A stretch of 64,000 nucleotides of DNA from an uncultured Actinomycetota bacterium (GTDB lineage Bacteria; Actinomycetota; Actinomycetes; Mycobacteriales; QHCD01). A program made the translations under genes and the position numbers. The notes under the pieces were generated by a model. That model searched no databases. It was given only the letters and a program-made list of their open reading frames with translations, and was not told the origin of the DNA. Positions 1 to 64,000 of this stretch are shown here, piece by piece (position 1 is the first letter of the stretch; every line of letters begins with the position of its first letter). Location of the stretch: contig CAVZJT010000006.1 in the NCBI GenBank assembly GCA_963775655.1, positions 123,940-187,939 of the forward strand. Reading direction: 5' to 3'.

Positions 1-52
1 CGGTGATCGGCCGGATCTCGATCCGGTCGGCGGCAGCGGCGGTCTCGCTCAT
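1..52 (-). CDS. cofE: Coenzyme F420-0:L-glutamate ligase, N-terminal fragment (runs off window)
   Basis: ATG at 52 overlaps the cofD stop (ATGA). Reads MSETAAAADRIEIRPIT, like the CofE/FbiB N-terminus; cofD-cofE synteny is usual. Confidence 0.6.
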   Translation of the reverse strand, partial: MSETAAAADRIEIRPIT

Positions 53-1035
53 GCGACCAGATCGAGCGTGGCCCGGGCCATGGCGATGGTCGCGTCGAGA
101 TCGGTCATCAGCAGCGGGACGTCGCGCACGGTCACCCCGGGGACGGTGCTGCCGGCGTCGGTGGTGTCGACCAGCCAGCCGTCGAGCAGCCCGCCGGTGA
201 TGCGGGCGCCGTAGTGCCGGCCGACGGCTTCGGCCGAGGTGGGTACGCCGATCGCGGACAGGCAGGCGTCGGCCATCCCACGCACCGGGGCGCCGCCCAC
301 GATCGGCGACAGCCCCACGACCGGTGCCCGCGCGGACCGGACGGCGTCACGGATCCCGGGGATGCCGAGGATCGTGCCGACGCTCACCACCGGGTTGCTG
401 GGCGCGAGCACGACCAGGTCGGCGTCGGCGAGCGCGTCGAGTACGCCGGGAGCCGGCTTCGCCGAGTCCACTCCCACCTGCACGAAGGCGTGCGCGGGCA
501 ACTCGGCGTGGTGGCGCAGCCACCACTCCTGGAAGTGGATGGCCCGCCGGCCGGTGCCGGTCGGGGTCAGCTCCGCGTCCTCGGCGAGGTCGACCACGAC
601 GTGGGTCTCCACCCGCTCGTCGCTCATCGGCAGCAGCCGTACGCCGGGCTGCCAGCGGGCACACAGGGCGTCGGTGACCGCCGACAGGGGATATCCGGCG
701 TCCAGCATCCGGGTGCGGACCAGGTGGGTGGCGAGGTCGCGGTCGCCGAGCCCGAACCAGCCCGGGCCGACGTCGTACGCCGCGAGCTCCTCGCTCACCC
801 GCCAGGTCTCGTCCCGGCGACCCCAGCCGCGGTCCGGGTCGATGCCTCCGCCGAGGGTGTACATCACGGTGTCGAGGTCCGGGCAGATCCGCAGCCCGTG
901 CAGGGTCAGGTCGTCGCCGGTGTTGCAGATGGCGGTGAGCCGGTGGTCGGGGCCCGGCTCGGCGCCGAGCAGTGCCTTCAGCCCGGTGAGAAAGCGGGCT
1001 CCACCGATACCCCCGACGAGCGCCACAACATGCAC
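49..1035 (-). CDS. cofD: 2-phospho-L-lactate transferase (F420 biosynthesis)
   Basis: GGIGGARFL, NTGDD, ICPDLDTVMYTL, WFGLGDRD, HFQEWW and APSNPVVS motifs; start placed at GTG 1035. Confidence 0.95.
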   Translation of the reverse strand: MHVVALVGGIGGARFLTGLKALLGAEPGPDHRLTAICNTGDDLTLHGLRICPDLDTVMYTLGGGIDPDRGWGRRDETWRVSEELAAYDVGPGWFGLGDRDLATHLVRTRMLDAGYPLSAVTDALCARWQPGVRLLPMSDERVETHVVVDLAEDAELTPTGTGRRAIHFQEWWLRHHAELPAHAFVQVGVDSAKPAPGVLDALADADLVVLAPSNPVVSVGTILGIPGIRDAVRSARAPVVGLSPIVGGAPVRGMADACLSAIGVPTSAEAVGRHYGARITGGLLDGWLVDTTDAGSTVPGVTVRDVPLLMTDLDATIAMARATLDLVA

Positions 1036-1255
1036 TCCGTCATGGTGGCAGACCCGCCGGTCCGAGCGGGCGTCGGCACCGAAGCGGTCGTCGGCGCCAG
1101 CTGACCGGCCGTCCAATACCAGAGGTTGGCTTGACGTACACGCAACGACACGGGTGTAATCACAGGGATGTCATTCGTGCCGATGGGGGTACGGCATCAA
1201 GGGGCCAGCCGGCCCCGCCTCGGGGAGTTCGAGCCAGCTAGGGGAGGGCGTCACG

Positions 1256-1540
1256 ATGAGTGAGCCCATGCATGGGGAGTTCGCCGGAGCGATGAGTGCG
1301 GTGCTCGGTGAAGACGGAACTGACGAGGACTGGCAGGAGCGGGCGCTGTGCGCCCAGACCGACCCGGAGGCATTCTTCCCGGAGAAGGGTGGCTCCACTC
1401 GCGAGGCGAAGAAGATCTGCACCGGCTGCGACGTCCGCAGCGAATGCCTGGAATACGCGCTCGCCCACGACGAGCGGTTCGGCATCTGGGGAGGACTCTC
1501 CGAGCGGGAGCGCCGCCGGCTCAAGCGGCGCGCCGGCTAG
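1256..1540 (+). CDS. whiB: WhiB-family transcription factor (WhiB/WhiB2 type)
   Basis: WQERALCAQTDPEAFFPEKGGSTREAKKIC..C..RSECLEYAL..DERFGIWGGLSERERR; four Cys; divergent from cofD as usual. Confidence 0.96.
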   Translation: MSEPMHGEFAGAMSAVLGEDGTDEDWQERALCAQTDPEAFFPEKGGSTREAKKICTGCDVRSECLEYALAHDERFGIWGGLSERERRRLKRRAG

Positions 1541-1570
1541 CGCCGAGCGGGGCGCGGCCCGGAGGGACGC

Positions 1571-2047
1571 TCAGTCGGGCGGATCGAGTTCCTCCGGGTC
1601 GAGCCCGAGCAGGTTCGCCACCTGCTCGACCACGACGTCGTGCACCAGGTCGTCGAGATCGAGCGGGTCCGCCGCCCGGGCCTCGAGCGGCCGCCGGTAG
1701 ACGATGATCCGCGGCGGAATGGGCCGGCCGTCCCGGTCGACCCCGGCCGGGCGCAGCCGGGCCAGCGGGATGGCGCCGTCGTCGACGACATCGCTGTCGT
1801 AGACGACCGCCTCGGCCGAGGTGCTCGCGACATGGGGCACGTCTTCCACCGCGAACTCGACGCCGTCCAACTCGTGCGGGCGGAGCCGGTCGAGCCCGTC
1901 GACGGCGTCGAGCACCATGTCGTCGAACTCCTGGGCCCGGGTGCGCGAGAGCGGGACCGAGGCCGGGACGAGGGTGCCGCGCAACCCCCGACCGCGCCGG
2001 TCCCGGTGCGGCGAGCGCCGCGGTGGGCGGCCGGGAGTACCGGACAT
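1571..2047 (-). CDS. Zinicin-like metallopeptidase family protein
   Basis: RDRRGRGLRG, VEFAVEDVP and IIVYRRPLEARA...VVVEQVANLLG; conserved neighbour of whiB. Confidence 0.85.
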   Translation of the reverse strand: MSGTPGRPPRRSPHRDRRGRGLRGTLVPASVPLSRTRAQEFDDMVLDAVDGLDRLRPHELDGVEFAVEDVPHVASTSAEAVVYDSDVVDDGAIPLARLRPAGVDRDGRPIPPRIIVYRRPLEARAADPLDLDDLVHDVVVEQVANLLGLDPEELDPPD

Positions 2048-2128
2048 GCGGCCAGGATACGGCGACACGACGCGATGTCCGTCGCGCCTGCCCCGTCCGG
2101 CGGGCGCCGGGGTCTATCGTCGCCGACC

Positions 2129-2485
2129 GTGGGTCATGTTCGGCGGTGCTCCCGGACGGGATGCGGCAACAAAGCAGCGGCGACGCTGACCTACGTCTAC
2201 GCCGACTCCACGGCGGTGGTCGGGCCACTGGCCGGCTACGCCGAACCGCACAGCTACGACCTGTGCGAGGCCCACGCGATGCGGCTCACCGCGCCCCGTG
2301 GCTGGGAACTGGTACGCCACGAAGGCCAGTACGACGTCGCCGGCCCCACCGGAGACGACCTCGAGGCGCTCGCCGATGCCGTCCGCGAAGCCGCCCGGCC
2401 CGAACGGCAGGCCGAGGGCGATCGGCCCGCCGACCCCGGCACCGGCCGCCGTGGCCACCTGCGGGTCGTGCCCACCTCCCGCTGA
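2129..2485 (+). CDS. DUF3499 family protein
   Basis: RRCSRTGC..AAATLTYVYADSTAVVGPL..EPHSYDLC..HA; start uncertain. Confidence 0.88.
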   Translation: MGHVRRCSRTGCGNKAAATLTYVYADSTAVVGPLAGYAEPHSYDLCEAHAMRLTAPRGWELVRHEGQYDVAGPTGDDLEALADAVREAARPERQAEGDRPADPGTGRRGHLRVVPTSR

Positions 2486-2531
2486 GTACGCTCGTGGCTC
2501 GCACCAGACGGCCGGGGAAGGGACCACGACG

Positions 2532-3881
2532 ATGCGCGATCTGTCGGCGATCGTAAAGGCCTACGACATCCGTGGTGTCGTCCCTGATCAGCTGGACGAG
2601 GAGATCGCCCACGACGTGGGAGCGGCGTTCGTCCGGGTCATGGGCGCCACGTCCATCGTCACCGCGCACGACATGCGCCCGTCCTCCGGCCCGCTGTCCG
2701 CGGCGTTCGCGCGCGGAGCCACCGAACAGGGCGCCGACGTGATCGAGGCCGGACTCGCCTCCACCGACATGCTCTACTTCGGCGCCGGATCGCTCGACAT
2801 GCCCGGCGCGATGTTCACCGCGAGCCACAACCCCGCCCGCTACAACGGCATCAAGCTGTGCCGGGCCGGTGCCGCACCGGTCGGGCAGGAGAGCGGACTG
2901 ACCGAGATCCGGGAACTGGTCGAGGCCGGTGTCCCGGCGTACGACGGCCCGCCCGGCTCGGTCTCGCAGCGCGACCTGCTCAGCGACTATGCGGCGTACC
3001 TGAAGCAGCTGGTCGACCTGTCCGGGATCCGGCGGTTGTCGGTGGTCGCCGACGCCGGCAACGGGATGGCCGGGCACACCGTGCCGGTGGTCTTCGAGGG
3101 CCTGCCGATCGACCTGACGCCGATGTACTTCGAGCTGGACGGATCGTTTCCCAACCACGAGGCCAACCCGATCGAGCCGGACAACCTGCGTGACCTGCAG
3201 GCGAAGGTCCGCGAGATCGGCGCGGACGCCGGGCTGGCCTTCGACGGCGACGCCGACCGCTGCTTCGTCATCGACGAGCGCGGCGAGGCCGTCTCGCCGT
3301 CGGTGATCACCGCCCTGGTCGCCACCCGGGAGCTGGCCCGGGAGCCGGGCGCCAGCATCATCCACAACCTGATCACCTCGCACGCCGTCCCGGAGATCGT
3401 CCGGGAGCACGGCGGCACCCCGGTCCGCAGCCGGGTCGGGCACTCGTTCATCAAGGGCACGATGGCCGAGACCGGGGCGATCTTCGGTGGCGAGCATTCC
3501 GGGCACTTCTACTTCCGCGACTTCTGGCGGGCCGACTCCGGGATGCTCGCGGCGCTGCACGTGCTCGCCGCGCTCGGCGGTCAGGACCGGCCGCTGTCGG
3601 AGCTGGTCGACGAGTTCAGCCGCTACGTCGCCTCCGGGGAGATCAACTCCACGGTCGACGACCAGGCCGCCCGGACCGCCGCGGTGAAGGCCGCCTTCGC
3701 CGACCGCCCCGGCGCGACGATCGACGAGCTCGACGGGCTGACCGTCGACCTGTCCAACGGCGCGTGGTTCAACCTGCGCCCGTCCAACACCGAGCCGCTG
3801 CTCCGGCTGAACGTCGAGGCGCCCGACGACGCGCGGATGGGCGAGCTGCGCGACGAGGTGCTCGGTATCGTCCGGTCCTGA
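2532..3881 (+). CDS. manB: Phosphomannomutase/phosphoglucomutase
   Basis: KAYDIRG, TASHNP (phospho-Ser), FDGDADR (metal loop), GGEHSGH, RPSNTEP. Confidence 0.95.
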   Translation: MRDLSAIVKAYDIRGVVPDQLDEEIAHDVGAAFVRVMGATSIVTAHDMRPSSGPLSAAFARGATEQGADVIEAGLASTDMLYFGAGSLDMPGAMFTASHNPARYNGIKLCRAGAAPVGQESGLTEIRELVEAGVPAYDGPPGSVSQRDLLSDYAAYLKQLVDLSGIRRLSVVADAGNGMAGHTVPVVFEGLPIDLTPMYFELDGSFPNHEANPIEPDNLRDLQAKVREIGADAGLAFDGDADRCFVIDERGEAVSPSVITALVATRELAREPGASIIHNLITSHAVPEIVREHGGTPVRSRVGHSFIKGTMAETGAIFGGEHSGHFYFRDFWRADSGMLAALHVLAALGGQDRPLSELVDEFSRYVASGEINSTVDDQAARTAAVKAAFADRPGATIDELDGLTVDLSNGAWFNLRPSNTEPLLRLNVEAPDDARMGELRDEVLGIVRS

Positions 3882-3904
3882 CCAGCCAACCCTCGGGAGC
3901 CCCG

Positions 3905-4105
3905 GTGAACCTCGATCCTGCCCTGCTGGAGATCCTCGCCTGCCCGGCGTGCCACGCCGAGCTCCGCGTCGACGACGCGGCCTCGCAACTCATCTGCACG
4001 GGCTGCGGGCTGGCCTACCCGGTCCGTGACGACATCCCGGTGCTGCTCGTCGACGAGGCGACCCGCCCGGGCCGGCCGGCGCCGGACGACGCCGGCTCGT
4101 CCTGA
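3905..4105 (+). CDS. Trm112-family small Zn-binding protein
   Basis: LLEILACPAC...C..C..AYPVRDDIPVLLVDEA. Confidence 0.92.
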   Translation: MNLDPALLEILACPACHAELRVDDAASQLICTGCGLAYPVRDDIPVLLVDEATRPGRPAPDDAGSS

Positions 4106-4115
4106 CCTTCCCCCG

Positions 4116-5276
4116 ATGAGCGTCGGATCCGGGCCCGGACCGGTCGACGAGACGGTCCTCGACGACCCCGACCGGCTGGCGTCCGCCGATCCGGCCGGAC
4201 TGCTGCGGGAGAACGCCACCGCCGGCCCGCAGGTCCGGCGTACGGCTGCGGCCGCCGACGAGGGCGGCGTGGCGTCCCTGGCCGGTCAGGGTGCCCCGCG
4301 CAGTGTGCTCGTCGTGGGGAGCGGCGTGTGCCGGCTGGCCGCGCAGGCGCTGTCGGTGCTCACCGGACCGGAGGTCACCGCCCCGGTCGTGGCCCACGTC
4401 GGGCCCGACCTGCCGCGCTGGGTCGGGGCCGCCGACCTCGTCGTCGGGCTGAGCGCGTCCGGCGCCAACGCCGCCACCCTGTCCGTCCTGCAGGCGGCCG
4501 GGTCGCGGGGCTGTGAGGTCGCCGCGGTGGGTCCGGCCGACACCCCGCTGGCGGCGGTCGTGTCCCGCGCCCGCGGCACCCTGGTGGCGGCTCCCGATCA
4601 CGGACCGGCCCGCACCCGGCTGTGGTCCCTGCTCACCGGGCTGATCTGCCTGGCCGGCCCGGTCGGGCTGCTGGACGTGCCCGGTGACCTCCTCGAGGCC
4701 GTGGCCCAGCGGCTGGACGACGACGCGGTGCGCTGCCGGCCGACCAGCGAGTCGTTCGTCAACCCGGCCAAGCAGGTGGCGCTGCAGCTCGCCGGCTCGC
4801 TGCCGGTGGTGTGGGGATCCTCCGGGCTCGCCGACGTCGCGGCCCGCCGCTTCGCCGACATGCTCGCGGCCTCCGCGCGCTACCCGGCCGTGACCGGCGG
4901 GTTCGACGACCTGTGGCCCGGCGGGCTCGGGGCGCTCGACGGACCGTTCGGCGCCGGCGGCGTCACACCTCACCCGGCCGAGGACGACCTGTTCCGGGAC
5001 CGGGTCGACGAGCCGCAGCCGGTACGGGCCCGCCTGGTCATGGTGCGTGACGCCGACCCGGAGGTCGCCGCGGTCCGCCGCCTTTCCCAGGTCGACGACC
5101 TGATCGAACGGCGGGGCCTGCCGGTCACGGAGTGCGCGGCGGAGGAGGCGCCGCCGTTGCTTCGGCTGGCCCAGCTGATCGGCGTACTCGATTTCGCCGC
5201 GAGCTACCTCGCGATGCTCTACGGGATCGATCCGTGGGGTGCGGTCGAGGACGGTCCGCCCGGGTCGGCGCCGTGA
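4116..5276 (+). CDS. SIS-domain protein (TobH / bifunctional PGI-PMI-like)
   Basis: LDDPDRLASADP.GLLR, LPRWVGAADLVV.LS.SG, NPAKQVALQL; conserved position after the Trm112-like gene. Confidence 0.8.
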   Translation: MSVGSGPGPVDETVLDDPDRLASADPAGLLRENATAGPQVRRTAAAADEGGVASLAGQGAPRSVLVVGSGVCRLAAQALSVLTGPEVTAPVVAHVGPDLPRWVGAADLVVGLSASGANAATLSVLQAAGSRGCEVAAVGPADTPLAAVVSRARGTLVAAPDHGPARTRLWSLLTGLICLAGPVGLLDVPGDLLEAVAQRLDDDAVRCRPTSESFVNPAKQVALQLAGSLPVVWGSSGLADVAARRFADMLAASARYPAVTGGFDDLWPGGLGALDGPFGAGGVTPHPAEDDLFRDRVDEPQPVRARLVMVRDADPEVAAVRRLSQVDDLIERRGLPVTECAAEEAPPLLRLAQLIGVLDFAASYLAMLYGIDPWGAVEDGPPGSAP

Positions 5277-5298
5277 CGGCCGACACCGCACCGAGGCG

Positions 5299-6264
5299 AT
5301 GAGCACCTCCGGCGGCACCCGGGCGGTGATCGCCGCACTCGGCGCCAACCTCGGCATCGCGGCGGCGAAGTTCGTCGGCTTCTTCATCACTGGCTCGACG
5401 TCGATGCTCGCCGAGTCGGTGCACTCCGTGGCCGATTCGTGCAACCAGATACTGCTGCTCGTCGGGGGCCGCACCGCCACCCGGGCGGCCAACGAGGAAC
5501 ACCCGTTCGGCTACGGCCGCGACCGGTACTTCTACGCCTTCGTGGTCGCGCTCGTGATCTTCTCGCTCGGCTCGGTCTTCGCGCTCTACGAAGGGGTGCA
5601 CAAGCTCCAGCACCCCAAGCAGCTCGAATCGCCGCTGGTCGCGGTGCTGATCCTGCTCGTGGCCGCCGTCCTGGAGGGGTTCTCCTTCCGTACGGCGGTG
5701 CACGAGGCGGGCAAGGTGCGTGGCCGCAGCTCCTGGGCCGGCTACATCCGGCGGGCCAAGGCCCCCGAGATCCCGGTGGTCCTGCTCGAGGACTTCGGCG
5801 CGCTGATCGGCCTGCTGTTCGCCCTCATCGGCGTCGGCCTGGCCACCCTGACCGACGAACCGCGATGGGACGCCGCCGGGTCGCTGGCCATCGGCGTCCT
5901 GCTCGGCGCCATCGCGATCGTGCTGATCATCGAGACGAAGAGCCTGCTCATCGGCGAGGCCGCCTCGCCGGACGCGGTGGCCCGGATCCGTGCGGCGCTG
6001 GTCGGGCAGAGTGTGGACCGGGTGATCCACCTGCGCACCCTGCACCTCGGACCCGAGGAGTTGCTGGTCGCGGCGAAGATCGCGGTGCCCCGCACCATCA
6101 GCCTGGACAAGGTCGCCGCCGCCATCGACAGTGCCGAACGCCGGGTCCGCGAGGTGGAGCCGCTGGCGCGGGTCATCTACCTCGAACCCGACCTCGACCG
6201 CGGACCCCAGCCGGGAACACCGCCCGGAACCCAGCCCGAGACCCCACAAGGAAGCCCGCAATGA
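5299..6264 (+). CDS. Cation diffusion facilitator (CDF) transporter
   Basis: ESVHSVADS.NQ, HPFGYGR, LLEDFGAL; several TM helices. Confidence 0.93.
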   Translation: MSTSGGTRAVIAALGANLGIAAAKFVGFFITGSTSMLAESVHSVADSCNQILLLVGGRTATRAANEEHPFGYGRDRYFYAFVVALVIFSLGSVFALYEGVHKLQHPKQLESPLVAVLILLVAAVLEGFSFRTAVHEAGKVRGRSSWAGYIRRAKAPEIPVVLLEDFGALIGLLFALIGVGLATLTDEPRWDAAGSLAIGVLLGAIAIVLIIETKSLLIGEAASPDAVARIRAALVGQSVDRVIHLRTLHLGPEELLVAAKIAVPRTISLDKVAAAIDSAERRVREVEPLARVIYLEPDLDRGPQPGTPPGTQPETPQGSPQ

Positions 6265-7460
6265 TCTTCCCGCTCACCAACCCGGTGCGCCCGTACGCGT
6301 GGGGTTCGCGCACCGTGCTCCCGGACCTGCTGGGCGAACCCAGTCCGGCGCCGGAGCCGCAGGCCGAACTGTGGATGGGGGCCCACTCCACCGGCTCGTC
6401 CCGGCTGCCCAACGGCGAGCCGCTGGACAAGCGCATCGCCGCCGACCCGGTCGGCGAGCTGGGCGAGCACACCGTCGCCGAGCTCGGACCCACGCTGCCC
6501 TTCCTGGCCAAGCTGCTGGCCGCGGACGCCCCGCTCTCGCTGCAGGCGCACCCGACCACCGAGCTGGCCCGGGCCGGGTACGACGCCGAGGAGGCGGCCG
6601 GGATCCCGCCGGACGACCCGCGCCGCAACTACCCCGATCCGCACCACAAGCCGGAGCTGATCTGCGCCGTCACCCCGTTCACCGGCCTGATCGGCTTCCG
6701 CGACGTCACCGAGACCCGCCGGCTGCTCGCCGACCTCGCGGTACCCGAACTCGCGGCCTATGACGCCGTCCTCGCGGACCACCCGGACGAGGCCGGCCTG
6801 CGGCACGTGGTGGGCGCGCTGCTGGCTCTCGATCCCGCCGAGCGCGGGCCACTGGTCACCGCCGTGGGTGCCGCCTGCCGGGTGGGCGGCGGCGAGTTCG
6901 CGCCGGAGAAGTCATGTGTCGCCGACCTGGCGGCGGCGTATCCCGAGGACGCCGGCGTCGTCGTCGCGCTGCTGATGAACCTCGTCCGGCTGGCGCCCGG
7001 GCAGGCGGTGTTCCTGCCCGCCGGAAACCTGCACGCCTACCTGTCCGGGTTCGGTGTCGAGGTGCTGGTCAACTCCGACAACGTGCTGCGCGGCGGGCTG
7101 ACCGGCAAACACGTCGACGTCCCCGAGCTGCTGCGGGTGCTCGACCCGGTCCCGGGCCCGCCGCCGGTGCAGTCCGGGCGCGCGCTGCCCAACGGCGAGC
7201 ATGTCTACGACGTCCCGGCCAAGGAGTTCCGGCTGTCCCGGATCACGGTGTCCGATGACGCGGTGACCGTCGACGCGGCCGGCCCGCAAATCCTCGTGGC
7301 GCTGTCCGGCACGGTGCGGGTCGAGCAGGACGCCCAATCCGTCGCGCTGGCTCCGGGCCGGTCGGCCTACCTCCCGGCCGGCGGGGGACCGGTGACGGTC
7401 ACCGGCTCCGGGACGGCGTACCGGGTCAGCACCAACCTCGAGGCGCCCGGGACGCCGTAG
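6261..7460 (+). CDS. manA: Mannose-6-phosphate isomerase, class I
   Basis: YAWGS, AELWMGAH, LSLQAHP, NYPDPHHKPE, HAYL.G, NSDNVLRGGLT; ATG overlaps the CDF stop. Confidence 0.95.
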   Translation: MIFPLTNPVRPYAWGSRTVLPDLLGEPSPAPEPQAELWMGAHSTGSSRLPNGEPLDKRIAADPVGELGEHTVAELGPTLPFLAKLLAADAPLSLQAHPTTELARAGYDAEEAAGIPPDDPRRNYPDPHHKPELICAVTPFTGLIGFRDVTETRRLLADLAVPELAAYDAVLADHPDEAGLRHVVGALLALDPAERGPLVTAVGAACRVGGGEFAPEKSCVADLAAAYPEDAGVVVALLMNLVRLAPGQAVFLPAGNLHAYLSGFGVEVLVNSDNVLRGGLTGKHVDVPELLRVLDPVPGPPPVQSGRALPNGEHVYDVPAKEFRLSRITVSDDAVTVDAAGPQILVALSGTVRVEQDAQSVALAPGRSAYLPAGGGPVTVTGSGTAYRVSTNLEAPGTP

Positions 7461-7481
7461 GAACGGGTCGCGGCCGCACGA

Positions 7482-7505
7482 ACGTTGACACGACCGTGGT
7501 AACGT
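7482..7505. promoter_or_regulatory. Imperfect 24-bp palindrome, candidate operator of the MerR-ahcY operon
   Basis: ACGTTgaCACGacCGTGgtAACGT; includes a TAACGT -10-like hexamer 8 nt before ATG 7514. Confidence 0.45.
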
Positions 7506-7513
7506 CCGGGGCG

Positions 7514-7929
7514 ATGGATGCCCTCACGATCCACGAAGCGGCGGAGACGACCGGCTGGTCGGCGCGCATGCTGCGGTACATCGAGGCGATCGGCCTGGTC
7601 GAGGCGTCCCGGTCGCCGGCCGGCTACCGCCTGTACGGCCCGGCCCAGCTGCAGCGGCTGCGTACGCTGCGCGAGCTGCTCGCCGATCACGACCTCGGCC
7701 TCGGCGACGTCGGGTTCGCCCGCCGGCTGCGCGCCGATGCCGAGCTGCGCGACGCCGTGGACGGATGGCTGTCGGCCACTCCCGAGCGGCCGGACGACGT
7801 CTCGCCGCCGGACTGGCTGCGCTTCGAGCAGGACAAGCACCAACGGTTGATCGCCGAGATCCGCGCCGACGAACCGGCGCCGGCCGACCGCCCCGCTGCG
7901 CCCCTCATCACACCTGTCAGGGAGTCCGC

Positions 7930-7933
<4 letters not shown>
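7514..7933 (+). CDS. MerR-family transcriptional regulator
   Basis: [26 protein letters not shown]...RSPAGYRLY winged HTH; stop overlaps the ahcY ATG. Confidence 0.9.
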
Positions 7934-9420
<1,487 letters not shown>

Positions 9421-9454
9421 CCCCGTCGACTCCCGGCCCCGCGGAGCAGGCGCG

Positions 9455-10726
9455 ATGAAGGTGGCACCGCCGTACGACGTCACCGACCTCGGCCTGGCCG
9501 CGGCCGGGCGCGGCCGGATCGACTGGGCCGACCGGGACATGCCGGTGCTGCGCGGGATCCGGGAGCGGTTCGGGGCCGAACGCCCGTTGGCCGGGCTGAC
9601 CGTCGCGGCGTGCATGCACGTCACGGCCGAGACCGCCAACCTGATGCGCACCCTGGTCGCGGGCGGTGCGCAGGTCGCCCTGGCGGCGTCCAACCCGCTG
9701 TCGACGCAGGACGACACGGCAGCCGCGCTGGTCGCCGATCACGACGTCGCCGTGTTCGCGCGGGCCGGCGTCGACCTGCCCGAGTACTACCGGCACATCG
9801 GCGCCGTACTCGACCGGGAGCCGGACCTCGTGCTCGACGACGCCTGCGACCTGGTCAGCACCCTGCACGCCGAGCGGACCGACCTGCTCGACCGGGTCCG
9901 GGCCGGCTGCGAGCAGACCACCACCGGGCTGCTCCGGTTGCGGGCGATGGCGCGCGCCGGCGCGCTGCGGATCCCGATGATCGCGGTCAACGACACCGGG
10001 ACCAAACAGCTCTTCGACAACACCTACGGCACCGGGCAGTCGGTGCTCGATGCGATCTTCCGCGCCACCAACATGCTGCTGGCCGGCCGCACCGTCGTCG
10101 TCGCCGGCTACGGATCGTGCGGGCGCGGCGTCGCCAGCCGGGCCACCGGGCTGGGTGCCTCCGTGGTGGTCACCGAGATCGACCCGGTCCGGGCGCTGGA
10201 CGCCACCATGAACGGCTACCGGGTGATGCCGATGGCCGCGGCGGCCCCGATCGGCGACGTCTTCATCACCGTCACCGGCAACCGGGACGTCGTCGTCGAG
10301 CCGCACCTGCAGGCGATGAAGGACGGAGCGCTCCTGGTCAATGCGGGGCACTTCGACGTCGAGATCGACGTCCGCTGGCTGGCCGAGCACGCGGTCCGGG
10401 TCCGCCGCCAGGTGCGCCCGCACACCGACGAATACGTGCTGGCCGACGGCCGCCGGCTCCTGCTGCTCGCCGAGGGCCGGGTCGCCAACCTCGGCGCCGC
10501 GGAGGGCCACCCGGCGGCCGTCATGGACATGTCCTTCGCCGACCAGGCGCTCACCACCGCGTGGCTCGTCCGGCATCACGCCGAACTGCCGCCCGGCGTG
10601 TACGACGTCCCCGCCGCGGTCGACGACGAGGTCGCCCGCCGGAAGCTCGCCTCGATGGGCCTCGCGATCGACCGGCTGAGCGACGTCCAGACCCGGTATC
10701 TGGACTCCTGGGAGCACGGCAGTTGA
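9455..10726 (+). CDS. ahcY: Second adenosylhomocysteinase-family protein (short, archaeal-like type)
   Basis: CMHVTAET, SNPLSTQDD, EQTTTG, TKQLFDNTYGTGQS, GYGSCGRG, NAGHFDVEI, AEGHP; ends YLDSWEHGS. Confidence 0.88.
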   Translation: MKVAPPYDVTDLGLAAAGRGRIDWADRDMPVLRGIRERFGAERPLAGLTVAACMHVTAETANLMRTLVAGGAQVALAASNPLSTQDDTAAALVADHDVAVFARAGVDLPEYYRHIGAVLDREPDLVLDDACDLVSTLHAERTDLLDRVRAGCEQTTTGLLRLRAMARAGALRIPMIAVNDTGTKQLFDNTYGTGQSVLDAIFRATNMLLAGRTVVVAGYGSCGRGVASRATGLGASVVVTEIDPVRALDATMNGYRVMPMAAAAPIGDVFITVTGNRDVVVEPHLQAMKDGALLVNAGHFDVEIDVRWLAEHAVRVRRQVRPHTDEYVLADGRRLLLLAEGRVANLGAAEGHPAAVMDMSFADQALTTAWLVRHHAELPPGVYDVPAAVDDEVARRKLASMGLAIDRLSDVQTRYLDSWEHGS

Positions 10727-10804
10727 CCGTCGCCACGCCCGTCCGGAACGGCGCCGCGCCCGCGCGGGTCCCGGTTTGCGGTCCGGAGGTGCCACGATAG
10801 GGCT

Positions 10805-11482
10805 ATGAGGGGACGTGTGCTGGTGGTCGACGACGACCCGGCGCTCGCCGAGATGCTTGGCATCGTGCTGCGCAGCGAAGGGTTCGACGCCGCCTTCGTC
10901 GGTGACGGCGGTGCCGCGCTGGCCGCCTTCCACGAGATGCGTCCGGACGTCGTCCTGCTCGATCTGATGCTTCCCGGTATGAGCGGTATCGACGTGTGCC
11001 GGGCGATCCGGACCGAATCCGGCGTACCCATCGTGATGCTCACCGCCAAATCCGACACCGTGGACGTCGTGCTCGGGCTCGAGTCCGGCGCCGACGACTA
11101 CGTCGTCAAGCCGTTCAAGCCGAAGGAACTCGTCGCCCGGGTCCGGGCCCGGCTGCGCCGCAACGACGACGAACCGGTCGAGTCGCTGGCGATCGGCGAC
11201 CTGACCATCGACGTCTCGGGGCATTCGGTGAGCCGCTCCGGCGAGCTGATCAGCCTGACCCCGCTGGAGTTCGACCTGCTGCTGGCGCTGGCCCGCAAGC
11301 CGCGTCAGGTCTTCACCCGCGAGGTCCTGCTCGAACAGGTGTGGGGCTACCGGCACGCGGCCGACACCCGGCTGGTCAACGTCCACGTCCAGCGGCTGCG
11401 GTCGAAGATCGAACGCGATCCGGAGAACCCCCGCATCGTGCTGACCGTGCGCGGCGTCGGCTACAAGGCCGGGTCCCCGTAG
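10805..11482 (+). CDS. mtrA: Two-component response regulator MtrA
   Basis: RVLVVDDDPALAEMLGIVL...QVWGYRHAADTRLVNVHVQRLRSK; leaderless -10 CACGAT at 10793. Confidence 0.97.
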   Translation: MRGRVLVVDDDPALAEMLGIVLRSEGFDAAFVGDGGAALAAFHEMRPDVVLLDLMLPGMSGIDVCRAIRTESGVPIVMLTAKSDTVDVVLGLESGADDYVVKPFKPKELVARVRARLRRNDDEPVESLAIGDLTIDVSGHSVSRSGELISLTPLEFDLLLALARKPRQVFTREVLLEQVWGYRHAADTRLVNVHVQRLRSKIERDPENPRIVLTVRGVGYKAGSP

Positions 11483-11486
11483 CTCC

Positions 11487-13166
11487 GTGATGACCGCCCT
11501 CGCACGTGTCCGCGCCGTCGCCGGGCCACCGGCGGCCTGGTTGCTCTCCCGGTGGCGGCACTCGCTGCAGGTGCGGGTGGCGGCCACGACCGCGCTCGTC
11601 TCCGGCATCGTGGTCCTGATCATCGGCATCGTGCTGCTCGGGCAGATCAGCGCCGGTCTGCTCGACGCGAAGCGGCATGCGGCGCTGGCCGAGGCCGATG
11701 ACGGGCTGCGGGTGTCGACCGCCCAGATGTCGGTGATCACCGCGTCCGGCGCGGACACCGTCCGCAACGCGCTGAGCAACCTGGTCGCCAACCTCTCCGG
11801 CAAGGGCAGCAACGCGGGCCTGTTCGACGTCGCGATCCTGCCCCAGGCCGCCCGGCAGGAGCCGGTCGTGTCCGGCAACGTCGACCCCGCGACGGTCCCC
11901 GACCGGCTGCGCCGGCTGGTCGCCCAGTCCAAGCAGAGCTACGAATACGGCCCGATCCGGCACGAGGGCGGTCAGTCCAGCCCGGGTCTGATCATCGGTG
12001 AGCCGGTGACCAGCCCGGTGGGCACCTTCGGGCTCTACTACCTCTTCCCGCTGCAGACCGAGCAGCGCACGCTCGCGCTGGTGCAGCGGACCGTCGTCGT
12101 CGCCGGTCTGGTCCTCGTGCTGCTGGTCGCCGCGATCGCCGTGCTGGTGACCCGGCAGGTCGTCCGTCCGGTGCGCACCGCCGCCGCCACCGCCGAGCGG
12201 CTGTCGGCGGGTCACCTGGCCGAACGGATGCCGGTGCGCGGCGAGGACGACCTGGCCCGGCTGGCCACGTCGTTCAACCACATGGCCGAGAGCCTGCAGC
12301 AGCAGATCACCCAGCTCGAGGACCTGTCCCGGCTGCAGCGACGGTTCACCAGTGACGTGTCGCACGAGCTGCGGACGCCGCTGACCACCGTGCGGATGGC
12401 CGCCGACCTGCTCTACGCCGCCCGCGACGGATTCCCGACCGGGGTGGCCCGCTCGGCCGAGCTCCTGCAGGCCGAGCTCGACCGGTTCGAGGCGCTGCTG
12501 GTCGACCTGCTGGAGATCAGCCGGCACGACGCCCGCGCGGTGGAACTGGACGCCGAGCCGGTGGACCTGCGGCTCCTCGTCGACCGGGCCGTCGACGGCG
12601 TCGCGCCGATCGCCGCCCGGGCCGGGAGCGACCTGGTGGTCCGGACGCCCAACGCCCCGGTGGTCGCCGAGATCGACCCCCGCCGGATCGAGCGGATCCT
12701 GCGCAACCTGCTCGGCAACGCCCTGGAGCACGGGGACGGCCTGCCGGTCGAGGTGGCGCTGGCCGGCGACGCCGAGGCGGTTGCCGTGACCGTCCGCGAC
12801 CACGGCGTCGGCCTGACCCAGAGCGAGGCCGCGCTGGTGTTCAACCGGTTCTGGCGCGCCGACCCCTCACGCAACCGGCGTACCGGCGGCACCGGGCTCG
12901 GACTCGCCATCAGCCTCGAGGACGCCCGGCTGCACAACGGGTGGCTCAACGTGTGGGGCCGCTCCGGGCACGGCGCGCAGTTCCGGCTGACCCTCCCGAC
13001 CCGGGCCGGCGACGTCCTGAGCTGGTCGCCGCTTCCGCTCGAACCGCCCGACGCCCGGGCACTGGCGGTCGATGACGGGACGGCCGCCGAACGCCCGGTG
13101 GACGAGCCGGACGACCCGGGCGAGCCGTCGCCGACCGAGGCGACGCGGGTGGCGGGGCAGTCATGA
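11487..13166 (+). CDS. mtrB: Sensor histidine kinase MtrB
   Basis: Two TM segments, HAMP, DVSHELRTPLTT H-box, RFWRADPSR..GGTGLGL. Confidence 0.95.
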   Translation: MMTALARVRAVAGPPAAWLLSRWRHSLQVRVAATTALVSGIVVLIIGIVLLGQISAGLLDAKRHAALAEADDGLRVSTAQMSVITASGADTVRNALSNLVANLSGKGSNAGLFDVAILPQAARQEPVVSGNVDPATVPDRLRRLVAQSKQSYEYGPIRHEGGQSSPGLIIGEPVTSPVGTFGLYYLFPLQTEQRTLALVQRTVVVAGLVLVLLVAAIAVLVTRQVVRPVRTAAATAERLSAGHLAERMPVRGEDDLARLATSFNHMAESLQQQITQLEDLSRLQRRFTSDVSHELRTPLTTVRMAADLLYAARDGFPTGVARSAELLQAELDRFEALLVDLLEISRHDARAVELDAEPVDLRLLVDRAVDGVAPIAARAGSDLVVRTPNAPVVAEIDPRRIERILRNLLGNALEHGDGLPVEVALAGDAEAVAVTVRDHGVGLTQSEAALVFNRFWRADPSRNRRTGGTGLGLAISLEDARLHNGWLNVWGRSGHGAQFRLTLPTRAGDVLSWSPLPLEPPDARALAVDDGTAAERPVDEPDDPGEPSPTEATRVAGQS

Positions 13167-14869
13167 GGGCCGCCCGGGTGTGGCTGGCGCTGTGTGCGGC
13201 GGTCGCCGTGCTCGTGGTCACCGCCTGCGCCAGCGTCCCGGGGACGTCCGCACCGATCAGCGTGCGCAAGGTGCGGGCGGGCCTCGCGCTCGAGCAGGGG
13301 CCGAGTGTCCGGTCGGTACCCAGTCCGCCGCGGAAGGGCATGGGCCCCAGCGAGATCGTGCAGGGCTTCCTCGACGCCAACTCCGGCGGCGATCCCCAGC
13401 ATGGCGTCGCCCGCAAATTCCTCACGCCGCGGGCGGCGACGTCCTGGGACGACGGCGCCGGCGCGATCGTCTACGACGGCAACCAGGTCTACGTCAATCC
13501 GTCCCGGAACGGCAGCAGGGTCGCGCTGTCGGTGCGCCGGGTGGCCACCGTGGGCACCGACGGCTCCTACACCGCGGAGCCGGGTCGGTTGCGGCTGACG
13601 CTCGCGTTACGCCGGGTCGACGGTCAGTGGCGGGTCGACAACCCACCGCCCGGAGTGTTCGTCACCTCCAGCGACTTCGCCCGCAACTACCAGCGGGTCA
13701 ACGTCTACTTCCTCGGCCCGCAGCACGACGTCGTCGTTCCCGACCCGCGCTACTTCTCGGTGCCGCCCGGCTCGCTGGCCAACCGCATGGTGGCGGCCCT
13801 GCTCGCCGGCCCGTCGTCGTGGCTGTCGCCCGCCGTCCGCACCGCGGTGCCGTCCGGGGTCACGTTGCGCCGCAACATCGTCCAGTCCACGCCGGTGATC
13901 ACCGTTGACCTTTCCGGGCTCGGCTCGATGACGTCCGGACAGCTCATGGGAATGTCGGCGCAGATCGTGTGGACGCTCGACCAGCTCAACTCCGACCCGG
14001 TGCAGATCCTCGCCGACGGCCAGCCGCTCACCGTTCCCGGCGTCGGGATCGACCAGCAGCAGTCGGACTGGCAGAGCTACGACCCGGACGCGCTGCCGAC
14101 GAGCGCCTCCGCGTACTTCCTCGCCAACGGCGCGGTCTGGACGCAGGACGGGCCGATCGACGGCCCGGCCGGGACCAGCGCCTACGGCCTGTCGTCGGTG
14201 GCGGTCGGGCTGAACCGCGGGACGCTCGCGGGGGTCAACATCCGCACCGGCAGCGAGCACCTCTACGTCGGTCCGCTCGGCGGATCCCTCACCGACCGGC
14301 TGCACGCGACCACGCTCACCCCGCCCACCTGGGAGCGCGACTCGAGCGCGGTCTGGACCGTGCGCGACGGGGTCGACCTCATCAGCGTCCCGGTCCACGG
14401 CGCACCGCAGGTCCTGACCGCTCCCGAGCTGGCGCGCTACGCCCCGATCACCCAGCTGCAGCTGTCGCGGGACGGCACCCGGGTCGCCCTGATCGGCCGC
14501 GGCCGGCTCTACGTGGGCCGGGTGTCGACCCAGTCGGGGACGACGACGGTCGACGGCCTGCGACCGGCCGGAGCCGACCTCTCCGGGGCGACGGACGTGT
14601 CCTGGGCTTCGTCCACCGAGCTCGCGGCGCTGGCCCCCAACGCGAGCTCGGCCCGGGTGCCCTGGCAGATCCAGATGGACGGCTCCGCCGAGGCCGCGCA
14701 GAGCACGGCCGGGCTGCCCGGCCCGCCGACGGCGGTGGCGGCCGCCCCCGAGCACCTCACGCTGGTCTCCTCCGCCGGCAGCATGTGGCTCTTGGCCGAC
14801 CGGTCCTGGAACCAGCTGCTGCGCAACAACGAGCTGATCTACGCGGTGGCGCCGACCTACCCGGGGTGA
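13163..14869 (+). CDS. lpqB: Lipoprotein LpqB (GerMN + beta-propeller)
   Basis: Lipobox VTAC, VVVPDPRY, LLAGPS.WL, LSRDGTRVA; third gene of mtrAB-lpqB. Confidence 0.92.
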   Translation: MRAARVWLALCAAVAVLVVTACASVPGTSAPISVRKVRAGLALEQGPSVRSVPSPPRKGMGPSEIVQGFLDANSGGDPQHGVARKFLTPRAATSWDDGAGAIVYDGNQVYVNPSRNGSRVALSVRRVATVGTDGSYTAEPGRLRLTLALRRVDGQWRVDNPPPGVFVTSSDFARNYQRVNVYFLGPQHDVVVPDPRYFSVPPGSLANRMVAALLAGPSSWLSPAVRTAVPSGVTLRRNIVQSTPVITVDLSGLGSMTSGQLMGMSAQIVWTLDQLNSDPVQILADGQPLTVPGVGIDQQQSDWQSYDPDALPTSASAYFLANGAVWTQDGPIDGPAGTSAYGLSSVAVGLNRGTLAGVNIRTGSEHLYVGPLGGSLTDRLHATTLTPPTWERDSSAVWTVRDGVDLISVPVHGAPQVLTAPELARYAPITQLQLSRDGTRVALIGRGRLYVGRVSTQSGTTTVDGLRPAGADLSGATDVSWASSTELAALAPNASSARVPWQIQMDGSAEAAQSTAGLPGPPTAVAAAPEHLTLVSSAGSMWLLADRSWNQLLRNNELIYAVAPTYPG

Positions 14870-14887
14870 GGGGTGCCGTCCGTCGTC

Positions 14888-14939
14888 GTCCACAGATCCG
14901 GGCCGGCCCTTCCGGCGCGGGCGTCCGGGCGGCCACGAT
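14888..14939 (+). promoter_or_regulatory. GTCCACAG motif plus -10 CACGAT (leaderless comF promoter)
   Basis: GTCCACAG 14888-14895; CACGAT 14934-14939, 45 nt from the T of TCCACAG; GTG at 14946. Confidence 0.65.
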
Positions 14940-14945
14940 CGGGTG

Positions 14946-15668
14946 GTGCTCGCCGACCTGCTCGACCTCGTCTTTCCCGTCGGCTGCGGCGGCTGCGGGC
15001 GGCCGGGATCGGCGTGGTGCGGGTCGTGCGCCGGCCTGCTCGACCGCCCGACGGCCCACCGACCGCGCCCGAGCCCGCCGGGGCTGCCGCCGGTGTGGGT
15101 GGCCGGTCGCTACGACGGTGCGGTCCGGTCCGCGCTGCTCGCCTACAAGGAGCGCGGCCGCAGGGAGCTGGGCGGCCCGCTCGGCGCGGCACTCGCCGGC
15201 GCGGTGCGCCACGCCTGCGCCGCCGGCCAAGGCAACCCCGATCTGGTCCTCATCCCGGTGCCGTCCCGCCGGTCGGTGGCCCGGGCGCGGGGCGGCGATC
15301 ACGTACGGCGGTTGGCGGGTCACGCCGCGGCGGCGCTGGCGGTCGACGGGTCCGCCGTCGCGGTCGTCCCCGCCCTGCGGGTGCGCGGTAGGCCGCGCGA
15401 CTCGGCCGGGCTGTCGGCCGCAGCCCGCTCGATCAACCTCGCCGGCGCCCTCACCGTGACATCGGGCACCGCGGCGTGCATGGGGCAAACCGTCGTTGTC
15501 GTCGACGATCTGGTCACCACCGGCGCGACGCTCGTCGAGGCCGCGCGCGCCCTGCGCGCGGCGAAGATCGACGTGATCGCCGCCGCCGCCGTGGCCGCGA
15601 CGCCGCGTCGACCACAATCCTTGCGCGGGGACCGGCAAAGGGTGTCCGGCGAGCCGCAACCCGACTAG
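14946..15668 (+). CDS. comF: ComF family protein (Zn ribbon + phosphoribosyltransferase domain)
   Basis: LLDLVFPVGCGGC....WC.SC, YKERG, LIPVPS, VVVVDDLVTTGATL. Confidence 0.92.
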   Translation: MLADLLDLVFPVGCGGCGRPGSAWCGSCAGLLDRPTAHRPRPSPPGLPPVWVAGRYDGAVRSALLAYKERGRRELGGPLGAALAGAVRHACAAGQGNPDLVLIPVPSRRSVARARGGDHVRRLAGHAAAALAVDGSAVAVVPALRVRGRPRDSAGLSAAARSINLAGALTVTSGTAACMGQTVVVVDDLVTTGATLVEAARALRAAKIDVIAAAAVAATPRRPQSLRGDRQRVSGEPQPD

Positions 15669-15760
15669 CGTCGGAGGTGACGAAGGACACCGGAAGGGAG
15701 CCGATTCTCCGACAAGAACGCCCCGGCGTCGCCGGGGGAGATCAGTACCGGGAGGTCTGT

Positions 15761-16504
15761 GTGGACATTGTCGTGAGGGGCCGAAACGTCGAGGTTCCAG
15801 AGCATTATCGGCAGTTTGTCGCGGAGAAGCTGGGCCGGATCGAACGCTTTGACCACAAGGTGATCCGGGTCGACGTCGAACTCCAGCACGAACGCAATCC
15901 ACGCCAGTCCAGTGCGTGCCAGAACGTCCAGATCACCTGCAAATCGCGCGGCCCGGTCGTCCGCTCCGAGGCCTGCGCCCACGACTTCTACTCGGCTCTC
16001 GAGGCCGCGGTGAGCAAGCTCGAGGCACGGCTGCGCCGCGCGGCCGATCGCCGCCGGGTGCACTACGGTCACCACCGGCCACCGTCGGTGTCCGACGCCG
16101 TCGACCGGGTCGACGCGGCGCCGGCCGAGGTGCTCGACGGCACCAGCGCCGCGATGGTCGGAGCGACCGACGACGCCGCGGCGGACGGGTCCACGGACGA
16201 CGGTGCCGATGACGATGCCGTCGACGGCGACCTGGACGACGGGTCGCCCGGCCGGATCGTGCGCCAGAAGCAGCACAGCGCCGCACCGATGACCGTCGAC
16301 CAGGCCCTGTTCGCGATGGAACTCGTCGGGCACGACTTCTACCTCTTCGCCGACGCGACGACCGGCCTCGCCAGCGTCGTCTATCGCCGTAAGGGCTTCG
16401 CCTACGGCGTCATCCGGCTCACCGACAGCACGGCGACGCCGGTCAACGGCGCGGCGCCCCAGGCGGCCGTCGCAGCCGCCGAGTACGCCGTACGCTCCTC
16501 GTAG
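15761..16504 (+). CDS. hpf: Ribosome hibernation factor (long HPF/RaiA)
   Basis: VDIVVRGRNVEVP.HYR, ERNPRQ, PMTVDQAL..MELVGHDFYLF, VVYRRKG..YGVIRL; SD GGAGG. Confidence 0.95.
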   Translation: MDIVVRGRNVEVPEHYRQFVAEKLGRIERFDHKVIRVDVELQHERNPRQSSACQNVQITCKSRGPVVRSEACAHDFYSALEAAVSKLEARLRRAADRRRVHYGHHRPPSVSDAVDRVDAAPAEVLDGTSAAMVGATDDAAADGSTDDGADDDAVDGDLDDGSPGRIVRQKQHSAAPMTVDQALFAMELVGHDFYLFADATTGLASVVYRRKGFAYGVIRLTDSTATPVNGAAPQAAVAAAEYAVRSS

Positions 16505-16513
16505 CGGCCGTTC

Positions 16514-16538
16514 GGGCTACCGCCGCCCGGGGTAGCCC
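16514..16538 (+). terminator. Possible hairpin terminator after hpf
   Basis: GGGCTACC-N9-GGTAGCCC stem just after the stop; no U-tract. Confidence 0.35.
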
Positions 16539-16629
16539 ACGCGCCGTATGGGCCCGTGGGTTGCCTCGGAGCCGCAGGTCGGCGCCTACCATGGGACGAG
16601 CCGACCTCTGAGGAGTGGGAAGTCACACC

Positions 16630-19506
<2,877 letters not shown>

Positions 19507-19528
19507 CCGCGGGCGTCGGCTGGGTTGG

Positions 19529-20134
19529 TCAGCCCAGTTGTAGGGCGACGCAGCGCCACCGTCCGTCCACGCCCTCGAGCCGGGCGGCGGCGGCGCGGGC
19601 TCGCTCCCCGTGCCGGATGACCGCGCACACCTCGGCCACTCCGTCCGCGGGTTCGCTGACGTGCACGGACAGCACGGTCGGCGTGGCCGAGGCGGCACCG
19701 AGCCGGCGGGAGCGCAGGGCGCGGGACAGGTCCGCGAACACCGCCGGGCTGGTCCACTGCTGAAGTTGGGTGGCCGGCCGCCGGCCGGCCAACGCCTCGA
19801 CCGCGGCCTGCAGGAGCCGGTGGGCCACCGGTCGCGGATCGGGCAGGTCCTTGCGGCGGGTCGGCTGCGGACCCCAGAACTGCTGCCCGAGCCGGGTCCG
19901 GCGCGGGGCCGGTTCGGCGAGCGGCCGTTGCCGTGACGGCAGGTCGTCGAACGGCAGTGGCTCGGCCGCAGGGGCGAGCGCCGTACCGGACGACGCCGGA
20001 ACCGGGAGCAGCGTGAGGTGCGGTCGGTCGCCGTCGTCGAGCGGGTCGTAGGGCGGCTCGAGCGGCGGCACCGGCCGTACCCGGGGCCCGCTCGTCGGCC
20101 GCGGGCCACCCTTGGTGAACGCGGCGACCGTCAT
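19529..20134 (-). CDS. Rv3235-family protein
   Basis: PPLEPPYD, EALAGRRPATQL..WTSP.V, EP.DGVAEV, RARA.AARLE...GRWRC..L.LG; ATGA overlap with the LysM gene. Confidence 0.85.
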   Translation of the reverse strand: MTVAAFTKGGPRPTSGPRVRPVPPLEPPYDPLDDGDRPHLTLLPVPASSGTALAPAAEPLPFDDLPSRQRPLAEPAPRRTRLGQQFWGPQPTRRKDLPDPRPVAHRLLQAAVEALAGRRPATQLQQWTSPAVFADLSRALRSRRLGAASATPTVLSVHVSEPADGVAEVCAVIRHGERARAAAARLEGVDGRWRCVALQLG

Positions 20135-20817
20135 CGCTGCTCCATTCGGTCGGGTCGGTGCGGCTCGGGGGACACCAGCCGCTGGCCGGGGTGGATCAGA
20201 TCCGGATCCGGCCCGATGACGCTCCGGTTCGCGGCGTACCAGCGCTGCCACTCGGCGGCGATCTGGGCGTTGGTCGCGGCCGGGCCCAGCCGGGTGGCGG
20301 CGAGATCCCACAGGCACTCGCCGGGGGCGACGATCACCGTGCGCCGGTCCGGCGCCGGCGCCGGTGGCGGTGCCGGTCCGACCGGCCAGTCGACGTCGAA
20401 GCTGGACGAGACCGTGACGGCCCGGTCCGGACGGCCGCTCGGCACGTGCCCGACGTCGGCCGCGGCAGCCGAGGCGCCGCCGGTCGCGACGGACAGTCCG
20501 AGGGCGAGCACGGTCGCCTGGCGCAGGGTCGCCGGGACCAGTCGGCCGGACACTGTCCGCGCGATCGCCCCGAGGATTCCCGGCAGGGAGCCGGCCGCGG
20601 TGGCCGAGACCGCGAGCGCCAGCCAGCCGAGGACCAGCCAGCAGGCGACCGCGACGAGCGTGATCGCGGTTCGATCGGGTCCGACCCGGTCGAGGTAGGC
20701 CTGCGGGTGAGCCAGCATCGGTCCGAGCGTGCGCGGGTCCGGGCTCACCCACCCGAGCAGGACCACGAGGCCCGCGAGCAGTGCACCCACACCGGTCGTC
20801 CGCATCCATCGCGCCAT
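20131..20817 (-). CDS. Membrane-anchored LysM-domain protein
   Basis: N-terminal TM segments; C-terminal VIVAPGECLWDLAA..LG...W.RWYAANR.VIGPDPDLIHPGQRL. Confidence 0.85.
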   Translation of the reverse strand: MARWMRTTGVGALLAGLVVLLGWVSPDPRTLGPMLAHPQAYLDRVGPDRTAITLVAVACWLVLGWLALAVSATAAGSLPGILGAIARTVSGRLVPATLRQATVLALGLSVATGGASAAAADVGHVPSGRPDRAVTVSSSFDVDWPVGPAPPPAPAPDRRTVIVAPGECLWDLAATRLGPAATNAQIAAEWQRWYAANRSVIGPDPDLIHPGQRLVSPEPHRPDRMEQR

Positions 20818-20929
20818 AGCCGCCCACCTTCGTTTGCGTGCGTTTGCTTTGTATAGCCTCCATGTACGTGCGGTCAAGGGGAGTAGATTTTCGGTGGAGT
20901 ACGTGGACGCGGGTCGACATACTCGGGCG

Positions 20930-21850
20930 ATGCAGCGTCGGGAGATCGTGGTGCCGCGTCCGGATTGCGAGCTCGCCGGGAGCATCTGGCTCCCGGACCG
21001 GGAGCCCGAGGCGCCGCTGGTCGTCATGCATCCGGGCTCCGGCCCCAGCGACCGGGACAACGACACGCTCTTCCCGCCGATTCGGGAGCGCTTTCTCGCC
21101 GCCGGGTGGGCCGTGGCGTCGTTCGACAAGCGGGGGATCGGCGACTCGACCGGGGCGTGGACCGACGCCGACATCACGGGCCAGGCGCAGGACGCGGTGG
21201 CCTGTGTCGCGGCCTGCCGGGACGCGATCGGGGCGTCGACGGCCGGGCTGTTCGGGCACAGCCAGGGTGGCTGGGTCGTGCTGGAGGCCGCCGCCCGTGG
21301 CGCGGGGGTCGGCTTCGTCATCACCAACTCGGGGCCTGGCGTCAGCCCGCGCGAGCAGGAGCTGTTCGCCACCCGGCGGGGCTTGCAGGGCCGCAGCGCC
21401 GCCGACGCCGACGCCGCGCTCGCCGCCATCGCGGACCTGTTCGACCTCGCGGCGGCTCGGACGCCGTGGCCGCAGGTCCAGGGGTGGATGGCCGATCCGG
21501 TCCGCGCCCACGCGATGCGGACCCTGGCCGACATCGGCGCGTTCGTGCCCGCCGACGCCGCGCTGTGGGGGTTGACCGCGACCATGATCGACCACGACCC
21601 CCGCGCGGCGATGCGGCTGCTGACCGTGCCGATCCTGACCGTCTTCGGCGCGAACGACACGGCGGTGCCGGTCGAGGCCAGCGTCGACGCCTACCGGCGC
21701 CACGTCCGCCCGGACCTGCTCACCGTCGCCGTCCTCGAGGGCGGCGACCATCGACTTGAAACCCCCGACGGCACCGGCTTCGCCCCGGGCTACCTGAGCC
21801 TGCTCGCCGACTACGTCGGTGGCCGTTCGCGGCAACGGTCGCCGAGCTAG
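20930..21850 (+). CDS. Alpha/beta hydrolase
   Basis: HPGSGP.DR, FDKRGIG.STG, GHSQGG nucleophile elbow, D..VP, GDH; leaderless -10 CATACT at 20918. Confidence 0.88.
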   Translation: MQRREIVVPRPDCELAGSIWLPDREPEAPLVVMHPGSGPSDRDNDTLFPPIRERFLAAGWAVASFDKRGIGDSTGAWTDADITGQAQDAVACVAACRDAIGASTAGLFGHSQGGWVVLEAAARGAGVGFVITNSGPGVSPREQELFATRRGLQGRSAADADAALAAIADLFDLAAARTPWPQVQGWMADPVRAHAMRTLADIGAFVPADAALWGLTATMIDHDPRAAMRLLTVPILTVFGANDTAVPVEASVDAYRRHVRPDLLTVAVLEGGDHRLETPDGTGFAPGYLSLLADYVGGRSRQRSPS

Positions 21851-21858
21851 GTCTGCGG

Positions 21859-22413
21859 GTGCGATGGGAGCGGCTCTTCGCCGACCTCGAGGCGCAGGCC
21901 GCGGCCGCCGATGCCGCGGAATTGGCCGGCGAGGTGGTCGAGCGCACCCGCACCGAGGTGGCCGCGCTGCGCCTCGTCGACCGGCTGCGCGCCGCCGTCG
22001 GGCATCCGGTGCGGCTGTCCTGCCGGGGCGGTGAGCAGGTCGTCGGCGTCCTGGAGCGGACCGGTCCGGACTGGGCGCTGGTGGCGGAGCGGCCGGACCG
22101 GGAGGCGCTGGTGCCGCTCGCGGCGGTGACCAGTATCGCCGGACTCGACGCCCTGTCCGCCGTGCCCGGCAGCGAGGGCCGGGTCGCGGCCCGCCTCGGG
22201 CTGGCCTACGCGCTGCGCGGTGTCGCCCGCGACCGGTCCAACACGGTCGTCACCCTCGTCGATGCGACCCGGATCGTGGGAACCCTGGACCGGGTGGGCG
22301 CGGACTTCGTCGAGATCGCGGAGCACCCGGCCGGCGAGGCGCGCCGGGCCCGGGCGGTGCGGCAGGTGCGCACGGTCCCCGTGGCCGCGCTCGCGGTGGT
22401 CCGGGCGTCCTGA
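21859..22413 (+). CDS. Conserved actinobacterial hypothetical protein
   Basis: MRWERLFADLEAQ..., LRGVARDR, GTLDRVGADFVEIAEH; I recognise this as a conserved member of the secA-adjacent cluster. Confidence 0.75.
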   Translation: MRWERLFADLEAQAAAADAAELAGEVVERTRTEVAALRLVDRLRAAVGHPVRLSCRGGEQVVGVLERTGPDWALVAERPDREALVPLAAVTSIAGLDALSAVPGSEGRVAARLGLAYALRGVARDRSNTVVTLVDATRIVGTLDRVGADFVEIAEHPAGEARRARAVRQVRTVPVAALAVVRAS

Positions 22414-22653
22414 TCAGTCCTGGGGCACCGGCTCGTCGCGGCCGAGCGGATGCGTCTGGACGAAATCCCGCGTCTCGGTGTACATCCGGGCGATGTAGGA
22501 CTCGAGCTGGTCGCGCTCGACCCGCCACTGACCGCGACCCCCGATCTTGATCGCGGGCAACTCACCACTGCGCACCAGCGCGTAGGTCTGCGACGCGGAG
22601 ATGTTGAGCACCTCGGCGACGTCACTGAGGGTGAGAAACCTGTCGATGGGCAT
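22414..22653 (-). CDS. Excisionase/BldC-like helix-turn-helix DNA-binding protein
   Basis: RFLTLSDVAEVLNIS..QTYALVRSGELPAIKIGGRGQWRV; -10 CACACT at 22666-22661. Confidence 0.9.
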   Translation of the reverse strand: MPIDRFLTLSDVAEVLNISASQTYALVRSGELPAIKIGGRGQWRVERDQLESYIARMYTETRDFVQTHPLGRDEPVPQD

Positions 22654-22660
22654 CGCGACC

Positions 22661-22747
22661 AGTGTGGCACCCACGCCGGTGCTCCTGCCGTCGCCGTCCA
22701 CAGCCTGTGGACGCCGAATGGTGCCCGGGGCCGGCGTTTGGCACCAT
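22661..22747. promoter_or_regulatory. Divergent promoter pair centred on the palindrome GTCCACAG-C-CTGTGGAC
   Basis: Palindrome at 22696-22712. Each half has a CAnnnT hexamer 45 nt downstream of its T: CACCAT 22742-22747 (+) and CACACT 22666-22661 (-). Confidence 0.7.
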
Positions 22748-22815
22748 CACTCGGTCAGTCAGTGGCGGAGGCGGCACCACCGGCGTCCTCGACTCCGAAC
22801 GTGTTGGGAGAGACC

Positions 22816-23454
22816 GTGCCGGAACCACGATCGCCGGCCGCGCGCCGCCTCCGTACCCCGTCGTGGGTGAACCTCCGGATGCTGATCGGGGTGCTCCTCG
22901 TCCTCGTCGCGGTCGCCGTCGGCGCCCGGGTGGTCGCGGGTGCCGACAAGTCGGTCACGATCTGGGGCCTCTCCCACGACGTCGCCTCGGGAACGGCGCT
23001 GACCGCCGACGACCTGCGTCCGGTGCGGGTCCGGCTCTACGCCGACGCCCCGCGTTACCTGTCCACGGCCGTCTCCCCGGCGGGTCAGGTGACCAACCGC
23101 GATCTGAGTGGCGGCGACTTCCTGCCGCGGTCGGCGCTCGGTCCGGTGCCGGACGGTGTCCTGGTCCCGCTCCCGGTCGACCCGAGCGTGCTGCCGCCCG
23201 GGCTGTCCCGCGGTGACCGCATCGACGTCTACGCCGGCCCCGCATCCGCCGGCGATCCGCACGGGACGACCCGCCCGGTGCTGCAGGGAGCGCCGGTGCA
23301 GGCCGTCGCCGGCGGCCGCTCGGGCCTGTCCGCCGGGAGCGACAAGGTGCAACTGACGGTGCGGGTGCACCGCGACCAGGAGGCTGCCCTGGTCGCCGCG
23401 GTCGCCGGCAGCACCCTCTACGTCACCCAGCATGTGGGCGGGTCGGGCCGGTGA
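22816..23454 (+). CDS. SAF-domain protein (CpaB/RcpC-like)
   Basis: RRLRTPSW.N.R + TM helix, HDVASGTALTADDL, P.GL.RGDRIDVY; SD GGAG. Confidence 0.78.
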   Translation: MPEPRSPAARRLRTPSWVNLRMLIGVLLVLVAVAVGARVVAGADKSVTIWGLSHDVASGTALTADDLRPVRVRLYADAPRYLSTAVSPAGQVTNRDLSGGDFLPRSALGPVPDGVLVPLPVDPSVLPPGLSRGDRIDVYAGPASAGDPHGTTRPVLQGAPVQAVAGGRSGLSAGSDKVQLTVRVHRDQEAALVAAVAGSTLYVTQHVGGSGR

Positions 23455-24701
23455 GCGTCCCGGTCCTGACCGCGGTCACCGGCGCGCGGTGGGAGGCCGA
23501 TCTGGTCGGCGAGCTCGACCGGGCCGACTACGGCGTCTCGGTGGTCCGGCGGTGCGTCGACCTCGCCGATCTGCTCGCCGCCGCGGCGGCGGGCACCGCC
23601 CGGGCCGCACTGCTTGCGGCCGACCTGCGTCGCCTCGACCGCGACGCCGTCACCCGTCTCGCCGCGGCCGGTGTGGCCGTCGTCGGGCTGGTGAACCCCG
23701 GCGACGAGGTGGCCGAGGGCAGGCTCGTCGCGCTCGGCGTACCGGCGGTGCTGCCGGCCGACGCGGGCGCCGCCGCGATCTCGGTGGCTGTGCTGTCGGC
23801 GGTCGCCGGGCTCGGCACCGACTCCGCCCGCCGGGTGGTCTCCGATCCGCACGGCGCAGCGCCGCACCTCGGGGCCCCGGAAGTCGCATCGCCGGCGCCG
23901 GACGGCGACGGCACGGTCGTGGCCGTCTGGGGGCCGACCGGTGCGCCGGGACGCACCACCGTCGCCGTCGGGCTCGCCGACGAGGCGGCCCGGCTCGGCG
24001 TACCCACCCTGCTCGTCGACGGCGACGTCTACGGCGGGGTGGTCGCGCAGGTTCTCGGCCTGCTCGACGAGTCGCCCGGGTTGGCCGCCGCCGCCCGTCA
24101 GGCCACGGCCGGCACCCTCGACGTGACCTCGCTCGCCGATCTCGCGCTCGCCGTCGGCCCGTCGCTGCGGGTCCTCACCGGCATCGCCCGGGCCGACCGA
24201 TGGCCGGAGCTGCGGCCCGGCTCGATCGAGGCGCTGCTCGACGTCGCCCGGAGCCTGGTGCCGTTCACCGTCGTCGACTGCGGCTTCTGTGTGGAACAGG
24301 ACGAGGAGATCGCCTACGACACGATGGCGCCGCGCCGCAACGGCGCGACGATCGCGGCGCTGGCCGCCGCGGACGTGGTGCTGTGCGTCGGCGGCGCCGA
24401 CCCGGTCGGGCTCGCGCGCCTGGTGCGTTGCCTCGGCGAACTCGCCGACGTGCTTCCCGACCTGAGCCCGCGGGTGGTGGTCAACCGGGTCCGGAAGGCG
24501 GCGATCCCGGGCGATCCGCGCCGGGAGATCGGCGCCGCCCTGCAGCGCCACACCGGTGTCGGCGAACCGGTCTTCCTCCCCGCCGACGCTGCCGCGGTCG
24601 ATTCCGCGCTCGGCCTCGGCAAGACGCTGGCGGAGGTCGCTCCCCGGAGTCGGCTGCGGCGCGGTCTGGTCGACCTGGCCCGGACGCTGGCCGTGGCCTG
24701 A
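23451..24701 (+). CDS. CpaE/MinD-like P-loop ATPase with N-terminal receiver-like region
   Basis: VVAVWGPTGAPGRTT (deviant Walker A), LLVDGD.YGG, VVDCGF, VVVNRVR. Confidence 0.82.
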   Translation: MSVPVLTAVTGARWEADLVGELDRADYGVSVVRRCVDLADLLAAAAAGTARAALLAADLRRLDRDAVTRLAAAGVAVVGLVNPGDEVAEGRLVALGVPAVLPADAGAAAISVAVLSAVAGLGTDSARRVVSDPHGAAPHLGAPEVASPAPDGDGTVVAVWGPTGAPGRTTVAVGLADEAARLGVPTLLVDGDVYGGVVAQVLGLLDESPGLAAAARQATAGTLDVTSLADLALAVGPSLRVLTGIARADRWPELRPGSIEALLDVARSLVPFTVVDCGFCVEQDEEIAYDTMAPRRNGATIAALAAADVVLCVGGADPVGLARLVRCLGELADVLPDLSPRVVVNRVRKAAIPGDPRREIGAALQRHTGVGEPVFLPADAAAVDSALGLGKTLAEVAPRSRLRRGLVDLARTLAVA

Positions 24702-24792
24702 CGGTTCACCGCGTATGGCCGGGCCCGCATGTCGGCGGGTCCGACGTGGCAGCATGAAAGGGTCGGGCCCGCGCCGGGGAGGTGCTGCCGAG

Positions 24793-26184
24793 GTGGCCGA
24801 CCGGTTGAGCGCACTGGACGTCTCGTTCCTCTACGCCGAGGAACCGACGACGCCGATGCACGTGGGCGGGGTCGCGGTGTTCGAGCCGCCGTCGCGCGGC
24901 TTCGACTACGACCACCTCGTTCGGTTGATCGAGCGCCGGATCGCGCTCGTGCCGCGCTACCGGCAGAAGGTGGTCGGCGTACCCGGCCATCTGGGCAACC
25001 CGGTGTGGGTCGACGATTCCGGCTTCGACATCGGCTACCACGTACGGCGCAGCGCGCTGCCGCGGCCGGGCTCCGACGAGCAGCTGGCCGAACTCGTGTC
25101 GCGGCTGATGTCGCGTCCGCTCGACCGCAGCCGGCCGCTCTGGGAGATGTACTGCGTCGAAGGTGTGCACGACGGCCGGATCGCCCTCATCAGCAAGACC
25201 CACCACGCCATGGTCGACGGCGTCAGCGCGGTCGATCTGACGCAGGTGATCCTCGACCCGACGCCGCAGCCGCGGGAGGTGCCGGAAGAGCTCTGGATGC
25301 CGCGGCCCGCGCCCGGATCGGTCGAGCTCGTCCTCGACGCCCTCGCCGATCTCGCCGGCCGGCCGTCCGCCGCGCTGGACGCGGTGCGGATGGGCGTCCG
25401 TGACGTGCAGCACACCGCCGAGACGGTCCTCGGCGCGGTCGGGGGACTCGCGGCCGCCGCCCGCACCGCCGCGCGCCCGGCGCAGGACAGCCCGTTCAAC
25501 GTCCCGATCGGCGCGCAGCGGCGGTTCGCGGTCGCCCGCACCGACCTCGACGACTACAAGCGGGTCCGCAAGCAGCACGGCGGCACGGTCAACGACGTCG
25601 TCCTCGCCACGGTGGCGGGGGCGTTGCGCAGCTTCCTGATGACCCGCGGTGAGCCGGTGACGAGCACCTCGGAAATCCGGGCGATGGTTCCGGTGTCGGT
25701 GCGCACCGACACCGATCAGGGGCCGACAGGCAACCGGATCCTGTCCTACTTCGTCGATCTCCCGGTGGGCGAGCCCGACCCGCTCATCCGGTTATCCCGG
25801 GTGAGTTACGCGATGGCGGCGCACAAGGAAGCCGGCCAGTCGGTGGGTGCCGACGCGTTGATCCGGCTGTCGGGCTTCGCCCCGCCGACCCTGCACGCGA
25901 TGGGTGCCCGCGCCGCGAGTGGCCTGTCGCGTCGGCTGTTCAACGTCGTCGTGACCAACGTCCCGGGCCCGCAGATGCCGCTGTACGCCGCGGGTGCCAG
26001 GATGCTCGAGGTGTTCCCCGTCGTCCCGCTGGCCAAGGGTCAGGCCGTGTCGATCGGGCTCACGTCCTACGACGGCGGTGTCTACTACGGCCTCAACGCC
26101 GACCGCGACGCGATGAGCGACATCGGCATCCTCGCGTCGCTGATCGAGGAGTCCCTGGCCGAACTGGTGGGCCTGCTCCCGTGA
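24793..26184 (+). CDS. Wax ester/triacylglycerol synthase (WS/DGAT)
   Basis: LSALDVSFL, PMHVG, PLDRSRPLWE, catalytic HHAMVDG, TNVPGP. Confidence 0.94.
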   Translation: MADRLSALDVSFLYAEEPTTPMHVGGVAVFEPPSRGFDYDHLVRLIERRIALVPRYRQKVVGVPGHLGNPVWVDDSGFDIGYHVRRSALPRPGSDEQLAELVSRLMSRPLDRSRPLWEMYCVEGVHDGRIALISKTHHAMVDGVSAVDLTQVILDPTPQPREVPEELWMPRPAPGSVELVLDALADLAGRPSAALDAVRMGVRDVQHTAETVLGAVGGLAAAARTAARPAQDSPFNVPIGAQRRFAVARTDLDDYKRVRKQHGGTVNDVVLATVAGALRSFLMTRGEPVTSTSEIRAMVPVSVRTDTDQGPTGNRILSYFVDLPVGEPDPLIRLSRVSYAMAAHKEAGQSVGADALIRLSGFAPPTLHAMGARAASGLSRRLFNVVVTNVPGPQMPLYAAGARMLEVFPVVPLAKGQAVSIGLTSYDGGVYYGLNADRDAMSDIGILASLIEESLAELVGLLP

Positions 26185-27146
26185 GCGCGGGGAAGAGCCG
26201 CCGGGGCCTGGTGCTCGGCGCCGGCGGCGTGCTGGGCTTCACCTGGACGGTCGCGGCGTTGCACGCCTTCGAACAGTTCGTCGGCGTCGACGCGCGCAGT
26301 GTCGAGATCTGCGTCGGGACCTCGGCGGGGTCGGTCGCGGCGGCGCTGCTCAGCCACGGGGTGTCGGTCGACGCCATGCTCCGCCACCAGCGCGGTGCCT
26401 CGCGGGCCGACGACCCGTTCATCAGCTGGGACTACGACGGCGACACCGGTGGCTCGCTACCGCCGCGGCCCGGGTTCGCACTCGGGTCCCCGCGGCTCAT
26501 CACCCAGGTGGTGCGGCACCCGCGCCGGATCCCGGCCGCCGCGGCGTTGTCCGGCCTGCTGCCGCGCGGACGGGGCACGCTCGAGCCGGTCCGCCGGATG
26601 GTCGACGACCTGGCCGGCGACGGCCCGTGGCCGCGGCAGCCGCACCCGTGGATCGTCGCCTTCGACTACGACGCCGGCCGCCGGGTGGCGTTCGGCCGAG
26701 ACGGTGCGCCGGCTGCGCGGCTCGTCGACGCGGTGACCGCCTCGTGCGCCATCCCCGGGTGGTACGCGCCGGTGACGATCGACGACCGGCGCTACATCGA
26801 CGGCGGGGTGTGCTCGCCCACCTCCCTCGATCTGGTGGCCGGCCAGGGTCTCGACGAGGTGGTCGTCCTCGCGCCGTTGATCTCGTTCGCCTTCGACCGG
26901 CCACGGTCGGCGGTGGCCCGGGTCGAACGCGGCTGGCGGCGCGGCCAGACCCGCCGGTTGCTGCACGAGGCGGAGAAGGTGCGGGCCGCCGGCACCGAGG
27001 TGACGATGCTCGGCCCCGGCCCGGAGGATCTCACGGCGATCGGATCCAACCTGATGAACCCGAAACGACGCGGGCAGGTGCTCGACACCGCCCTGCGCAC
27101 CTGCTTCGCGGCGCTGACCGCCCTTCCGGCCGAGGCCCGCCGGTGA
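26181..27146 (+). CDS. Patatin-like phospholipase
   Basis: LGAGGVLG, GTSAG, ASCAIPG, DGG. Confidence 0.92.
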   Translation: MSAGKSRRGLVLGAGGVLGFTWTVAALHAFEQFVGVDARSVEICVGTSAGSVAAALLSHGVSVDAMLRHQRGASRADDPFISWDYDGDTGGSLPPRPGFALGSPRLITQVVRHPRRIPAAAALSGLLPRGRGTLEPVRRMVDDLAGDGPWPRQPHPWIVAFDYDAGRRVAFGRDGAPAARLVDAVTASCAIPGWYAPVTIDDRRYIDGGVCSPTSLDLVAGQGLDEVVVLAPLISFAFDRPRSAVARVERGWRRGQTRRLLHEAEKVRAAGTEVTMLGPGPEDLTAIGSNLMNPKRRGQVLDTALRTCFAALTALPAEARR

Positions 27147-27640
27147 GGGTCTACCTCCCCGCGACGGTGCCGGCCCTGCGCGCGCTGCTCGACAGCGGGA
27201 CGATGGGATCCGCGCCGGTGACGGCGTTCGCGGTCACCCCGGCGCTGCGCGAGTGGTACGTCGACGAGGACGCCGAGTCGCTCGAATACGCCGCGCTGCT
27301 CGCCGCGGCCCGGGGCGCGTTGCGGCTGCTCGACGACGACCCGGCGGCGCCCCGCCGCCGCGTGGTTGTCGTCGCGGACGTGCCCGACGCGGACGTCACG
27401 CCCCGACCGGATCTGGATCGGGCCGTGGTGCGGCTCGGCCAGCCGGTCGTCATGGACCAGGTCGTCGCCGCCCACCTCGACGACGCGGCGGCCGAGGATG
27501 CCGTGGCGAAGGCCGCGCGGTCGGTCCTCGATGCCGACCTCGGCAGTGCCGACGCGCAGTTCGTGGTGGACGGCGCCGAGGGCTACGACCTGGGCTGGTA
27601 CGCCACCCAGGAGCTTGGTCCGCTGGTCGAACTACTCTGA
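27143..27640 (+). CDS. DUF6912-like conserved protein
   Basis: VRVYLPAT, FAVTPALREWY, EYAAL..AAR, RRVVVVADV, L.WYATQE. Confidence 0.75.
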   Translation: MRVYLPATVPALRALLDSGTMGSAPVTAFAVTPALREWYVDEDAESLEYAALLAAARGALRLLDDDPAAPRRRVVVVADVPDADVTPRPDLDRAVVRLGQPVVMDQVVAAHLDDAAAEDAVAKAARSVLDADLGSADAQFVVDGAEGYDLGWYATQELGPLVELL

Positions 27641-27675
27641 CTTGCCAGGTCCGTCGTCGTACCGGGGAGCCCGCC

Positions 27676-29304
<1,629 letters not shown>

Positions 29305-29350
29305 GGGTCCACCAGCTCGAAACCCTTGTGGGGCCGGCTAATCAGCCTCG

Positions 29351-31732
29351 TTACTCGATGGGGCCGATCGGACGGCGGAAGCCGTCGGCGTGCCGGCGGG
29401 CCGGTGCCCGACCGGGCGGCTGGGTGGGGGTCGGGCGGTTCGGCGGCGGGGGGATGGGGCGCACGAGTCGTTCCCGTGCGGGGACGACGACGGACTTTCC
29501 ATGGTGGACGATGGTCATCGGATTGCCGTCGCCGACCCGGTAGGTCGCCGACTCGTGGGTGACCTCGACCCGCAGACGTTGCCCGCGCAGGTAGACGTTG
29601 AACGCGAGCCGGCTCAGACCGTCCGGCAGCCGCGGCGCGAACCGGATGGTGTCGCCCTTCTGCCGCATGCCGCCCAGCCCGACGACGAGCGCGATCCACG
29701 CCCCGGCCAGCGACGCGATGTGCAGACCGTCCTGGGTGTTGTGCTCGAGGTCGTCGAGGTCGATGAGTGCCGCTTCACCGAGGTAGTCGTGTGCCAGGTC
29801 GAGATGTCCGACCTCCGCGGCCATCACCGCCTGGCAGCAGGCAGACAGCGACGAGTCGCGCACCGTCAGGCGTTCGTAGTAGGCGAAGTTGCGAGCCTTC
29901 TCTTCGTCGGTGAAGGCGTCACCGCGCAGTTGCATCGCGAGCACCAGGTCGGCCTGCTTGACCACCTGTTTGCGGTAGAGATCGAAGTAGGGGAAGTGCA
30001 GCAGCAGCGGGTACTGCTCGGGCTTCGTGTTGGCGAAGTCCCACTCCTGGTGCCGGGTGAAGCCGGCGGCCTGGGGGTGGACTCCGAGCGCTTCGTCGTA
30101 CGGGATCAGGGTCGCCTCGGCCGCGTCCCGCCACGAGGCCATTTCCTCGGCGTCGATACCGAGTTCCAATGCCTTTCCGGGGTGCCGCGCGGCGGCGTCG
30201 GCCGCGGCCCGCAGGTTCTGCTGCGCCATCAGGTTGGTGTAGATGTTGTTGTCGGCAATGGCGCTGTACTCATCGGGCCCGGTGACACCGTCGAGGCGGA
30301 ACCGGCCCTCCGGGTCGTGGTGGCCGAGAGAGCGCCAGAGCCGCGCGGTCTGCGCGAGCAGTTCAACGCCGACGGACTCTTCGAAGTCGCTGTCGGCGGT
30401 GGCGTCGACGTAACGGACGACGGCGTCGGCGATGTCGGCGCCGACGTGGAATGCCGCCGTGCCCGCCGGCCAGTATCCGGAGCACTCCTCACCGCGGATG
30501 GTGCGCCACGGGAACGCCGCTCCCTCTAACCCGAGCTGTCTGGCCCGTTCCAGCGCGAGCGGCAGGGTGGCGTGCCGCCAGCGCAGGGCGTGCGCGGCCG
30601 CGTCGGGGACGGTGAAGATGAGCACCGGCAACACATAGGTCTCGGTGTCCCAGAAGCAGTGCCCGTCGTACCCGGGACCGGTGAGACCCTTCGCGGGGAT
30701 CGACCTGCCCTCGGCCCGGGCTCCCGCCTGCAGCACGTGGAACAACGCGAACCGCACGGCCTGCTGTACCTCCGCGTCGCCGTCGAGTTCGACGTCGGAG
30801 TGGTCCCAGAACTCGTCGAGGTAGGAACGTTGCTCGGCGAGCAGCCCGTCCCAGCCGGTCTGCCGGGCGCCGACGAGGGCCGCGCCGACCTGGTCCCGCA
30901 CTCCTGGCAGCGAACGGGTGGCCGACCAGCCGTAGGTGACGAACTTGATGATCCGTAGCCGCTGGCCGGGTTGCAGCGTGGTCGTCATCGTCACCCGGCC
31001 GACGTCGGGTGAGCTCTCCGACTCGACGTGGACGTCGGCCGGCTCGGTGACGATGTGGTCCATCGCCGCCGCCATCCGCAGTTCGCTACGGGACGTGCGG
31101 TGGACCAGCTCCACCCGGGCGTTGCGCGCCCCGTGTTGTTCGGAACGTAACGGGGGAGCGAGGGCGGTGGACCGCCGTGGGTCGTTCCCGAACGTGGGCA
31201 GCTGTTCGTTGGCGACCAGCTCGGACTGCACCACGATGCGCGCCGGGCCGTCGATCGGCTCGACCTCGTAGCAGATCGCCGCGACCGACCGTTGCACGAA
31301 GGAGACCATCCGGTCGGACGTGACCCGGACCGTGCGCCCCGCGGGCGACTGCCACTCGGCCTGGCGGTGCAGCACCCCGGTCCGGAAGTCGAGAACGCGC
31401 TCGTGGCTGTGGAGTTCGCCGTACCGGATGTCGAAGGGCTCGTCGTCGACGAGGAGCCGGATCAGTTTCCCGTTGGTGACGTTGATGATCGTCTGGCCGG
31501 ACTCCGGGTAGCCGTAGCCGGCTTCGGCGTACGGGAGTCCGCGCAGCTCGAAGACGCCGTTGAGATAGGAGCCGGGCAGACCGTGCGGCTCGCCCTCGTC
31601 GAGGTTGCCGCGCCAGCCGATGTGTCCATTGGACAGGGCGAAGACCGACTCGGTCTGCGAGAGCACCTCCAGGTCGGGCCCGGTGACCCGAAGGCACCAC
31701 GGCTCGACGGCGAACCCCGGGTGGGCGATCAC
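29351..31732 (-). CDS. Glycoside hydrolase family 65 (trehalose/kojibiose phosphorylase-like)
   Basis: [44 protein letters not shown]. Confidence 0.93.
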
Positions 31733-32475
31733 GTGGGCTCGTCGAGGAGCTCGGCGAGGTCCTTGACCACGCGGTCGGCACCGTGTTCCCGCAGCGCCTC
31801 GGCCTGCCCCACCCGGTCGACGCCGATCACGATTCCGAAGTTGCCGGCCCGGCCGGCCTCGACGCCGGCGAGCGCGTCCTCGAAGACCGCCGCGTCGGCG
31901 GGTGGTACGCCGAGGGCCCGGGCACCGGCGAGGAACGTGTCCGGTGCGGGCTTCCCCTTCAGCGAGTCGCGGGTCGCGACCACGCCGTCGATCCGGGCTT
32001 CGAACAGATCTTCGATCCCCGCCGCCACCAGGACATCGCGGCAATTGGCGCTCGACGACACGACCGCCCGACGGATGCCCGCCTCCGCCACGGTCTTCAC
32101 GTAGCGCACCGAGCCGGGGAAGGCTTCAACGCCGCTCTCACGGATCTTCTTGAGCAGCAGGGCGTTCTTGCGGTTGCCCAAACCGTTGACCGTCTCCGCC
32201 GACGGTGGGTCGTCGGGATCACCTTCAGGGAGCTCGATCCCGCGTGCGGTGAGGAAGGACTGCACACCGTCGGCGCGGGGCTTTCCGTCGACGTAGCGGT
32301 CGTAGTCATCGGCGATGTCGAACGGAACGAAGGGCTCACCGGTGCGCTGCGCCCGCTCCTGCAGGTAACCGTCGAAGGTCTCCCGCCACGCCGCCGCGTG
32401 CACCTTCGCGGTCTGGGTCAGGACGCCGTCGAGGTCGAACAGGCACGCTTTCACGTGATCCGGGAGACCCAGCAC
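31729..32475 (-). CDS. Beta-phosphoglucomutase-family HAD hydrolase
   Basis: [33 protein letters not shown]; coupled to the GH65 gene. Confidence 0.92.
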
Positions 32476-32549
32476 ACAATCAAGTCTAGGCGACCGGCGA
32501 CCGTTCCTCGGTCGTTGGGCCAGCCCCGACGAGTTGGATCATGCAGCGA

Positions 32550-32888
32550 CTAGGTGAGGAGCTGCTTCGCCACCGTGAGGAGCACGGCGGAATCCTCCAG
32601 TGCCAGGAGCGAATGCGCGTCCGGCGGAACGACCAGCAGGTCGCCCTGACGGCCCTCCCACGACACCTCGCCGGAGCTCAGCCGGACCCGGCCGCGCAGG
32701 ACGTGCACGGTGGCTTCGCCCGGGTTCTCGTGTTCGGCGAGCGACATGCCCGCCTGAATGGCGATGACCGTCTGGCGCAGGTGGTGCTCGTGCCCGCCGT
32801 AGACAGTGGTCGCGCTTCTGCCGCTCGATGCCTGCGCCGCTCTCGCCGACTGTTCGCGCACCAGGGCATCGAGCGAGAGCTTCTCCAT
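32550..32888 (-). CDS. Cupin-domain protein
   Basis: GRSATTVYGGH...LRQTVIA, EHENPGEATVHVL.G, HSL.ALEDS. Confidence 0.85.
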   Translation of the reverse strand: MEKLSLDALVREQSARAAQASSGRSATTVYGGHEHHLRQTVIAIQAGMSLAEHENPGEATVHVLRGRVRLSSGEVSWEGRQGDLLVVPPDAHSLLALEDSAVLLTVAKQLLT

Positions 32889-32926
32889 GTGCGCAGCGTA
32901 GAGGAGTCGGTGTGCCGCGGACCCGG

Positions 32927-35900
32927 CTATTGCCGGAGCACACCGCCGGCCGCGACCTGGACGGCGCTGACGCGCCCGCCGACGACGAGCACGCCGCGCC
33001 CGGGCGGTGCCGGGCCGACGCCGCGCGGGAGCCGGACGCCGAGCAGGTCGCCGTCCGTGGGGCCCGGCGAGAGCAGCAAGCCGCACCGGTCGGCGCGAAC
33101 GGTCACGGCCGGCCCCCGGAAGAGCATGGCGACCTCGTCGTTGCGGCCCGCTGCGATCACGGCACGCACGCCGTCGTCGGACTTCAGTACGTCGGTGACC
33201 ACGTCGCCGGCTGCGGTGTCGGTCAGTAGCGCGATGTCGTCGACGACGGCGACGACCGGACCGGCCTCGAGCGCCTCGCCGAGCGGTCCGGCGTCACCCG
33301 GGCCGAAGACGCCGCGGACACCGGGCGTGCCGGCGAGCGCGCGCAGCGGGGACCGGCGGGCGGCGACGACCGCGATCGGAGTGCCCTGGGCGAGCAGGCT
33401 GCGCGCCATGGTGCGCAGCGCCGTCGACCGGCCGCTCCGGGCCGGGCCGGCGATGAGGAAGCCGGGGCCGTCACGGGCGAGGTCGACCCCGACGGCATCC
33501 GCGTCGTCCCCGCCCACGCCGACCAACGCCCAGAGCGGACCGGGCGCCGCCGGCACGACGATGTCGGCCGGGTCGACGCTGGCCGGGAGGGAGCGCACGC
33601 GGAACGCGCGCGGTCGGGTGGTGGGCACGCCATTCGCCGCCCTCCTCGCGATGTCGCCGAGCGCGGCGGCCTGCGCCCGCCCGGACGGGTCCGGACCCAA
33701 CAACGCCACCTGCGCCTCGACGGCACCGTCGACCACGATGATCCGCCCGTCCGGCATCGCGTCGGGGATCGCCCGGGCGGGCAAGCCGGCGAGGCCGTAG
33801 TCGAGCGAGTCGGCGCAGCTGAGCATGATCTTCGTCGGGAGCGCCGCGGAGATCCGACCGGTCAGGGCGGCCCGGTCACCGGTGACCACCACCCGCAGGC
33901 CGGCGGCGGCCCCTTCCCGCGCGAGCCGGAGCAGGGTCTCGACCGGGCGTCCCCCGTCGACCTCGTCGTAGGCCGCCTGGAATCCCGCCCAGCCGTCGAT
34001 GAGAAGCAGCAGCCACGCCAGCCGATCGGCCTCCGGGACGGCCGCCCGTTGCTCGGTCACCGACGCGAAACCGCGGGCCCCGAGCAGCGCCTGGCGCCGG
34101 TCGACCTCGCCGGCCAGTCGGGTGAGCATCCGGTCGCCGCGGTCGACGTCGCGGCGCCCGCACACCGCGCCGCAGTGCGGCAGGTCTTTGGCGGCGGACA
34201 GGGCCCCGCCCGCGCAGTCGAGTACGTAGAGGTGCAGATCCTCCGGCGTGAACCGGCTTGCCGCCGCACCGGCGATGGTGCGCAACGTCGTCGACCGGCC
34301 GCTGCGTGGGCCGCCGGCGACCAGCACCGATCCGCCCCGGGCGAGGTCGATCGCGTGGGTGCCCTGTCGCTGCTCGGCGGGATGGTCGGCCAGCGCGAAG
34401 GGCAGCACATCGCCGGTGCGGTCGCCGAGATCGGCGAGCGTCACCACGGTGGGCAGCGGCGGCAACCACGGACGGCGCGGTGGATCGGTGTGCGGGTCGA
34501 CGGCGGAGCGGATCGCCGCGACCGTCGTACGCAGATCGGTGTCGGCGTCATCGATCGGATCGGCCGGTGTGCCATCGATGTCGCCCGCCGTGGACCACGG
34601 ACTGAGGCACACGGTGGGTCGGTCCGGCCGGGTCGGTGACCCGCCGTGTCGGCCGCCGACCCGCGCCGCCTGGAACTCCACCGGCGCTCCGGTGGCCGTC
34701 CGTGCGAAACCGCGTCCGGGTCGGCTCGCCGAGATGCGGGCGGCGTCCGCGAGGTCGAGGACGTCGCGGGACTCGCTGTCGTCGGTCATGCGGAGCGCGA
34801 GCCGCAGACTCGTGTTGGCCCGGATCACCGGCGAGACCACCCCGGAGGGACGTTGGGTGGCAAGGATCAGGTGTACACCGAGCGACCGACCGCGCATCGC
34901 GATGCCGACCAGGCCGGTGACGAAGTCGGGGAGTTCGTCGACCAGGGTGGCGAACTCGTCCACGACGATCACGAGTCGGGGCAGCGGCTCGGCCGAACCT
35001 GCACGGGCGCGCAGGTAATCGTCGATGTCCTTGGCGCCCTCCGAGGAGAGCAGGCGTTCGCGACGCGCTACCTCGGCGTCGAGGCTCCGCAACGCCCGCC
35101 GGGTCAGATGGTGGTCGAGATCGGTGACCAGGCCGACGGTGTGGGGGAGGTCGGCGCAGTCCTTGAATGCCGCGCCGCCCTTGTAGTCGATGAGCACGAA
35201 CGTCATCTGGTCCGGGCCGTTGGTGATCGCGAGGCCGAGGACGACGGTCTGCAACAGCTCGGACTTCCCCGACCCGGTCGTTCCCGCGACGAGCGCATGC
35301 GGTCCGTCCGCCACCAGGTCGACGGCGTAGGCGCCCTGCGCGGATTCGCCCAGCACCACCCGGGTCGTTGGAAGGTCGGGCCGTCGATGGGCGCGGATCG
35401 CCTCTGCCGTCGGGACGTCGACGCCGAACAGGTCGAGCAGTCGGGACGCCGGTGGGGGGCCGTCCCGTGCGTCGCCGCCGCCGAGCCGCAGCGGTGCCAG
35501 CGCGCGGCACACGTCGTTCGCCCAGGCGAGGCCGGCGCCGTCGACCACGATCTGCTCGATCGGCGGGTCGTCACCCGCCACCAGCCGGAGCCGGGTGCCG
35601 ACCTCGCCGATGACCTCGACCAGCGCGCCGCATTCGGCGGGCAGCAAGCGGGCGGCACGGTCGGCGCAGATCGCGTAGATCCCGAGAGCCGGCCCCTCGT
35701 CGAGCAACCGCGCCACTCCCGGATCGTCCCGTAGCAGCGACGCACGGTCGATCAGGATCACGATGGACGGTTCGGTCCACCCGGCGACACGGGTCTGGCG
35801 GTCTCTCGATCGCGCCCCCAGCAGCGACAGCAGCTCGCCGACCCGCCGACGGCGCTGATCTCCGGTGACGCCGATCCGCCTGCCACCATCGGGTCCGGAC

Positions 35901-37207
35901 AGGTGCGGCACCCAGCGGAGCCACGACCATCGCCCGGCACTCGCGTCGTCGGCGAGCAGCACGACCTGCAGGTCCTGCGGGCCGTGCAGTGTCGCCACCT
36001 GGCCGACCAGTGCGCGGAGCAGGGCATCGACGGGTGCCGCCGGTCCGGCGATACCGAGCACTCCGCAGCTGCGCAGTCCGACGGTCACCGGCACCGACCG
36101 TGCCGTCGGCGGATCCGCCGGCGGCGGGCCGGCCCCCGATCGGCGGACCGTGATCCGGGCCGGCCGCGTGGCGGTGCCGAGCCGGAGGACCAGATGGTCG
36201 GGATCGCCGCGTCGACGTTCCCAGAGCCGCGCTCCCGGGCCACAGGCGGTGCGCCGGACGACGGCCAGGTCGGGCGCCTCCGCCCGCCGCAGCCGGGTGT
36301 CCTCGGCCACGGCGCGGGCCAGCTCGGTGTCGGCGCGGGCCAGGGCGGCGCGGTATTCGCCCCGCTCCCGGCGGCTGCTCCGGCGGAGTCCCCACCGGTC
36401 GCTCACCGCGGAACCGAGCACCATCACCGGCGAGAGCGCCGCGAACGCGAGATAGGCCGCCGACCTGAGCGCGAACGCCAATCCGACGCCGGCGAGCAGC
36501 GGGACGATCGCCGCGAACACCGGCACCTTGCCGGGACTACGTCGCACCGGCTCCTGCGGCAGCACCACCTCCACCTGCGGCGTCGACGGACACAGCCGGG
36601 GTGGCCGATGCACCGTGAGCGTGCCGTCCTCGCCGGCGCGGACCGCGGCCGGTGGATCGGTCGGTACGGCGAGAGTCAGCCCGGTCTCGCCGATGCGCAG
36701 CAGCGATCCGGTGGTGAGGGAGACGGGATCCGCGCCGACCGGTAGCTCGTCGAGCGTCGTGCCGTTGGTCGAGCCGAGATCGTGCACGGTCACGCCGTCG
36801 CCGGACACCGCGATCTCGACATGCCGGCGGGACACATCCGGGTCGGCGACGGGAACGTCGCTGCCGTCGTCGCGACCCACCACGACCCGTCCGCGCGGCA
36901 ACGGGTGCACCGCGCCGGCGTCCGGGCCGCTCACCACCCGGAGCTCGAGGATGCCGGAAACGCCTCGGTCGCGGGGGCCGGGTGCGCCGACTCCGAGCAC
37001 GCATCCCGACCGCAGGTCCGGTCCGCCCAGCGGCGTGCGCGCAGCCAGCAGGCGGGTCCCGGCGTAGAACTCCGTCGACGCGCCGACCAGCCCGGCCAGC
37101 CCGGCGAGCTCGTCGGCAATGTCCCCCAGTGCGGTGCCGGGCTCGGCGTCGACGGCGACGTCGAGCGGGGTGCGTCCGGGGGTGAGCAGGGTCAGGTCGA
37201 GATGCAC
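32927..37207 (-). CDS. FHA-domain FtsK/SpoIIIE ATPase (EccC/EssC-like type VII secretion ATPase)
   Basis: N-terminal ubiquitin-like region; FHA (VGR, SRRH, STNGT); two TM helices; three P-loops GTTGSGKS/VVDEF, GGPRSGRST/LIDGW, GPARSGRST/VVDD. Confidence 0.9.
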   Translation of the reverse strand: MHLDLTLLTPGRTPLDVAVDAEPGTALGDIADELAGLAGLVGASTEFYAGTRLLAARTPLGGPDLRSGCVLGVGAPGPRDRGVSGILELRVVSGPDAGAVHPLPRGRVVVGRDDGSDVPVADPDVSRRHVEIAVSGDGVTVHDLGSTNGTTLDELPVGADPVSLTTGSLLRIGETGLTLAVPTDPPAAVRAGEDGTLTVHRPPRLCPSTPQVEVVLPQEPVRRSPGKVPVFAAIVPLLAGVGLAFALRSAAYLAFAALSPVMVLGSAVSDRWGLRRSSRRERGEYRAALARADTELARAVAEDTRLRRAEAPDLAVVRRTACGPGARLWERRRGDPDHLVLRLGTATRPARITVRRSGAGPPPADPPTARSVPVTVGLRSCGVLGIAGPAAPVDALLRALVGQVATLHGPQDLQVVLLADDASAGRWSWLRWVPHLSGPDGGRRIGVTGDQRRRRVGELLSLLGARSRDRQTRVAGWTEPSIVILIDRASLLRDDPGVARLLDEGPALGIYAICADRAARLLPAECGALVEVIGEVGTRLRLVAGDDPPIEQIVVDGAGLAWANDVCRALAPLRLGGGDARDGPPPASRLLDLFGVDVPTAEAIRAHRRPDLPTTRVVLGESAQGAYAVDLVADGPHALVAGTTGSGKSELLQTVVLGLAITNGPDQMTFVLIDYKGGAAFKDCADLPHTVGLVTDLDHHLTRRALRSLDAEVARRERLLSSEGAKDIDDYLRARAGSAEPLPRLVIVVDEFATLVDELPDFVTGLVGIAMRGRSLGVHLILATQRPSGVVSPVIRANTSLRLALRMTDDSESRDVLDLADAARISASRPGRGFARTATGAPVEFQAARVGGRHGGSPTRPDRPTVCLSPWSTAGDIDGTPADPIDDADTDLRTTVAAIRSAVDPHTDPPRRPWLPPLPTVVTLADLGDRTGDVLPFALADHPAEQRQGTHAIDLARGGSVLVAGGPRSGRSTTLRTIAGAAASRFTPEDLHLYVLDCAGGALSAAKDLPHCGAVCGRRDVDRGDRMLTRLAGEVDRRQALLGARGFASVTEQRAAVPEADRLAWLLLLIDGWAGFQAAYDEVDGGRPVETLLRLAREGAAAGLRVVVTGDRAALTGRISAALPTKIMLSCADSLDYGLAGLPARAIPDAMPDGRIIVVDGAVEAQVALLGPDPSGRAQAAALGDIARRAANGVPTTRPRAFRVRSLPASVDPADIVVPAAPGPLWALVGVGGDDADAVGVDLARDGPGFLIAGPARSGRSTALRTMARSLLAQGTPIAVVAARRSPLRALAGTPGVRGVFGPGDAGPLGEALEAGPVVAVVDDIALLTDTAAGDVVTDVLKSDDGVRAVIAAGRNDEVAMLFRGPAVTVRADRCGLLLSPGPTDGDLLGVRLPRGVGPAPPGRGVLVVGGRVSAVQVAAGGVLRQ

Positions 37208-37213
37208 GCCGCC

Positions 37214-37265
37214 AGTCTGGCCGGATCGGCCGACCGGATGGGGGCCCGAGCGGGAGCCTGTGGAC
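37214..37265 (-). promoter_or_regulatory. GTCCACAG motif plus -10 CAGACT (leaderless FHA-FtsK promoter)
   Basis: Motif at 37265-37258; CAGACT at 37219-37214 (45 nt from the T); GTG at 37207 (57 nt), the same geometry as comF. Confidence 0.65.
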
Positions 37266-37309
37266 AGCCGAGTGCCGTAGCGTCACCGGCGGTGATCCGA
37301 GGAGGTCGG

Positions 37310-38119
37310 ATGGGTGGGGCTGGCGACAGGGGTGGCGCGAACCGCAACTTCGGCGAGGAAGGCGGGCGGCTGTCCTACGGCAGCTACCTGCGCTTGCCCG
37401 AGCTGTTGGCCCAGCAGGTGCCGGAGTCCGATCCGCCTGCGCACGACGAGCTGCTGTTCATCACCGTCCACCAGGTCTACGAACTGTGGTTCGCGCTGCT
37501 GCTGCACGAGCTCGGTTCCGCCCGCGACGCGATGCTCGCCGGCGACAGCTACCTGCCGCGGATGCGGTTGTCGCGCGCGCACGTCGTCGAACGGCTCCTC
37601 GTCGAGCAGATCGACGTGATCGAGACGATGACACCACAGGACTTCCTGGTGTTCCGGACGCTGCTTGCGCCGGCCAGCGGGTTCCAGTCGGTGCAGTTCC
37701 GGGAGATCGAATTCCTCTCCGGCGCGAAGGATGCGCGTTACGTCCACCGCCTGCGCGACGCGACACCCGCCGAGCAGTCCCGGCTCCGGCGCCGGCTGGA
37801 CGAGCCGACCCTGTGGGACGGGTTTATCGAGCTGCTGTCGGCCGCCGGGTTCGACGTCGCGTCGGAATCGGCGTGCAGTGACTCGCTGCTGGCGCTCAGC
37901 CACGACCGGTCCGCGCACGGCGCGTTGTGGGATCTCGCCGAGGCCCTCGTCGAGCACGACGAGCAGTGGGCGCGGTGGCGCGCCCGGCACGTCCTGATGG
38001 TCGAGCGGATGATCGGCGGCAAGTCGGGAACCGGTGGATCCACAGGCGCGCCTTACCTTTCAGCACGGCTCGGTCTGCGGTTCTACCCTCTGCTCTGGGA
38101 GTTGCGCTCACGGCTTTGA
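37310..38119 (+). CDS. kynA: Tryptophan 2,3-dioxygenase
   Basis: Y..YL.L..LL..Q, HDELLFI.VHQVYELWF, ASGFQS.QFREIEF, WR.RH..MVERMIG.K.GTGGS.G..YL; SD GGAGG. Confidence 0.94.
   Translation: MGGAGDRGGANRNFGEEGGRLSYGSYLRLPELLAQQVPESDPPAHDELLFITVHQVYELWFALLLHELGSARDAMLAGDSYLPRMRLSRAHVVERLLVEQIDVIETMTPQDFLVFRTLLAPASGFQSVQFREIEFLSGAKDARYVHRLRDATPAEQSRLRRRLDEPTLWDGFIELLSAAGFDVASESACSDSLLALSHDRSAHGALWDLAEALVEHDEQWARWRARHVLMVERMIGGKSGTGGSTGAPYLSARLGLRFYPLLWELRSRL
38039..38089 (+). promoter_or_regulatory. TCCACAG motif plus -10 TACCCT inside the kynA 3' end (candidate WXG100 promoter)
   Basis: TCCACAG 38039-38045; TACCCT 38084-38089 (45 nt); the kynA codons here are locally A/T-ending. Confidence 0.55.
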
Positions 38120-38198
38120 GACACCACATCGAGGTCCGCGCGACCGTCCATTTCCCTGGATCGCCCGCGCCGCGGGCACAAAGACGGAGGTTGTCCCG

Positions 38199-38495
38199 AT
38201 GTCAGGTGGAATCAAGGTCACGCCGGAGATGCTGCACGAGCTCGGCGGGCAGTGTCATGCGAAGGCCGGTGAGCTGCAGGGCGCGAGTGACACCCTGCGC
38301 GGGCAGGTGGCGAGTGTGGTCGGAAGCACGTGGAGCAGCAGCGCGTCGGCGCAGTTCGACGAACTGCACCAGAAGTGGCAGCGCGGTCAGCACGACATGC
38401 ACGAGGCGCTCGTCGGCATCGGCACGCTGCTGCATCGTGCCGGCACCGCCTACGCCGATTCCGAGCACCAGATCCGCGGGTTCTTCACCGCCTAG
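38199..38495 (+). CDS. WXG100 / ESAT-6-like protein
   Basis: 98 aa; IKVTPE.L N-terminus, central W (WSS instead of WxG), F...H.KW, C-terminal YADSE (YxxxD/E); SD GGAGG. Confidence 0.88.
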   Translation: MSGGIKVTPEMLHELGGQCHAKAGELQGASDTLRGQVASVVGSTWSSSASAQFDELHQKWQRGQHDMHEALVGIGTLLHRAGTAYADSEHQIRGFFTA

Positions 38496-38522
38496 CGCTG
38501 CGACGGTGCCAGGATCGCCCGC

Positions 38523-38933
38523 ATGAGGGATCACGCGGCAAGCTCCGGTCACAACGACGACTCGATCGCGTCGGTGGCCAGCGCGGGATCGATCGGGTCC
38601 GTCGCCAGCGCGGGATCGATCGGGTCGGTGGCGAGTTCCGGGTCGATCGGGTCGGTGGCCAGCGCCGGGTCCATCGCGTCGGTGGCGAGCGTCGGGTCGA
38701 TCGGTTCGGTGGCCAGCGTCGGCTCGATCGGCTCGTGCCTGTCGGTCGGCTCGGTCGGCTCACTTGCGTCGATCGGCAGCAAACGAGCAGTCGGCGCAGT
38801 ATTCGGTGTTCCGGTGGCCGAGTGGCTGGCGACCCGGGCGGTGCATCGGCACGCGGGACACCGGGGCAGGCCCGGGCGGGCGCGGCGGCTCGCCATCGGC
38901 AGAGCGCACCGACGGAGATCGCGGACCGCTTGA
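38523..38933 (+). CDS. Small protein with a Ser-x-x tripeptide repeat
   Basis: Eight SIGSVASAG-like units; variation is mostly at third codon positions of the + frame. Confidence 0.6.
   Translation: MRDHAASSGHNDDSIASVASAGSIGSVASAGSIGSVASSGSIGSVASAGSIASVASVGSIGSVASVGSIGSCLSVGSVGSLASIGSKRAVGAVFGVPVAEWLATRAVHRHAGHRGRPGRARRLAIGRAHRRRSRTA
38562..38780 (+). repeat. Degenerate 27-bp tandem repeat, 8 copies
   Basis: Consensus tcgatcgggtcggtggccagcgcggg(a/g/c). Confidence 0.9.
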
Positions 38934-38964
38934 CGCGGGCGATGATCTCCCGCACGGTCAGGGC

Positions 38965-39598
38965 GTGTCACATCCACCGTCCTGCCCTCGCTGCGGGGCC
39001 GCGCTGCGTCCGCCGAGCGCGTATTCGAGCGCGTGGCGGTGCCCGACGCACGGTGCCGTCGCGCCGGTGCACGTGCTGCCCACCGCCACCACTGAGGCCG
39101 TCGAGCACCTGCGCGCCCTCAGCGAGGTGCCCTGCTGGATCCCGTCGCCCATGCCGGCGGACTGGACCGTGACCGGACTCGCCTACGCCGGTGATGAGCG
39201 CAGCCGGGGGCAGAGCCGCCGTACTGGCTTGCGCCGGACCGGCGCCGCTCGGTGGTGTCGCCGACATGCTGCTGGTCGCCGAGGAGCCCGGTGTCGGGCT
39301 CGGCGCGGGTTACGCCGGCCTGGACGAGCCCGATCCCGGACCGGCGATCGGCGGTAGCCGGGCGACCAGCATGAAGGCCGCCGGGCACCCCACCGCGCTG
39401 TGGGTCGTGCCGAGCGACGACGACCGGTGCGTGGCTGTCGGCGAGGCCGAGGGGCTGTGGTTGTGGGCGATCCTGTGGCCGGCCGCGGCGGGCTACGTGC
39501 TGGCCGAGGACCTCGAACTGCACGACCTGCGCGACTCGGTGCCGCCCGACCTGGTCGTCGGCGCACCGTCGCCGTACCTCATGCGCCGCGGGCGCTGA
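38965..39598 (+). CDS. DUF6758-like protein (apparent +1 frameshift at about 39204)
   Basis: SCPRCG..LR.P...S.W.C..HG.V in one frame, then GGRAAVLAC.GP.PLGG..DMLLVAEE.GVGLGA in the next; removing one C joins them. Confidence 0.78.
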
Positions 39599-39714
39599 CC
39601 GCAGTCGTTCCGGCGGTCGACACACAGTGTTTACGGCGCGTCGGTTTTCCTTGAGCGGCCGGACACGGTAAAACTACGGGGTTGAAGATCAAGTCGGACG
39701 GAGAGGAGGCTGGC

Positions 39715-39873
39715 GTGGTCTCGACCAAGAAGCTGGTGAGCTGGCTGGCGATCGCCTTCGTGATCTTCTACGTCATCCAGTCCCCGCACCAGTCCGCTGA
39801 CATCATCCGCTCGATCGGGAGCGGGCTGAGCTCGGCCGCCAACCAGATCGCGGAGTTCGTCAAGTCTCTCTGA
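39715..39873 (+). CDS. Small membrane protein
   Basis: KKLVSWLAIAFVIFYVI.SP..SA...; strong SD GAGGAGG. Confidence 0.75.
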   Translation: MVSTKKLVSWLAIAFVIFYVIQSPHQSADIIRSIGSGLSSAANQIAEFVKSL

Positions 39874-39891
39874 CGACTCTCGCTGACGACG

Positions 39892-40398
39892 ATGTCCTCG
39901 ACTCCGCACAAGTACCTTCTTCCCACCGAACGTCGGGTGGTCGAGGTGCGCCGGCACCCGGCGATGCTGTTCTGGCCGCTGGTCCAGACCGCGATCGTCA
40001 TCGCGGTCGCGCTCGTGCTGTCCTATCTGATGCGTCACAACGGCACCGTCCAGACGATCGTGGGGGGTCTCGCGATCCTCGCGTTGCTGCGGCTGGCCTA
40101 TCTCATCGGTGACTGGTGGGTCGAGCGCTTCGTGGTCACCGACCAGCGCGTGCTGCTGTCCTCGGGCCTGCTGACCAGGCGCGTGGCGATGATGCCGCTG
40201 CGCAAGGTCACCGACATGACCTACGAGCGGTCGGTCCTCGGACGGTTGCTCGGCTACGGCGAGTTCATCATGGAGTCCGCCGGCCAGGACCAGGCGCTGA
40301 GCCGGGTTCCCTATCTGCCGAGGCCCGACAGCCTCTATATCGAGGTCTCGCAGCTGCTGTTCGGTCGCGGTGCCGTCTACGACCAGTACTCCGACTGA
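39892..40398 (+). CDS. Bacterial PH-domain membrane protein
   Basis: YLLPTE..V..VRRHP, W..ERFVVTD.RVLL..GLL.R.VAMMPL.KVTDM, LGYG....ESAGQDQAL. Confidence 0.88.
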   Translation: MSSTPHKYLLPTERRVVEVRRHPAMLFWPLVQTAIVIAVALVLSYLMRHNGTVQTIVGGLAILALLRLAYLIGDWWVERFVVTDQRVLLSSGLLTRRVAMMPLRKVTDMTYERSVLGRLLGYGEFIMESAGQDQALSRVPYLPRPDSLYIEVSQLLFGRGAVYDQYSD

Positions 40399-40455
40399 CC
40401 CGGGTTCGGTGCGCCAAGGGGCCACCCGCCGGAGGCGGTGGATACTTCATCGACG

Positions 40456-41310
40456 ATGCGCATCGACCTGCACGCCCATTCGACCGCGTCGGACGGCACC
40501 CTGCCGCCGGCGGAGTTGATGGCGGCCGCCGCCACGGCGCGGCTCGACGTGATCGCCCTCACCGACCACGACACGACCGCGGGATGGGACGAGGCGGCCG
40601 CGGCGCTGCCCACCGGCGTCACGCTCGTGCCCGGAGCGGAACTGTCCTGCGTCATCCCGGTCGCCGACCGCCGGGTCTCCCTGCACCTGTTGGCCTACCT
40701 CTTCGACCGCACCGAACCGGTCTTCGCCGCCGCGCGGGCGCGGCTGCGGGACAGCCGGCTGCGGCGCGCCCGGAGCATCGTCGACCACATGACCGCGGAC
40801 GGACTGCCCATCACGTGGGACCGCGTGCAGGCACTGTCCGACGGCGCATCCGTCGGGCGCCCGCACATCGCCCGCGCGCTGGTCCAGGCCGGTTCGGCGG
40901 CGACGGTCGACGACGCGTTCGCGCAGCTGCTCAACTCGCGAAGTCCCTACTACCTCCCGAAGGACGACATGGATGCCTTCGCCGCGGTCCGCGCCGTCAG
41001 CGGAGCCGGCGGCGTGTCGGTGTTCGCGCACCCGCTCGCCCGCCGCCGCGGTCCCGTCGTCGGCGACGACGAGATCGTCGCCCTCGCCGAGGCCGGCCTC
41101 GGCGGTCTCGAGGTCGACCACACCGACCACACCGCGGCCGAGCGGGCGCACCTGCGCCGGCTGGCGGCCGACCTGCACCTGGTGGTGACCGGTTCGAGCG
41201 ACTTCCACGGCTCCAACAAGACGGTGTCCCTGGGGACCTGCACGACCGAACCCGCGCAGTACGACGCGCTCGTCGCCGCGGCGAGCGGGACCCGGCCGGT
41301 GACCGCGTGA
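40456..41310 (+). CDS. PHP-domain phosphoesterase
   Basis: IDLHAHSTASDG, ALTDHDT, GAELSC, GRPHIA, FAHP, TGSSDFHG. Confidence 0.94.
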   Translation: MRIDLHAHSTASDGTLPPAELMAAAATARLDVIALTDHDTTAGWDEAAAALPTGVTLVPGAELSCVIPVADRRVSLHLLAYLFDRTEPVFAAARARLRDSRLRRARSIVDHMTADGLPITWDRVQALSDGASVGRPHIARALVQAGSAATVDDAFAQLLNSRSPYYLPKDDMDAFAAVRAVSGAGGVSVFAHPLARRRGPVVGDDEIVALAEAGLGGLEVDHTDHTAAERAHLRRLAADLHLVVTGSSDFHGSNKTVSLGTCTTEPAQYDALVAAASGTRPVTA

Positions 41311-41332
41311 GAGGCGCGGCCCGATCCCGCCG

Positions 41333-41950
41333 ATGAGCCACTGGTTCGACCCCCGCTACTTCGGCGAGGCGTTCGTCACCCTGCTGGTCATCATCGACCC
41401 GCTCGGAACGGTGCCGATCTTCCTGGCCCTCACCCGGGAACGCAGCCGGCCGGCCCGGCGGCGGGCCGCCTGGCAGGCGGTGCTGGTCGCCTTCGTGGTG
41501 ATCTGCGCCTTCGCGGCGTTCGGGCAGCAGATCCTGTCCTACCTCGGGATCGGCATCCCCGCGCTGCAGGGCGCCGGCGGGCTGCTGCTGCTCCTCGTCG
41601 CGCTGGAGCTGCTGACCGACCGGGCCGACGACCCGCGCGAGGTCGAGGACGTCAACGTCGCCCTCGTCCCGCTCGGCACCCCGCTGCTCGCCGGGCCCGG
41701 GGCGATCGTCGCCGCGATCGTCTTCGTCCGCCGTGCGAACGGTCCCGGAGATCTGGTCGGCCTGGCGGTGGCGATCATCGCCGTGCACCTGGTGCTCTGG
41801 CTCGCCCTGCGCTACTCCGGCCTGATCATCCGGGTGGTGAAGGACAGCGGCATCGTGCTGCTGACCCGCATCGCCGGCCTGCTGCTGTCCGCGATCGCCG
41901 TACAGCTGGTGGCCGACTCGGTGATCGGCTTCGTCCGCGGGGCGGGGTGA
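41333..41950 (+). CDS. MarC-family membrane protein
   Basis: TLLVIIDPLG.VPIF, ALVPLGTPLLAGPGAI, TRIAGLLL.AIAVQ. Confidence 0.94.
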   Translation: MSHWFDPRYFGEAFVTLLVIIDPLGTVPIFLALTRERSRPARRRAAWQAVLVAFVVICAFAAFGQQILSYLGIGIPALQGAGGLLLLLVALELLTDRADDPREVEDVNVALVPLGTPLLAGPGAIVAAIVFVRRANGPGDLVGLAVAIIAVHLVLWLALRYSGLIIRVVKDSGIVLLTRIAGLLLSAIAVQLVADSVIGFVRGAG

Positions 41951-42027
41951 GCCCTCGGACCGGGCGGTCGACCACAGCGGTCCGTCGGAGTAACCGGAGG
42001 GCACCCGGGCCAGCTACCGTGGGGAGG

Positions 42028-43278
42028 GTGAGAAAACTTCTGGTGGTCCTCGCCGCCTGCGCAGCGGCCGCGTTCGTCGCGCCGCAGCAGGCACTCGCCG
42101 CCGACCCGGTCGACACCGCCGCGTCCGCGCTGCAGAGCACGAACGTCTACGTCGCCCCCGACAGCACCGTCACGCTCGACAAGGGGAAGGTCCAGCAGGC
42201 GATCGGCGACCACCGGCTCTACGTCGCCGTCCTCCCGGCCAGCGCCGGTGACCCGTCGACGGCGGCCGACACGATCGGCTCCGCGCTCGGCCGCGGCCGG
42301 ATCACCGTCGCGGTGTTGTCCGGTACGACGCTCGCCGCCCGATCCGGGGCGTTCTGTCCGGGGGCGGCGGCCGATGCCGCCCACAAGGCCTCCGCCGCGC
42401 ATCCGGTCAGCGCCGGCGGCGACGCCACCACGCTGTTCACCTCGCTCGTGACCGACCTGGGCAACGAGCCGCTGTGCGGCTCCGGCTCGGGCGCGGCCGC
42501 CGGCGGCTCCAGCGGCGGCGGCGGGCACACCGGCCTCATCGTCGGCCTGGTCATCCTGGTGCTCGTCGTCGGTGGCGTGGGCGCCTGGATCTTCACCCGG
42601 CGCCGGGCCCGGATGCAGCGGCTCGAGGGCCGGCGGGCCGAGGTGCTGTCCCTCTACGGGCGGCTCGGCGCGGACGTCGCCAACCTCGACGCCGGGACCG
42701 ATGCGGTCGCCCGGCAGGCGATCGCCGACGCGTCCGAGCGCTACACCGCCACCGGCTCCCTGCTCGAGCACGCCGACACCGACGGGGAGTACGACGCGGC
42801 CCGGCGTACCGCCCTCGAAGGCCTGCAGGCGGCCCGCACCGCCCGCAGCCGGCTGGGTCTCGACCCGGGACCGGATCTTCCCCCGATGACGCCGACCACC
42901 GGCGAGCGGCTCACCGAGGAGAGCGAGGTCACGGTCGGGGACAAGACCGTGCGCGGCTACCCGGACTACACCCCGGGCGCCCCGTACTACTTCGGCGGCG
43001 GAGGCGGTTACGGCGCGGGCTGGTACTCCTTCCCGTTCTGGGAGACGTTGCTGATCGGCTCGGCGCTCGGCGGCTGGGGCGGCGGTTGGGGCGGCGGCGG
43101 CTACGACGCCGGATACAACCAGGGCTACGAAGCCGGCCAGGACCAGAACGACGGCAACGGCGGCGACTGGGGCGGCGGCAACGGCGGTGACTGGGGCGGT
43201 GGCGGCGGCGACTGGGGCGGCGGTGGTGGCGGCGGCGACTGGGGCGGTGGCGGCGGCGACGGTGGCGGCGGCTGGTAA
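42028..43278 (+). CDS. Secreted/membrane hypothetical protein with Gly-rich C-terminus
   Basis: Signal peptide, TM helix, PYY.GGG...AGWYS.PFWET motif, GGGDW repeats. Confidence 0.75.
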   Translation: MRKLLVVLAACAAAAFVAPQQALAADPVDTAASALQSTNVYVAPDSTVTLDKGKVQQAIGDHRLYVAVLPASAGDPSTAADTIGSALGRGRITVAVLSGTTLAARSGAFCPGAAADAAHKASAAHPVSAGGDATTLFTSLVTDLGNEPLCGSGSGAAAGGSSGGGGHTGLIVGLVILVLVVGGVGAWIFTRRRARMQRLEGRRAEVLSLYGRLGADVANLDAGTDAVARQAIADASERYTATGSLLEHADTDGEYDAARRTALEGLQAARTARSRLGLDPGPDLPPMTPTTGERLTEESEVTVGDKTVRGYPDYTPGAPYYFGGGGGYGAGWYSFPFWETLLIGSALGGWGGGWGGGGYDAGYNQGYEAGQDQNDGNGGDWGGGNGGDWGGGGGDWGGGGGGGDWGGGGGDGGGGW

Positions 43279-43285
43279 CCCGCAG

Positions 43286-44137
43286 GTGAGTGGGCAGGGA
43301 GAGCAGCTCGACCTCGCCGGGATGCCGACCCGCCTCTTCGCCTGCACCCCGTCCAAGCTCGCGACCTACGACGACTGCCCGCGCCGGTTCCGGATGACCT
43401 ACCTCGACCGGCCGGCGCCGCCGAAGGGACCGCCGTGGGCGCACAACACCGTCGGCGCGGTCGCGCACGCGGCGCTGAAGAAGTGGTGGGATCTGCCGGT
43501 GTCGCGGCGCACCGCCGAGGCGGCCGGTGCCCTCGTCGACGCGGCCTGGACCGACGACGGTTTCCGGGACGCCGCCCAGTCGGCGTTCTGGCGCGGCCGG
43601 GTCCACCAGTGGGTCCACGGCTACGCGCAGACCCTCGACCCGCGCGACGAGCCGGTCGGTGTCGAGCGCAACGTCGCGGCCACCACCGCGCGGCTTGCGA
43701 TCTCCGGTCGGGCCGACCGCATCGACGAGCGCGACGGCGAGGCGGTGGTCGTCGACTACAAGACCGGTCGGCGTGACCTCAGCGAGATCGACGCCCGCTC
43801 GTCGCAGGCCTTGGCGTTCTACGTGCTCGGGGCGCGGCGCACGCTGCACCGTCCGTGTCACCAGGTCGAACTGCACCACCTGCCGACCGGCGCGGTGATC
43901 CGCTGGAGGCACACCGAGGAGACGCTCGCCAGGCAGGTCGGCCGGGCCGAGGCGACCGCCGACGACATCATCGCCGCGACGGACACGGTCTCGGCCGGCG
44001 CCGACCCCGACGCGGTGTTCCCGGTCCGTACCGGACCGCACTGCGGATGGTGCGATCTACGCCGGCACTGCCCCGCCGGTCAGTCGGCGGCGCCGGCGCG
44101 CGAGCCCTGGGCCGGGCTGCCCGAGCCGACCGGCTGA
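43286..44137 (+). CDS. RecB-family PD-(D/E)XK nuclease with Fe-S Cys
   Basis: TPSKL..Y.DCPRRF, GRADRID, VVDYKTG, QAL..Y, C.WC....HCP. Confidence 0.9.
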   Translation: MSGQGEQLDLAGMPTRLFACTPSKLATYDDCPRRFRMTYLDRPAPPKGPPWAHNTVGAVAHAALKKWWDLPVSRRTAEAAGALVDAAWTDDGFRDAAQSAFWRGRVHQWVHGYAQTLDPRDEPVGVERNVAATTARLAISGRADRIDERDGEAVVVDYKTGRRDLSEIDARSSQALAFYVLGARRTLHRPCHQVELHHLPTGAVIRWRHTEETLARQVGRAEATADDIIAATDTVSAGADPDAVFPVRTGPHCGWCDLRRHCPAGQSAAPAREPWAGLPEPTG

Positions 44138-45217
44138 CTGGACTCCCGGACCACGAGCTCGGGCCGGAACAGCAGCTGCTGGTGGCGGTGCTCCGGGTCG
44201 ACCGCCTCGGCCAGGAGCAGGTCGGCGGCGGCGTGGCCGAGCCGGTACTTCGGCTGCCGCACCGACGTGAGCGGCGTCGCGAGCATCTCCGCGAACTCCA
44301 CGTCGTCGTAGCCGACCACCGCCATGTCGTCCGGAACCGTGATGCCCCGCTGGATCAGGGCCCGCAGCACGCCGAGAGCGGTCACGTCGTTCACGCAGCA
44401 GATCGCCGTCGGCGTACGCCGGCCGCCGTCGAGCATCCCGGCGACGGCCGCCTCACCGCCATGCGCGTTCATCGCCCCGGTGCTGACCTCGACGATCACC
44501 TCGTCGGGGTTGAGGCCGGCCGAGCGGACCGCCTTGCGCAGTCCGCGTCGGCGGTCGGCGCACTGGCGGATGGCGCGGGGCCCGTTGACGAACCCGATCC
44601 GCCGGTGGCCGAGCGCGAGCAGGTGGTCGCCGGCCAGCTCACCGCCCCGCACGTCGTCGACGGCGACCGAACACAGCTCGGGGCTGGGGCTCGGCCGGTC
44701 GAGCAGGACCACCGCGGTCCCCAGCCGCCGGGCCCGCTCCAACTCGGCCACGTCGCGCGCCGCCGGGCGTGATGAGCACACCGAGCACCCGCTGCTCCTC
44801 GAGCATGGTCAGGTAGTGCGACTCCTTCTCGCGGGAGTCGTCGGAACTGCACAGCATCAGCACGCAGCCGGCCTCGCTGAGCCGGTCCTCGATGCCCCGC
44901 GTCACCTCGGTGAAGAACGGGTTGGCCACGTCGAGGACGATCGCGCCGACCGCGCGGCTGCGCCCGGCCCGGAGCTGGCGGGCGGAGGCGTTGCGGACGA
45001 AGCCCAGGTCCTCGATCGCGCGCCGTACCCGGGCCTGCGTCGTGTCGGCGACCAGATCCGGGTTGTTCAGCACGTTCGAGACCGTCCCCACCGAGACGCC
45101 GGCGAGGCTCGCGACGTCGCGGATGCTGCGCCGGGTGGTCGCCGTCGGCTTCGCCGAGCGCGCGGCGCGGGCCGGACGACGGCGAGCCGGCGACTCATCG
45201 GGGATACGGGTCGTCAT
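44080..45217 (-). CDS. LacI-family regulator (apparent +1 frameshift at about 44766)
   Basis: SIRDVA.LAGVSVGTVSNVLN HTH in one frame; GHRRIGF, CVND..ALG, VVGYDD, PLTSV.QP in another; removing one base of GGG 44765-44767 joins them. Confidence 0.88.
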
Positions 45218-45238
45218 GGCGCGATGGTAGAGGCGGAA

Positions 45239-45250
45239 TGAAAGCTTTCA
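45239..45250. promoter_or_regulatory. LacI-type operator upstream of the LacI gene
   Basis: Perfect palindrome TGAAAGCTTTCA just upstream of the leaderless -10 TACCAT (45229-45224). Confidence 0.65.
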
Positions 45251-45262
45251 AAGAGGTGGTAC

Positions 45263-46018
45263 TCAGACCCCGAGGATGTACGTCGCCGCCGGGCTCAGCC
45301 GGGCCGCCGTCTCCGGCCGCAGGTAGGCCTTCTGGTCCAGCTGCTGGGTCACGCCCCGGCGGCAGAACGCGCCGTGCAGCGCCCGGCGCGGCCGGTCCGT
45401 CGTGTTGAGCGTGCCGCCGTGCCAGGCGTGGCTGTTGAAGATCACCACGGTGCCGGCCCGACCGAGCAGGAGGGCCTCGTCGGGATGGTGTGCCGCGGGG
45501 TCCTTCAACGCGTCGCCGGGCACTTTGCCGCTCCGGTGCGACCCCGGGACGATGCGGGTCGCCCCGTTGTGTTCGGTGAAGTCGTCCAGCAGCCAGATCG
45601 AGTTGCACACCTGGTAGTGGCCGGGCTCGGGCGGCGCCGCGAAGTCGGTGTGCAGAGCCTGGTGGCCCTGCCCCGGCAGCGCGGCCCGGCTGTTCAGGGA
45701 GAACATCTTGAAGTCCTCGAGCACGTGGGCCATCGCTGCGAGGACCCGCGGGTGGGTGAGACACACGTCGAACATCGGGTCCTTGTTGACCAGGTCGGCG
45801 AGCCGGTCGGTGCCGGCCTCCTGGTGCACCTCGAGCCCGGCGCGTTCGCCCTCCGCGGCGGTGAGCTCCGCGGTCCGCCGGCGTATCGCGTCGAGCTGAT
45901 CGGCGTCGAGGAGGTCCTCCAGCGGAAGGAAGCCGTCCTCGTCCAGGCGGGACCGCTCCTTGTCGGTGAGATCGCCGGACGTGACGCCCAACTCGGTCAA
46001 CGCGGTCGTGATGTCCAC
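45263..46018 (-). CDS. Phytanoyl-CoA dioxygenase (PhyH) family Fe(II)/2OG oxygenase
   Basis: DGFL, LHTD (HxD), WLLDDFT..NGAT..VPGSH, HGG..N.T...RR. Confidence 0.9.
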   Translation of the reverse strand: MDITTALTELGVTSGDLTDKERSRLDEDGFLPLEDLLDADQLDAIRRRTAELTAAEGERAGLEVHQEAGTDRLADLVNKDPMFDVCLTHPRVLAAMAHVLEDFKMFSLNSRAALPGQGHQALHTDFAAPPEPGHYQVCNSIWLLDDFTEHNGATRIVPGSHRSGKVPGDALKDPAAHHPDEALLLGRAGTVVIFNSHAWHGGTLNTTDRPRRALHGAFCRRGVTQQLDQKAYLRPETAARLSPAATYILGV

Positions 46019-46058
46019 TGCCCTGTCCTCTCCGTCGCCGATGTCTGTTCTCCGCCGG

Positions 46059-49000
46059 TCAGGCGACCGCCTTGGTCCGGCGTTCGTCGACCACCCGCCC
46101 GTTGTCGACCGTGACCACCCGGTCGACCCACTGCAGGGACTGCGGCCGGTGTGCGATCACGATCGTCGTACGCCCGGCCGACGCGACCCGCATCGCCCGG
46201 TTGACCAGTCCCTCGCTGGCCAGGTCGAGGTTGGAGGTGGCCTCGTCCAGGATCAGGATGGACGGGTCGACGAGCAACGCCCTGGCCAGGCAGATCAACT
46301 GCCGCTGACCGGCCGAGAGCGATCTGCCGCGCTCCTGCACCACGGCAAGGTAACCCCCGTCGAGCTCGGTGATGAACTCGTGCGCACCGACCGCCCTGGC
46401 CGCCGCCTCCACCATCGCATCGGTCGCGTCGTCGCGTCCGTAGGCGATGTTGTCGCGGATGGTGCGGGAGAACAAGAACGGATCCTGCGGCACGTAGCCG
46501 AGCTGCCGGCGGAAGCCGCCCAGGTCGAGCGAGCGGAGCGGCCGCCCGTCGACCAGCACCCGGCCGTCGGTCGGGTCGTAGAAGCGGGCCATCAGCTTGG
46601 CGATGGTCGACTTGCCGGCACCGGTACGCCCGACGAACGCCACCCGCTCGCCGGCCGGGATCGTCAGGTCGACGGTCCTCAGCGCGGGCGCCCGCACACC
46701 GGCGTAGCGCAGGGTCACCCCCTCCAGCTCGATGTCGCCGCGCAGCCGGCCCTGCCGGCTGGGCTGCTCCGGCTCCGGGGTCGAGGTGGTGCGGGCCAGC
46801 AGGGTCGTGATCCGGGACAGGCCGACCTTCGCCCGCTGGTAGACGTCGAACACCGTGGACAGCTGCTGCACCGGCGCGAAGACCTGCGCCAGGTAGAGCA
46901 GGAACGCGAGCAGCCCACCGATCGGGAGCGTTCCCGCCCCGACCAGCCGGCTCCCGACGAGCAGGGTGAGCGCGATCGCCACCACCGAGAGCAGGTCGAT
47001 CATGGAGACATAGAGCGAGGTGGAGCGCAGCGCCGTTTCGCTCTCCCGCAGCTGGCCGCGGGCGATCGCCGCGAACCGGGCGAGGTTGACCTGCTCGCGG
47101 CAGAAGGCCTGGGTGACCCGCACGCCGGCGATCCCCTCCTGCAGCACGCTGTTGAGCACCGACATCTGCTCCCGTGCCCGGTCGTACGCCGGCCCGGCGG
47201 TGCGCCGGTACCAGACGGTCGCCACCGCCGCCGGGGGCACGACGGCGAGGACCACGAGCGCCAGGTGCACGTTGAGGATGACGAGTACGCCGGCCATGCC
47301 GATGCAGGTGACCACCGCGACGATCGCGTTGATGAGTCCGACCTGCAGCAGCTGCGACACCGTGTCGACGTCGCTGGTCATCCGGGTCATGATCCGACCG
47401 GCCTCGGTGCGGTCGTAGAAGTCGACCCCGAGCCGCTGCAGGTGGGCGAAGATCCGGACCCGGAGCGCGAAGAGCAGCCGCTCGGTCGTCCGGGACGTGA
47501 ACAGCGTGGTCGCCCACATGTCCCACCAGTCGACGAGTGCCACCGCGAGGTACGCCGCACAGGCACCGACCAGCAGCATCTGGGAGTGCGAGACCAGCGC
47601 GGCGTCGACGCCATTGCGCACCAGCAGCGGCCCGACGAGGGAGGCGATCGCGTCGATGAAGACCAGCAGCAGGCCGATCGCGAGCGGGCGCCAGTGCGGG
47701 CGGAGGAAGGCCGCCAGCCGGAACCCCTCGCTGTGTTCGGCCTCGCCGTCCGGGTCGATCTGGGGCTCGTCGATGACCGGCCGCAAGGTCGCGATCGCGG
47801 CGGCGAGCTCCTCGGTCGGCGGTGCGTTCAGGTCGCCGAGGTCGGGGGCGACCCACGCCTCCTCGGTGACGGCGCCGTCGACGATCTCCGCGGGTTCCTC
47901 GGCCGCCGTTCCCGCGGTCTCGCCGAAGAGCCGGCCGTAGAGCTCGGACCGCGCCAGCAGTTCGTCGTGCGTTCCCTCGTCGACGACCCGGCCGTGGTCG
48001 AGCAGGACCACCCGGTCGGCGAGCCGCACGGTCGACTCCCGGTAGGCGACGATGATCGTCGTCCGGCCGGCCAGCCGGGGACGCAGGTTGTCGTGGATCT
48101 GCTTCTCCACCCGGACGTCGACGGCCGAGGTCGCGTCGTCGAGGACGAGGACCTCCGGATCGGCGAGCAGTGCCCGGGCCAGCGCGATGCGCTGTCGCTG
48201 GCCGCCGGACAGCGCGATGCCGTTCTCGCCGACCTGGGTGTCGTAGCCCTCGGGGAGGGTGGCGACGAAGTCGTGGATGACGGCCGCCTTGGCCGCGGCC
48301 TCGATCTCCTCCTGGCTGGCGTCCGGCCGCGCGTAGGCGATGTTGGCCGCGACCGAGTCGGAGAAGAGGAAGCTGTTCTCGAAGACGATCCCGATCCGCC
48401 GGCGGAGCGCCTCGAGCTCCCACTCCCGGACGTCGACGTCCTCGAGCCGCACGGCTCCGGAGTTGACGTCGCGCAGCCGCAGCAGGAGCTGCAGCGCGGT
48501 GGACTTGCCGCAGCCGGACGGCCCGACCAGGGCGACCGTCTCGCCGGGGTCCACCCGCAGCTGCAGGTCGGACAGCACCGGCCGGTCGGTGTCGGGGTAG
48601 CAGAAGGTCACCCCGTGGAACGAGACGGCGCCACCGCCGCGGGCGGGCTCGGTCCCGATCGGCGGGGTCTCGACCAGCGAGGGGAGGGCGAGCAGCTCGG
48701 CGATCCGCTCACTGCCGGAGCGGGCCAGCGGGCCCATCGTGACGATCGTGCCCAGCACCCGGGTGGAGCCGGTCAGGTCGGCGAGGTAGCCCGCGAAGGC
48801 GAGGAACGTCCCGACCGTCAGGTGACCGTGCAGCGCGAGCCAGCCGCCGAGCATGAGGAGCGCGACCTGGCCCAGCAGCGGCGCGGCCTGCAGGGAGGAG
48901 AGCAGCGGCGCCCGGACCCGGATCGCGCGCACCCGGGCGCCGAACATGTCGGTGAGCCCGGTCACGAAGCGCCCGAACTCGGCCCGTTCCTGCCCGAAGC

Positions 49001-49649
49001 CCTTCACCACTCGTACGCCGGAGACGGCCTCCTCGACCGTCGTGACCATGTCCGCCTCGCGCTGCTGGGACACCCAGCCGGCGGCGTACGCCGTCCGCCG
49101 CATCCGGCGGCTCAGGGTGAAGACGGTGACCAGGACGACCGCGATCACCAGTGACAGCGGCGGGGACAGCACGGCCATGATCCCGAGCGCGAAGACCACC
49201 TTGAGCAGGTTGCCGATCGCGATGGGCAGCCAGCCGATGAGCTGCTGGACGAGCATCAGGTCGGAGTTGGCCCGGGACACGAGCTGACCGCTCTGCAGCC
49301 GGGCGTGCCCGGCGGCGTCGAGGCGCTGGAGGTGGTCGTAGAGCTCGGTGCGCAGGTCAGCGGCGACCTGCAGGCTGACCCGGCCGCCGTGGAAACGCCA
49401 GAAGGCGGCGGTGGCGAAGCGCCCCACACCGAGCGCGACGAGCAGGCAGATCCACGGCATCAGCCGCCGGTGGTGGCTCACGATGGCCCCGTCGACGATG
49501 ACCTTCTGGACCAGCGGTACGGCGACGACGGTCCCCATCCAGAGGATCGACGAGACGACGGCGAAGGTGACCTGGCGGCGATATCGAAACAGGTAGGGGA
49601 GCAGCCAGCGCAGCCAGCGACTCCCGTGTTCGGCCCCGTGGGTGGACAC
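46059..49649 (-). CDS. Fused ABC exporter (TMD-NBD-TMD-NBD)
   Basis: GPSGCGKS/LSGGQRQR/LDDATS and GRTGAGKS/LSAGQRQL/LDEATS; two TM domains. Confidence 0.93.
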   Translation of the reverse strand: MSTHGAEHGSRWLRWLLPYLFRYRRQVTFAVVSSILWMGTVVAVPLVQKVIVDGAIVSHHRRLMPWICLLVALGVGRFATAAFWRFHGGRVSLQVAADLRTELYDHLQRLDAAGHARLQSGQLVSRANSDLMLVQQLIGWLPIAIGNLLKVVFALGIMAVLSPPLSLVIAVVLVTVFTLSRRMRRTAYAAGWVSQQREADMVTTVEEAVSGVRVVKGFGQERAEFGRFVTGLTDMFGARVRAIRVRAPLLSSLQAAPLLGQVALLMLGGWLALHGHLTVGTFLAFAGYLADLTGSTRVLGTIVTMGPLARSGSERIAELLALPSLVETPPIGTEPARGGGAVSFHGVTFCYPDTDRPVLSDLQLRVDPGETVALVGPSGCGKSTALQLLLRLRDVNSGAVRLEDVDVREWELEALRRRIGIVFENSFLFSDSVAANIAYARPDASQEEIEAAAKAAVIHDFVATLPEGYDTQVGENGIALSGGQRQRIALARALLADPEVLVLDDATSAVDVRVEKQIHDNLRPRLAGRTTIIVAYRESTVRLADRVVLLDHGRVVDEGTHDELLARSELYGRLFGETAGTAAEEPAEIVDGAVTEEAWVAPDLGDLNAPPTEELAAAIATLRPVIDEPQIDPDGEAEHSEGFRLAAFLRPHWRPLAIGLLLVFIDAIASLVGPLLVRNGVDAALVSHSQMLLVGACAAYLAVALVDWWDMWATTLFTSRTTERLLFALRVRIFAHLQRLGVDFYDRTEAGRIMTRMTSDVDTVSQLLQVGLINAIVAVVTCIGMAGVLVILNVHLALVVLAVVPPAAVATVWYRRTAGPAYDRAREQMSVLNSVLQEGIAGVRVTQAFCREQVNLARFAAIARGQLRESETALRSTSLYVSMIDLLSVVAIALTLLVGSRLVGAGTLPIGGLLAFLLYLAQVFAPVQQLSTVFDVYQRAKVGLSRITTLLARTTSTPEPEQPSRQGRLRGDIELEGVTLRYAGVRAPALRTVDLTIPAGERVAFVGRTGAGKSTIAKLMARFYDPTDGRVLVDGRPLRSLDLGGFRRQLGYVPQDPFLFSRTIRDNIAYGRDDATDAMVEAAARAVGAHEFITELDGGYLAVVQERGRSLSAGQRQLICLARALLVDPSILILDEATSNLDLASEGLVNRAMRVASAGRTTIVIAHRPQSLQWVDRVVTVDNGRVVDERRTKAVA

Positions 49650-50034
49650 GCTCTTCTCTTCCTGCCGACGGCTGGTCAGGACATGAGGGCATTGCGGCAC
49701 AGGACACCCCGCCGTCGACGGGTTGGTGTCAGGGTGGTCGGCGCCGACCGACCTGTCAGTGCGCGCTGATGGCCGTCAGGAGAGCGCGGGGGTCACAATC
49801 GCGGCGATCCCGATCGCGGGGATCGCGGTGGATGGGGGTGAGGGTCGAAGCGAGGTGCCCGAGGGCGCGGGGTCGGTCGTCGACCAGGCCCGGCCGGCTG
49901 CTCTGCATGTGCCGCTCACGTTCCTTCCGAACGTCGCGGGGGGATCAGGGATGGCCACGCCACAGTGCGCGCCAGTCGTAGAGCCTAGCGCGACTCCTAG
50001 AACGTTTCACGGAGGCCCGCGGGAAGCCGATGGC

Positions 50035-50086
50035 TTGACGCTCGGTGCCAGGCTACCTAGGGTGCCCCCAAGGCTGAATCGTTTCA
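50035..50086 (+). promoter_or_regulatory. Sigma-A-like promoter and LacI-type operator of rhaI
   Basis: TTGACG-N17-TAGGGT (50035-50063); TGAATCGTTTCA at 50075-50086; weaker site TAGAACGTTTCA at 49998-50009. Confidence 0.7.
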
Positions 50087-50108
50087 TCGGAGACGGACGG
50101 GAGCGGGT

Positions 50109-51267
50109 ATGGCGACGAACCTCGTGAAGGAAGCCCTGCGGCGGCAGCGGATCGAGACACCGTCGTGGGCGTACGGCAACTCCGGGACGCGGTTCAAGGT
50201 CTTCGCCCAGGAGGGCATACCGCGGACGCCGTACGAGAAGATCGCCGACGCGGGCCAGGTGCACCGATTCACCGGGGTGGCGCCGAGCGTCGCCCTGCAC
50301 ATCCCGTGGGACAAGGTCGACGACTACGCCGACCTCGGCAAGCACGCCGCCGCCTGCGGCGTACGCATCGGCGCGATCAACCCCAACACCTTCCAGGACG
50401 ACGACTACATGCTGGGCAGCGTGTGCCACCCGGATCCGCGGGTACGCCGCAAGGCGGTCGACCACCTGATCGAGTGCATCGAGGTCGCCAAGGAGACCGA
50501 CTCGGACCTGCTCAGCCTGTGGTTCGCCGACGGCACCAACTACCCGGGCCAGGACTCCATGCGGGCCCGGCAGGACCGGCTGCACGAGACGCTGGCCGAG
50601 ACCTACGCCGCGATGCCGTCCGGCATGCGGATGCTGCTGGAGTACAAGTTCTTCGAGCCGTCCTTCTACCACACCGACGTCTGCGACTGGGGCGTCTCCT
50701 ACAGCCAGTGCCTGCGCCTCGGTGAGCAGGCGCAGGTGCTCATCGACACCGGCCACCACGCGCCCGGCACGAACATCGAGTTCATCGTCGGCCTGCTGCT
50801 CGGCCAGGGCCGGCTCGGCGGCTTCCACTTCAACTCGCGGAACTTCGCCGACGACGACCTGATGGTCGGCTCGGCCGACCCGTTCGAACTGTTCCTGATC
50901 ATGAACGAGATCGTCGACGCGGACGAGCTGTCCGGGTCGGTGGCCTTCATGCTCGACCAGTGCCACAACATCGAGCCCAAGATCCCGGCCGAGATCCGGT
51001 CGGTGATGAACGTGCAGGAGGCCACGGCGAAGGCCCTGCTCGTCGACCGGGAAGCCCTGACCGCCGCCCAGTCGGCCGGCCAGGTGCTGGAGGCCAACGC
51101 CGTTCTCATGGACGCGTTCAACACCGACGTACGCCCGCTGCTGGCCGAGCTCCGCGAGGAGATGGGGCTCGACCCCGACCCGATCGCGGCCTACAAACGG
51201 TCCGGCTACCACGGAGAAGATCGCCGCCGAGCGGGTCGGCGGATCGGCGATGGGCTGGGGCGCCTAG
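50109..51267 (+). CDS. rhaI: L-rhamnose isomerase (RhaI type; apparent +1 frameshift at about 51210)
   Basis: PSWAYGNSGTRFKVF, ALHIPWD, EYKFFEP.FY.TD, DTGHHAPGTNIE, LDQCHNIE; the usual tail EKIAAERVGG..MGWGA* lies in the shifted frame. Confidence 0.9.
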
Positions 51268-51289
51268 GCCGCCCGGGCCAGGGCCAGCG

Positions 51290-52297
51290 ATGAGCAGACC
51301 GGTCACCGTCCTCGCGATGTCGCCCGACCTGCCGGGTCGGCTGTTCACCGCTCCCACCCGGGCGCGGCTGACGGCCGCCACGGCGGTCGATCCCGACGTC
51401 GTCCTGCGCGACTTCTCGACCCCGGCGGCGCGGGCCGCGCTGGCCGACGCCGAGGTGCTGCTGACCTGCTGGGGCTGCCCACCGGTCGACGAGGCGGCCC
51501 TCGATGCGGCGCCGGGTCTTCGCGCGATCGTGCACGCCGCCGGGACGGTCAAGGGCCACGTCACCCCGGCGGTCTGGCGGCGGGGCGTCGCGGTGTCGAC
51601 GGCCGCCGACGCCAACGCCGTACCCGTCGCCGAATACACCATCGCGATGATCCTGCTCGTCGGCAAACGGGTCTTCGCGCTCGCCCGTCAGTACCGTGAC
51701 CGGCGCGGCGCGGTCGATGTCCGGGGCGAACTCGCCGCGGCCGGCAACTACGGCCGCAGGATCGGCATCGTCGGGGCGTCCCGGGTGGGGCGCCGGGTCA
51801 TCGAGGCGCTGCGGCCCTACGACCTCGAGGTCGTCGTCTCCGATCCGTTTCTCGACGAGCCCGGTGCCACGAAGCTGGGCGTGCAGCGGGTCGATCTCGA
51901 CGACCTGCTCGCCACCTCCGACGTCGTGAGCCTGCACGCGCCGGCCGTGCCCGCGACGCGGCACCTGATGGACCGCCGCCGGCTCGGCCTCATGCGCGAC
52001 GGCGCCACCCTGATCAACACCGCGCGCGGCTGGTTGGTCGACCACGACGCGCTGCTCGACGAGCTCGGCTCGGGCCGGCTCGACGCAGTCATCGACACCA
52101 CGCTGCCCGAGATCCCGCCGCCGGACTCACCGCTCTACACGCTGCCCAACGTGATCCTCACGCCGCACGTCGCCGGTGCGCAGGGTCTGGAGTTGCACCG
52201 GCTGGGGGAGTCGGCCGTCGGCGAGGTGGAGCGCTACGCCGCCGGCTCGCCGTTCGCCTTCCCGGTGACCGCCGCTGAACTGGACACCATCGCCTGA
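51290..52297 (+). CDS. D-isomer-specific 2-hydroxyacid dehydrogenase
   Basis: HAAGTVK, GIVGASRVG, SLHAP, INTARG, TPHVAG. Confidence 0.92.
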   Translation: MSRPVTVLAMSPDLPGRLFTAPTRARLTAATAVDPDVVLRDFSTPAARAALADAEVLLTCWGCPPVDEAALDAAPGLRAIVHAAGTVKGHVTPAVWRRGVAVSTAADANAVPVAEYTIAMILLVGKRVFALARQYRDRRGAVDVRGELAAAGNYGRRIGIVGASRVGRRVIEALRPYDLEVVVSDPFLDEPGATKLGVQRVDLDDLLATSDVVSLHAPAVPATRHLMDRRRLGLMRDGATLINTARGWLVDHDALLDELGSGRLDAVIDTTLPEIPPPDSPLYTLPNVILTPHVAGAQGLELHRLGESAVGEVERYAAGSPFAFPVTAAELDTIA

Positions 52298-52378
52298 GTC
52301 CGGGTCGTTGCCTGCTGCCGCGACGCCAGGTCCGATTCCCGCCAGCCCTTCGGCGCGGGGCCGGGCACCCTGGACTGC

Positions 52379-52858
52379 ATGAGTGAGATCCGATACCTCC
52401 CCATCGACCCTGACCGGCTCGACGCGATGCGCGCCCGCGGCGCCGACGAGTTCGGCAACCCCTGGACCCTGCGGGTGGCGGAGGGCTGGGAACCGCTGCG
52501 CTGCTGCCTGCGCCCGGCGACGGCCGAGGACGACATCGCGCTGATCTGCTTCAGCCCGTGGACCGAACCGAGTCCGTGGGCCGAGGCCGGACCGGTGTTC
52601 GTCCACTTCGGCCACTGTGCGGGATACCTGACGCACGACGTCTTCCCCGAGTCGTTCCGCCGGCAGCGCAGCATGCTGAACCCCTTCGACCACAGCGGCT
52701 CCCGGGCCTACGACCACATCACGTTCGTCGACCGCGACGACGACCACGAGGCCCACGTCCGCAAGATCCTCGCCGAACCGGACGTCGCCTACCTGCACGT
52801 CCGCAGCGCGACCGCGGGCTGCTTCACCTTCGCCGTCCACCCCGCGCAGGAGGCGTGA
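52379..52858 (+). CDS. DUF1203 family protein
   Basis: PLRCCLR, P.AE.GPVFVH...C, YLHVRSA..GCFTF. Confidence 0.85.
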   Translation: MSEIRYLPIDPDRLDAMRARGADEFGNPWTLRVAEGWEPLRCCLRPATAEDDIALICFSPWTEPSPWAEAGPVFVHFGHCAGYLTHDVFPESFRRQRSMLNPFDHSGSRAYDHITFVDRDDDHEAHVRKILAEPDVAYLHVRSATAGCFTFAVHPAQEA

Positions 52859-53086
52859 CCAAAACGCACTAGGAGTGCGTTGTGGTCCGCGACACGCCGT
52901 ACCCGCCCCCCAAAACGCACTAGGAGTGCGTTTTGGTCGGGGGGTGCGGAGGCGGGGCGCCCGGGATGGCTCCGTGGACCGCCCCCGCGCCCGCCCCCGT
53001 GGACAAAACCCACTAGTAGTGGGTTTTGGACGTCGCGTACGGCGTGTCGTGGACCAAAACCCACTAGTAGTGGGTTTTGTCCACGG
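52857..53086. repeat. REP/REPIN-like element: two inverted doublets of AT-stem hairpins
   Basis: Hairpins CAAAAC(G/C)CACT-AG(G/T)-AGTG(C/G)GTTTTG at 52857-52887, 52910-52936, 53004-53028 and 53055-53079; the two intra-doublet spacers are reverse complements of each other. Confidence 0.8.
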
Positions 53087-53188
53087 CGGGCGGCGTCGAC
53101 CCCGCGGCGCGGGACTGTCGGAGCGGGCTGCAATCATCCCCGGCGTCCGGCCCGCAGCAGGCGGGTCCTCGCAGAGGGTGACATCGCG

Positions 53189-53770
53189 ATGCCCGCACTC
53201 GTTCCTCCGGTGGCCGACGAGCGGGACGGACTCATGTCCTTCCTCGCGCAGGAGCGCCTGGTCCTCCGACTCGCGGCCTACGGGCTGACCGACGAGCAGG
53301 CGCGGGCCACGCCGACGGCGAGTGCCCTCTCCGTCGGCGGCCTGATCAAGCACTCCGCCAACGTCGAGCGAATCTGGGTCGACACGGTGCTCCAGCGGCG
53401 AATGCCCAGGACGACGGCGGACTACCTGGCCGCATTCCGGCTCGGCCCGGACGAGACGCTCGCCGGCGTGCTCGACGACTACGAGCTTGCGGCGGCAGAG
53501 ACCGATACGACGATCGCCGCCATCCCCGACCTCGACCAGGCGGTGCCGGTGCCGCCGGGGAGCCCGTGGCTGCCGACCGACATCGACGGGTGGTCGGTGC
53601 GTTGGGTCCTGCTGCACGTGATCTCCGAGACCACCCGCCATGCCGGCCACGCCGACATCATCCGCGAATCGATCGACGGTGCGACCGCGTTCCCGCTCAT
53701 GGCCGCGGTCGAGCACTGGCCGCCCTCGCCGTGGGTGCAGCCGTGGGAGCCACCGACGCGGCCGGAGTGA
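53189..53770 (+). CDS. DinB family protein (DUF664-like)
   Basis: ER..L..FL..ER, GLTDEQA, SALSVGGLIKH...VE..W, RWVLLHVI.ET.RHAGHADIIRE.IDG. Confidence 0.9.
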   Translation: MPALVPPVADERDGLMSFLAQERLVLRLAAYGLTDEQARATPTASALSVGGLIKHSANVERIWVDTVLQRRMPRTTADYLAAFRLGPDETLAGVLDDYELAAAETDTTIAAIPDLDQAVPVPPGSPWLPTDIDGWSVRWVLLHVISETTRHAGHADIIRESIDGATAFPLMAAVEHWPPSPWVQPWEPPTRPE

Positions 53771-53782
53771 GGCCGGGCCGGG

Positions 53783-54424
53783 TCACGCGACGGTGAAGCG
53801 CGCGCTGGGCTCGCCGTGCAGCAGACCTGCGGGCAGCCGCCGGCCGCACAGCACCAGAAGCAGGTCCTGCGCCGTCCCGGACAGCGGTGTCCCGGCACCG
53901 AACGACCAGTCGACGTCGTCGGCCCGCAACTCGACCCCGTCGAGGTCGGCGCCGAAGTATTTCAGCGTCTTGGGAGTCGAGAGGCCAACCAGGACGGTCC
54001 GCAGCCGGTCCTCGGGAACGCGCCGGCCGATGCCCAGCGGCACCGTGATGTCGAGCCCGTGGACGACGTCGTGCGTCAGGGCGCCTTCGAAGCCGCCGCC
54101 CGGCGGCTTCCAGGGATACGTCGCGTTGTCCCGCAACACCGAGACGAATTCGTCGGGCTCCATGGATGCGTCGCGGCGCGCGCAGCGGTCGGCCATCCGG
54201 TGGAACCGCCCGCCCGACCTGGCGATCTCGGCGACGAACCGCAGCGTCGAATACCGGAACGGCATCGTCATGTGCGCCACGACCTCACGTACCCGCCAGC
54301 CGGAGCACAGCGTCGGCATGTCCCAGCTCCGGTCGGGCAGGCCACCGAGCACGTCCGCCAGGTCGCGGCGCTCGGCCGCGATCATCGCGCGAACCTCGCT
54401 CTCCGTCGTCGTCGAACTCGTCAT
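53783..54424 (-). CDS. Mycothiol-dependent maleylpyruvate isomerase family protein
   Basis: AERRDLAD.L, W..PTLC.GW.VREVVAH, D.VVHGLDI. Confidence 0.88.
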   Translation of the reverse strand: MTSSTTTESEVRAMIAAERRDLADVLGGLPDRSWDMPTLCSGWRVREVVAHMTMPFRYSTLRFVAEIARSGGRFHRMADRCARRDASMEPDEFVSVLRDNATYPWKPPGGGFEGALTHDVVHGLDITVPLGIGRRVPEDRLRTVLVGLSTPKTLKYFGADLDGVELRADDVDWSFGAGTPLSGTAQDLLLVLCGRRLPAGLLHGEPSARFTVA

Positions 54425-54912
54425 GACGACGCCTCCTCGCCGACGACGTCGTCCTGCCGGGACCGGCGTACGAGCGTCGTGAGGTAGTCGGCGAAACGGT
54501 CCAGCGAGGTCGAGAAGCCGGCCTGCGCCTCGCGGCTGCGGAACGCCTCCGGCACGTTGACCTGGTGGATCCGCACCTCGGTGCGGGAGTCGCCTAGGTC
54601 GGAGAGCGTCGACGTGGTCGTCACACCGCTGTCGGTCTCGGTCCACACCAGACGCTCCGGCTCCACGACCTCGACGAAGACCGCGCGCGTCGGGTATCTG
54701 CTCCCGTCGTCGTCGTTCACCATGACCGTCTCGAACACTCCGCCCGGACGCGGATCGACGGTGATCTCGTCGATCGGGGCGCTCACCCCGGTCGGACCCC
54801 AGAAATGGGTCAGGTGCGCCGGTTCGATCAGGCACCGGAACACCAGTTCTCTGGGGGCGTCGAAGACCCGGGTGTAGACCAGCTCAGCCACCTCGGGGGT
54901 TGCATCGCTCAT
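54421..54912 (-). CDS. SRPBCC (AHSA1-like) domain protein
   Basis: TRVFDAPRELVF, FWGP, DPRPGG.F, EVVEPERLV. Confidence 0.9.
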   Translation of the reverse strand: MSDATPEVAELVYTRVFDAPRELVFRCLIEPAHLTHFWGPTGVSAPIDEITVDPRPGGVFETVMVNDDDGSRYPTRAVFVEVVEPERLVWTETDSGVTTTSTLSDLGDSRTEVRIHQVNVPEAFRSREAQAGFSTSLDRFADYLTTLVRRSRQDDVVGEEASS

Positions 54913-55274
54913 CGCTGTTGTCCTTTCCTGCTCCGTGATGGCGCTCGTTGAAGGGTGCGCAGGTGCGCGTCGAGCTTGTCGAACCGTTCGGTCCAGACCC
55001 GTCGGTTGTCCTCGATCCAGGTCAGCGCCGAGTCGAGGGCGTCCCGCTCGAGATGGCAGGGGCGGAACTGCGCCTGCCGGGTGCGCGAGATCAGGCCGCT
55101 CTGCTCGAGGACCTTCAGGTGCTTGGAGATGCCCGGCAGGCTCATGTCGAATGGCGCCGCCAACTCGTTGACCGTGGCATCCCCCTTCGCCAGGCGGGTC
55201 ACGATCGCCCGCCGGGTCGGGTCGGCCAGGGCCGTGAAGGTGGCATCGAGGCGGTCGTCCACCGTCGTCGTCAT
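54909..55274 (-). CDS. ArsR/SmtB-family regulator
   Basis: LD.TF.ALADPTRRAI, TVNELA.PF.MSLP.ISKHLKVLE..GLI, AQFRPC. Confidence 0.93.
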   Translation of the reverse strand: MTTTVDDRLDATFTALADPTRRAIVTRLAKGDATVNELAAPFDMSLPGISKHLKVLEQSGLISRTRQAQFRPCHLERDALDSALTWIEDNRRVWTERFDKLDAHLRTLQRAPSRSRKGQQR

Positions 55275-55280
55275 ACCGCT

Positions 55281-55318
55281 ACTTCACCACTTGGTTGATT
55301 AACTGTCAAGCTAAATAA
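55281..55318 (-). promoter_or_regulatory. AT-rich promoter/operator of the ArsR-SRPBCC operon
   Basis: On the - strand, TTGACA followed by the imperfect palindrome atCAACCAagTGGTGaa, resembling operators of ArsR-SRPBCC operons. Confidence 0.45.
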
Positions 55319-55357
55319 GCGACCGAGGCTGTCGTACGTCGGGGATACCGTCCCTTC

Positions 55358-55546
55358 GTGAGCGCCACCACCGTCCTGATCTGCGATCGGTGCGGAGTGC
55401 TGCTCATCCCGCCCCACCCGATGAATCCGCGGGAGATCCGGCTGTGGGCACGCAAGAGCCCAGATCGCGCCGACAACTGGATGACATCGATGCCCATCGG
55501 CGGCGTCGACATCTGCGTGGCCTGCAAGGTCGCGGCCGGTGCGTAG
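55358..55546 (+). CDS. Small CxxC...CxxC Zn-ribbon protein (phage-like)
   Basis: LICDRCG ... W ... VDICVAC; fills the gap between flanking genes. Confidence 0.5.
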   Translation: MSATTVLICDRCGVLLIPPHPMNPREIRLWARKSPDRADNWMTSMPIGGVDICVACKVAAGA

Positions 55547-55558
55547 GCCGGCCGAGCC

Positions 55559-56128
55559 CTAGCCCGCCCGCGGGGCCCGGTATTCCAGCAGCACGACGCC
55601 GGCGTCGAAGGCGATGGCCCGGGTCAGGCGCAGGCCGGCCGCCATCTTCTCGGGAAAGAGCCGCTCGCCGTACCCCTGTACGACGGGATAGACGAGGAGT
55701 CGGTAGACGTCGACGAGCCCGGTCGGCAGCAGGGATCGGACGAGCGTTGCGCTGCCGGTGACGACGATGTCCTTGCCAGGCAGCCGTTTGAGCGCCGCGA
55801 CCTCCTCCTCGACCGGCCCGCGCAGGATGGTGGAGTTCTCCCAGTCGGTGCGCTCGAGTGACGACGAGAAGACGTACTTGTCGACCCGGTTGAGGTAGTC
55901 GCTGATGCCCGTCCTGTCGTCGGTCTGTGCCGGCCAGTAGCCGAGGAACTCCTCGTAGGTGGTGCGGCCGAGCACGAGCGCGTCGGCGGCGTCGCGATGC
56001 TCGGTCACGGCGGCGATCATGTCGTCGTCCGAGGCAGCAGGGTCGAACCAGCCGTCCATCGGCGCGATGACGCCATCGAGGGAAATGTTCTCGGTGACCA
56101 CCAGATCGCGCATATCGGTCGGAGTCAT
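55559..56128 (-). CDS. Dihydrofolate reductase / RibD C-terminal family protein
   Basis: ISLDGVI, LGRTTYE, KYVFSS, GSATLV..L...GLVD, PVV.G.G.RLF. Confidence 0.9.
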   Translation of the reverse strand: MTPTDMRDLVVTENISLDGVIAPMDGWFDPAASDDDMIAAVTEHRDAADALVLGRTTYEEFLGYWPAQTDDRTGISDYLNRVDKYVFSSSLERTDWENSTILRGPVEEEVAALKRLPGKDIVVTGSATLVRSLLPTGLVDVYRLLVYPVVQGYGERLFPEKMAAGLRLTRAIAFDAGVVLLEYRAPRAG

Positions 56129-56190
56129 GGGAACTGTGACTGTGGACGCCGCGGAAATTCATCGGTGCAGTCGCGCGATCGGGTCAGAAC

Positions 56191-56212
56191 TGTCGGACCC
56201 CGCGCGTAGGTT
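56191..56212 (+). promoter_or_regulatory. PafBC-type (RecA-NDp) promoter of the VOC gene
   Basis: TGTCGG-N10-TAGGTT, 6 nt before ATG 56219. Confidence 0.6.
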
Positions 56213-56218
56213 CCGGCC

Positions 56219-56590
56219 ATGGATTGGAAACTCGAGCTCGTACCCGTCCCCGTCACCGATGTCGATCGCGCGAAGGCCTTCTACGTCGATCAGGTCGGCT
56301 TCAACGCCGATCACGACTTCCAGGTCAACGAAGAGCTGCGCTTCGTGCAGCTCACCCCGCCCGGTTCCGCGTGTTCCATCTGCATGGGCACCGGAATCAC
56401 CACGATGACACCGGGCTCGCAGCAAGGCCTGCAGATCGTCGTGGATGATGCCGCGGCTGCCCGCAGCGAGCTCGCCGGCCGCGGGGTCAAGGTCAGTGAC
56501 ATCGACGTGCAGGACTGGGGCACGTTCGTCTATTTCGCCGACCCGGACGGCAACACCTGGTCGCTGCAGCAGGTGCCACAGCGGCCGTAG
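56219..56590 (+). CDS. VOC/glyoxalase (bleomycin-resistance) family protein
   Basis: LELV.VPV.DVDRAKAFY, RFVQLTPPGSACSI, F.DPDGN.W. Confidence 0.92.
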   Translation: MDWKLELVPVPVTDVDRAKAFYVDQVGFNADHDFQVNEELRFVQLTPPGSACSICMGTGITTMTPGSQQGLQIVVDDAAAARSELAGRGVKVSDIDVQDWGTFVYFADPDGNTWSLQQVPQRP

Positions 56591-56612
56591 CACCGGCGGG
56601 CCACGCGATCCC

Positions 56613-57437
56613 TCACGTCCCGCTGTCGGAACGGAAGATCGGCCAGCCGATCTCGGTCTCCCAGGCGTCTTCGTCCAGGGTGTCGTGCGAGTCGCGCAGG
56701 TAGTACTCCCGCAGTGGGCCGTCGACGCTGATCTCGTGGCCGGTCGCGTAGGACCCGAGCTTGCCGTAGGTGAGGTCGACGTCGGTCAGCGATCCGTGAT
56801 GAGTCATGACCGCCAGCTCGACGGCGGGTACCACCAGGGGAACGACCCGGCCGATCGGCCGGACCGTCCCCTCGACCGGGATGAAGACGGTCGCCGCACC
56901 GCTGTCATGCTGGTACAGATCGCTCGAGTAGAGCCCGCCGCTCGGCCCGGTGGCGTGCAGACGCTGTGCGTGGACGGTCGCATGCAGCTCGCCCAGAGCT
57001 CCCTGCCACCACGAAAGGATGTCGTCGCGGGCGACGACCTGCGCGATACCGACCGCCGGGGTCGCGGGGACCGTTCGGTGCTCGACCGGAGCGGTGGTCT
57101 CCGGCCGCTCCAGAAGCGTGCGCAGCGAATCGGTCGCGCCCCGGGTCCGGGCCAGCTCGGCCTCCAACCGGTCGAGGTGCGTGGCGATGAGGGCATTTCG
57201 GGTCGGTGCATCGGGTGCGAGGAGCACGGCCTTCACGTCGGCCACCGGCATGTCCAGATCCCGGAGCCGCCGGATGACCTGCGCCGTCGGGATCTGCGCA
57301 TGCGCGTAGTACCGGTAGCCCGTATGCGGGTTGATCTCCGCCGGCACGAGCAGGCCGACCTGGTGGTAGTGCCGGAGCATCTTGACGCTCAGGTGCGTCA
57401 TCCGGGAAAAGTCGCCGACTGTGAGCGCTGCCGCCAT
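56613..57437 (-). CDS. MerR-family regulator with GyrI-like effector domain
   Basis: GDFSRMTHLSVK.LRHYH..GLL.P...TGYRYY; C-terminal GP.REYY...TEIGWP. Confidence 0.92.
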   Translation of the reverse strand: MAAALTVGDFSRMTHLSVKMLRHYHQVGLLVPAEINPHTGYRYYAHAQIPTAQVIRRLRDLDMPVADVKAVLLAPDAPTRNALIATHLDRLEAELARTRGATDSLRTLLERPETTAPVEHRTVPATPAVGIAQVVARDDILSWWQGALGELHATVHAQRLHATGPSGGLYSSDLYQHDSGAATVFIPVEGTVRPIGRVVPLVVPAVELAVMTHHGSLTDVDLTYGKLGSYATGHEISVDGPLREYYLRDSHDTLDEDAWETEIGWPIFRSDSGT

Positions 57438-57443
57438 GCCGCC

Positions 57444-57520
57444 AGTGTCGACTCTCCCCCTGTGGGAGGGTCAAGCGGCCGTCGTGGGCTTGACCCTCCC
57501 GTGGGGAGAGCGGTGAGCGT
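57444..57520. promoter_or_regulatory. Back-to-back MerR-type promoters with 19-bp spacers
   Basis: - strand TTGACC-ctcccacagggggagagtc-GACACT; + strand TTGACC-ctcccgtggggagagcggt-GAGCGT; each spacer holds a CTCCC...GGGAG dyad. Confidence 0.75.
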
Positions 57521-57568
57521 GGACCTGTCGCCGACCGGCAACGTCACCACACTCGGAGGAGCACGACC

Positions 57569-57934
57569 ATGACCACCGCATACCACCTGACCGGCGTACT
57601 GGCCCAGCACGTCGCCGCTGTCAACGCCTTCGACGAGGACGCGATCGTCGCGACGTTCGCCGACGATGCCCTCGTCAACGACGCGCATCGGGAGTTCTGG
57701 GGCACCGAGGCGATCCGGCGCTGGGTCGCGAAGGAGATGGTCGGCGACAAGGTCACTCTGGAGGTCGTCGAGGTCGTCGACCACTATGGCGACACGATCG
57801 TGCGCGCCCGCTACGACGGCGAGTACGACAAGACCAATCTGCCCGCCGAGCTGATCATGAGCAACTACTTCACCGTCCGGGACGACAAGATCGTCCGCCT
57901 GATGGTCATCCACAACACGGCGGCCGACTATTGA
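57569..57934 (+). CDS. SnoaL/NTF2-like protein
   Basis: AVNAFD.DAI.ATFADDALVND, G.YDKT.LP, F.VRD.KI..L; SD GGAGG. Confidence 0.88.
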   Translation: MTTAYHLTGVLAQHVAAVNAFDEDAIVATFADDALVNDAHREFWGTEAIRRWVAKEMVGDKVTLEVVEVVDHYGDTIVRARYDGEYDKTNLPAELIMSNYFTVRDDKIVRLMVIHNTAADY

Positions 57935-57938
57935 GAGC

Positions 57939-58043
57939 ATGAGAAGAGTGATCGCGGCCTTCGTGGCCTTCCTCCTCAGTGACGAGGCCCGATTCATCAC
58001 CGGCGGCGCTCTCGCGATCGACGGGGGCGCCACCGCCGGCTGA
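57939..58043 (+). pseudogene. C-terminal remnant of an SDR oxidoreductase
   Basis: 34 aa reading IAAFVAFLLSDEARFITGGALAIDGG, the classic SDR tail, with no catalytic or NAD-binding part. Confidence 0.75.
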
Positions 58044-60041
58044 TCAGTGGCGTTCGATCTTCCCGGCGAAGCGGTAGGTCAGCTCGGCCGCGGCGGCGGT
58101 GACGTCGTACCAGCCGTCGGCCGTGGGCCAGTCGACGCGCACCGTGTGGCCGGAGCGGACCTCGACGGTGCGCTCCTCGTCGCCGAAGTCGTTGGCGCGC
58201 AGCGTGAACCGGGCCGTCCTGCGGTTTCTGTTCAACAGGCGAAGCTGAAGGGATCGCCGTTGGTCGGTCTGCAGCCGGCACGACACGGCGGTGCCACCGG
58301 TGTCGCTGCCGGCGAAGGCGCGCAGGAACCCGTTGGGGCCGTGCAGTTCGACGTCGTAGTGTCCGTCGCTGGTGGCCAGGTGCCAGTCCGCGGAGGATCT
58401 TCCGCCCACCATCAGCGGTGTGGCGGTGATGTCGGCGGCCAGCTTGTCGTAGCCGAGCAGCGACACGGCCTCCGAACCGGCGTTATCGGCCCGGACCGTG
58501 AGCGTGTGGCCGCCCACATCGGCGTCCGCCGTCACCTGGTAGGGCAGGTCGCGCTGCCGGCGACTGGCGAATTCCGGCTTGGGTCGGTGTTGCTGACCCG
58601 TCGCCGGTGGGGTGGTCTGCGGCAGCGACTTCTCCGCGTCCGCGATGCGTACGAGCGCTGCCGTGTCGGGCAGGGTCGGAACGCTCGGGTCGTGGTGGGT
58701 GAAGTCGAAGCAGCCGGTGAGGTCGCCGCACACCTCGCGTCGCCACCCGGAGATGTTCGGCTCGTGGACTCCGGTGAGCACCTCGAGGAATCGGATGATC
58801 GAGGTGTGGTCGGCCACCTGCGAGTCGACCCAACCGCCGCGGCTCCAGGGTGAGACGACGGTCATCGGCACCCGCGGCCCGAGACCGATCGGCAGCCCGG
58901 CCACGTATTCGCCCGGCGTTCCGGTCGCCGGGAACGGCGCCAAAATGTGGTCGAAGAAGCCGTCGTTCTCGTCGAAGTTCAGGAAGACGACGCTGGATTC
59001 CCACAGCTTCTCGTTCGACCACAGCGCTTCCAGCACCCGGTTGGTGTAGTTCGCGCCGTCGACCGGGCGGGCCTGTGGATGCTCGCTGTAGGCGTACGGC
59101 GCGACGACCCAGGACACGGTGGGCAGCGACCCGGCCCGGCAGTCCGCGATGAACTGCTCGAGCACGTGGTCCACGTCGTGGCCCTTGCCCGAATCCGGTT
59201 TCCAGCTGGCGCGCAGGCTCGCTCGCTGAGCGAGCCGCCGCCGTTTCGGGTCGGACGAGGCGAGCGCGTCGTGGTAGGCCTGGAAGAGCCACAGCGGGTT
59301 GTCGCCGTAGTCGCCGACGTAGCCGTCGGCCCCGTCGCCGACCTCGTCGTTGGCGTAGACCTGCCAGCTGACACCGGCCGCCTCGAGGCGTTCCGGGTAC
59401 GTCGTCCAGTTGTAGACCGGCAGGTAGTCGGCGGGGTTGGAGATCGCCGGCCCGCCGGCGGAGCCGGCCGGGTCGATGGTGCCGGTCCAGTGGTAAAGCC
59501 GGTTCGGCGTCGTCGGACCCTGGATCGAGCAGTGGTAGTGGTCGCAGATCGTGAAGGCGTCGGCGAGTGCGTACTGCCAGGGGATGTCGGATCGGGTGAA
59601 GAACCCCATGGTCTCCTCGCCCTTGGCGGCGACCCATCGGTTCCAGGCGCCGGCGTTCCACGCCTCATGCGTCCCTTCCCAGCTGTGGTCGAGGTCGCCC
59701 GCTTCCTGGGAGTCGAACCGAGCGGTGTCCATGCGCCACGGCAGCAGCGTTCCGCCGTCGGTGCGCGTCACATCCGGCTGAGTCAGTACGTCGGCGCCGC
59801 CGGGATAGGTCAGCAACCGCTTGTCATCGAGGCTACGGACGCCGCCGAGGGACCCGTAGTAGTGGTCGAACGAGCGGTTCTCCTGCATCAGCACGATGAC
59901 GTGCTTGACGTCGGCGATCGTGCCTGAGCGGCCGCCGTGGGTCGCGGCCGAGGCGCGAGCAGGGCTGAGTCCGGCGACCGCCGCGCCGCCTGCCACCGCT
60001 GCACTGCCGGAGAGGAACCGTCGTCGGGAGACACCAGTCAT
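58044..60041 (-). CDS. Tat-secreted phospholipase C (phosphoesterase family)
   Basis: SRRRFL Tat motif, MQENRSFDHY, TICD.YHCS..GPT.PNR, DENDGFFDH, GLGPRVP..VVSPWS; C-terminal DUF756-like repeats. Confidence 0.92.
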   Translation of the reverse strand: MTGVSRRRFLSGSAAVAGGAAVAGLSPARASAATHGGRSGTIADVKHVIVLMQENRSFDHYYGSLGGVRSLDDKRLLTYPGGADVLTQPDVTRTDGGTLLPWRMDTARFDSQEAGDLDHSWEGTHEAWNAGAWNRWVAAKGEETMGFFTRSDIPWQYALADAFTICDHYHCSIQGPTTPNRLYHWTGTIDPAGSAGGPAISNPADYLPVYNWTTYPERLEAAGVSWQVYANDEVGDGADGYVGDYGDNPLWLFQAYHDALASSDPKRRRLAQRASLRASWKPDSGKGHDVDHVLEQFIADCRAGSLPTVSWVVAPYAYSEHPQARPVDGANYTNRVLEALWSNEKLWESSVVFLNFDENDGFFDHILAPFPATGTPGEYVAGLPIGLGPRVPMTVVSPWSRGGWVDSQVADHTSIIRFLEVLTGVHEPNISGWRREVCGDLTGCFDFTHHDPSVPTLPDTAALVRIADAEKSLPQTTPPATGQQHRPKPEFASRRQRDLPYQVTADADVGGHTLTVRADNAGSEAVSLLGYDKLAADITATPLMVGGRSSADWHLATSDGHYDVELHGPNGFLRAFAGSDTGGTAVSCRLQTDQRRSLQLRLLNRNRRTARFTLRANDFGDEERTVEVRSGHTVRVDWPTADGWYDVTAAAAELTYRFAGKIERH

Positions 60042-60114
60042 GGCGCGTACTAAACCCACTCAGATCGAACGTGCTGCAACGGACGCGTGAACATTCCGGG
60101 CCGCGGGAGTCGCC

Positions 60115-60152
60115 GAAATCCGGTTGGCGGTCGGCTGGGACGCGGTTAGCGT
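60115..60152 (+). promoter_or_regulatory. WhiB7/WblC-type promoter
   Basis: GAAATC-N3-TTGGCG-N17-TAGCGT. Confidence 0.55.
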
Positions 60153-60183
60153 GGTGATCACCTGCTGCCGAGCGAGAGGAGCC

Positions 60184-60264
60184 ATGACGATGACTGTTCT
60201 TTCGCATGCCCTCCGTCCCGCCGGTTCCGCGTCCGGCGTGCGGGTCGTCGCGCACACGCGCTGA
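60184..60264 (+). CDS. Putative leader peptide upstream of rsgA
   Basis: SD GAGGAG then MTMTVLSHALRPAGSASGVRVVAHTR*, ending 40 nt before the rsgA start. Confidence 0.45.
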   Translation: MTMTVLSHALRPAGSASGVRVVAHTR

Positions 60265-60304
60265 GACGGCTCGGTCGCCGACGCCTCCTTCCAGGAGCAC
60301 AGCA

Positions 60305-61345
60305 GTGACCGAAAGCCTCTCCGCCCTCGGGTGGAACCCTGATCTCGCCGAGCAGTTCGCCACCACCGCGCCACCCGGGTGCGTCCCCGGCCGGGTCGGC
60401 CGGATCGACCGCGGTGGTTTGCTCGTCCACACCGGCTCCGACGTCGTGGCCGCGGTCCCCGCCGGCCGGCTCTTCCGCGACGACGACACCGACCGGCTCG
60501 CGGTCGGCGACTGGGTGGTGCTCGACGATCGGCGGGTCATCGCGATCCTGCCGCGGCGCACTGTCCTGACCCGCCAGGACAGCGGCGGCGCCGCGGTCGA
60601 GGCACCCGTCGCGGCCAACGTCGACATCGTCCTCGTCGTCATCGCCCTGGACGCCGCGCTGCGCCTCGGTCGGCTCGAGCGTTACGTCGCCTTCGCCTGG
60701 GGCTCGGGAGCGACGCCCGTCGTCGTCCTGAACAAGGCCGACCGCTGTCCGGACGTGCCGGGTGCGGTCAGCGAGGCCGAGACGGTCGCGGTGGGCGCGG
60801 CGGTGCACGCGGTCAGCGCCCACGACGGCACCGGACTCGACGAGCTGCGGACCTACGTCGAGGACGGCTCGACCGCCGCACTGATCGGCCCCTCCGGCGT
60901 CGGCAAGTCCACCATCGTCAACCGCTTGACAGCCACCGAGGCCAGCCCGACCACCGAGATCCGGGCCGACGGCAAGGGCCGGCACACCACGACCTGGCGC
61001 GAACTCGTCCCGCTGTCCGGCGGCGGCGTACTCCTCGACACACCGGGCCTGCGCGGACTCGCCCTATGGGACTCCGGCGACGGCGTCGACGCCACCTTCG
61101 CCGATATCGGGGAGCTCATCGAGAACTGCCGCTTCACCGACTGCGCACACAAATCCGAGCCGGGTTGCGCGGTGCTGGGTGCGGTCGAGGCCGGCACGCT
61201 CGCGCCGGAGCGGCTGGGGCGATACCGCAAGCTGTTGCGGGAGGAGGCCTGGCTGGCGGGCCGTCGAGACGCCCGCGCTCGCGCCGCCGAGTCCGCGCGC
61301 ATGCGTCGCTTCTCCCGCGAAATACGCCACCAGCCGCACCGCTGA
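60305..61345 (+). CDS. rsgA: Ribosome small subunit-dependent GTPase A family
   Basis: AVGDWV, AANVD, LNKAD, GPSGVGKST, GRHTTT, DTPG, C.F.DC.H..EPGC. Confidence 0.92.
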   Translation: MTESLSALGWNPDLAEQFATTAPPGCVPGRVGRIDRGGLLVHTGSDVVAAVPAGRLFRDDDTDRLAVGDWVVLDDRRVIAILPRRTVLTRQDSGGAAVEAPVAANVDIVLVVIALDAALRLGRLERYVAFAWGSGATPVVVLNKADRCPDVPGAVSEAETVAVGAAVHAVSAHDGTGLDELRTYVEDGSTAALIGPSGVGKSTIVNRLTATEASPTTEIRADGKGRHTTTWRELVPLSGGGVLLDTPGLRGLALWDSGDGVDATFADIGELIENCRFTDCAHKSEPGCAVLGAVEAGTLAPERLGRYRKLLREEAWLAGRRDARARAAESARMRRFSREIRHQPHR

Positions 61346-61396
61346 GCCACCAGGAACTCCTTGTGCCGGACCGCCGGCCGTGGTGGGCTGACCGAC

Positions 61397-61807
61397 ATGG
61401 AGATCGCAAAGGCGCAGGACTTCCTGCGGACGAATCATCGCGGCGTACTGAGCACCGTTCGGTCGAGTGGTGGCGTGCAGCTCTCGCCCGTGACCGCCAC
61501 GGTCGACGACGGCGGCGCGGTGGTCATCAGCAGCCGCGAGCCGGCGTACAAGGTCCGCAACCTGCGCCGCGATCCGCGGGCGTCCTACTGCGCTCTCAAT
61601 GACGGCTTCTTCGGCGAGTGGCTGCAGATCGACGGTCGCGCCGAGATCGTGCCGCTACCCGAAGCGATGGACGGCCTGGTCGACTACTACCGGTCGATCT
61701 CCGGTGAACACGATGACTGGGACGACTACCGCGCCGCCATGAATGCGCAGCGTCGGGTCCTGATCCGGATCGTCATCGAGCGCGCCGGTCCGGACCGATC
61801 CGGCTGA
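61397..61807 (+). CDS. PPOX-class F420-dependent oxidoreductase
   Basis: VLST.R..G..QLSPV, KVRNLRRDPR, YYR.ISGEH.DW.DYR.AM. Confidence 0.9.
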   Translation: MEIAKAQDFLRTNHRGVLSTVRSSGGVQLSPVTATVDDGGAVVISSREPAYKVRNLRRDPRASYCALNDGFFGEWLQIDGRAEIVPLPEAMDGLVDYYRSISGEHDDWDDYRAAMNAQRRVLIRIVIERAGPDRSG

Positions 61808-62051
61808 CTCCCCGTACCGCTTCCATCCGAGGCTCGGCGCCCGGCGCACCGGGTCGACGGGCGGCCGGCTCGACGTAGGACGCTCTACTCGCATGAATCG
61901 CGCCCAGGTGCGAGTACAGCGTCCGATGTCGACCACCCCGAGCCACTCGGCGTCGACATCGTGCGTCCTACTCGCACAGATGGCTCCCCGATGCGAGTAC
62001 GGCGCACGACGTCGCCGGCGCTCGACTCGGTTTCGCCGCCAACGTCGGCGT

Positions 62052-62274
62052 CGGCAGCCGGTACGCGACGCCGCGAAGCTGGTGTTCCTACCGGCCCGAT
62101 TTCTACGGCGCCCAGGCGAAGGCGTTCACCCATGAGGCGATGCGCGGGCCGTCCGCCTGGTCGGTGGCCGACCGAGAACTGATGGCAGCCTTCGTGTCGA
62201 AGGTCGACCAGTCCGCCTTCTGCATCGGCGCACACAGCGCGACCGCGGGCCTGCTCAAACGGGGTTACCGATAG
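62052..62274 (+). pseudogene. Carboxymuconolactone decarboxylase/AhpD-family fragment
   Basis: PV.DAAKLVF[extra C]YRPDFYG...THEAMRGPSAWSV.DRELMAAFVSKV..SAFCIGAH, then an early stop; no proper N-terminus. Confidence 0.6.
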
Positions 62275-62290
62275 CGCTGCAGCCCCGGGC

Positions 62291-63145
62291 CTACGCCGGT
62301 GGGACGACCTGTAGCCGACGCACGGGTGTCTCCGCGAGCCGCCGCCGCGCATCGGTGAGGGCGGGGCCCTCGCGCAGCTTCGGCGGGAGGAGCGCGGTCG
62401 TCGTCCGGAGCACCCGCAGCCCGGCAGCGACGGCGAACCTCGTCGTCGGCAGGCCGGGTAGCCAGTACATCCGGCGGGCCCACCCGGGCAGCGCACCAAG
62501 GGCGAGGCCGGCGACGCCGGCCCAGGCCGGGCGGGCCGGGGTGCCGAACACGACCCAGGTAGGCATGGGCGGCACCAGTACGAACCGCGCCGCCGAGCGG
62601 GCGGCGGGAGTCAACCGCAGCGTCGATCGCATGTCGGCGAGGTAGGACGCGAGGTCGCCGGCGGTCCGCGGCACCATGTCCACCGGCACACCGACGAGTT
62701 CGGCCGAGCGCACCTGCTCGGCGACGTAGCGGTCGGCGTCGCGGGCGTTGGGGCCGACGCCGGCGAGCCGGGCCGTCGCGAGCGTCGAGTCGACCTCCGC
62801 GCAGTGCACCCACAGCAGCAGATCAGGCTCGTCGAGGCGGAAAACTCGTCCGGTGTCGGGATCGACGGCGGTGAGGCTGCGGTGGATCCGGCGTACCCGG
62901 GCCGCCGCCTGCTCGGCGTCGGCGACGGTGCCGAAGGCCGTGACGGCGAGGTATTCGCTGGTGCGCTGCAGCCTGCCCCACGGGTCGGTGGTGAACCCGT
63001 CGTGCGCGGCGACGCCGGCGATCGCCCGCGGATGCAGTGCCTGCAGCAGCAGAGCGCGCAGACCGCCGACGAAGAACACCACCGGATCGGCATGCAGGCG
63101 CCACGTCACCGAGTCCGGACCGAAGAAGCCGAGGTCGGAGGTCAT
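62291..63145 (-). CDS. Oxygenase MpaB / DUF2236 family protein
   Basis: FGPDSVTWR.H, GG.RALLLQALHP...AGV..H, V.RIH, LL.WVH. Confidence 0.9.
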   Translation of the reverse strand: MTSDLGFFGPDSVTWRLHADPVVFFVGGLRALLLQALHPRAIAGVAAHDGFTTDPWGRLQRTSEYLAVTAFGTVADAEQAAARVRRIHRSLTAVDPDTGRVFRLDEPDLLLWVHCAEVDSTLATARLAGVGPNARDADRYVAEQVRSAELVGVPVDMVPRTAGDLASYLADMRSTLRLTPAARSAARFVLVPPMPTWVVFGTPARPAWAGVAGLALGALPGWARRMYWLPGLPTTRFAVAAGLRVLRTTTALLPPKLREGPALTDARRRLAETPVRRLQVVPPA

Positions 63146-63195
63146 GATCGTCGAGCGTCGCATACACCGGATGGGTCGGCGACTCGGGCGGACGG

Positions 63196-64000
63196 TCAGT
63201 CGTGTTCGTCCACTGTGGACCAGAAGTCGAGCAGGATCCGGGCCGTCTCGTCCGGGTTCTCCACCGCGGGGGAGTGCTGCGCAGCGGGGATCGCGACGAA
63301 TTCGGCCCCGAGCCGGTGCGCCATCTCCTCCTGGACAGCCGGTGACCACGCGTCGTCCTCCACGCCGCAGGCGACGAGCAGCGGAACTCCCGCCGCGGCG
63401 AGTTGGTCGACCCGGTCCGGCTCGCGGCGCAACGCGTCGGCCATCCCCTTCAGGCCGGCCGCCGAGGAGGCGAGGAACCGGCGCTTGAGGAAGTCGCGGA
63501 GGTCGACCGGTGTCGCCAGCCACCGCGGGTCGTTGGACTCGGCCGCTTCGATGGCGGCGTAGACCGCGGGCAGGCCACCGCTGTCGAGGACCGGTTCGAG
63601 TGCCTCGAGCCGCGCCCGGCGTTCACCCACCGCCGCCGCGGGACCCGAGTCGAGCAGCACGTACGACGACACCGTCGACGGCGCCGCCAGCACTGCCGCC
63701 CGCCCGACCAGGCCGCCGAAGGAGTGGCCGAGCAGGTGCGGCCGGGCGTGCAGGTCGGCGATCACCGCGGCGACGTCGGCGGCCAGGACATCCATGCCGT
63801 ACGCCGCCGGATCGTCCGGACCGGGGGACTCGTACTGGCCAGGCAGGTCGATCGCGACCGTACGCCGGCCCGCTGCGGCCAGCCGGTCGAGCAGCGGGGC
63901 GAAGTCTTCCTTGCTGCCGGTGAAGCCGGGCACGAGCAGCACCGGTGTCCGCTGACCGGGTCCGGTGTCCAGGACGGCGACCGGGCCGGAGGGGGTGCGG
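63196..64000 (-). CDS. Alpha/beta hydrolase (5' end beyond window)
   Basis: PGFTGSKEDF, GHSFGG, G.EDDAW, HSPAVENP; the frame stays open to the window edge. Confidence 0.9.
   Translation of the reverse strand, partial: RTPSGPVAVLDTGPGQRTPVLLVPGFTGSKEDFAPLLDRLAAAGRRTVAIDLPGQYESPGPDDPAAYGMDVLAADVAAVIADLHARPHLLGHSFGGLVGRAAVLAAPSTVSSYVLLDSGPAAAVGERRARLEALEPVLDSGGLPAVYAAIEAAESNDPRWLATPVDLRDFLKRRFLASSAAGLKGMADALRREPDRVDQLAAAGVPLLVACGVEDDAWSPAVQEEMAHRLGAEFVAIPAAQHSPAVENPDETARILLDFWSTVDEHD

Follow-up and report, generated by a model that had tools for sequence, protein, structure and literature searches.

The window analysed here, a stretch of 64,000 nt from an uncultured Actinomycetota bacterium (GCA_963775655.1, contig CAVZJT010000006.1, forward strand, positions 123,940–187,939), carries the word TCCACAG near a comF gene, a small HTH_17 regulator gene and a type VII-like locus. 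The features concerned, in window coordinates, are:

14886–14895, + strand: comF box TCGTCCACAG, a 9-mer that differs at one position from TTGTCCACA, which we take to be the DnaA-box consensus, plus a G
14934–14939, + strand: comF −10-like hexamer CACGAT, a consensus match only, 45 nt past the box T
14943–15668, + strand: comF (ComF family/phosphoribosyltransferase; Pfam Pribosyltran and DZR_2), start GTG 14943 or 14946
22414–22653, − strand: HTH_17/excisionase-family DNA-binding protein, 79 aa (Pfam HTH_17, E 8e-15; TIGR01764)
22661–22666, − strand: −10-like hexamer CACACT of the HTH_17 gene, kept in relatives as CACACT or CAGACT
22696–22712, no strand assigned: double box forming a palindrome, GTCCACAG-C-CTGTGGAC, in the spacer that separates the divergently oriented HTH_17 and SAF-like genes
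22742–22747, + strand: −10-like hexamer CACCAT of the SAF-like operon, a consensus match
22762–23454, + strand: SAF-like membrane protein, no Pfam hit, weak FlgA C-terminal match (E 6e-4)
23451–24701, + strand: CpaE/TadZ-like ParA-family ATPase, weak CbiA/ParA and weak Ssd/CpaE_hom_Actino matches
32927–37207, − strand: FHA-FtsK/SpoIIIE protein, 1426 aa (Pfam FtsK_SpoIIIE and FHA)
37214–37219, − strand: −10-like hexamer CAGACT of the same (EssC-like) gene, kept in G003, G002, G008 and G006
37258–37267, − strand: box of the EssC-like gene, CTGTCCACAG, conserved in relatives
37310–38119, + strand: tryptophan 2,3-dioxygenase gene kynA (Pfam Trp_dioxygenase, E 1e-52)
38039–38045, + strand: TCCACAG within the coding sequence of kynA, doubtful as a regulatory site
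38199–38495, + strand: WXG100 family protein, 98 aa (Pfam WXG100, E 2e-17; TIGR03930 above cut-off)

A scan of the window returned 11 TCCACAG matches, at exactly the coordinates given in the original prediction, against a shuffled mean of 5.9 (4 of 100 shuffles reach 11). The extended pattern TCCACAG-N38-YANNNT, on which that prediction was built, occurs at five sites (14889+, 22697+, 22711−, 37264− and 38039+) with a shuffled mean of 0.07, and none of 100 shuffles reaches five; the hexamers and start codons assigned to it were also right (comF GTG at +54/+57, HTH ATG at +58, FHA-FtsK GTG at +57). All five sites exist, but they are not five promoters, since 22697+ and 22711− together form a single palindrome, one arm each, which leaves four independent loci, and the 38039 site lies within kynA. 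The remaining six matches comprise five inside rough gene calls and an intergenic one at 56140. Genome-wide, TCCACAG occurs 399 times, with the loose YANNNT at offset 45 in 11 cases; offsets 19, 64 and 109 also reach 11, and the expected peak at 45 is not distinct. From the sequences, the spacing signal emerges only when promoters are compared across species, where the spacing of exactly 45 nt widens to 44–46 nt (comEA promoters of relatives).

For this comparison we used 30 relatives from 19 families and counted boxes in the 200 nt upstream of each gene. Of 25 relatives with a comF orthologue, 20 have one or more boxes in its promoter and 10 have two or more. With its start at GTG 14943 or 14946, the comF transcript is probably leaderless; the product matches the NCBIfam comF subfamily with an E value of 3e-13, under the curated cut-off. 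The mtrA gene adjoins comF, and MtrA was considered as a reader of the box. TCCACAG with its 19-nt period does not fit the MtrA motif, described as a GTnACc-type direct repeat, 9 nt long and spaced by 2 nt (PMC6265350).

At the divergent locus, the palindrome of the double box is perfect in the host genome. HTH_17 orthologues occur in 23 of the 30 relatives (57–96% identical) and in four of five genomes from other orders that use the boxes (71–79% identical), a conservation across orders that matches the level expected of a global regulator. Among the HTH_17 promoters of the 23 relatives, 16 have at least one box and seven at least two. What is conserved is the proximal arm, read CTGTGGA, which lies 33–38 nt before the −10 in 14 of 24 genomes (36 nt in eight of the 14); the second arm stands 9–44 nt from it or is missing. 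On the SAF-like side, CACCAT is found 36 nt past the arm in G003 and G002 too (judged by eye from printed sequences), and the gene start is uncertain, the frame opening at TTG 22738 and GTG 22762 being the first start past the −10. CpaE-like orthologues are present in 21 of 30 relatives, 19 of which also have an HTH_17 orthologue; one of the other two is cut off by a contig end, and in the other (G021) the match lies beside a second HTH_17 copy. The label "Tad-like" originally given to this operon does not hold: after the SAF-like and weakly matching ParA/CpaE-like genes come genes for WS/DGAT, patatin, DUF6912 and aldehyde dehydrogenase. Considered as a Tad/Flp operon, 22738–24701 lacks TadA, TadB/TadC and a Flp pilin; the true Tad locus, with T2SSE, two T2SSF, DUF4244 and TadE-like genes, is on contig C3.

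The FHA-FtsK protein matches NCBIfam EssC with an E value of 1e-144 (under the cut-off) and EccCb with 349.9 bits (cut-off 346.55), and by these profiles it is an EssC/EccC-like type VII secretion ATPase; its transcript is probably leaderless. Region 32927–38495 therefore holds, by profile matches, the minimal type VII pair of an EssC/EccC-type FtsK ATPase and a WXG100 substrate. Surrounding frames are a cupin (32550–32888), 38523–38933 with no family, and DUF6758 (39191–39598); kynA is divergent from the EssC-like gene and upstream of the WXG100 gene. Among 17 relatives, 13 have one or more boxes before the EssC-like gene and 4 have two or more, and several of these promoters carry GTTATCCACAG. 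The promoter proposed for the window's WXG100 gene is doubtful, as the 38039 box and TACCCT lie within the 3′ end of kynA and WXG100 starts at 38199; the TCCACAG there falls in codons for G-S-T-G, and in G019 the protein motif is kept and the DNA word is gone. WXG100 genes with intergenic boxes were found in 5 of 14 relatives.

In the rest of the host genome, the box stands with the same geometry before comEA-comEC-holA, yraN-comM-dprA, an SSB-like gene and recA, usually as two direct copies 19 nt apart and 44–45 nt before the −10. The CpaE-like/tadA/tadB/tadC operon and the DUF4244 Flp-type pilin gene have a direct box pair upstream as well, though no −10 hexamer was found at offsets 43–46 there. 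Such pairing is rare: only 16 of 1,120 TCCACA sites genome-wide have a partner 17–23 nt upstream, and 11 of these 16 lie in non-coding-like DNA, including the comEA, yraN, SSB-like, recA, tad and pilin promoters. In five host promoters and in relatives of the host family, TGTCAA is found 13–14 nt upstream of the distal box, and this third element means that more than one protein may assemble at the box promoters.

The box layout is conserved across the 30 relatives. All 27 yraN promoters have at least one box and 18 at least two, whereas control windows at the same loci have at least one in 29 of 274 cases and at least two in a single case. An exact box pair precedes comEA in 20 of 26 relatives, with 19-nt spacing in 15, and 19 of these 20 paired promoters have TANNNT at offset 44 (12), 45 (5) or 46 (2), the only offsets from 20 to 79 at which it occurs. 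When named genomes were scanned with the strict pattern, at least 120 stretches matched, 80 of them listed. Among the matches listed, ComEA lies downstream in at least 22 and RecA in at least 24; at least 13 or so further ones are SAF-like by eye, and all six proteins tested from these listed matches have SAF domains, RcpC scoring above the Pfam cut-off in two. A scan of 401 genomes of the class, other orders included, gave 47 matches in 32 genomes and none with the reversed control pattern; the 30 loci examined are followed by RecA (11), ComEA (4, one of them the host genome), ComEC (2) and YraN (1).

The idea of a shared upstream element tying competence, Tad-related and type VII-like genes is well borne out by these data, since the element is found at comEA-comEC, yraN-comM-dprA, tad, flp and recA and is conserved at orthologues in relatives, including those of the window's comF and EssC-like genes. 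A common cis-element of late com genes is present in the host, in its relatives and in other orders, and it is very probably a real, conserved element of a competence-type regulon. The regulon had been thought undescribed, and this stands in part: a similar gene set is known to be co-induced in Bifidobacterium, and our literature search found no paper on the cis-element, nor on a DnaA or other regulon with these genes. RNA-seq of Bifidobacterium pseudocatenulatum showed a more than 10-fold co-induction of a Tad cluster, comEA-comEC and dprA-comM-yraN, together with an SSB gene and a WXG100 gene (PMC13660472); the portion of this 2026 study drawn on here gives neither an element nor a regulator.

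From these comparisons, the box very probably marks a conserved natural-transformation regulon in this class of Actinobacteria. Its DNA genes are comEA-comEC, comF, yraN-comM-dprA, the SSB-like gene and recA, its pilus-type genes the Tad operon, the Flp-type pilin gene and the SAF/RcpC-like and CpaE-like genes, and further members the HTH_17 gene, the EssC-like ATPase gene and, in some lineages, WXG100. The com-type layout consists of a single direct box or, more commonly, a pair spaced by 19 nt, reading towards the gene, with the proximal T 44–46 nt before a TANNNT −10 and a transcript that is usually leaderless; if transcription is assumed to start about 7 nt past the −10, the boxes would lie near −57/−51 and −76/−70. 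In a second layout, an inverted box stands 35–36 nt before the −10, as at the HTH_17 promoter, the SAF-like promoter of this genus and some EssC-like promoters. A DnaA-box-like word at a fixed promoter distance points to the element, long sought in this group, that controls natural competence.

The sequence of the box itself suggests a reader. TCCACAG is the core of an 11-base box, G-Y-Y-R-T-CCACA-G, whose positions were matched in 52/83/78/80/80-CCACA-66 of 93 boxes upstream of yraN and comF, 82 of them oriented towards the gene. The dnaA-dnaN spacers, taken from 29 of these same genomes, hold 126 boxes, with corresponding counts of 63/94/103/90/93-CCACA-67. The com boxes share with the origin boxes both the TT(A/G)TCCACA 9-mer and its flanking preferences; at position 2, C is about as frequent as T, so that many single boxes have one or two mismatches to the strict 9-mer. 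The upstream region of the host dnaA also contains two boxes, 20 nt apart. Since the com-box consensus equals that of the dnaA-dnaN spacers in the same genomes, DnaA, one of several binders originally named, has become the best candidate, with about an even chance of being the right one. DnaA would bind the box and touch RNA polymerase from a fixed upstream face at promoters that have no −35, and the expression of DNA-uptake and recombination genes would be linked to the replication initiator and its state. Being itself controlled by the box, the HTH_17/SAF/CpaE module would not read it but act as a modulator of the system. Activation by the box factor is something we infer from its position only. 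The whole statement, in which the box marks a natural-transformation regulon and DnaA would bind it as a switch, likewise has about an even chance of being right.

Several observations count against DnaA. The com boxes are spaced by 19 nt, in contrast to the arrays of about 10 nt in origin spacers, and the two box orientations, with offsets of 44–46 and 35–36 nt, need explaining if DnaA is the reader. The single examined relative of one large family (f13) has no HTH_17 and only single boxes. Likeness to a DnaA box is no proof of DnaA binding, as a dedicated factor could have evolved for the same word; in Bacillus, Spo0A boxes overlap DnaA boxes. According to Micrococcus luteus genetics, moreover, comEA/EC promoter activity is set at the HTH_17/SAF locus and not at dnaA (PMC8467076), although dnaA is probably essential and the screen may therefore miss it.

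It is rather unlikely, though it has points in its favour, that another factor found in all these genomes reads the box, either a transcription factor or an Actinobacteria-specific RNA-polymerase-associated protein, with DnaA and HTH_17 acting only indirectly. A strictly fixed −10 distance together with a 19-nt direct repeat is what a dedicated class-I-type activator typically shows, the TGTCAA element would suit such a protein, and the absence of any DnaA or other regulon with these genes from our literature search fits it as well. This reading nevertheless calls for a second protein that shares the 11-base preference of the origin boxes, and there is no candidate gene: MtrA is unfit because its motif differs, and PafBC because its −26 element is absent at com promoters.

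The main rival to DnaA as binder is the 79-aa HTH_17 protein (22414–22653), which would act as a repressor or switch by reading the box at its own promoter and at those of com, tad and recA, the likeness to a DnaA box being convergence or deliberate competition with DnaA; we consider this unlikely. Its gene adjoins the palindromic double box, a promoter box is kept in 14 of 24 genomes, and its identity is high both within the order (57–96%) and in other orders (71–79%). In M. luteus EMS mutants with de-regulated comEA/EC-lacZ, the densest SNP cluster was the HTH_17 ORF and its 5′UTR, and R64W in this protein alone restored the mutant phenotype, its binding at the comEA/EC promoter awaiting verification according to the authors (PMC8467076). 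BldC, a relative by fold, binds direct repeats head to tail, but its motif, AATTxxxx(C) with a 9–10 bp period, is unrelated to the box (PMC5859096). Boxes are also not confined to genomes with the HTH_17 gene: yraN box pairs persist in G016, G017 and G022, draft assemblies 95–100% complete in which no HTH_17/CpaE-like orthologue was found, and comEA pairs likewise persist in G017 and G022. These three genomes have only an HTH_17 paralogue of 35–39% identity, such as was found in 28 of 31 genomes. Furthermore, the box shares all five flanking preferences with origin boxes, and the 9–44 nt arm spacing at the HTH_17 protein's own promoter is unlike a dimer operator.

That the boxes are DnaA boxes for replication (initiator titration) or chance clusters with no transcriptional role is very improbable, for although there are clusters without promoter geometry (four boxes at C6:225417, three to four at C1:107608) and equal-spacing pairs near contig starts, origin-like places, in another family, the −10 distance falls within a 3-nt range in 19 of 20 comEA promoters, 82 of 93 boxes face the gene, a single functional set of genes lies downstream in different orders, and next to nothing was found in control windows or with the reversed control pattern.

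Turning to known systems, short competence elements are the cin-box of sigma-X (ComX) in streptococci, the K-boxes of ComK in Bacillus and the CRP-S sites of CRP with Sxy/TfoX in Gammaproteobacteria. The box resembles them in being one short element, conserved across species, before the same late genes (comEA/comEC, comF, dprA, comM, ssb, recA and pilus genes), and ComK likewise uses paired boxes, spaced by whole helical turns. Unlike them, it is neither a −10/−35 variant nor AT-rich, it lies 44–46 nt upstream of an ordinary TANNNT −10, the genes concerned being mostly leaderless, and its set includes EssC-like and WXG100 genes. In the part drawn on here of a paper that names these regulators, no ComK, ComX or Sxy homologue is known for Actinobacteria, and ComK and CodY homologues were not identified in M. 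luteus (PMC6667448). The closest arrangement is the M. luteus locus Mlut_14660/Mlut_14650/Mlut_14640, with the same divergence of HTH_17 from SAF-like and TadZ/CpaE-like genes; the window HTH_17 would be the counterpart of Mlut_14660 by family and gene arrangement alone, and the SAF-like gene takes the position of the SAF/RcpC-like Mlut_14650 (PMC8467076). That locus affects comEA/EC promoter activity and transformation, and the sections of the study used here define no DNA element and show no binding; unlike the M. luteus locus, which has a PAS histidine kinase gene (PMC8467076), the window operon continues with lipid-metabolism genes.

Within the host genome, only recA and the gene that starts at 56220 have the PafBC −26 element. 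The PafBC (RecA-NDp) promoter motif is tTGTCRgtg-N8-TAnnnT, and TGTCRgtg 8 nt before TAnnnT is absent from the five window promoters. Behind two boxes, the −26 element occurs at the host recA, at least 24 recA promoters of named genomes and most of the 11 from the class scan, while com, tad, HTH_17 and EssC-like promoters differ from PafBC promoters in having none. Since the boxes lie about 25–50 nt upstream of the −26 position, they would form a separate control layer.

DnaA acts as a transcription factor at dnaA and nrd in E. coli, sda in Bacillus subtilis and gcrA/ftsZ in Caulobacter. To our knowledge, the 19-nt spacing with a fixed −10 offset has no described DnaA counterpart, and our literature search found no paper with competence, Tad or recA genes as DnaA targets. 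The box shares with DnaA-regulated promoters the same 9-mer, and the G that flanks it on each side is also seen in the origin boxes of these genomes; its sites are paired, as preferred by DnaA in its role as a transcriptional regulator (PMC11317965). In the manner of sda, the box would link the state of replication to a developmental decision.

The window contains the 11 TCCACAG heptamers that the original prediction had placed there (shuffled sequences hold 5.9 on average, and 4/100 reach 11), together with the five TCCACAG-N38-YANNNT arrangements from which it had proposed a regulon (mean of 0.07 in shuffles, none of which reaches five). Here, box means the TCCACAG core of an 11-base element, G-Y-Y-R-T-CCACA-G, and offset the number of nucleotides from the box T to the -10 hexamer. 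The features concerned are:

14889, + strand: box ahead of comF
22697, + strand: box ahead of the SAF-like and CpaE-like genes
22711, - strand: box ahead of the HTH_17 gene (22414-22653, - strand; 79-aa excisionase-family protein)
37264, - strand: box ahead of the EssC-like (FHA-FtsK) gene
38039, + strand: box proposed to serve the WXG100 gene
37310-38119: tryptophan 2,3-dioxygenase gene (Pfam E 1e-52)
38199: start of the WXG100 gene

The hexamers were confirmed as well, and an anchored print-out places the start codon 11-13 nt past the hexamer start at comF, the HTH_17 gene and the FHA-FtsK gene. All five sites exist, but not as five separate promoters, since 22697 and 22711 are the two arms of a single palindrome, GTCCACAG-C-CTGTGGAC. 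The WXG100 promoter did not hold up, site 38039 and its hexamer falling within the last 80 bases of the tryptophan 2,3-dioxygenase gene. The supposed Tad-like operon does include a weak ParA/CpaE-like gene, but its other member is a SAF-like gene without a Pfam family and the operon is not a Tad set; WS/DGAT, patatin, DUF6912 and aldehyde dehydrogenase genes follow. The gene order at 10805-19506, mtrA-mtrB-lpqB-comF-hpf-secA, is the usual one for actinobacteria (comF and hpf were family-scanned; the other names come from gene order and the labels of the original prediction). The comF box begins 17 nt past the lpqB stop codon, and comF therefore has its own promoter directly behind lpqB. At 56140, the only intergenic one among the six other TCCACAG sites (the + strand reads CTGTGGA) lies 66 nt ahead of a PafBC-type promoter, TGTCGGAC-N8-TAGGTT; downstream of it (56140-56225), the gene from 56220 is leaderless, encodes 123 aa and is probably a DNA-damage gene.

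The expected spacing peak at 45 did not appear in this genome (4.2 Mb in 15 contigs, about 70% G+C), where 11 of the 399 TCCACAG sites have YANNNT at that offset and offsets 19, 64 and 109 also give 11. A single genome scanned with a loose hexamer thus does not reveal a peak, and cross-species promoters were needed. Orthologous promoters were collected from 30 relatives (genomes with G numbers) in 19 families of one order, whose kinship makes the counts overstate independence; G015, flagged as unpublished, gives one row per count, and no claim depends on it alone.

Relatives with TCCACA on one or the other strand in the 200 nt ahead of the start
yraN: at least one box in 27/27, at least two in 18/27
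comF: at least one box in 20/25, at least two in 10/25
HTH_17: at least one box in 16/23, at least two in 7/23
EssC-like: at least one box in 13/17, at least two in 4/17
Control windows, same loci: at least one box in 29/274, at least two in 1/274

At comEA, 20/26 relatives carry an exact box pair, at a spacing of 19 in 15, 18 in 4 and 20 in 1. TANNNT (mostly TAGCGT) follows in 19 of these 20 pairs, at offset 44 (12), 45 (5) or 46 (2) but nowhere else in the range 20-79, with GTG or ATG 6-8 nt past the hexamer. Boxes were also seen before at least 9/16 SSB-like orthologues, in print-outs that are poorly anchored. Upstream of the EssC-like gene, TCCACAG stands 45-46 nt ahead of CAGACT or GACACT in G008, G006, G005 and the genus of this genome, an inverted CTGTGGA stands 35-36 nt ahead of the -10 in G004, G010 and G028, and the boxes often form an inverted pair, CTGTGGATAA...TTATCCACAG. 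The HTH_17 promoters have an inverted box 33-38 nt ahead of CACACT or CAGACT in 14/24 genomes, the second arm being 9-44 nt away or missing; in this genome, the tight palindrome is what makes the value 45 at the HTH and SAF promoters. Intergenic boxes precede WXG100 genes in five of the 14 relatives with a match (G015, G018, G027, G009 and G004), and the G015 promoter reads TCCACAG-N38-TAACGT. The comF matches of G008, G022 and G028 (loci L126, L145 and L146) contain in-frame stops (two TAA, one TGA and one TAA, respectively), and these genes may be decaying.

Across this genome, sites with a hexamer at offset 44-46 place the same layout upstream of comEA-comEC-holA and yraN-comM-dprA, bearing out the idea that it extends to further competence genes, and also upstream of recA and of a 158-aa protein with a weak SSB match. 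A second box lies 17-23 nt upstream at 16 of 1120 TCCACA sites, and 11 of these 16 pairs are in DNA called non-coding by a rough test that flags 23% of random positions and is a guide only. The same applies to our gene calls, made with a rough caller of our own that reaches only 80% of the genome and failed to call comF, kynA and the pilin gene. The 11 pairs include the comEA, yraN, SSB-like and recA promoters and two on contig C3, one before an operon of CpaE/Ssd-like, TadA, TadB and TadC genes and the other before a gene for a DUF4244 Flp-type pilin, behind which a TadE-like gene lies; neither C3 promoter has a hexamer at offset 43-46. The CpaE/Ssd-like first gene of this true Tad operon (6673-7795 of locus L169, C3:158000-170755) lies in two overlapping frames, 6673-7044 and about 6833-7795, which could come from a frameshift or a misassembly, or mark a pseudogene.

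In this genome, five promoters with box pairs also have TGTCAA (TTGACA on the opposite strand) 13-14 nt further upstream than the distal box (approximately C5:538200-538215, C7:434565-434580, C2:318045-318060, C3:164560-164575 and C3:169690-169705). Some relatives, for the most part members of the same family (G008, G006, G009), have this hexamer at their comEA or comF promoters; a second protein might bind it, or it might act as a divergent -35. Three control layers are stacked in the recA promoter region (C7:541400-541530, L003). One is a box of LexA type (TCGAAC-N4-GTTCG), another a pair of DnaA-like boxes, TCCCCAG and TCCACAG, at a spacing of 19 nt, and the remaining one a PafBC-type element, TTGTCGGAG-N8-TAGCGT. 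At C1:312397 (L007) and C2:464584 (L008), a perfect GTTGTCCACAG stands 44-45 nt ahead of TAGAAT, directly followed by a LexA-type box TCGAAC-N4-GTTCGA; the gene behind L007 is DUF222 (Pfam). Four CCACA boxes without promoter-type spacing lie 37 kb past the window end (C6:225330-225420, L009), ahead of a gene for an 82-aa DUF5679 zinc-ribbon protein. Three to four boxes (TCCACC, CCCACAG, TCCACAG, TCCACAG) at intervals of about 12-13 nt, TACGGT being at offset 45, lie some 50 kb from dnaA (C1:107570-107615, L006); this may be a different type of DnaA-box cluster.

On a broader scale, the strict pattern TCCACA-N13/14-TCCACAG-N37/38-TAGCGT, searched with one genome per species, gave at least 120 stretches, 80 of which were listed. 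All matches listed are Actinomycetota, from Pseudonocardia, Amycolatopsis, Actinophytocola, Geodermatophilus, Modestobacter, Blastococcus, Rhodococcus, Nocardia, Micromonospora, 'Frankiales' MAGs and others. Among these 80, the gene behind the pattern encodes ComEA in 22 and RecA in 24, the 24 listed RecA promoters also having a PafBC-type TGTCGG element. About 13 of the other 34 listed encode, by eye, leaderless 200-225-aa proteins, with SAF domains in 6/6 tested and RcpC/CpaB above the Pfam cut-off in two. A tblastn search with the window SAF-like, CpaE-like and HTH_17 proteins against these named SAF loci gave no match; the SAF/RcpC-domain proteins are analogous neighbours of the window SAF-like gene and at most putative orthologues. 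The RecA of this genome is 87-90% identical to RecA of 'Frankiales' and Mycobacteriales MAGs with the strict pattern, which gives a rough placement of the organism. When TANNNT replaced TAGCGT, 32 of 401 genomes of the class had matches, 47 in all (one of them in an unpublished genome, G568), and the reversed control pattern gave none. Thirty of these loci were examined, revealing RecA at 11, ComEA at 4 (one being this genome), ComEC at 2 and YraN at 1; boxes and a -26 element stand before recA in most of the 11 genomes here too. Absence of the pattern from a family means little, because the pattern is very strict. A phylum-wide box-pair scan was rejected as too unspecific; pairs also occur at origin-like places, and pairs of the same spacing lie near contig starts in another family (one row is the unpublished G268). 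In family f21, of another order with genomes of 7-10 Mb, a nearly identical pair, TCCACAGTTTTCGACCAAGATCCACA, is present in 7/8 genomes of one genus.

As for the protein that reads the box, the base preferences point to DnaA. The 93 CCACA boxes upstream of yraN and comF give G 52, Y 83, Y 78, R 80, T 80 - CCACA - G 66, and 82/93 are oriented towards the gene. In 9.8 kb of dnaA-dnaN spacer sequence from 29 of these genomes there are 126 CCACA boxes, which we take to be the DnaA boxes of the origin, and their preferences agree (G 63, Y 94, Y 103, R 90, T 93 - CCACA - G 67). Upstream of dnaA in this genome there are likewise two boxes 20 nt apart. On this likeness of profiles, we regard the chances that DnaA reads the box as evenly balanced.

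Another factor may do so instead, which we consider rather unlikely. That the HTH_17 protein itself is the reader seems improbable to us: its orthologue, like that of the CpaE-like protein, was not found in G016, G017, G020 and G022 (95-100% complete), yet box pairs are kept upstream of yraN in G016, G017 and G022, and of comEA too in G017 and G022. In its favour, G020, without HTH_17, has single boxes only, an orthologue 71-79% identical occurs in 4/5 genomes of other orders that use boxes, and an EMS screen for de-regulated comEA/EC expression hit the M. luteus counterpart, Mlut_14660, most densely (PMC8467076). The neighbouring Mlut_14650 (SAF/RcpC-like) is needed for transformation, and the authors state that HTH_17 binding to the comEA/EC promoter is still to be verified (PMC8467076); a literature search for the tag Mlut_14660 gave that paper only. 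Among other candidates, MtrA was rejected because its published motif and period do not fit, the PafBC element accounts only for recA and the gene at 56220, and the BldC-type motif AATTxxxx(C), considered for HTH_17, is unrelated to the box.

If DnaA is the reader, paired DnaA boxes would lie on a fixed face upstream of -35-less leaderless promoters. The conserved box, usually doubled two helical turns apart, stands at a fixed distance upstream of TANNNT promoters, whose -35 is not recognisable and whose transcripts are predicted to begin mostly at the start codon. In the window, transcripts are predicted to start near 14946, 22654, about 22754 and 37207. The bound protein would contact RNA polymerase from about -54 and -73 and activate it, while an inverted box about 8-12 nt closer would serve HTH_17, the SAF-like gene of this genus and some EssC-like promoters. 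At recA, the boxes would be joined with PafBC and LexA control. DnaA would jointly turn on the Tad pilus, ComEA/ComEC/ComF, DprA/ComM/YraN, SSB, RecA and the EssC/WXG100 module, directly tying DNA uptake and recombination to replication-initiation status. More tentatively, and somewhat short of an even chance in our view, DnaA may in this way be the master regulator of natural competence in Actinomycetes, opposed by an essential HTH_17 that acts on the same boxes.

That Actinobacteria undergo natural transformation has long been established, over decades, and work of 2026 reportedly showed this process to reshape the genomes of gut bifidobacteria; we know of no counterpart of ComK, ComX or Sxy in these bacteria. 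A conserved element with fixed promoter geometry makes competence control directly testable, and with the box, the competence regulon and its unexpected type VII-like branch become predictable for every genome in the class. A DnaA reader would further provide a new link from replication initiation to horizontal gene transfer and a handle for making hard-to-transform industrial actinobacteria transformable. Our literature search led to the M. luteus and Bifidobacterium papers, whose supplements may hold relevant gene lists or promoter sequences, but to no account of the box element or of a DnaA-competence link.

Competence in M. luteus follows on amino-acid limitation and (p)ppGpp (PMC6667448). 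In Bifidobacterium pseudocatenulatum, RNA-seq under transformation-promoting conditions revealed more than 10-fold co-induction of a Tad cluster, comEA-comEC and dprA-comM-yraN, all three essential for transformation, together with a WXG100 gene, an SSB gene and three further genes; that paper nowhere uses the terms promoter, DnaA or regulon (PMC13660472). Compared by gene list, this induced set matches the box-predicted one, the surprising WXG100 gene included. The box gene set comprises the contents of the competence regulon in other phyla plus the window HTH_17/SAF-like/CpaE-like locus and the EssC-like gene. The competence regulon is thus of a known kind, and the new part is its DnaA-box-like control element.
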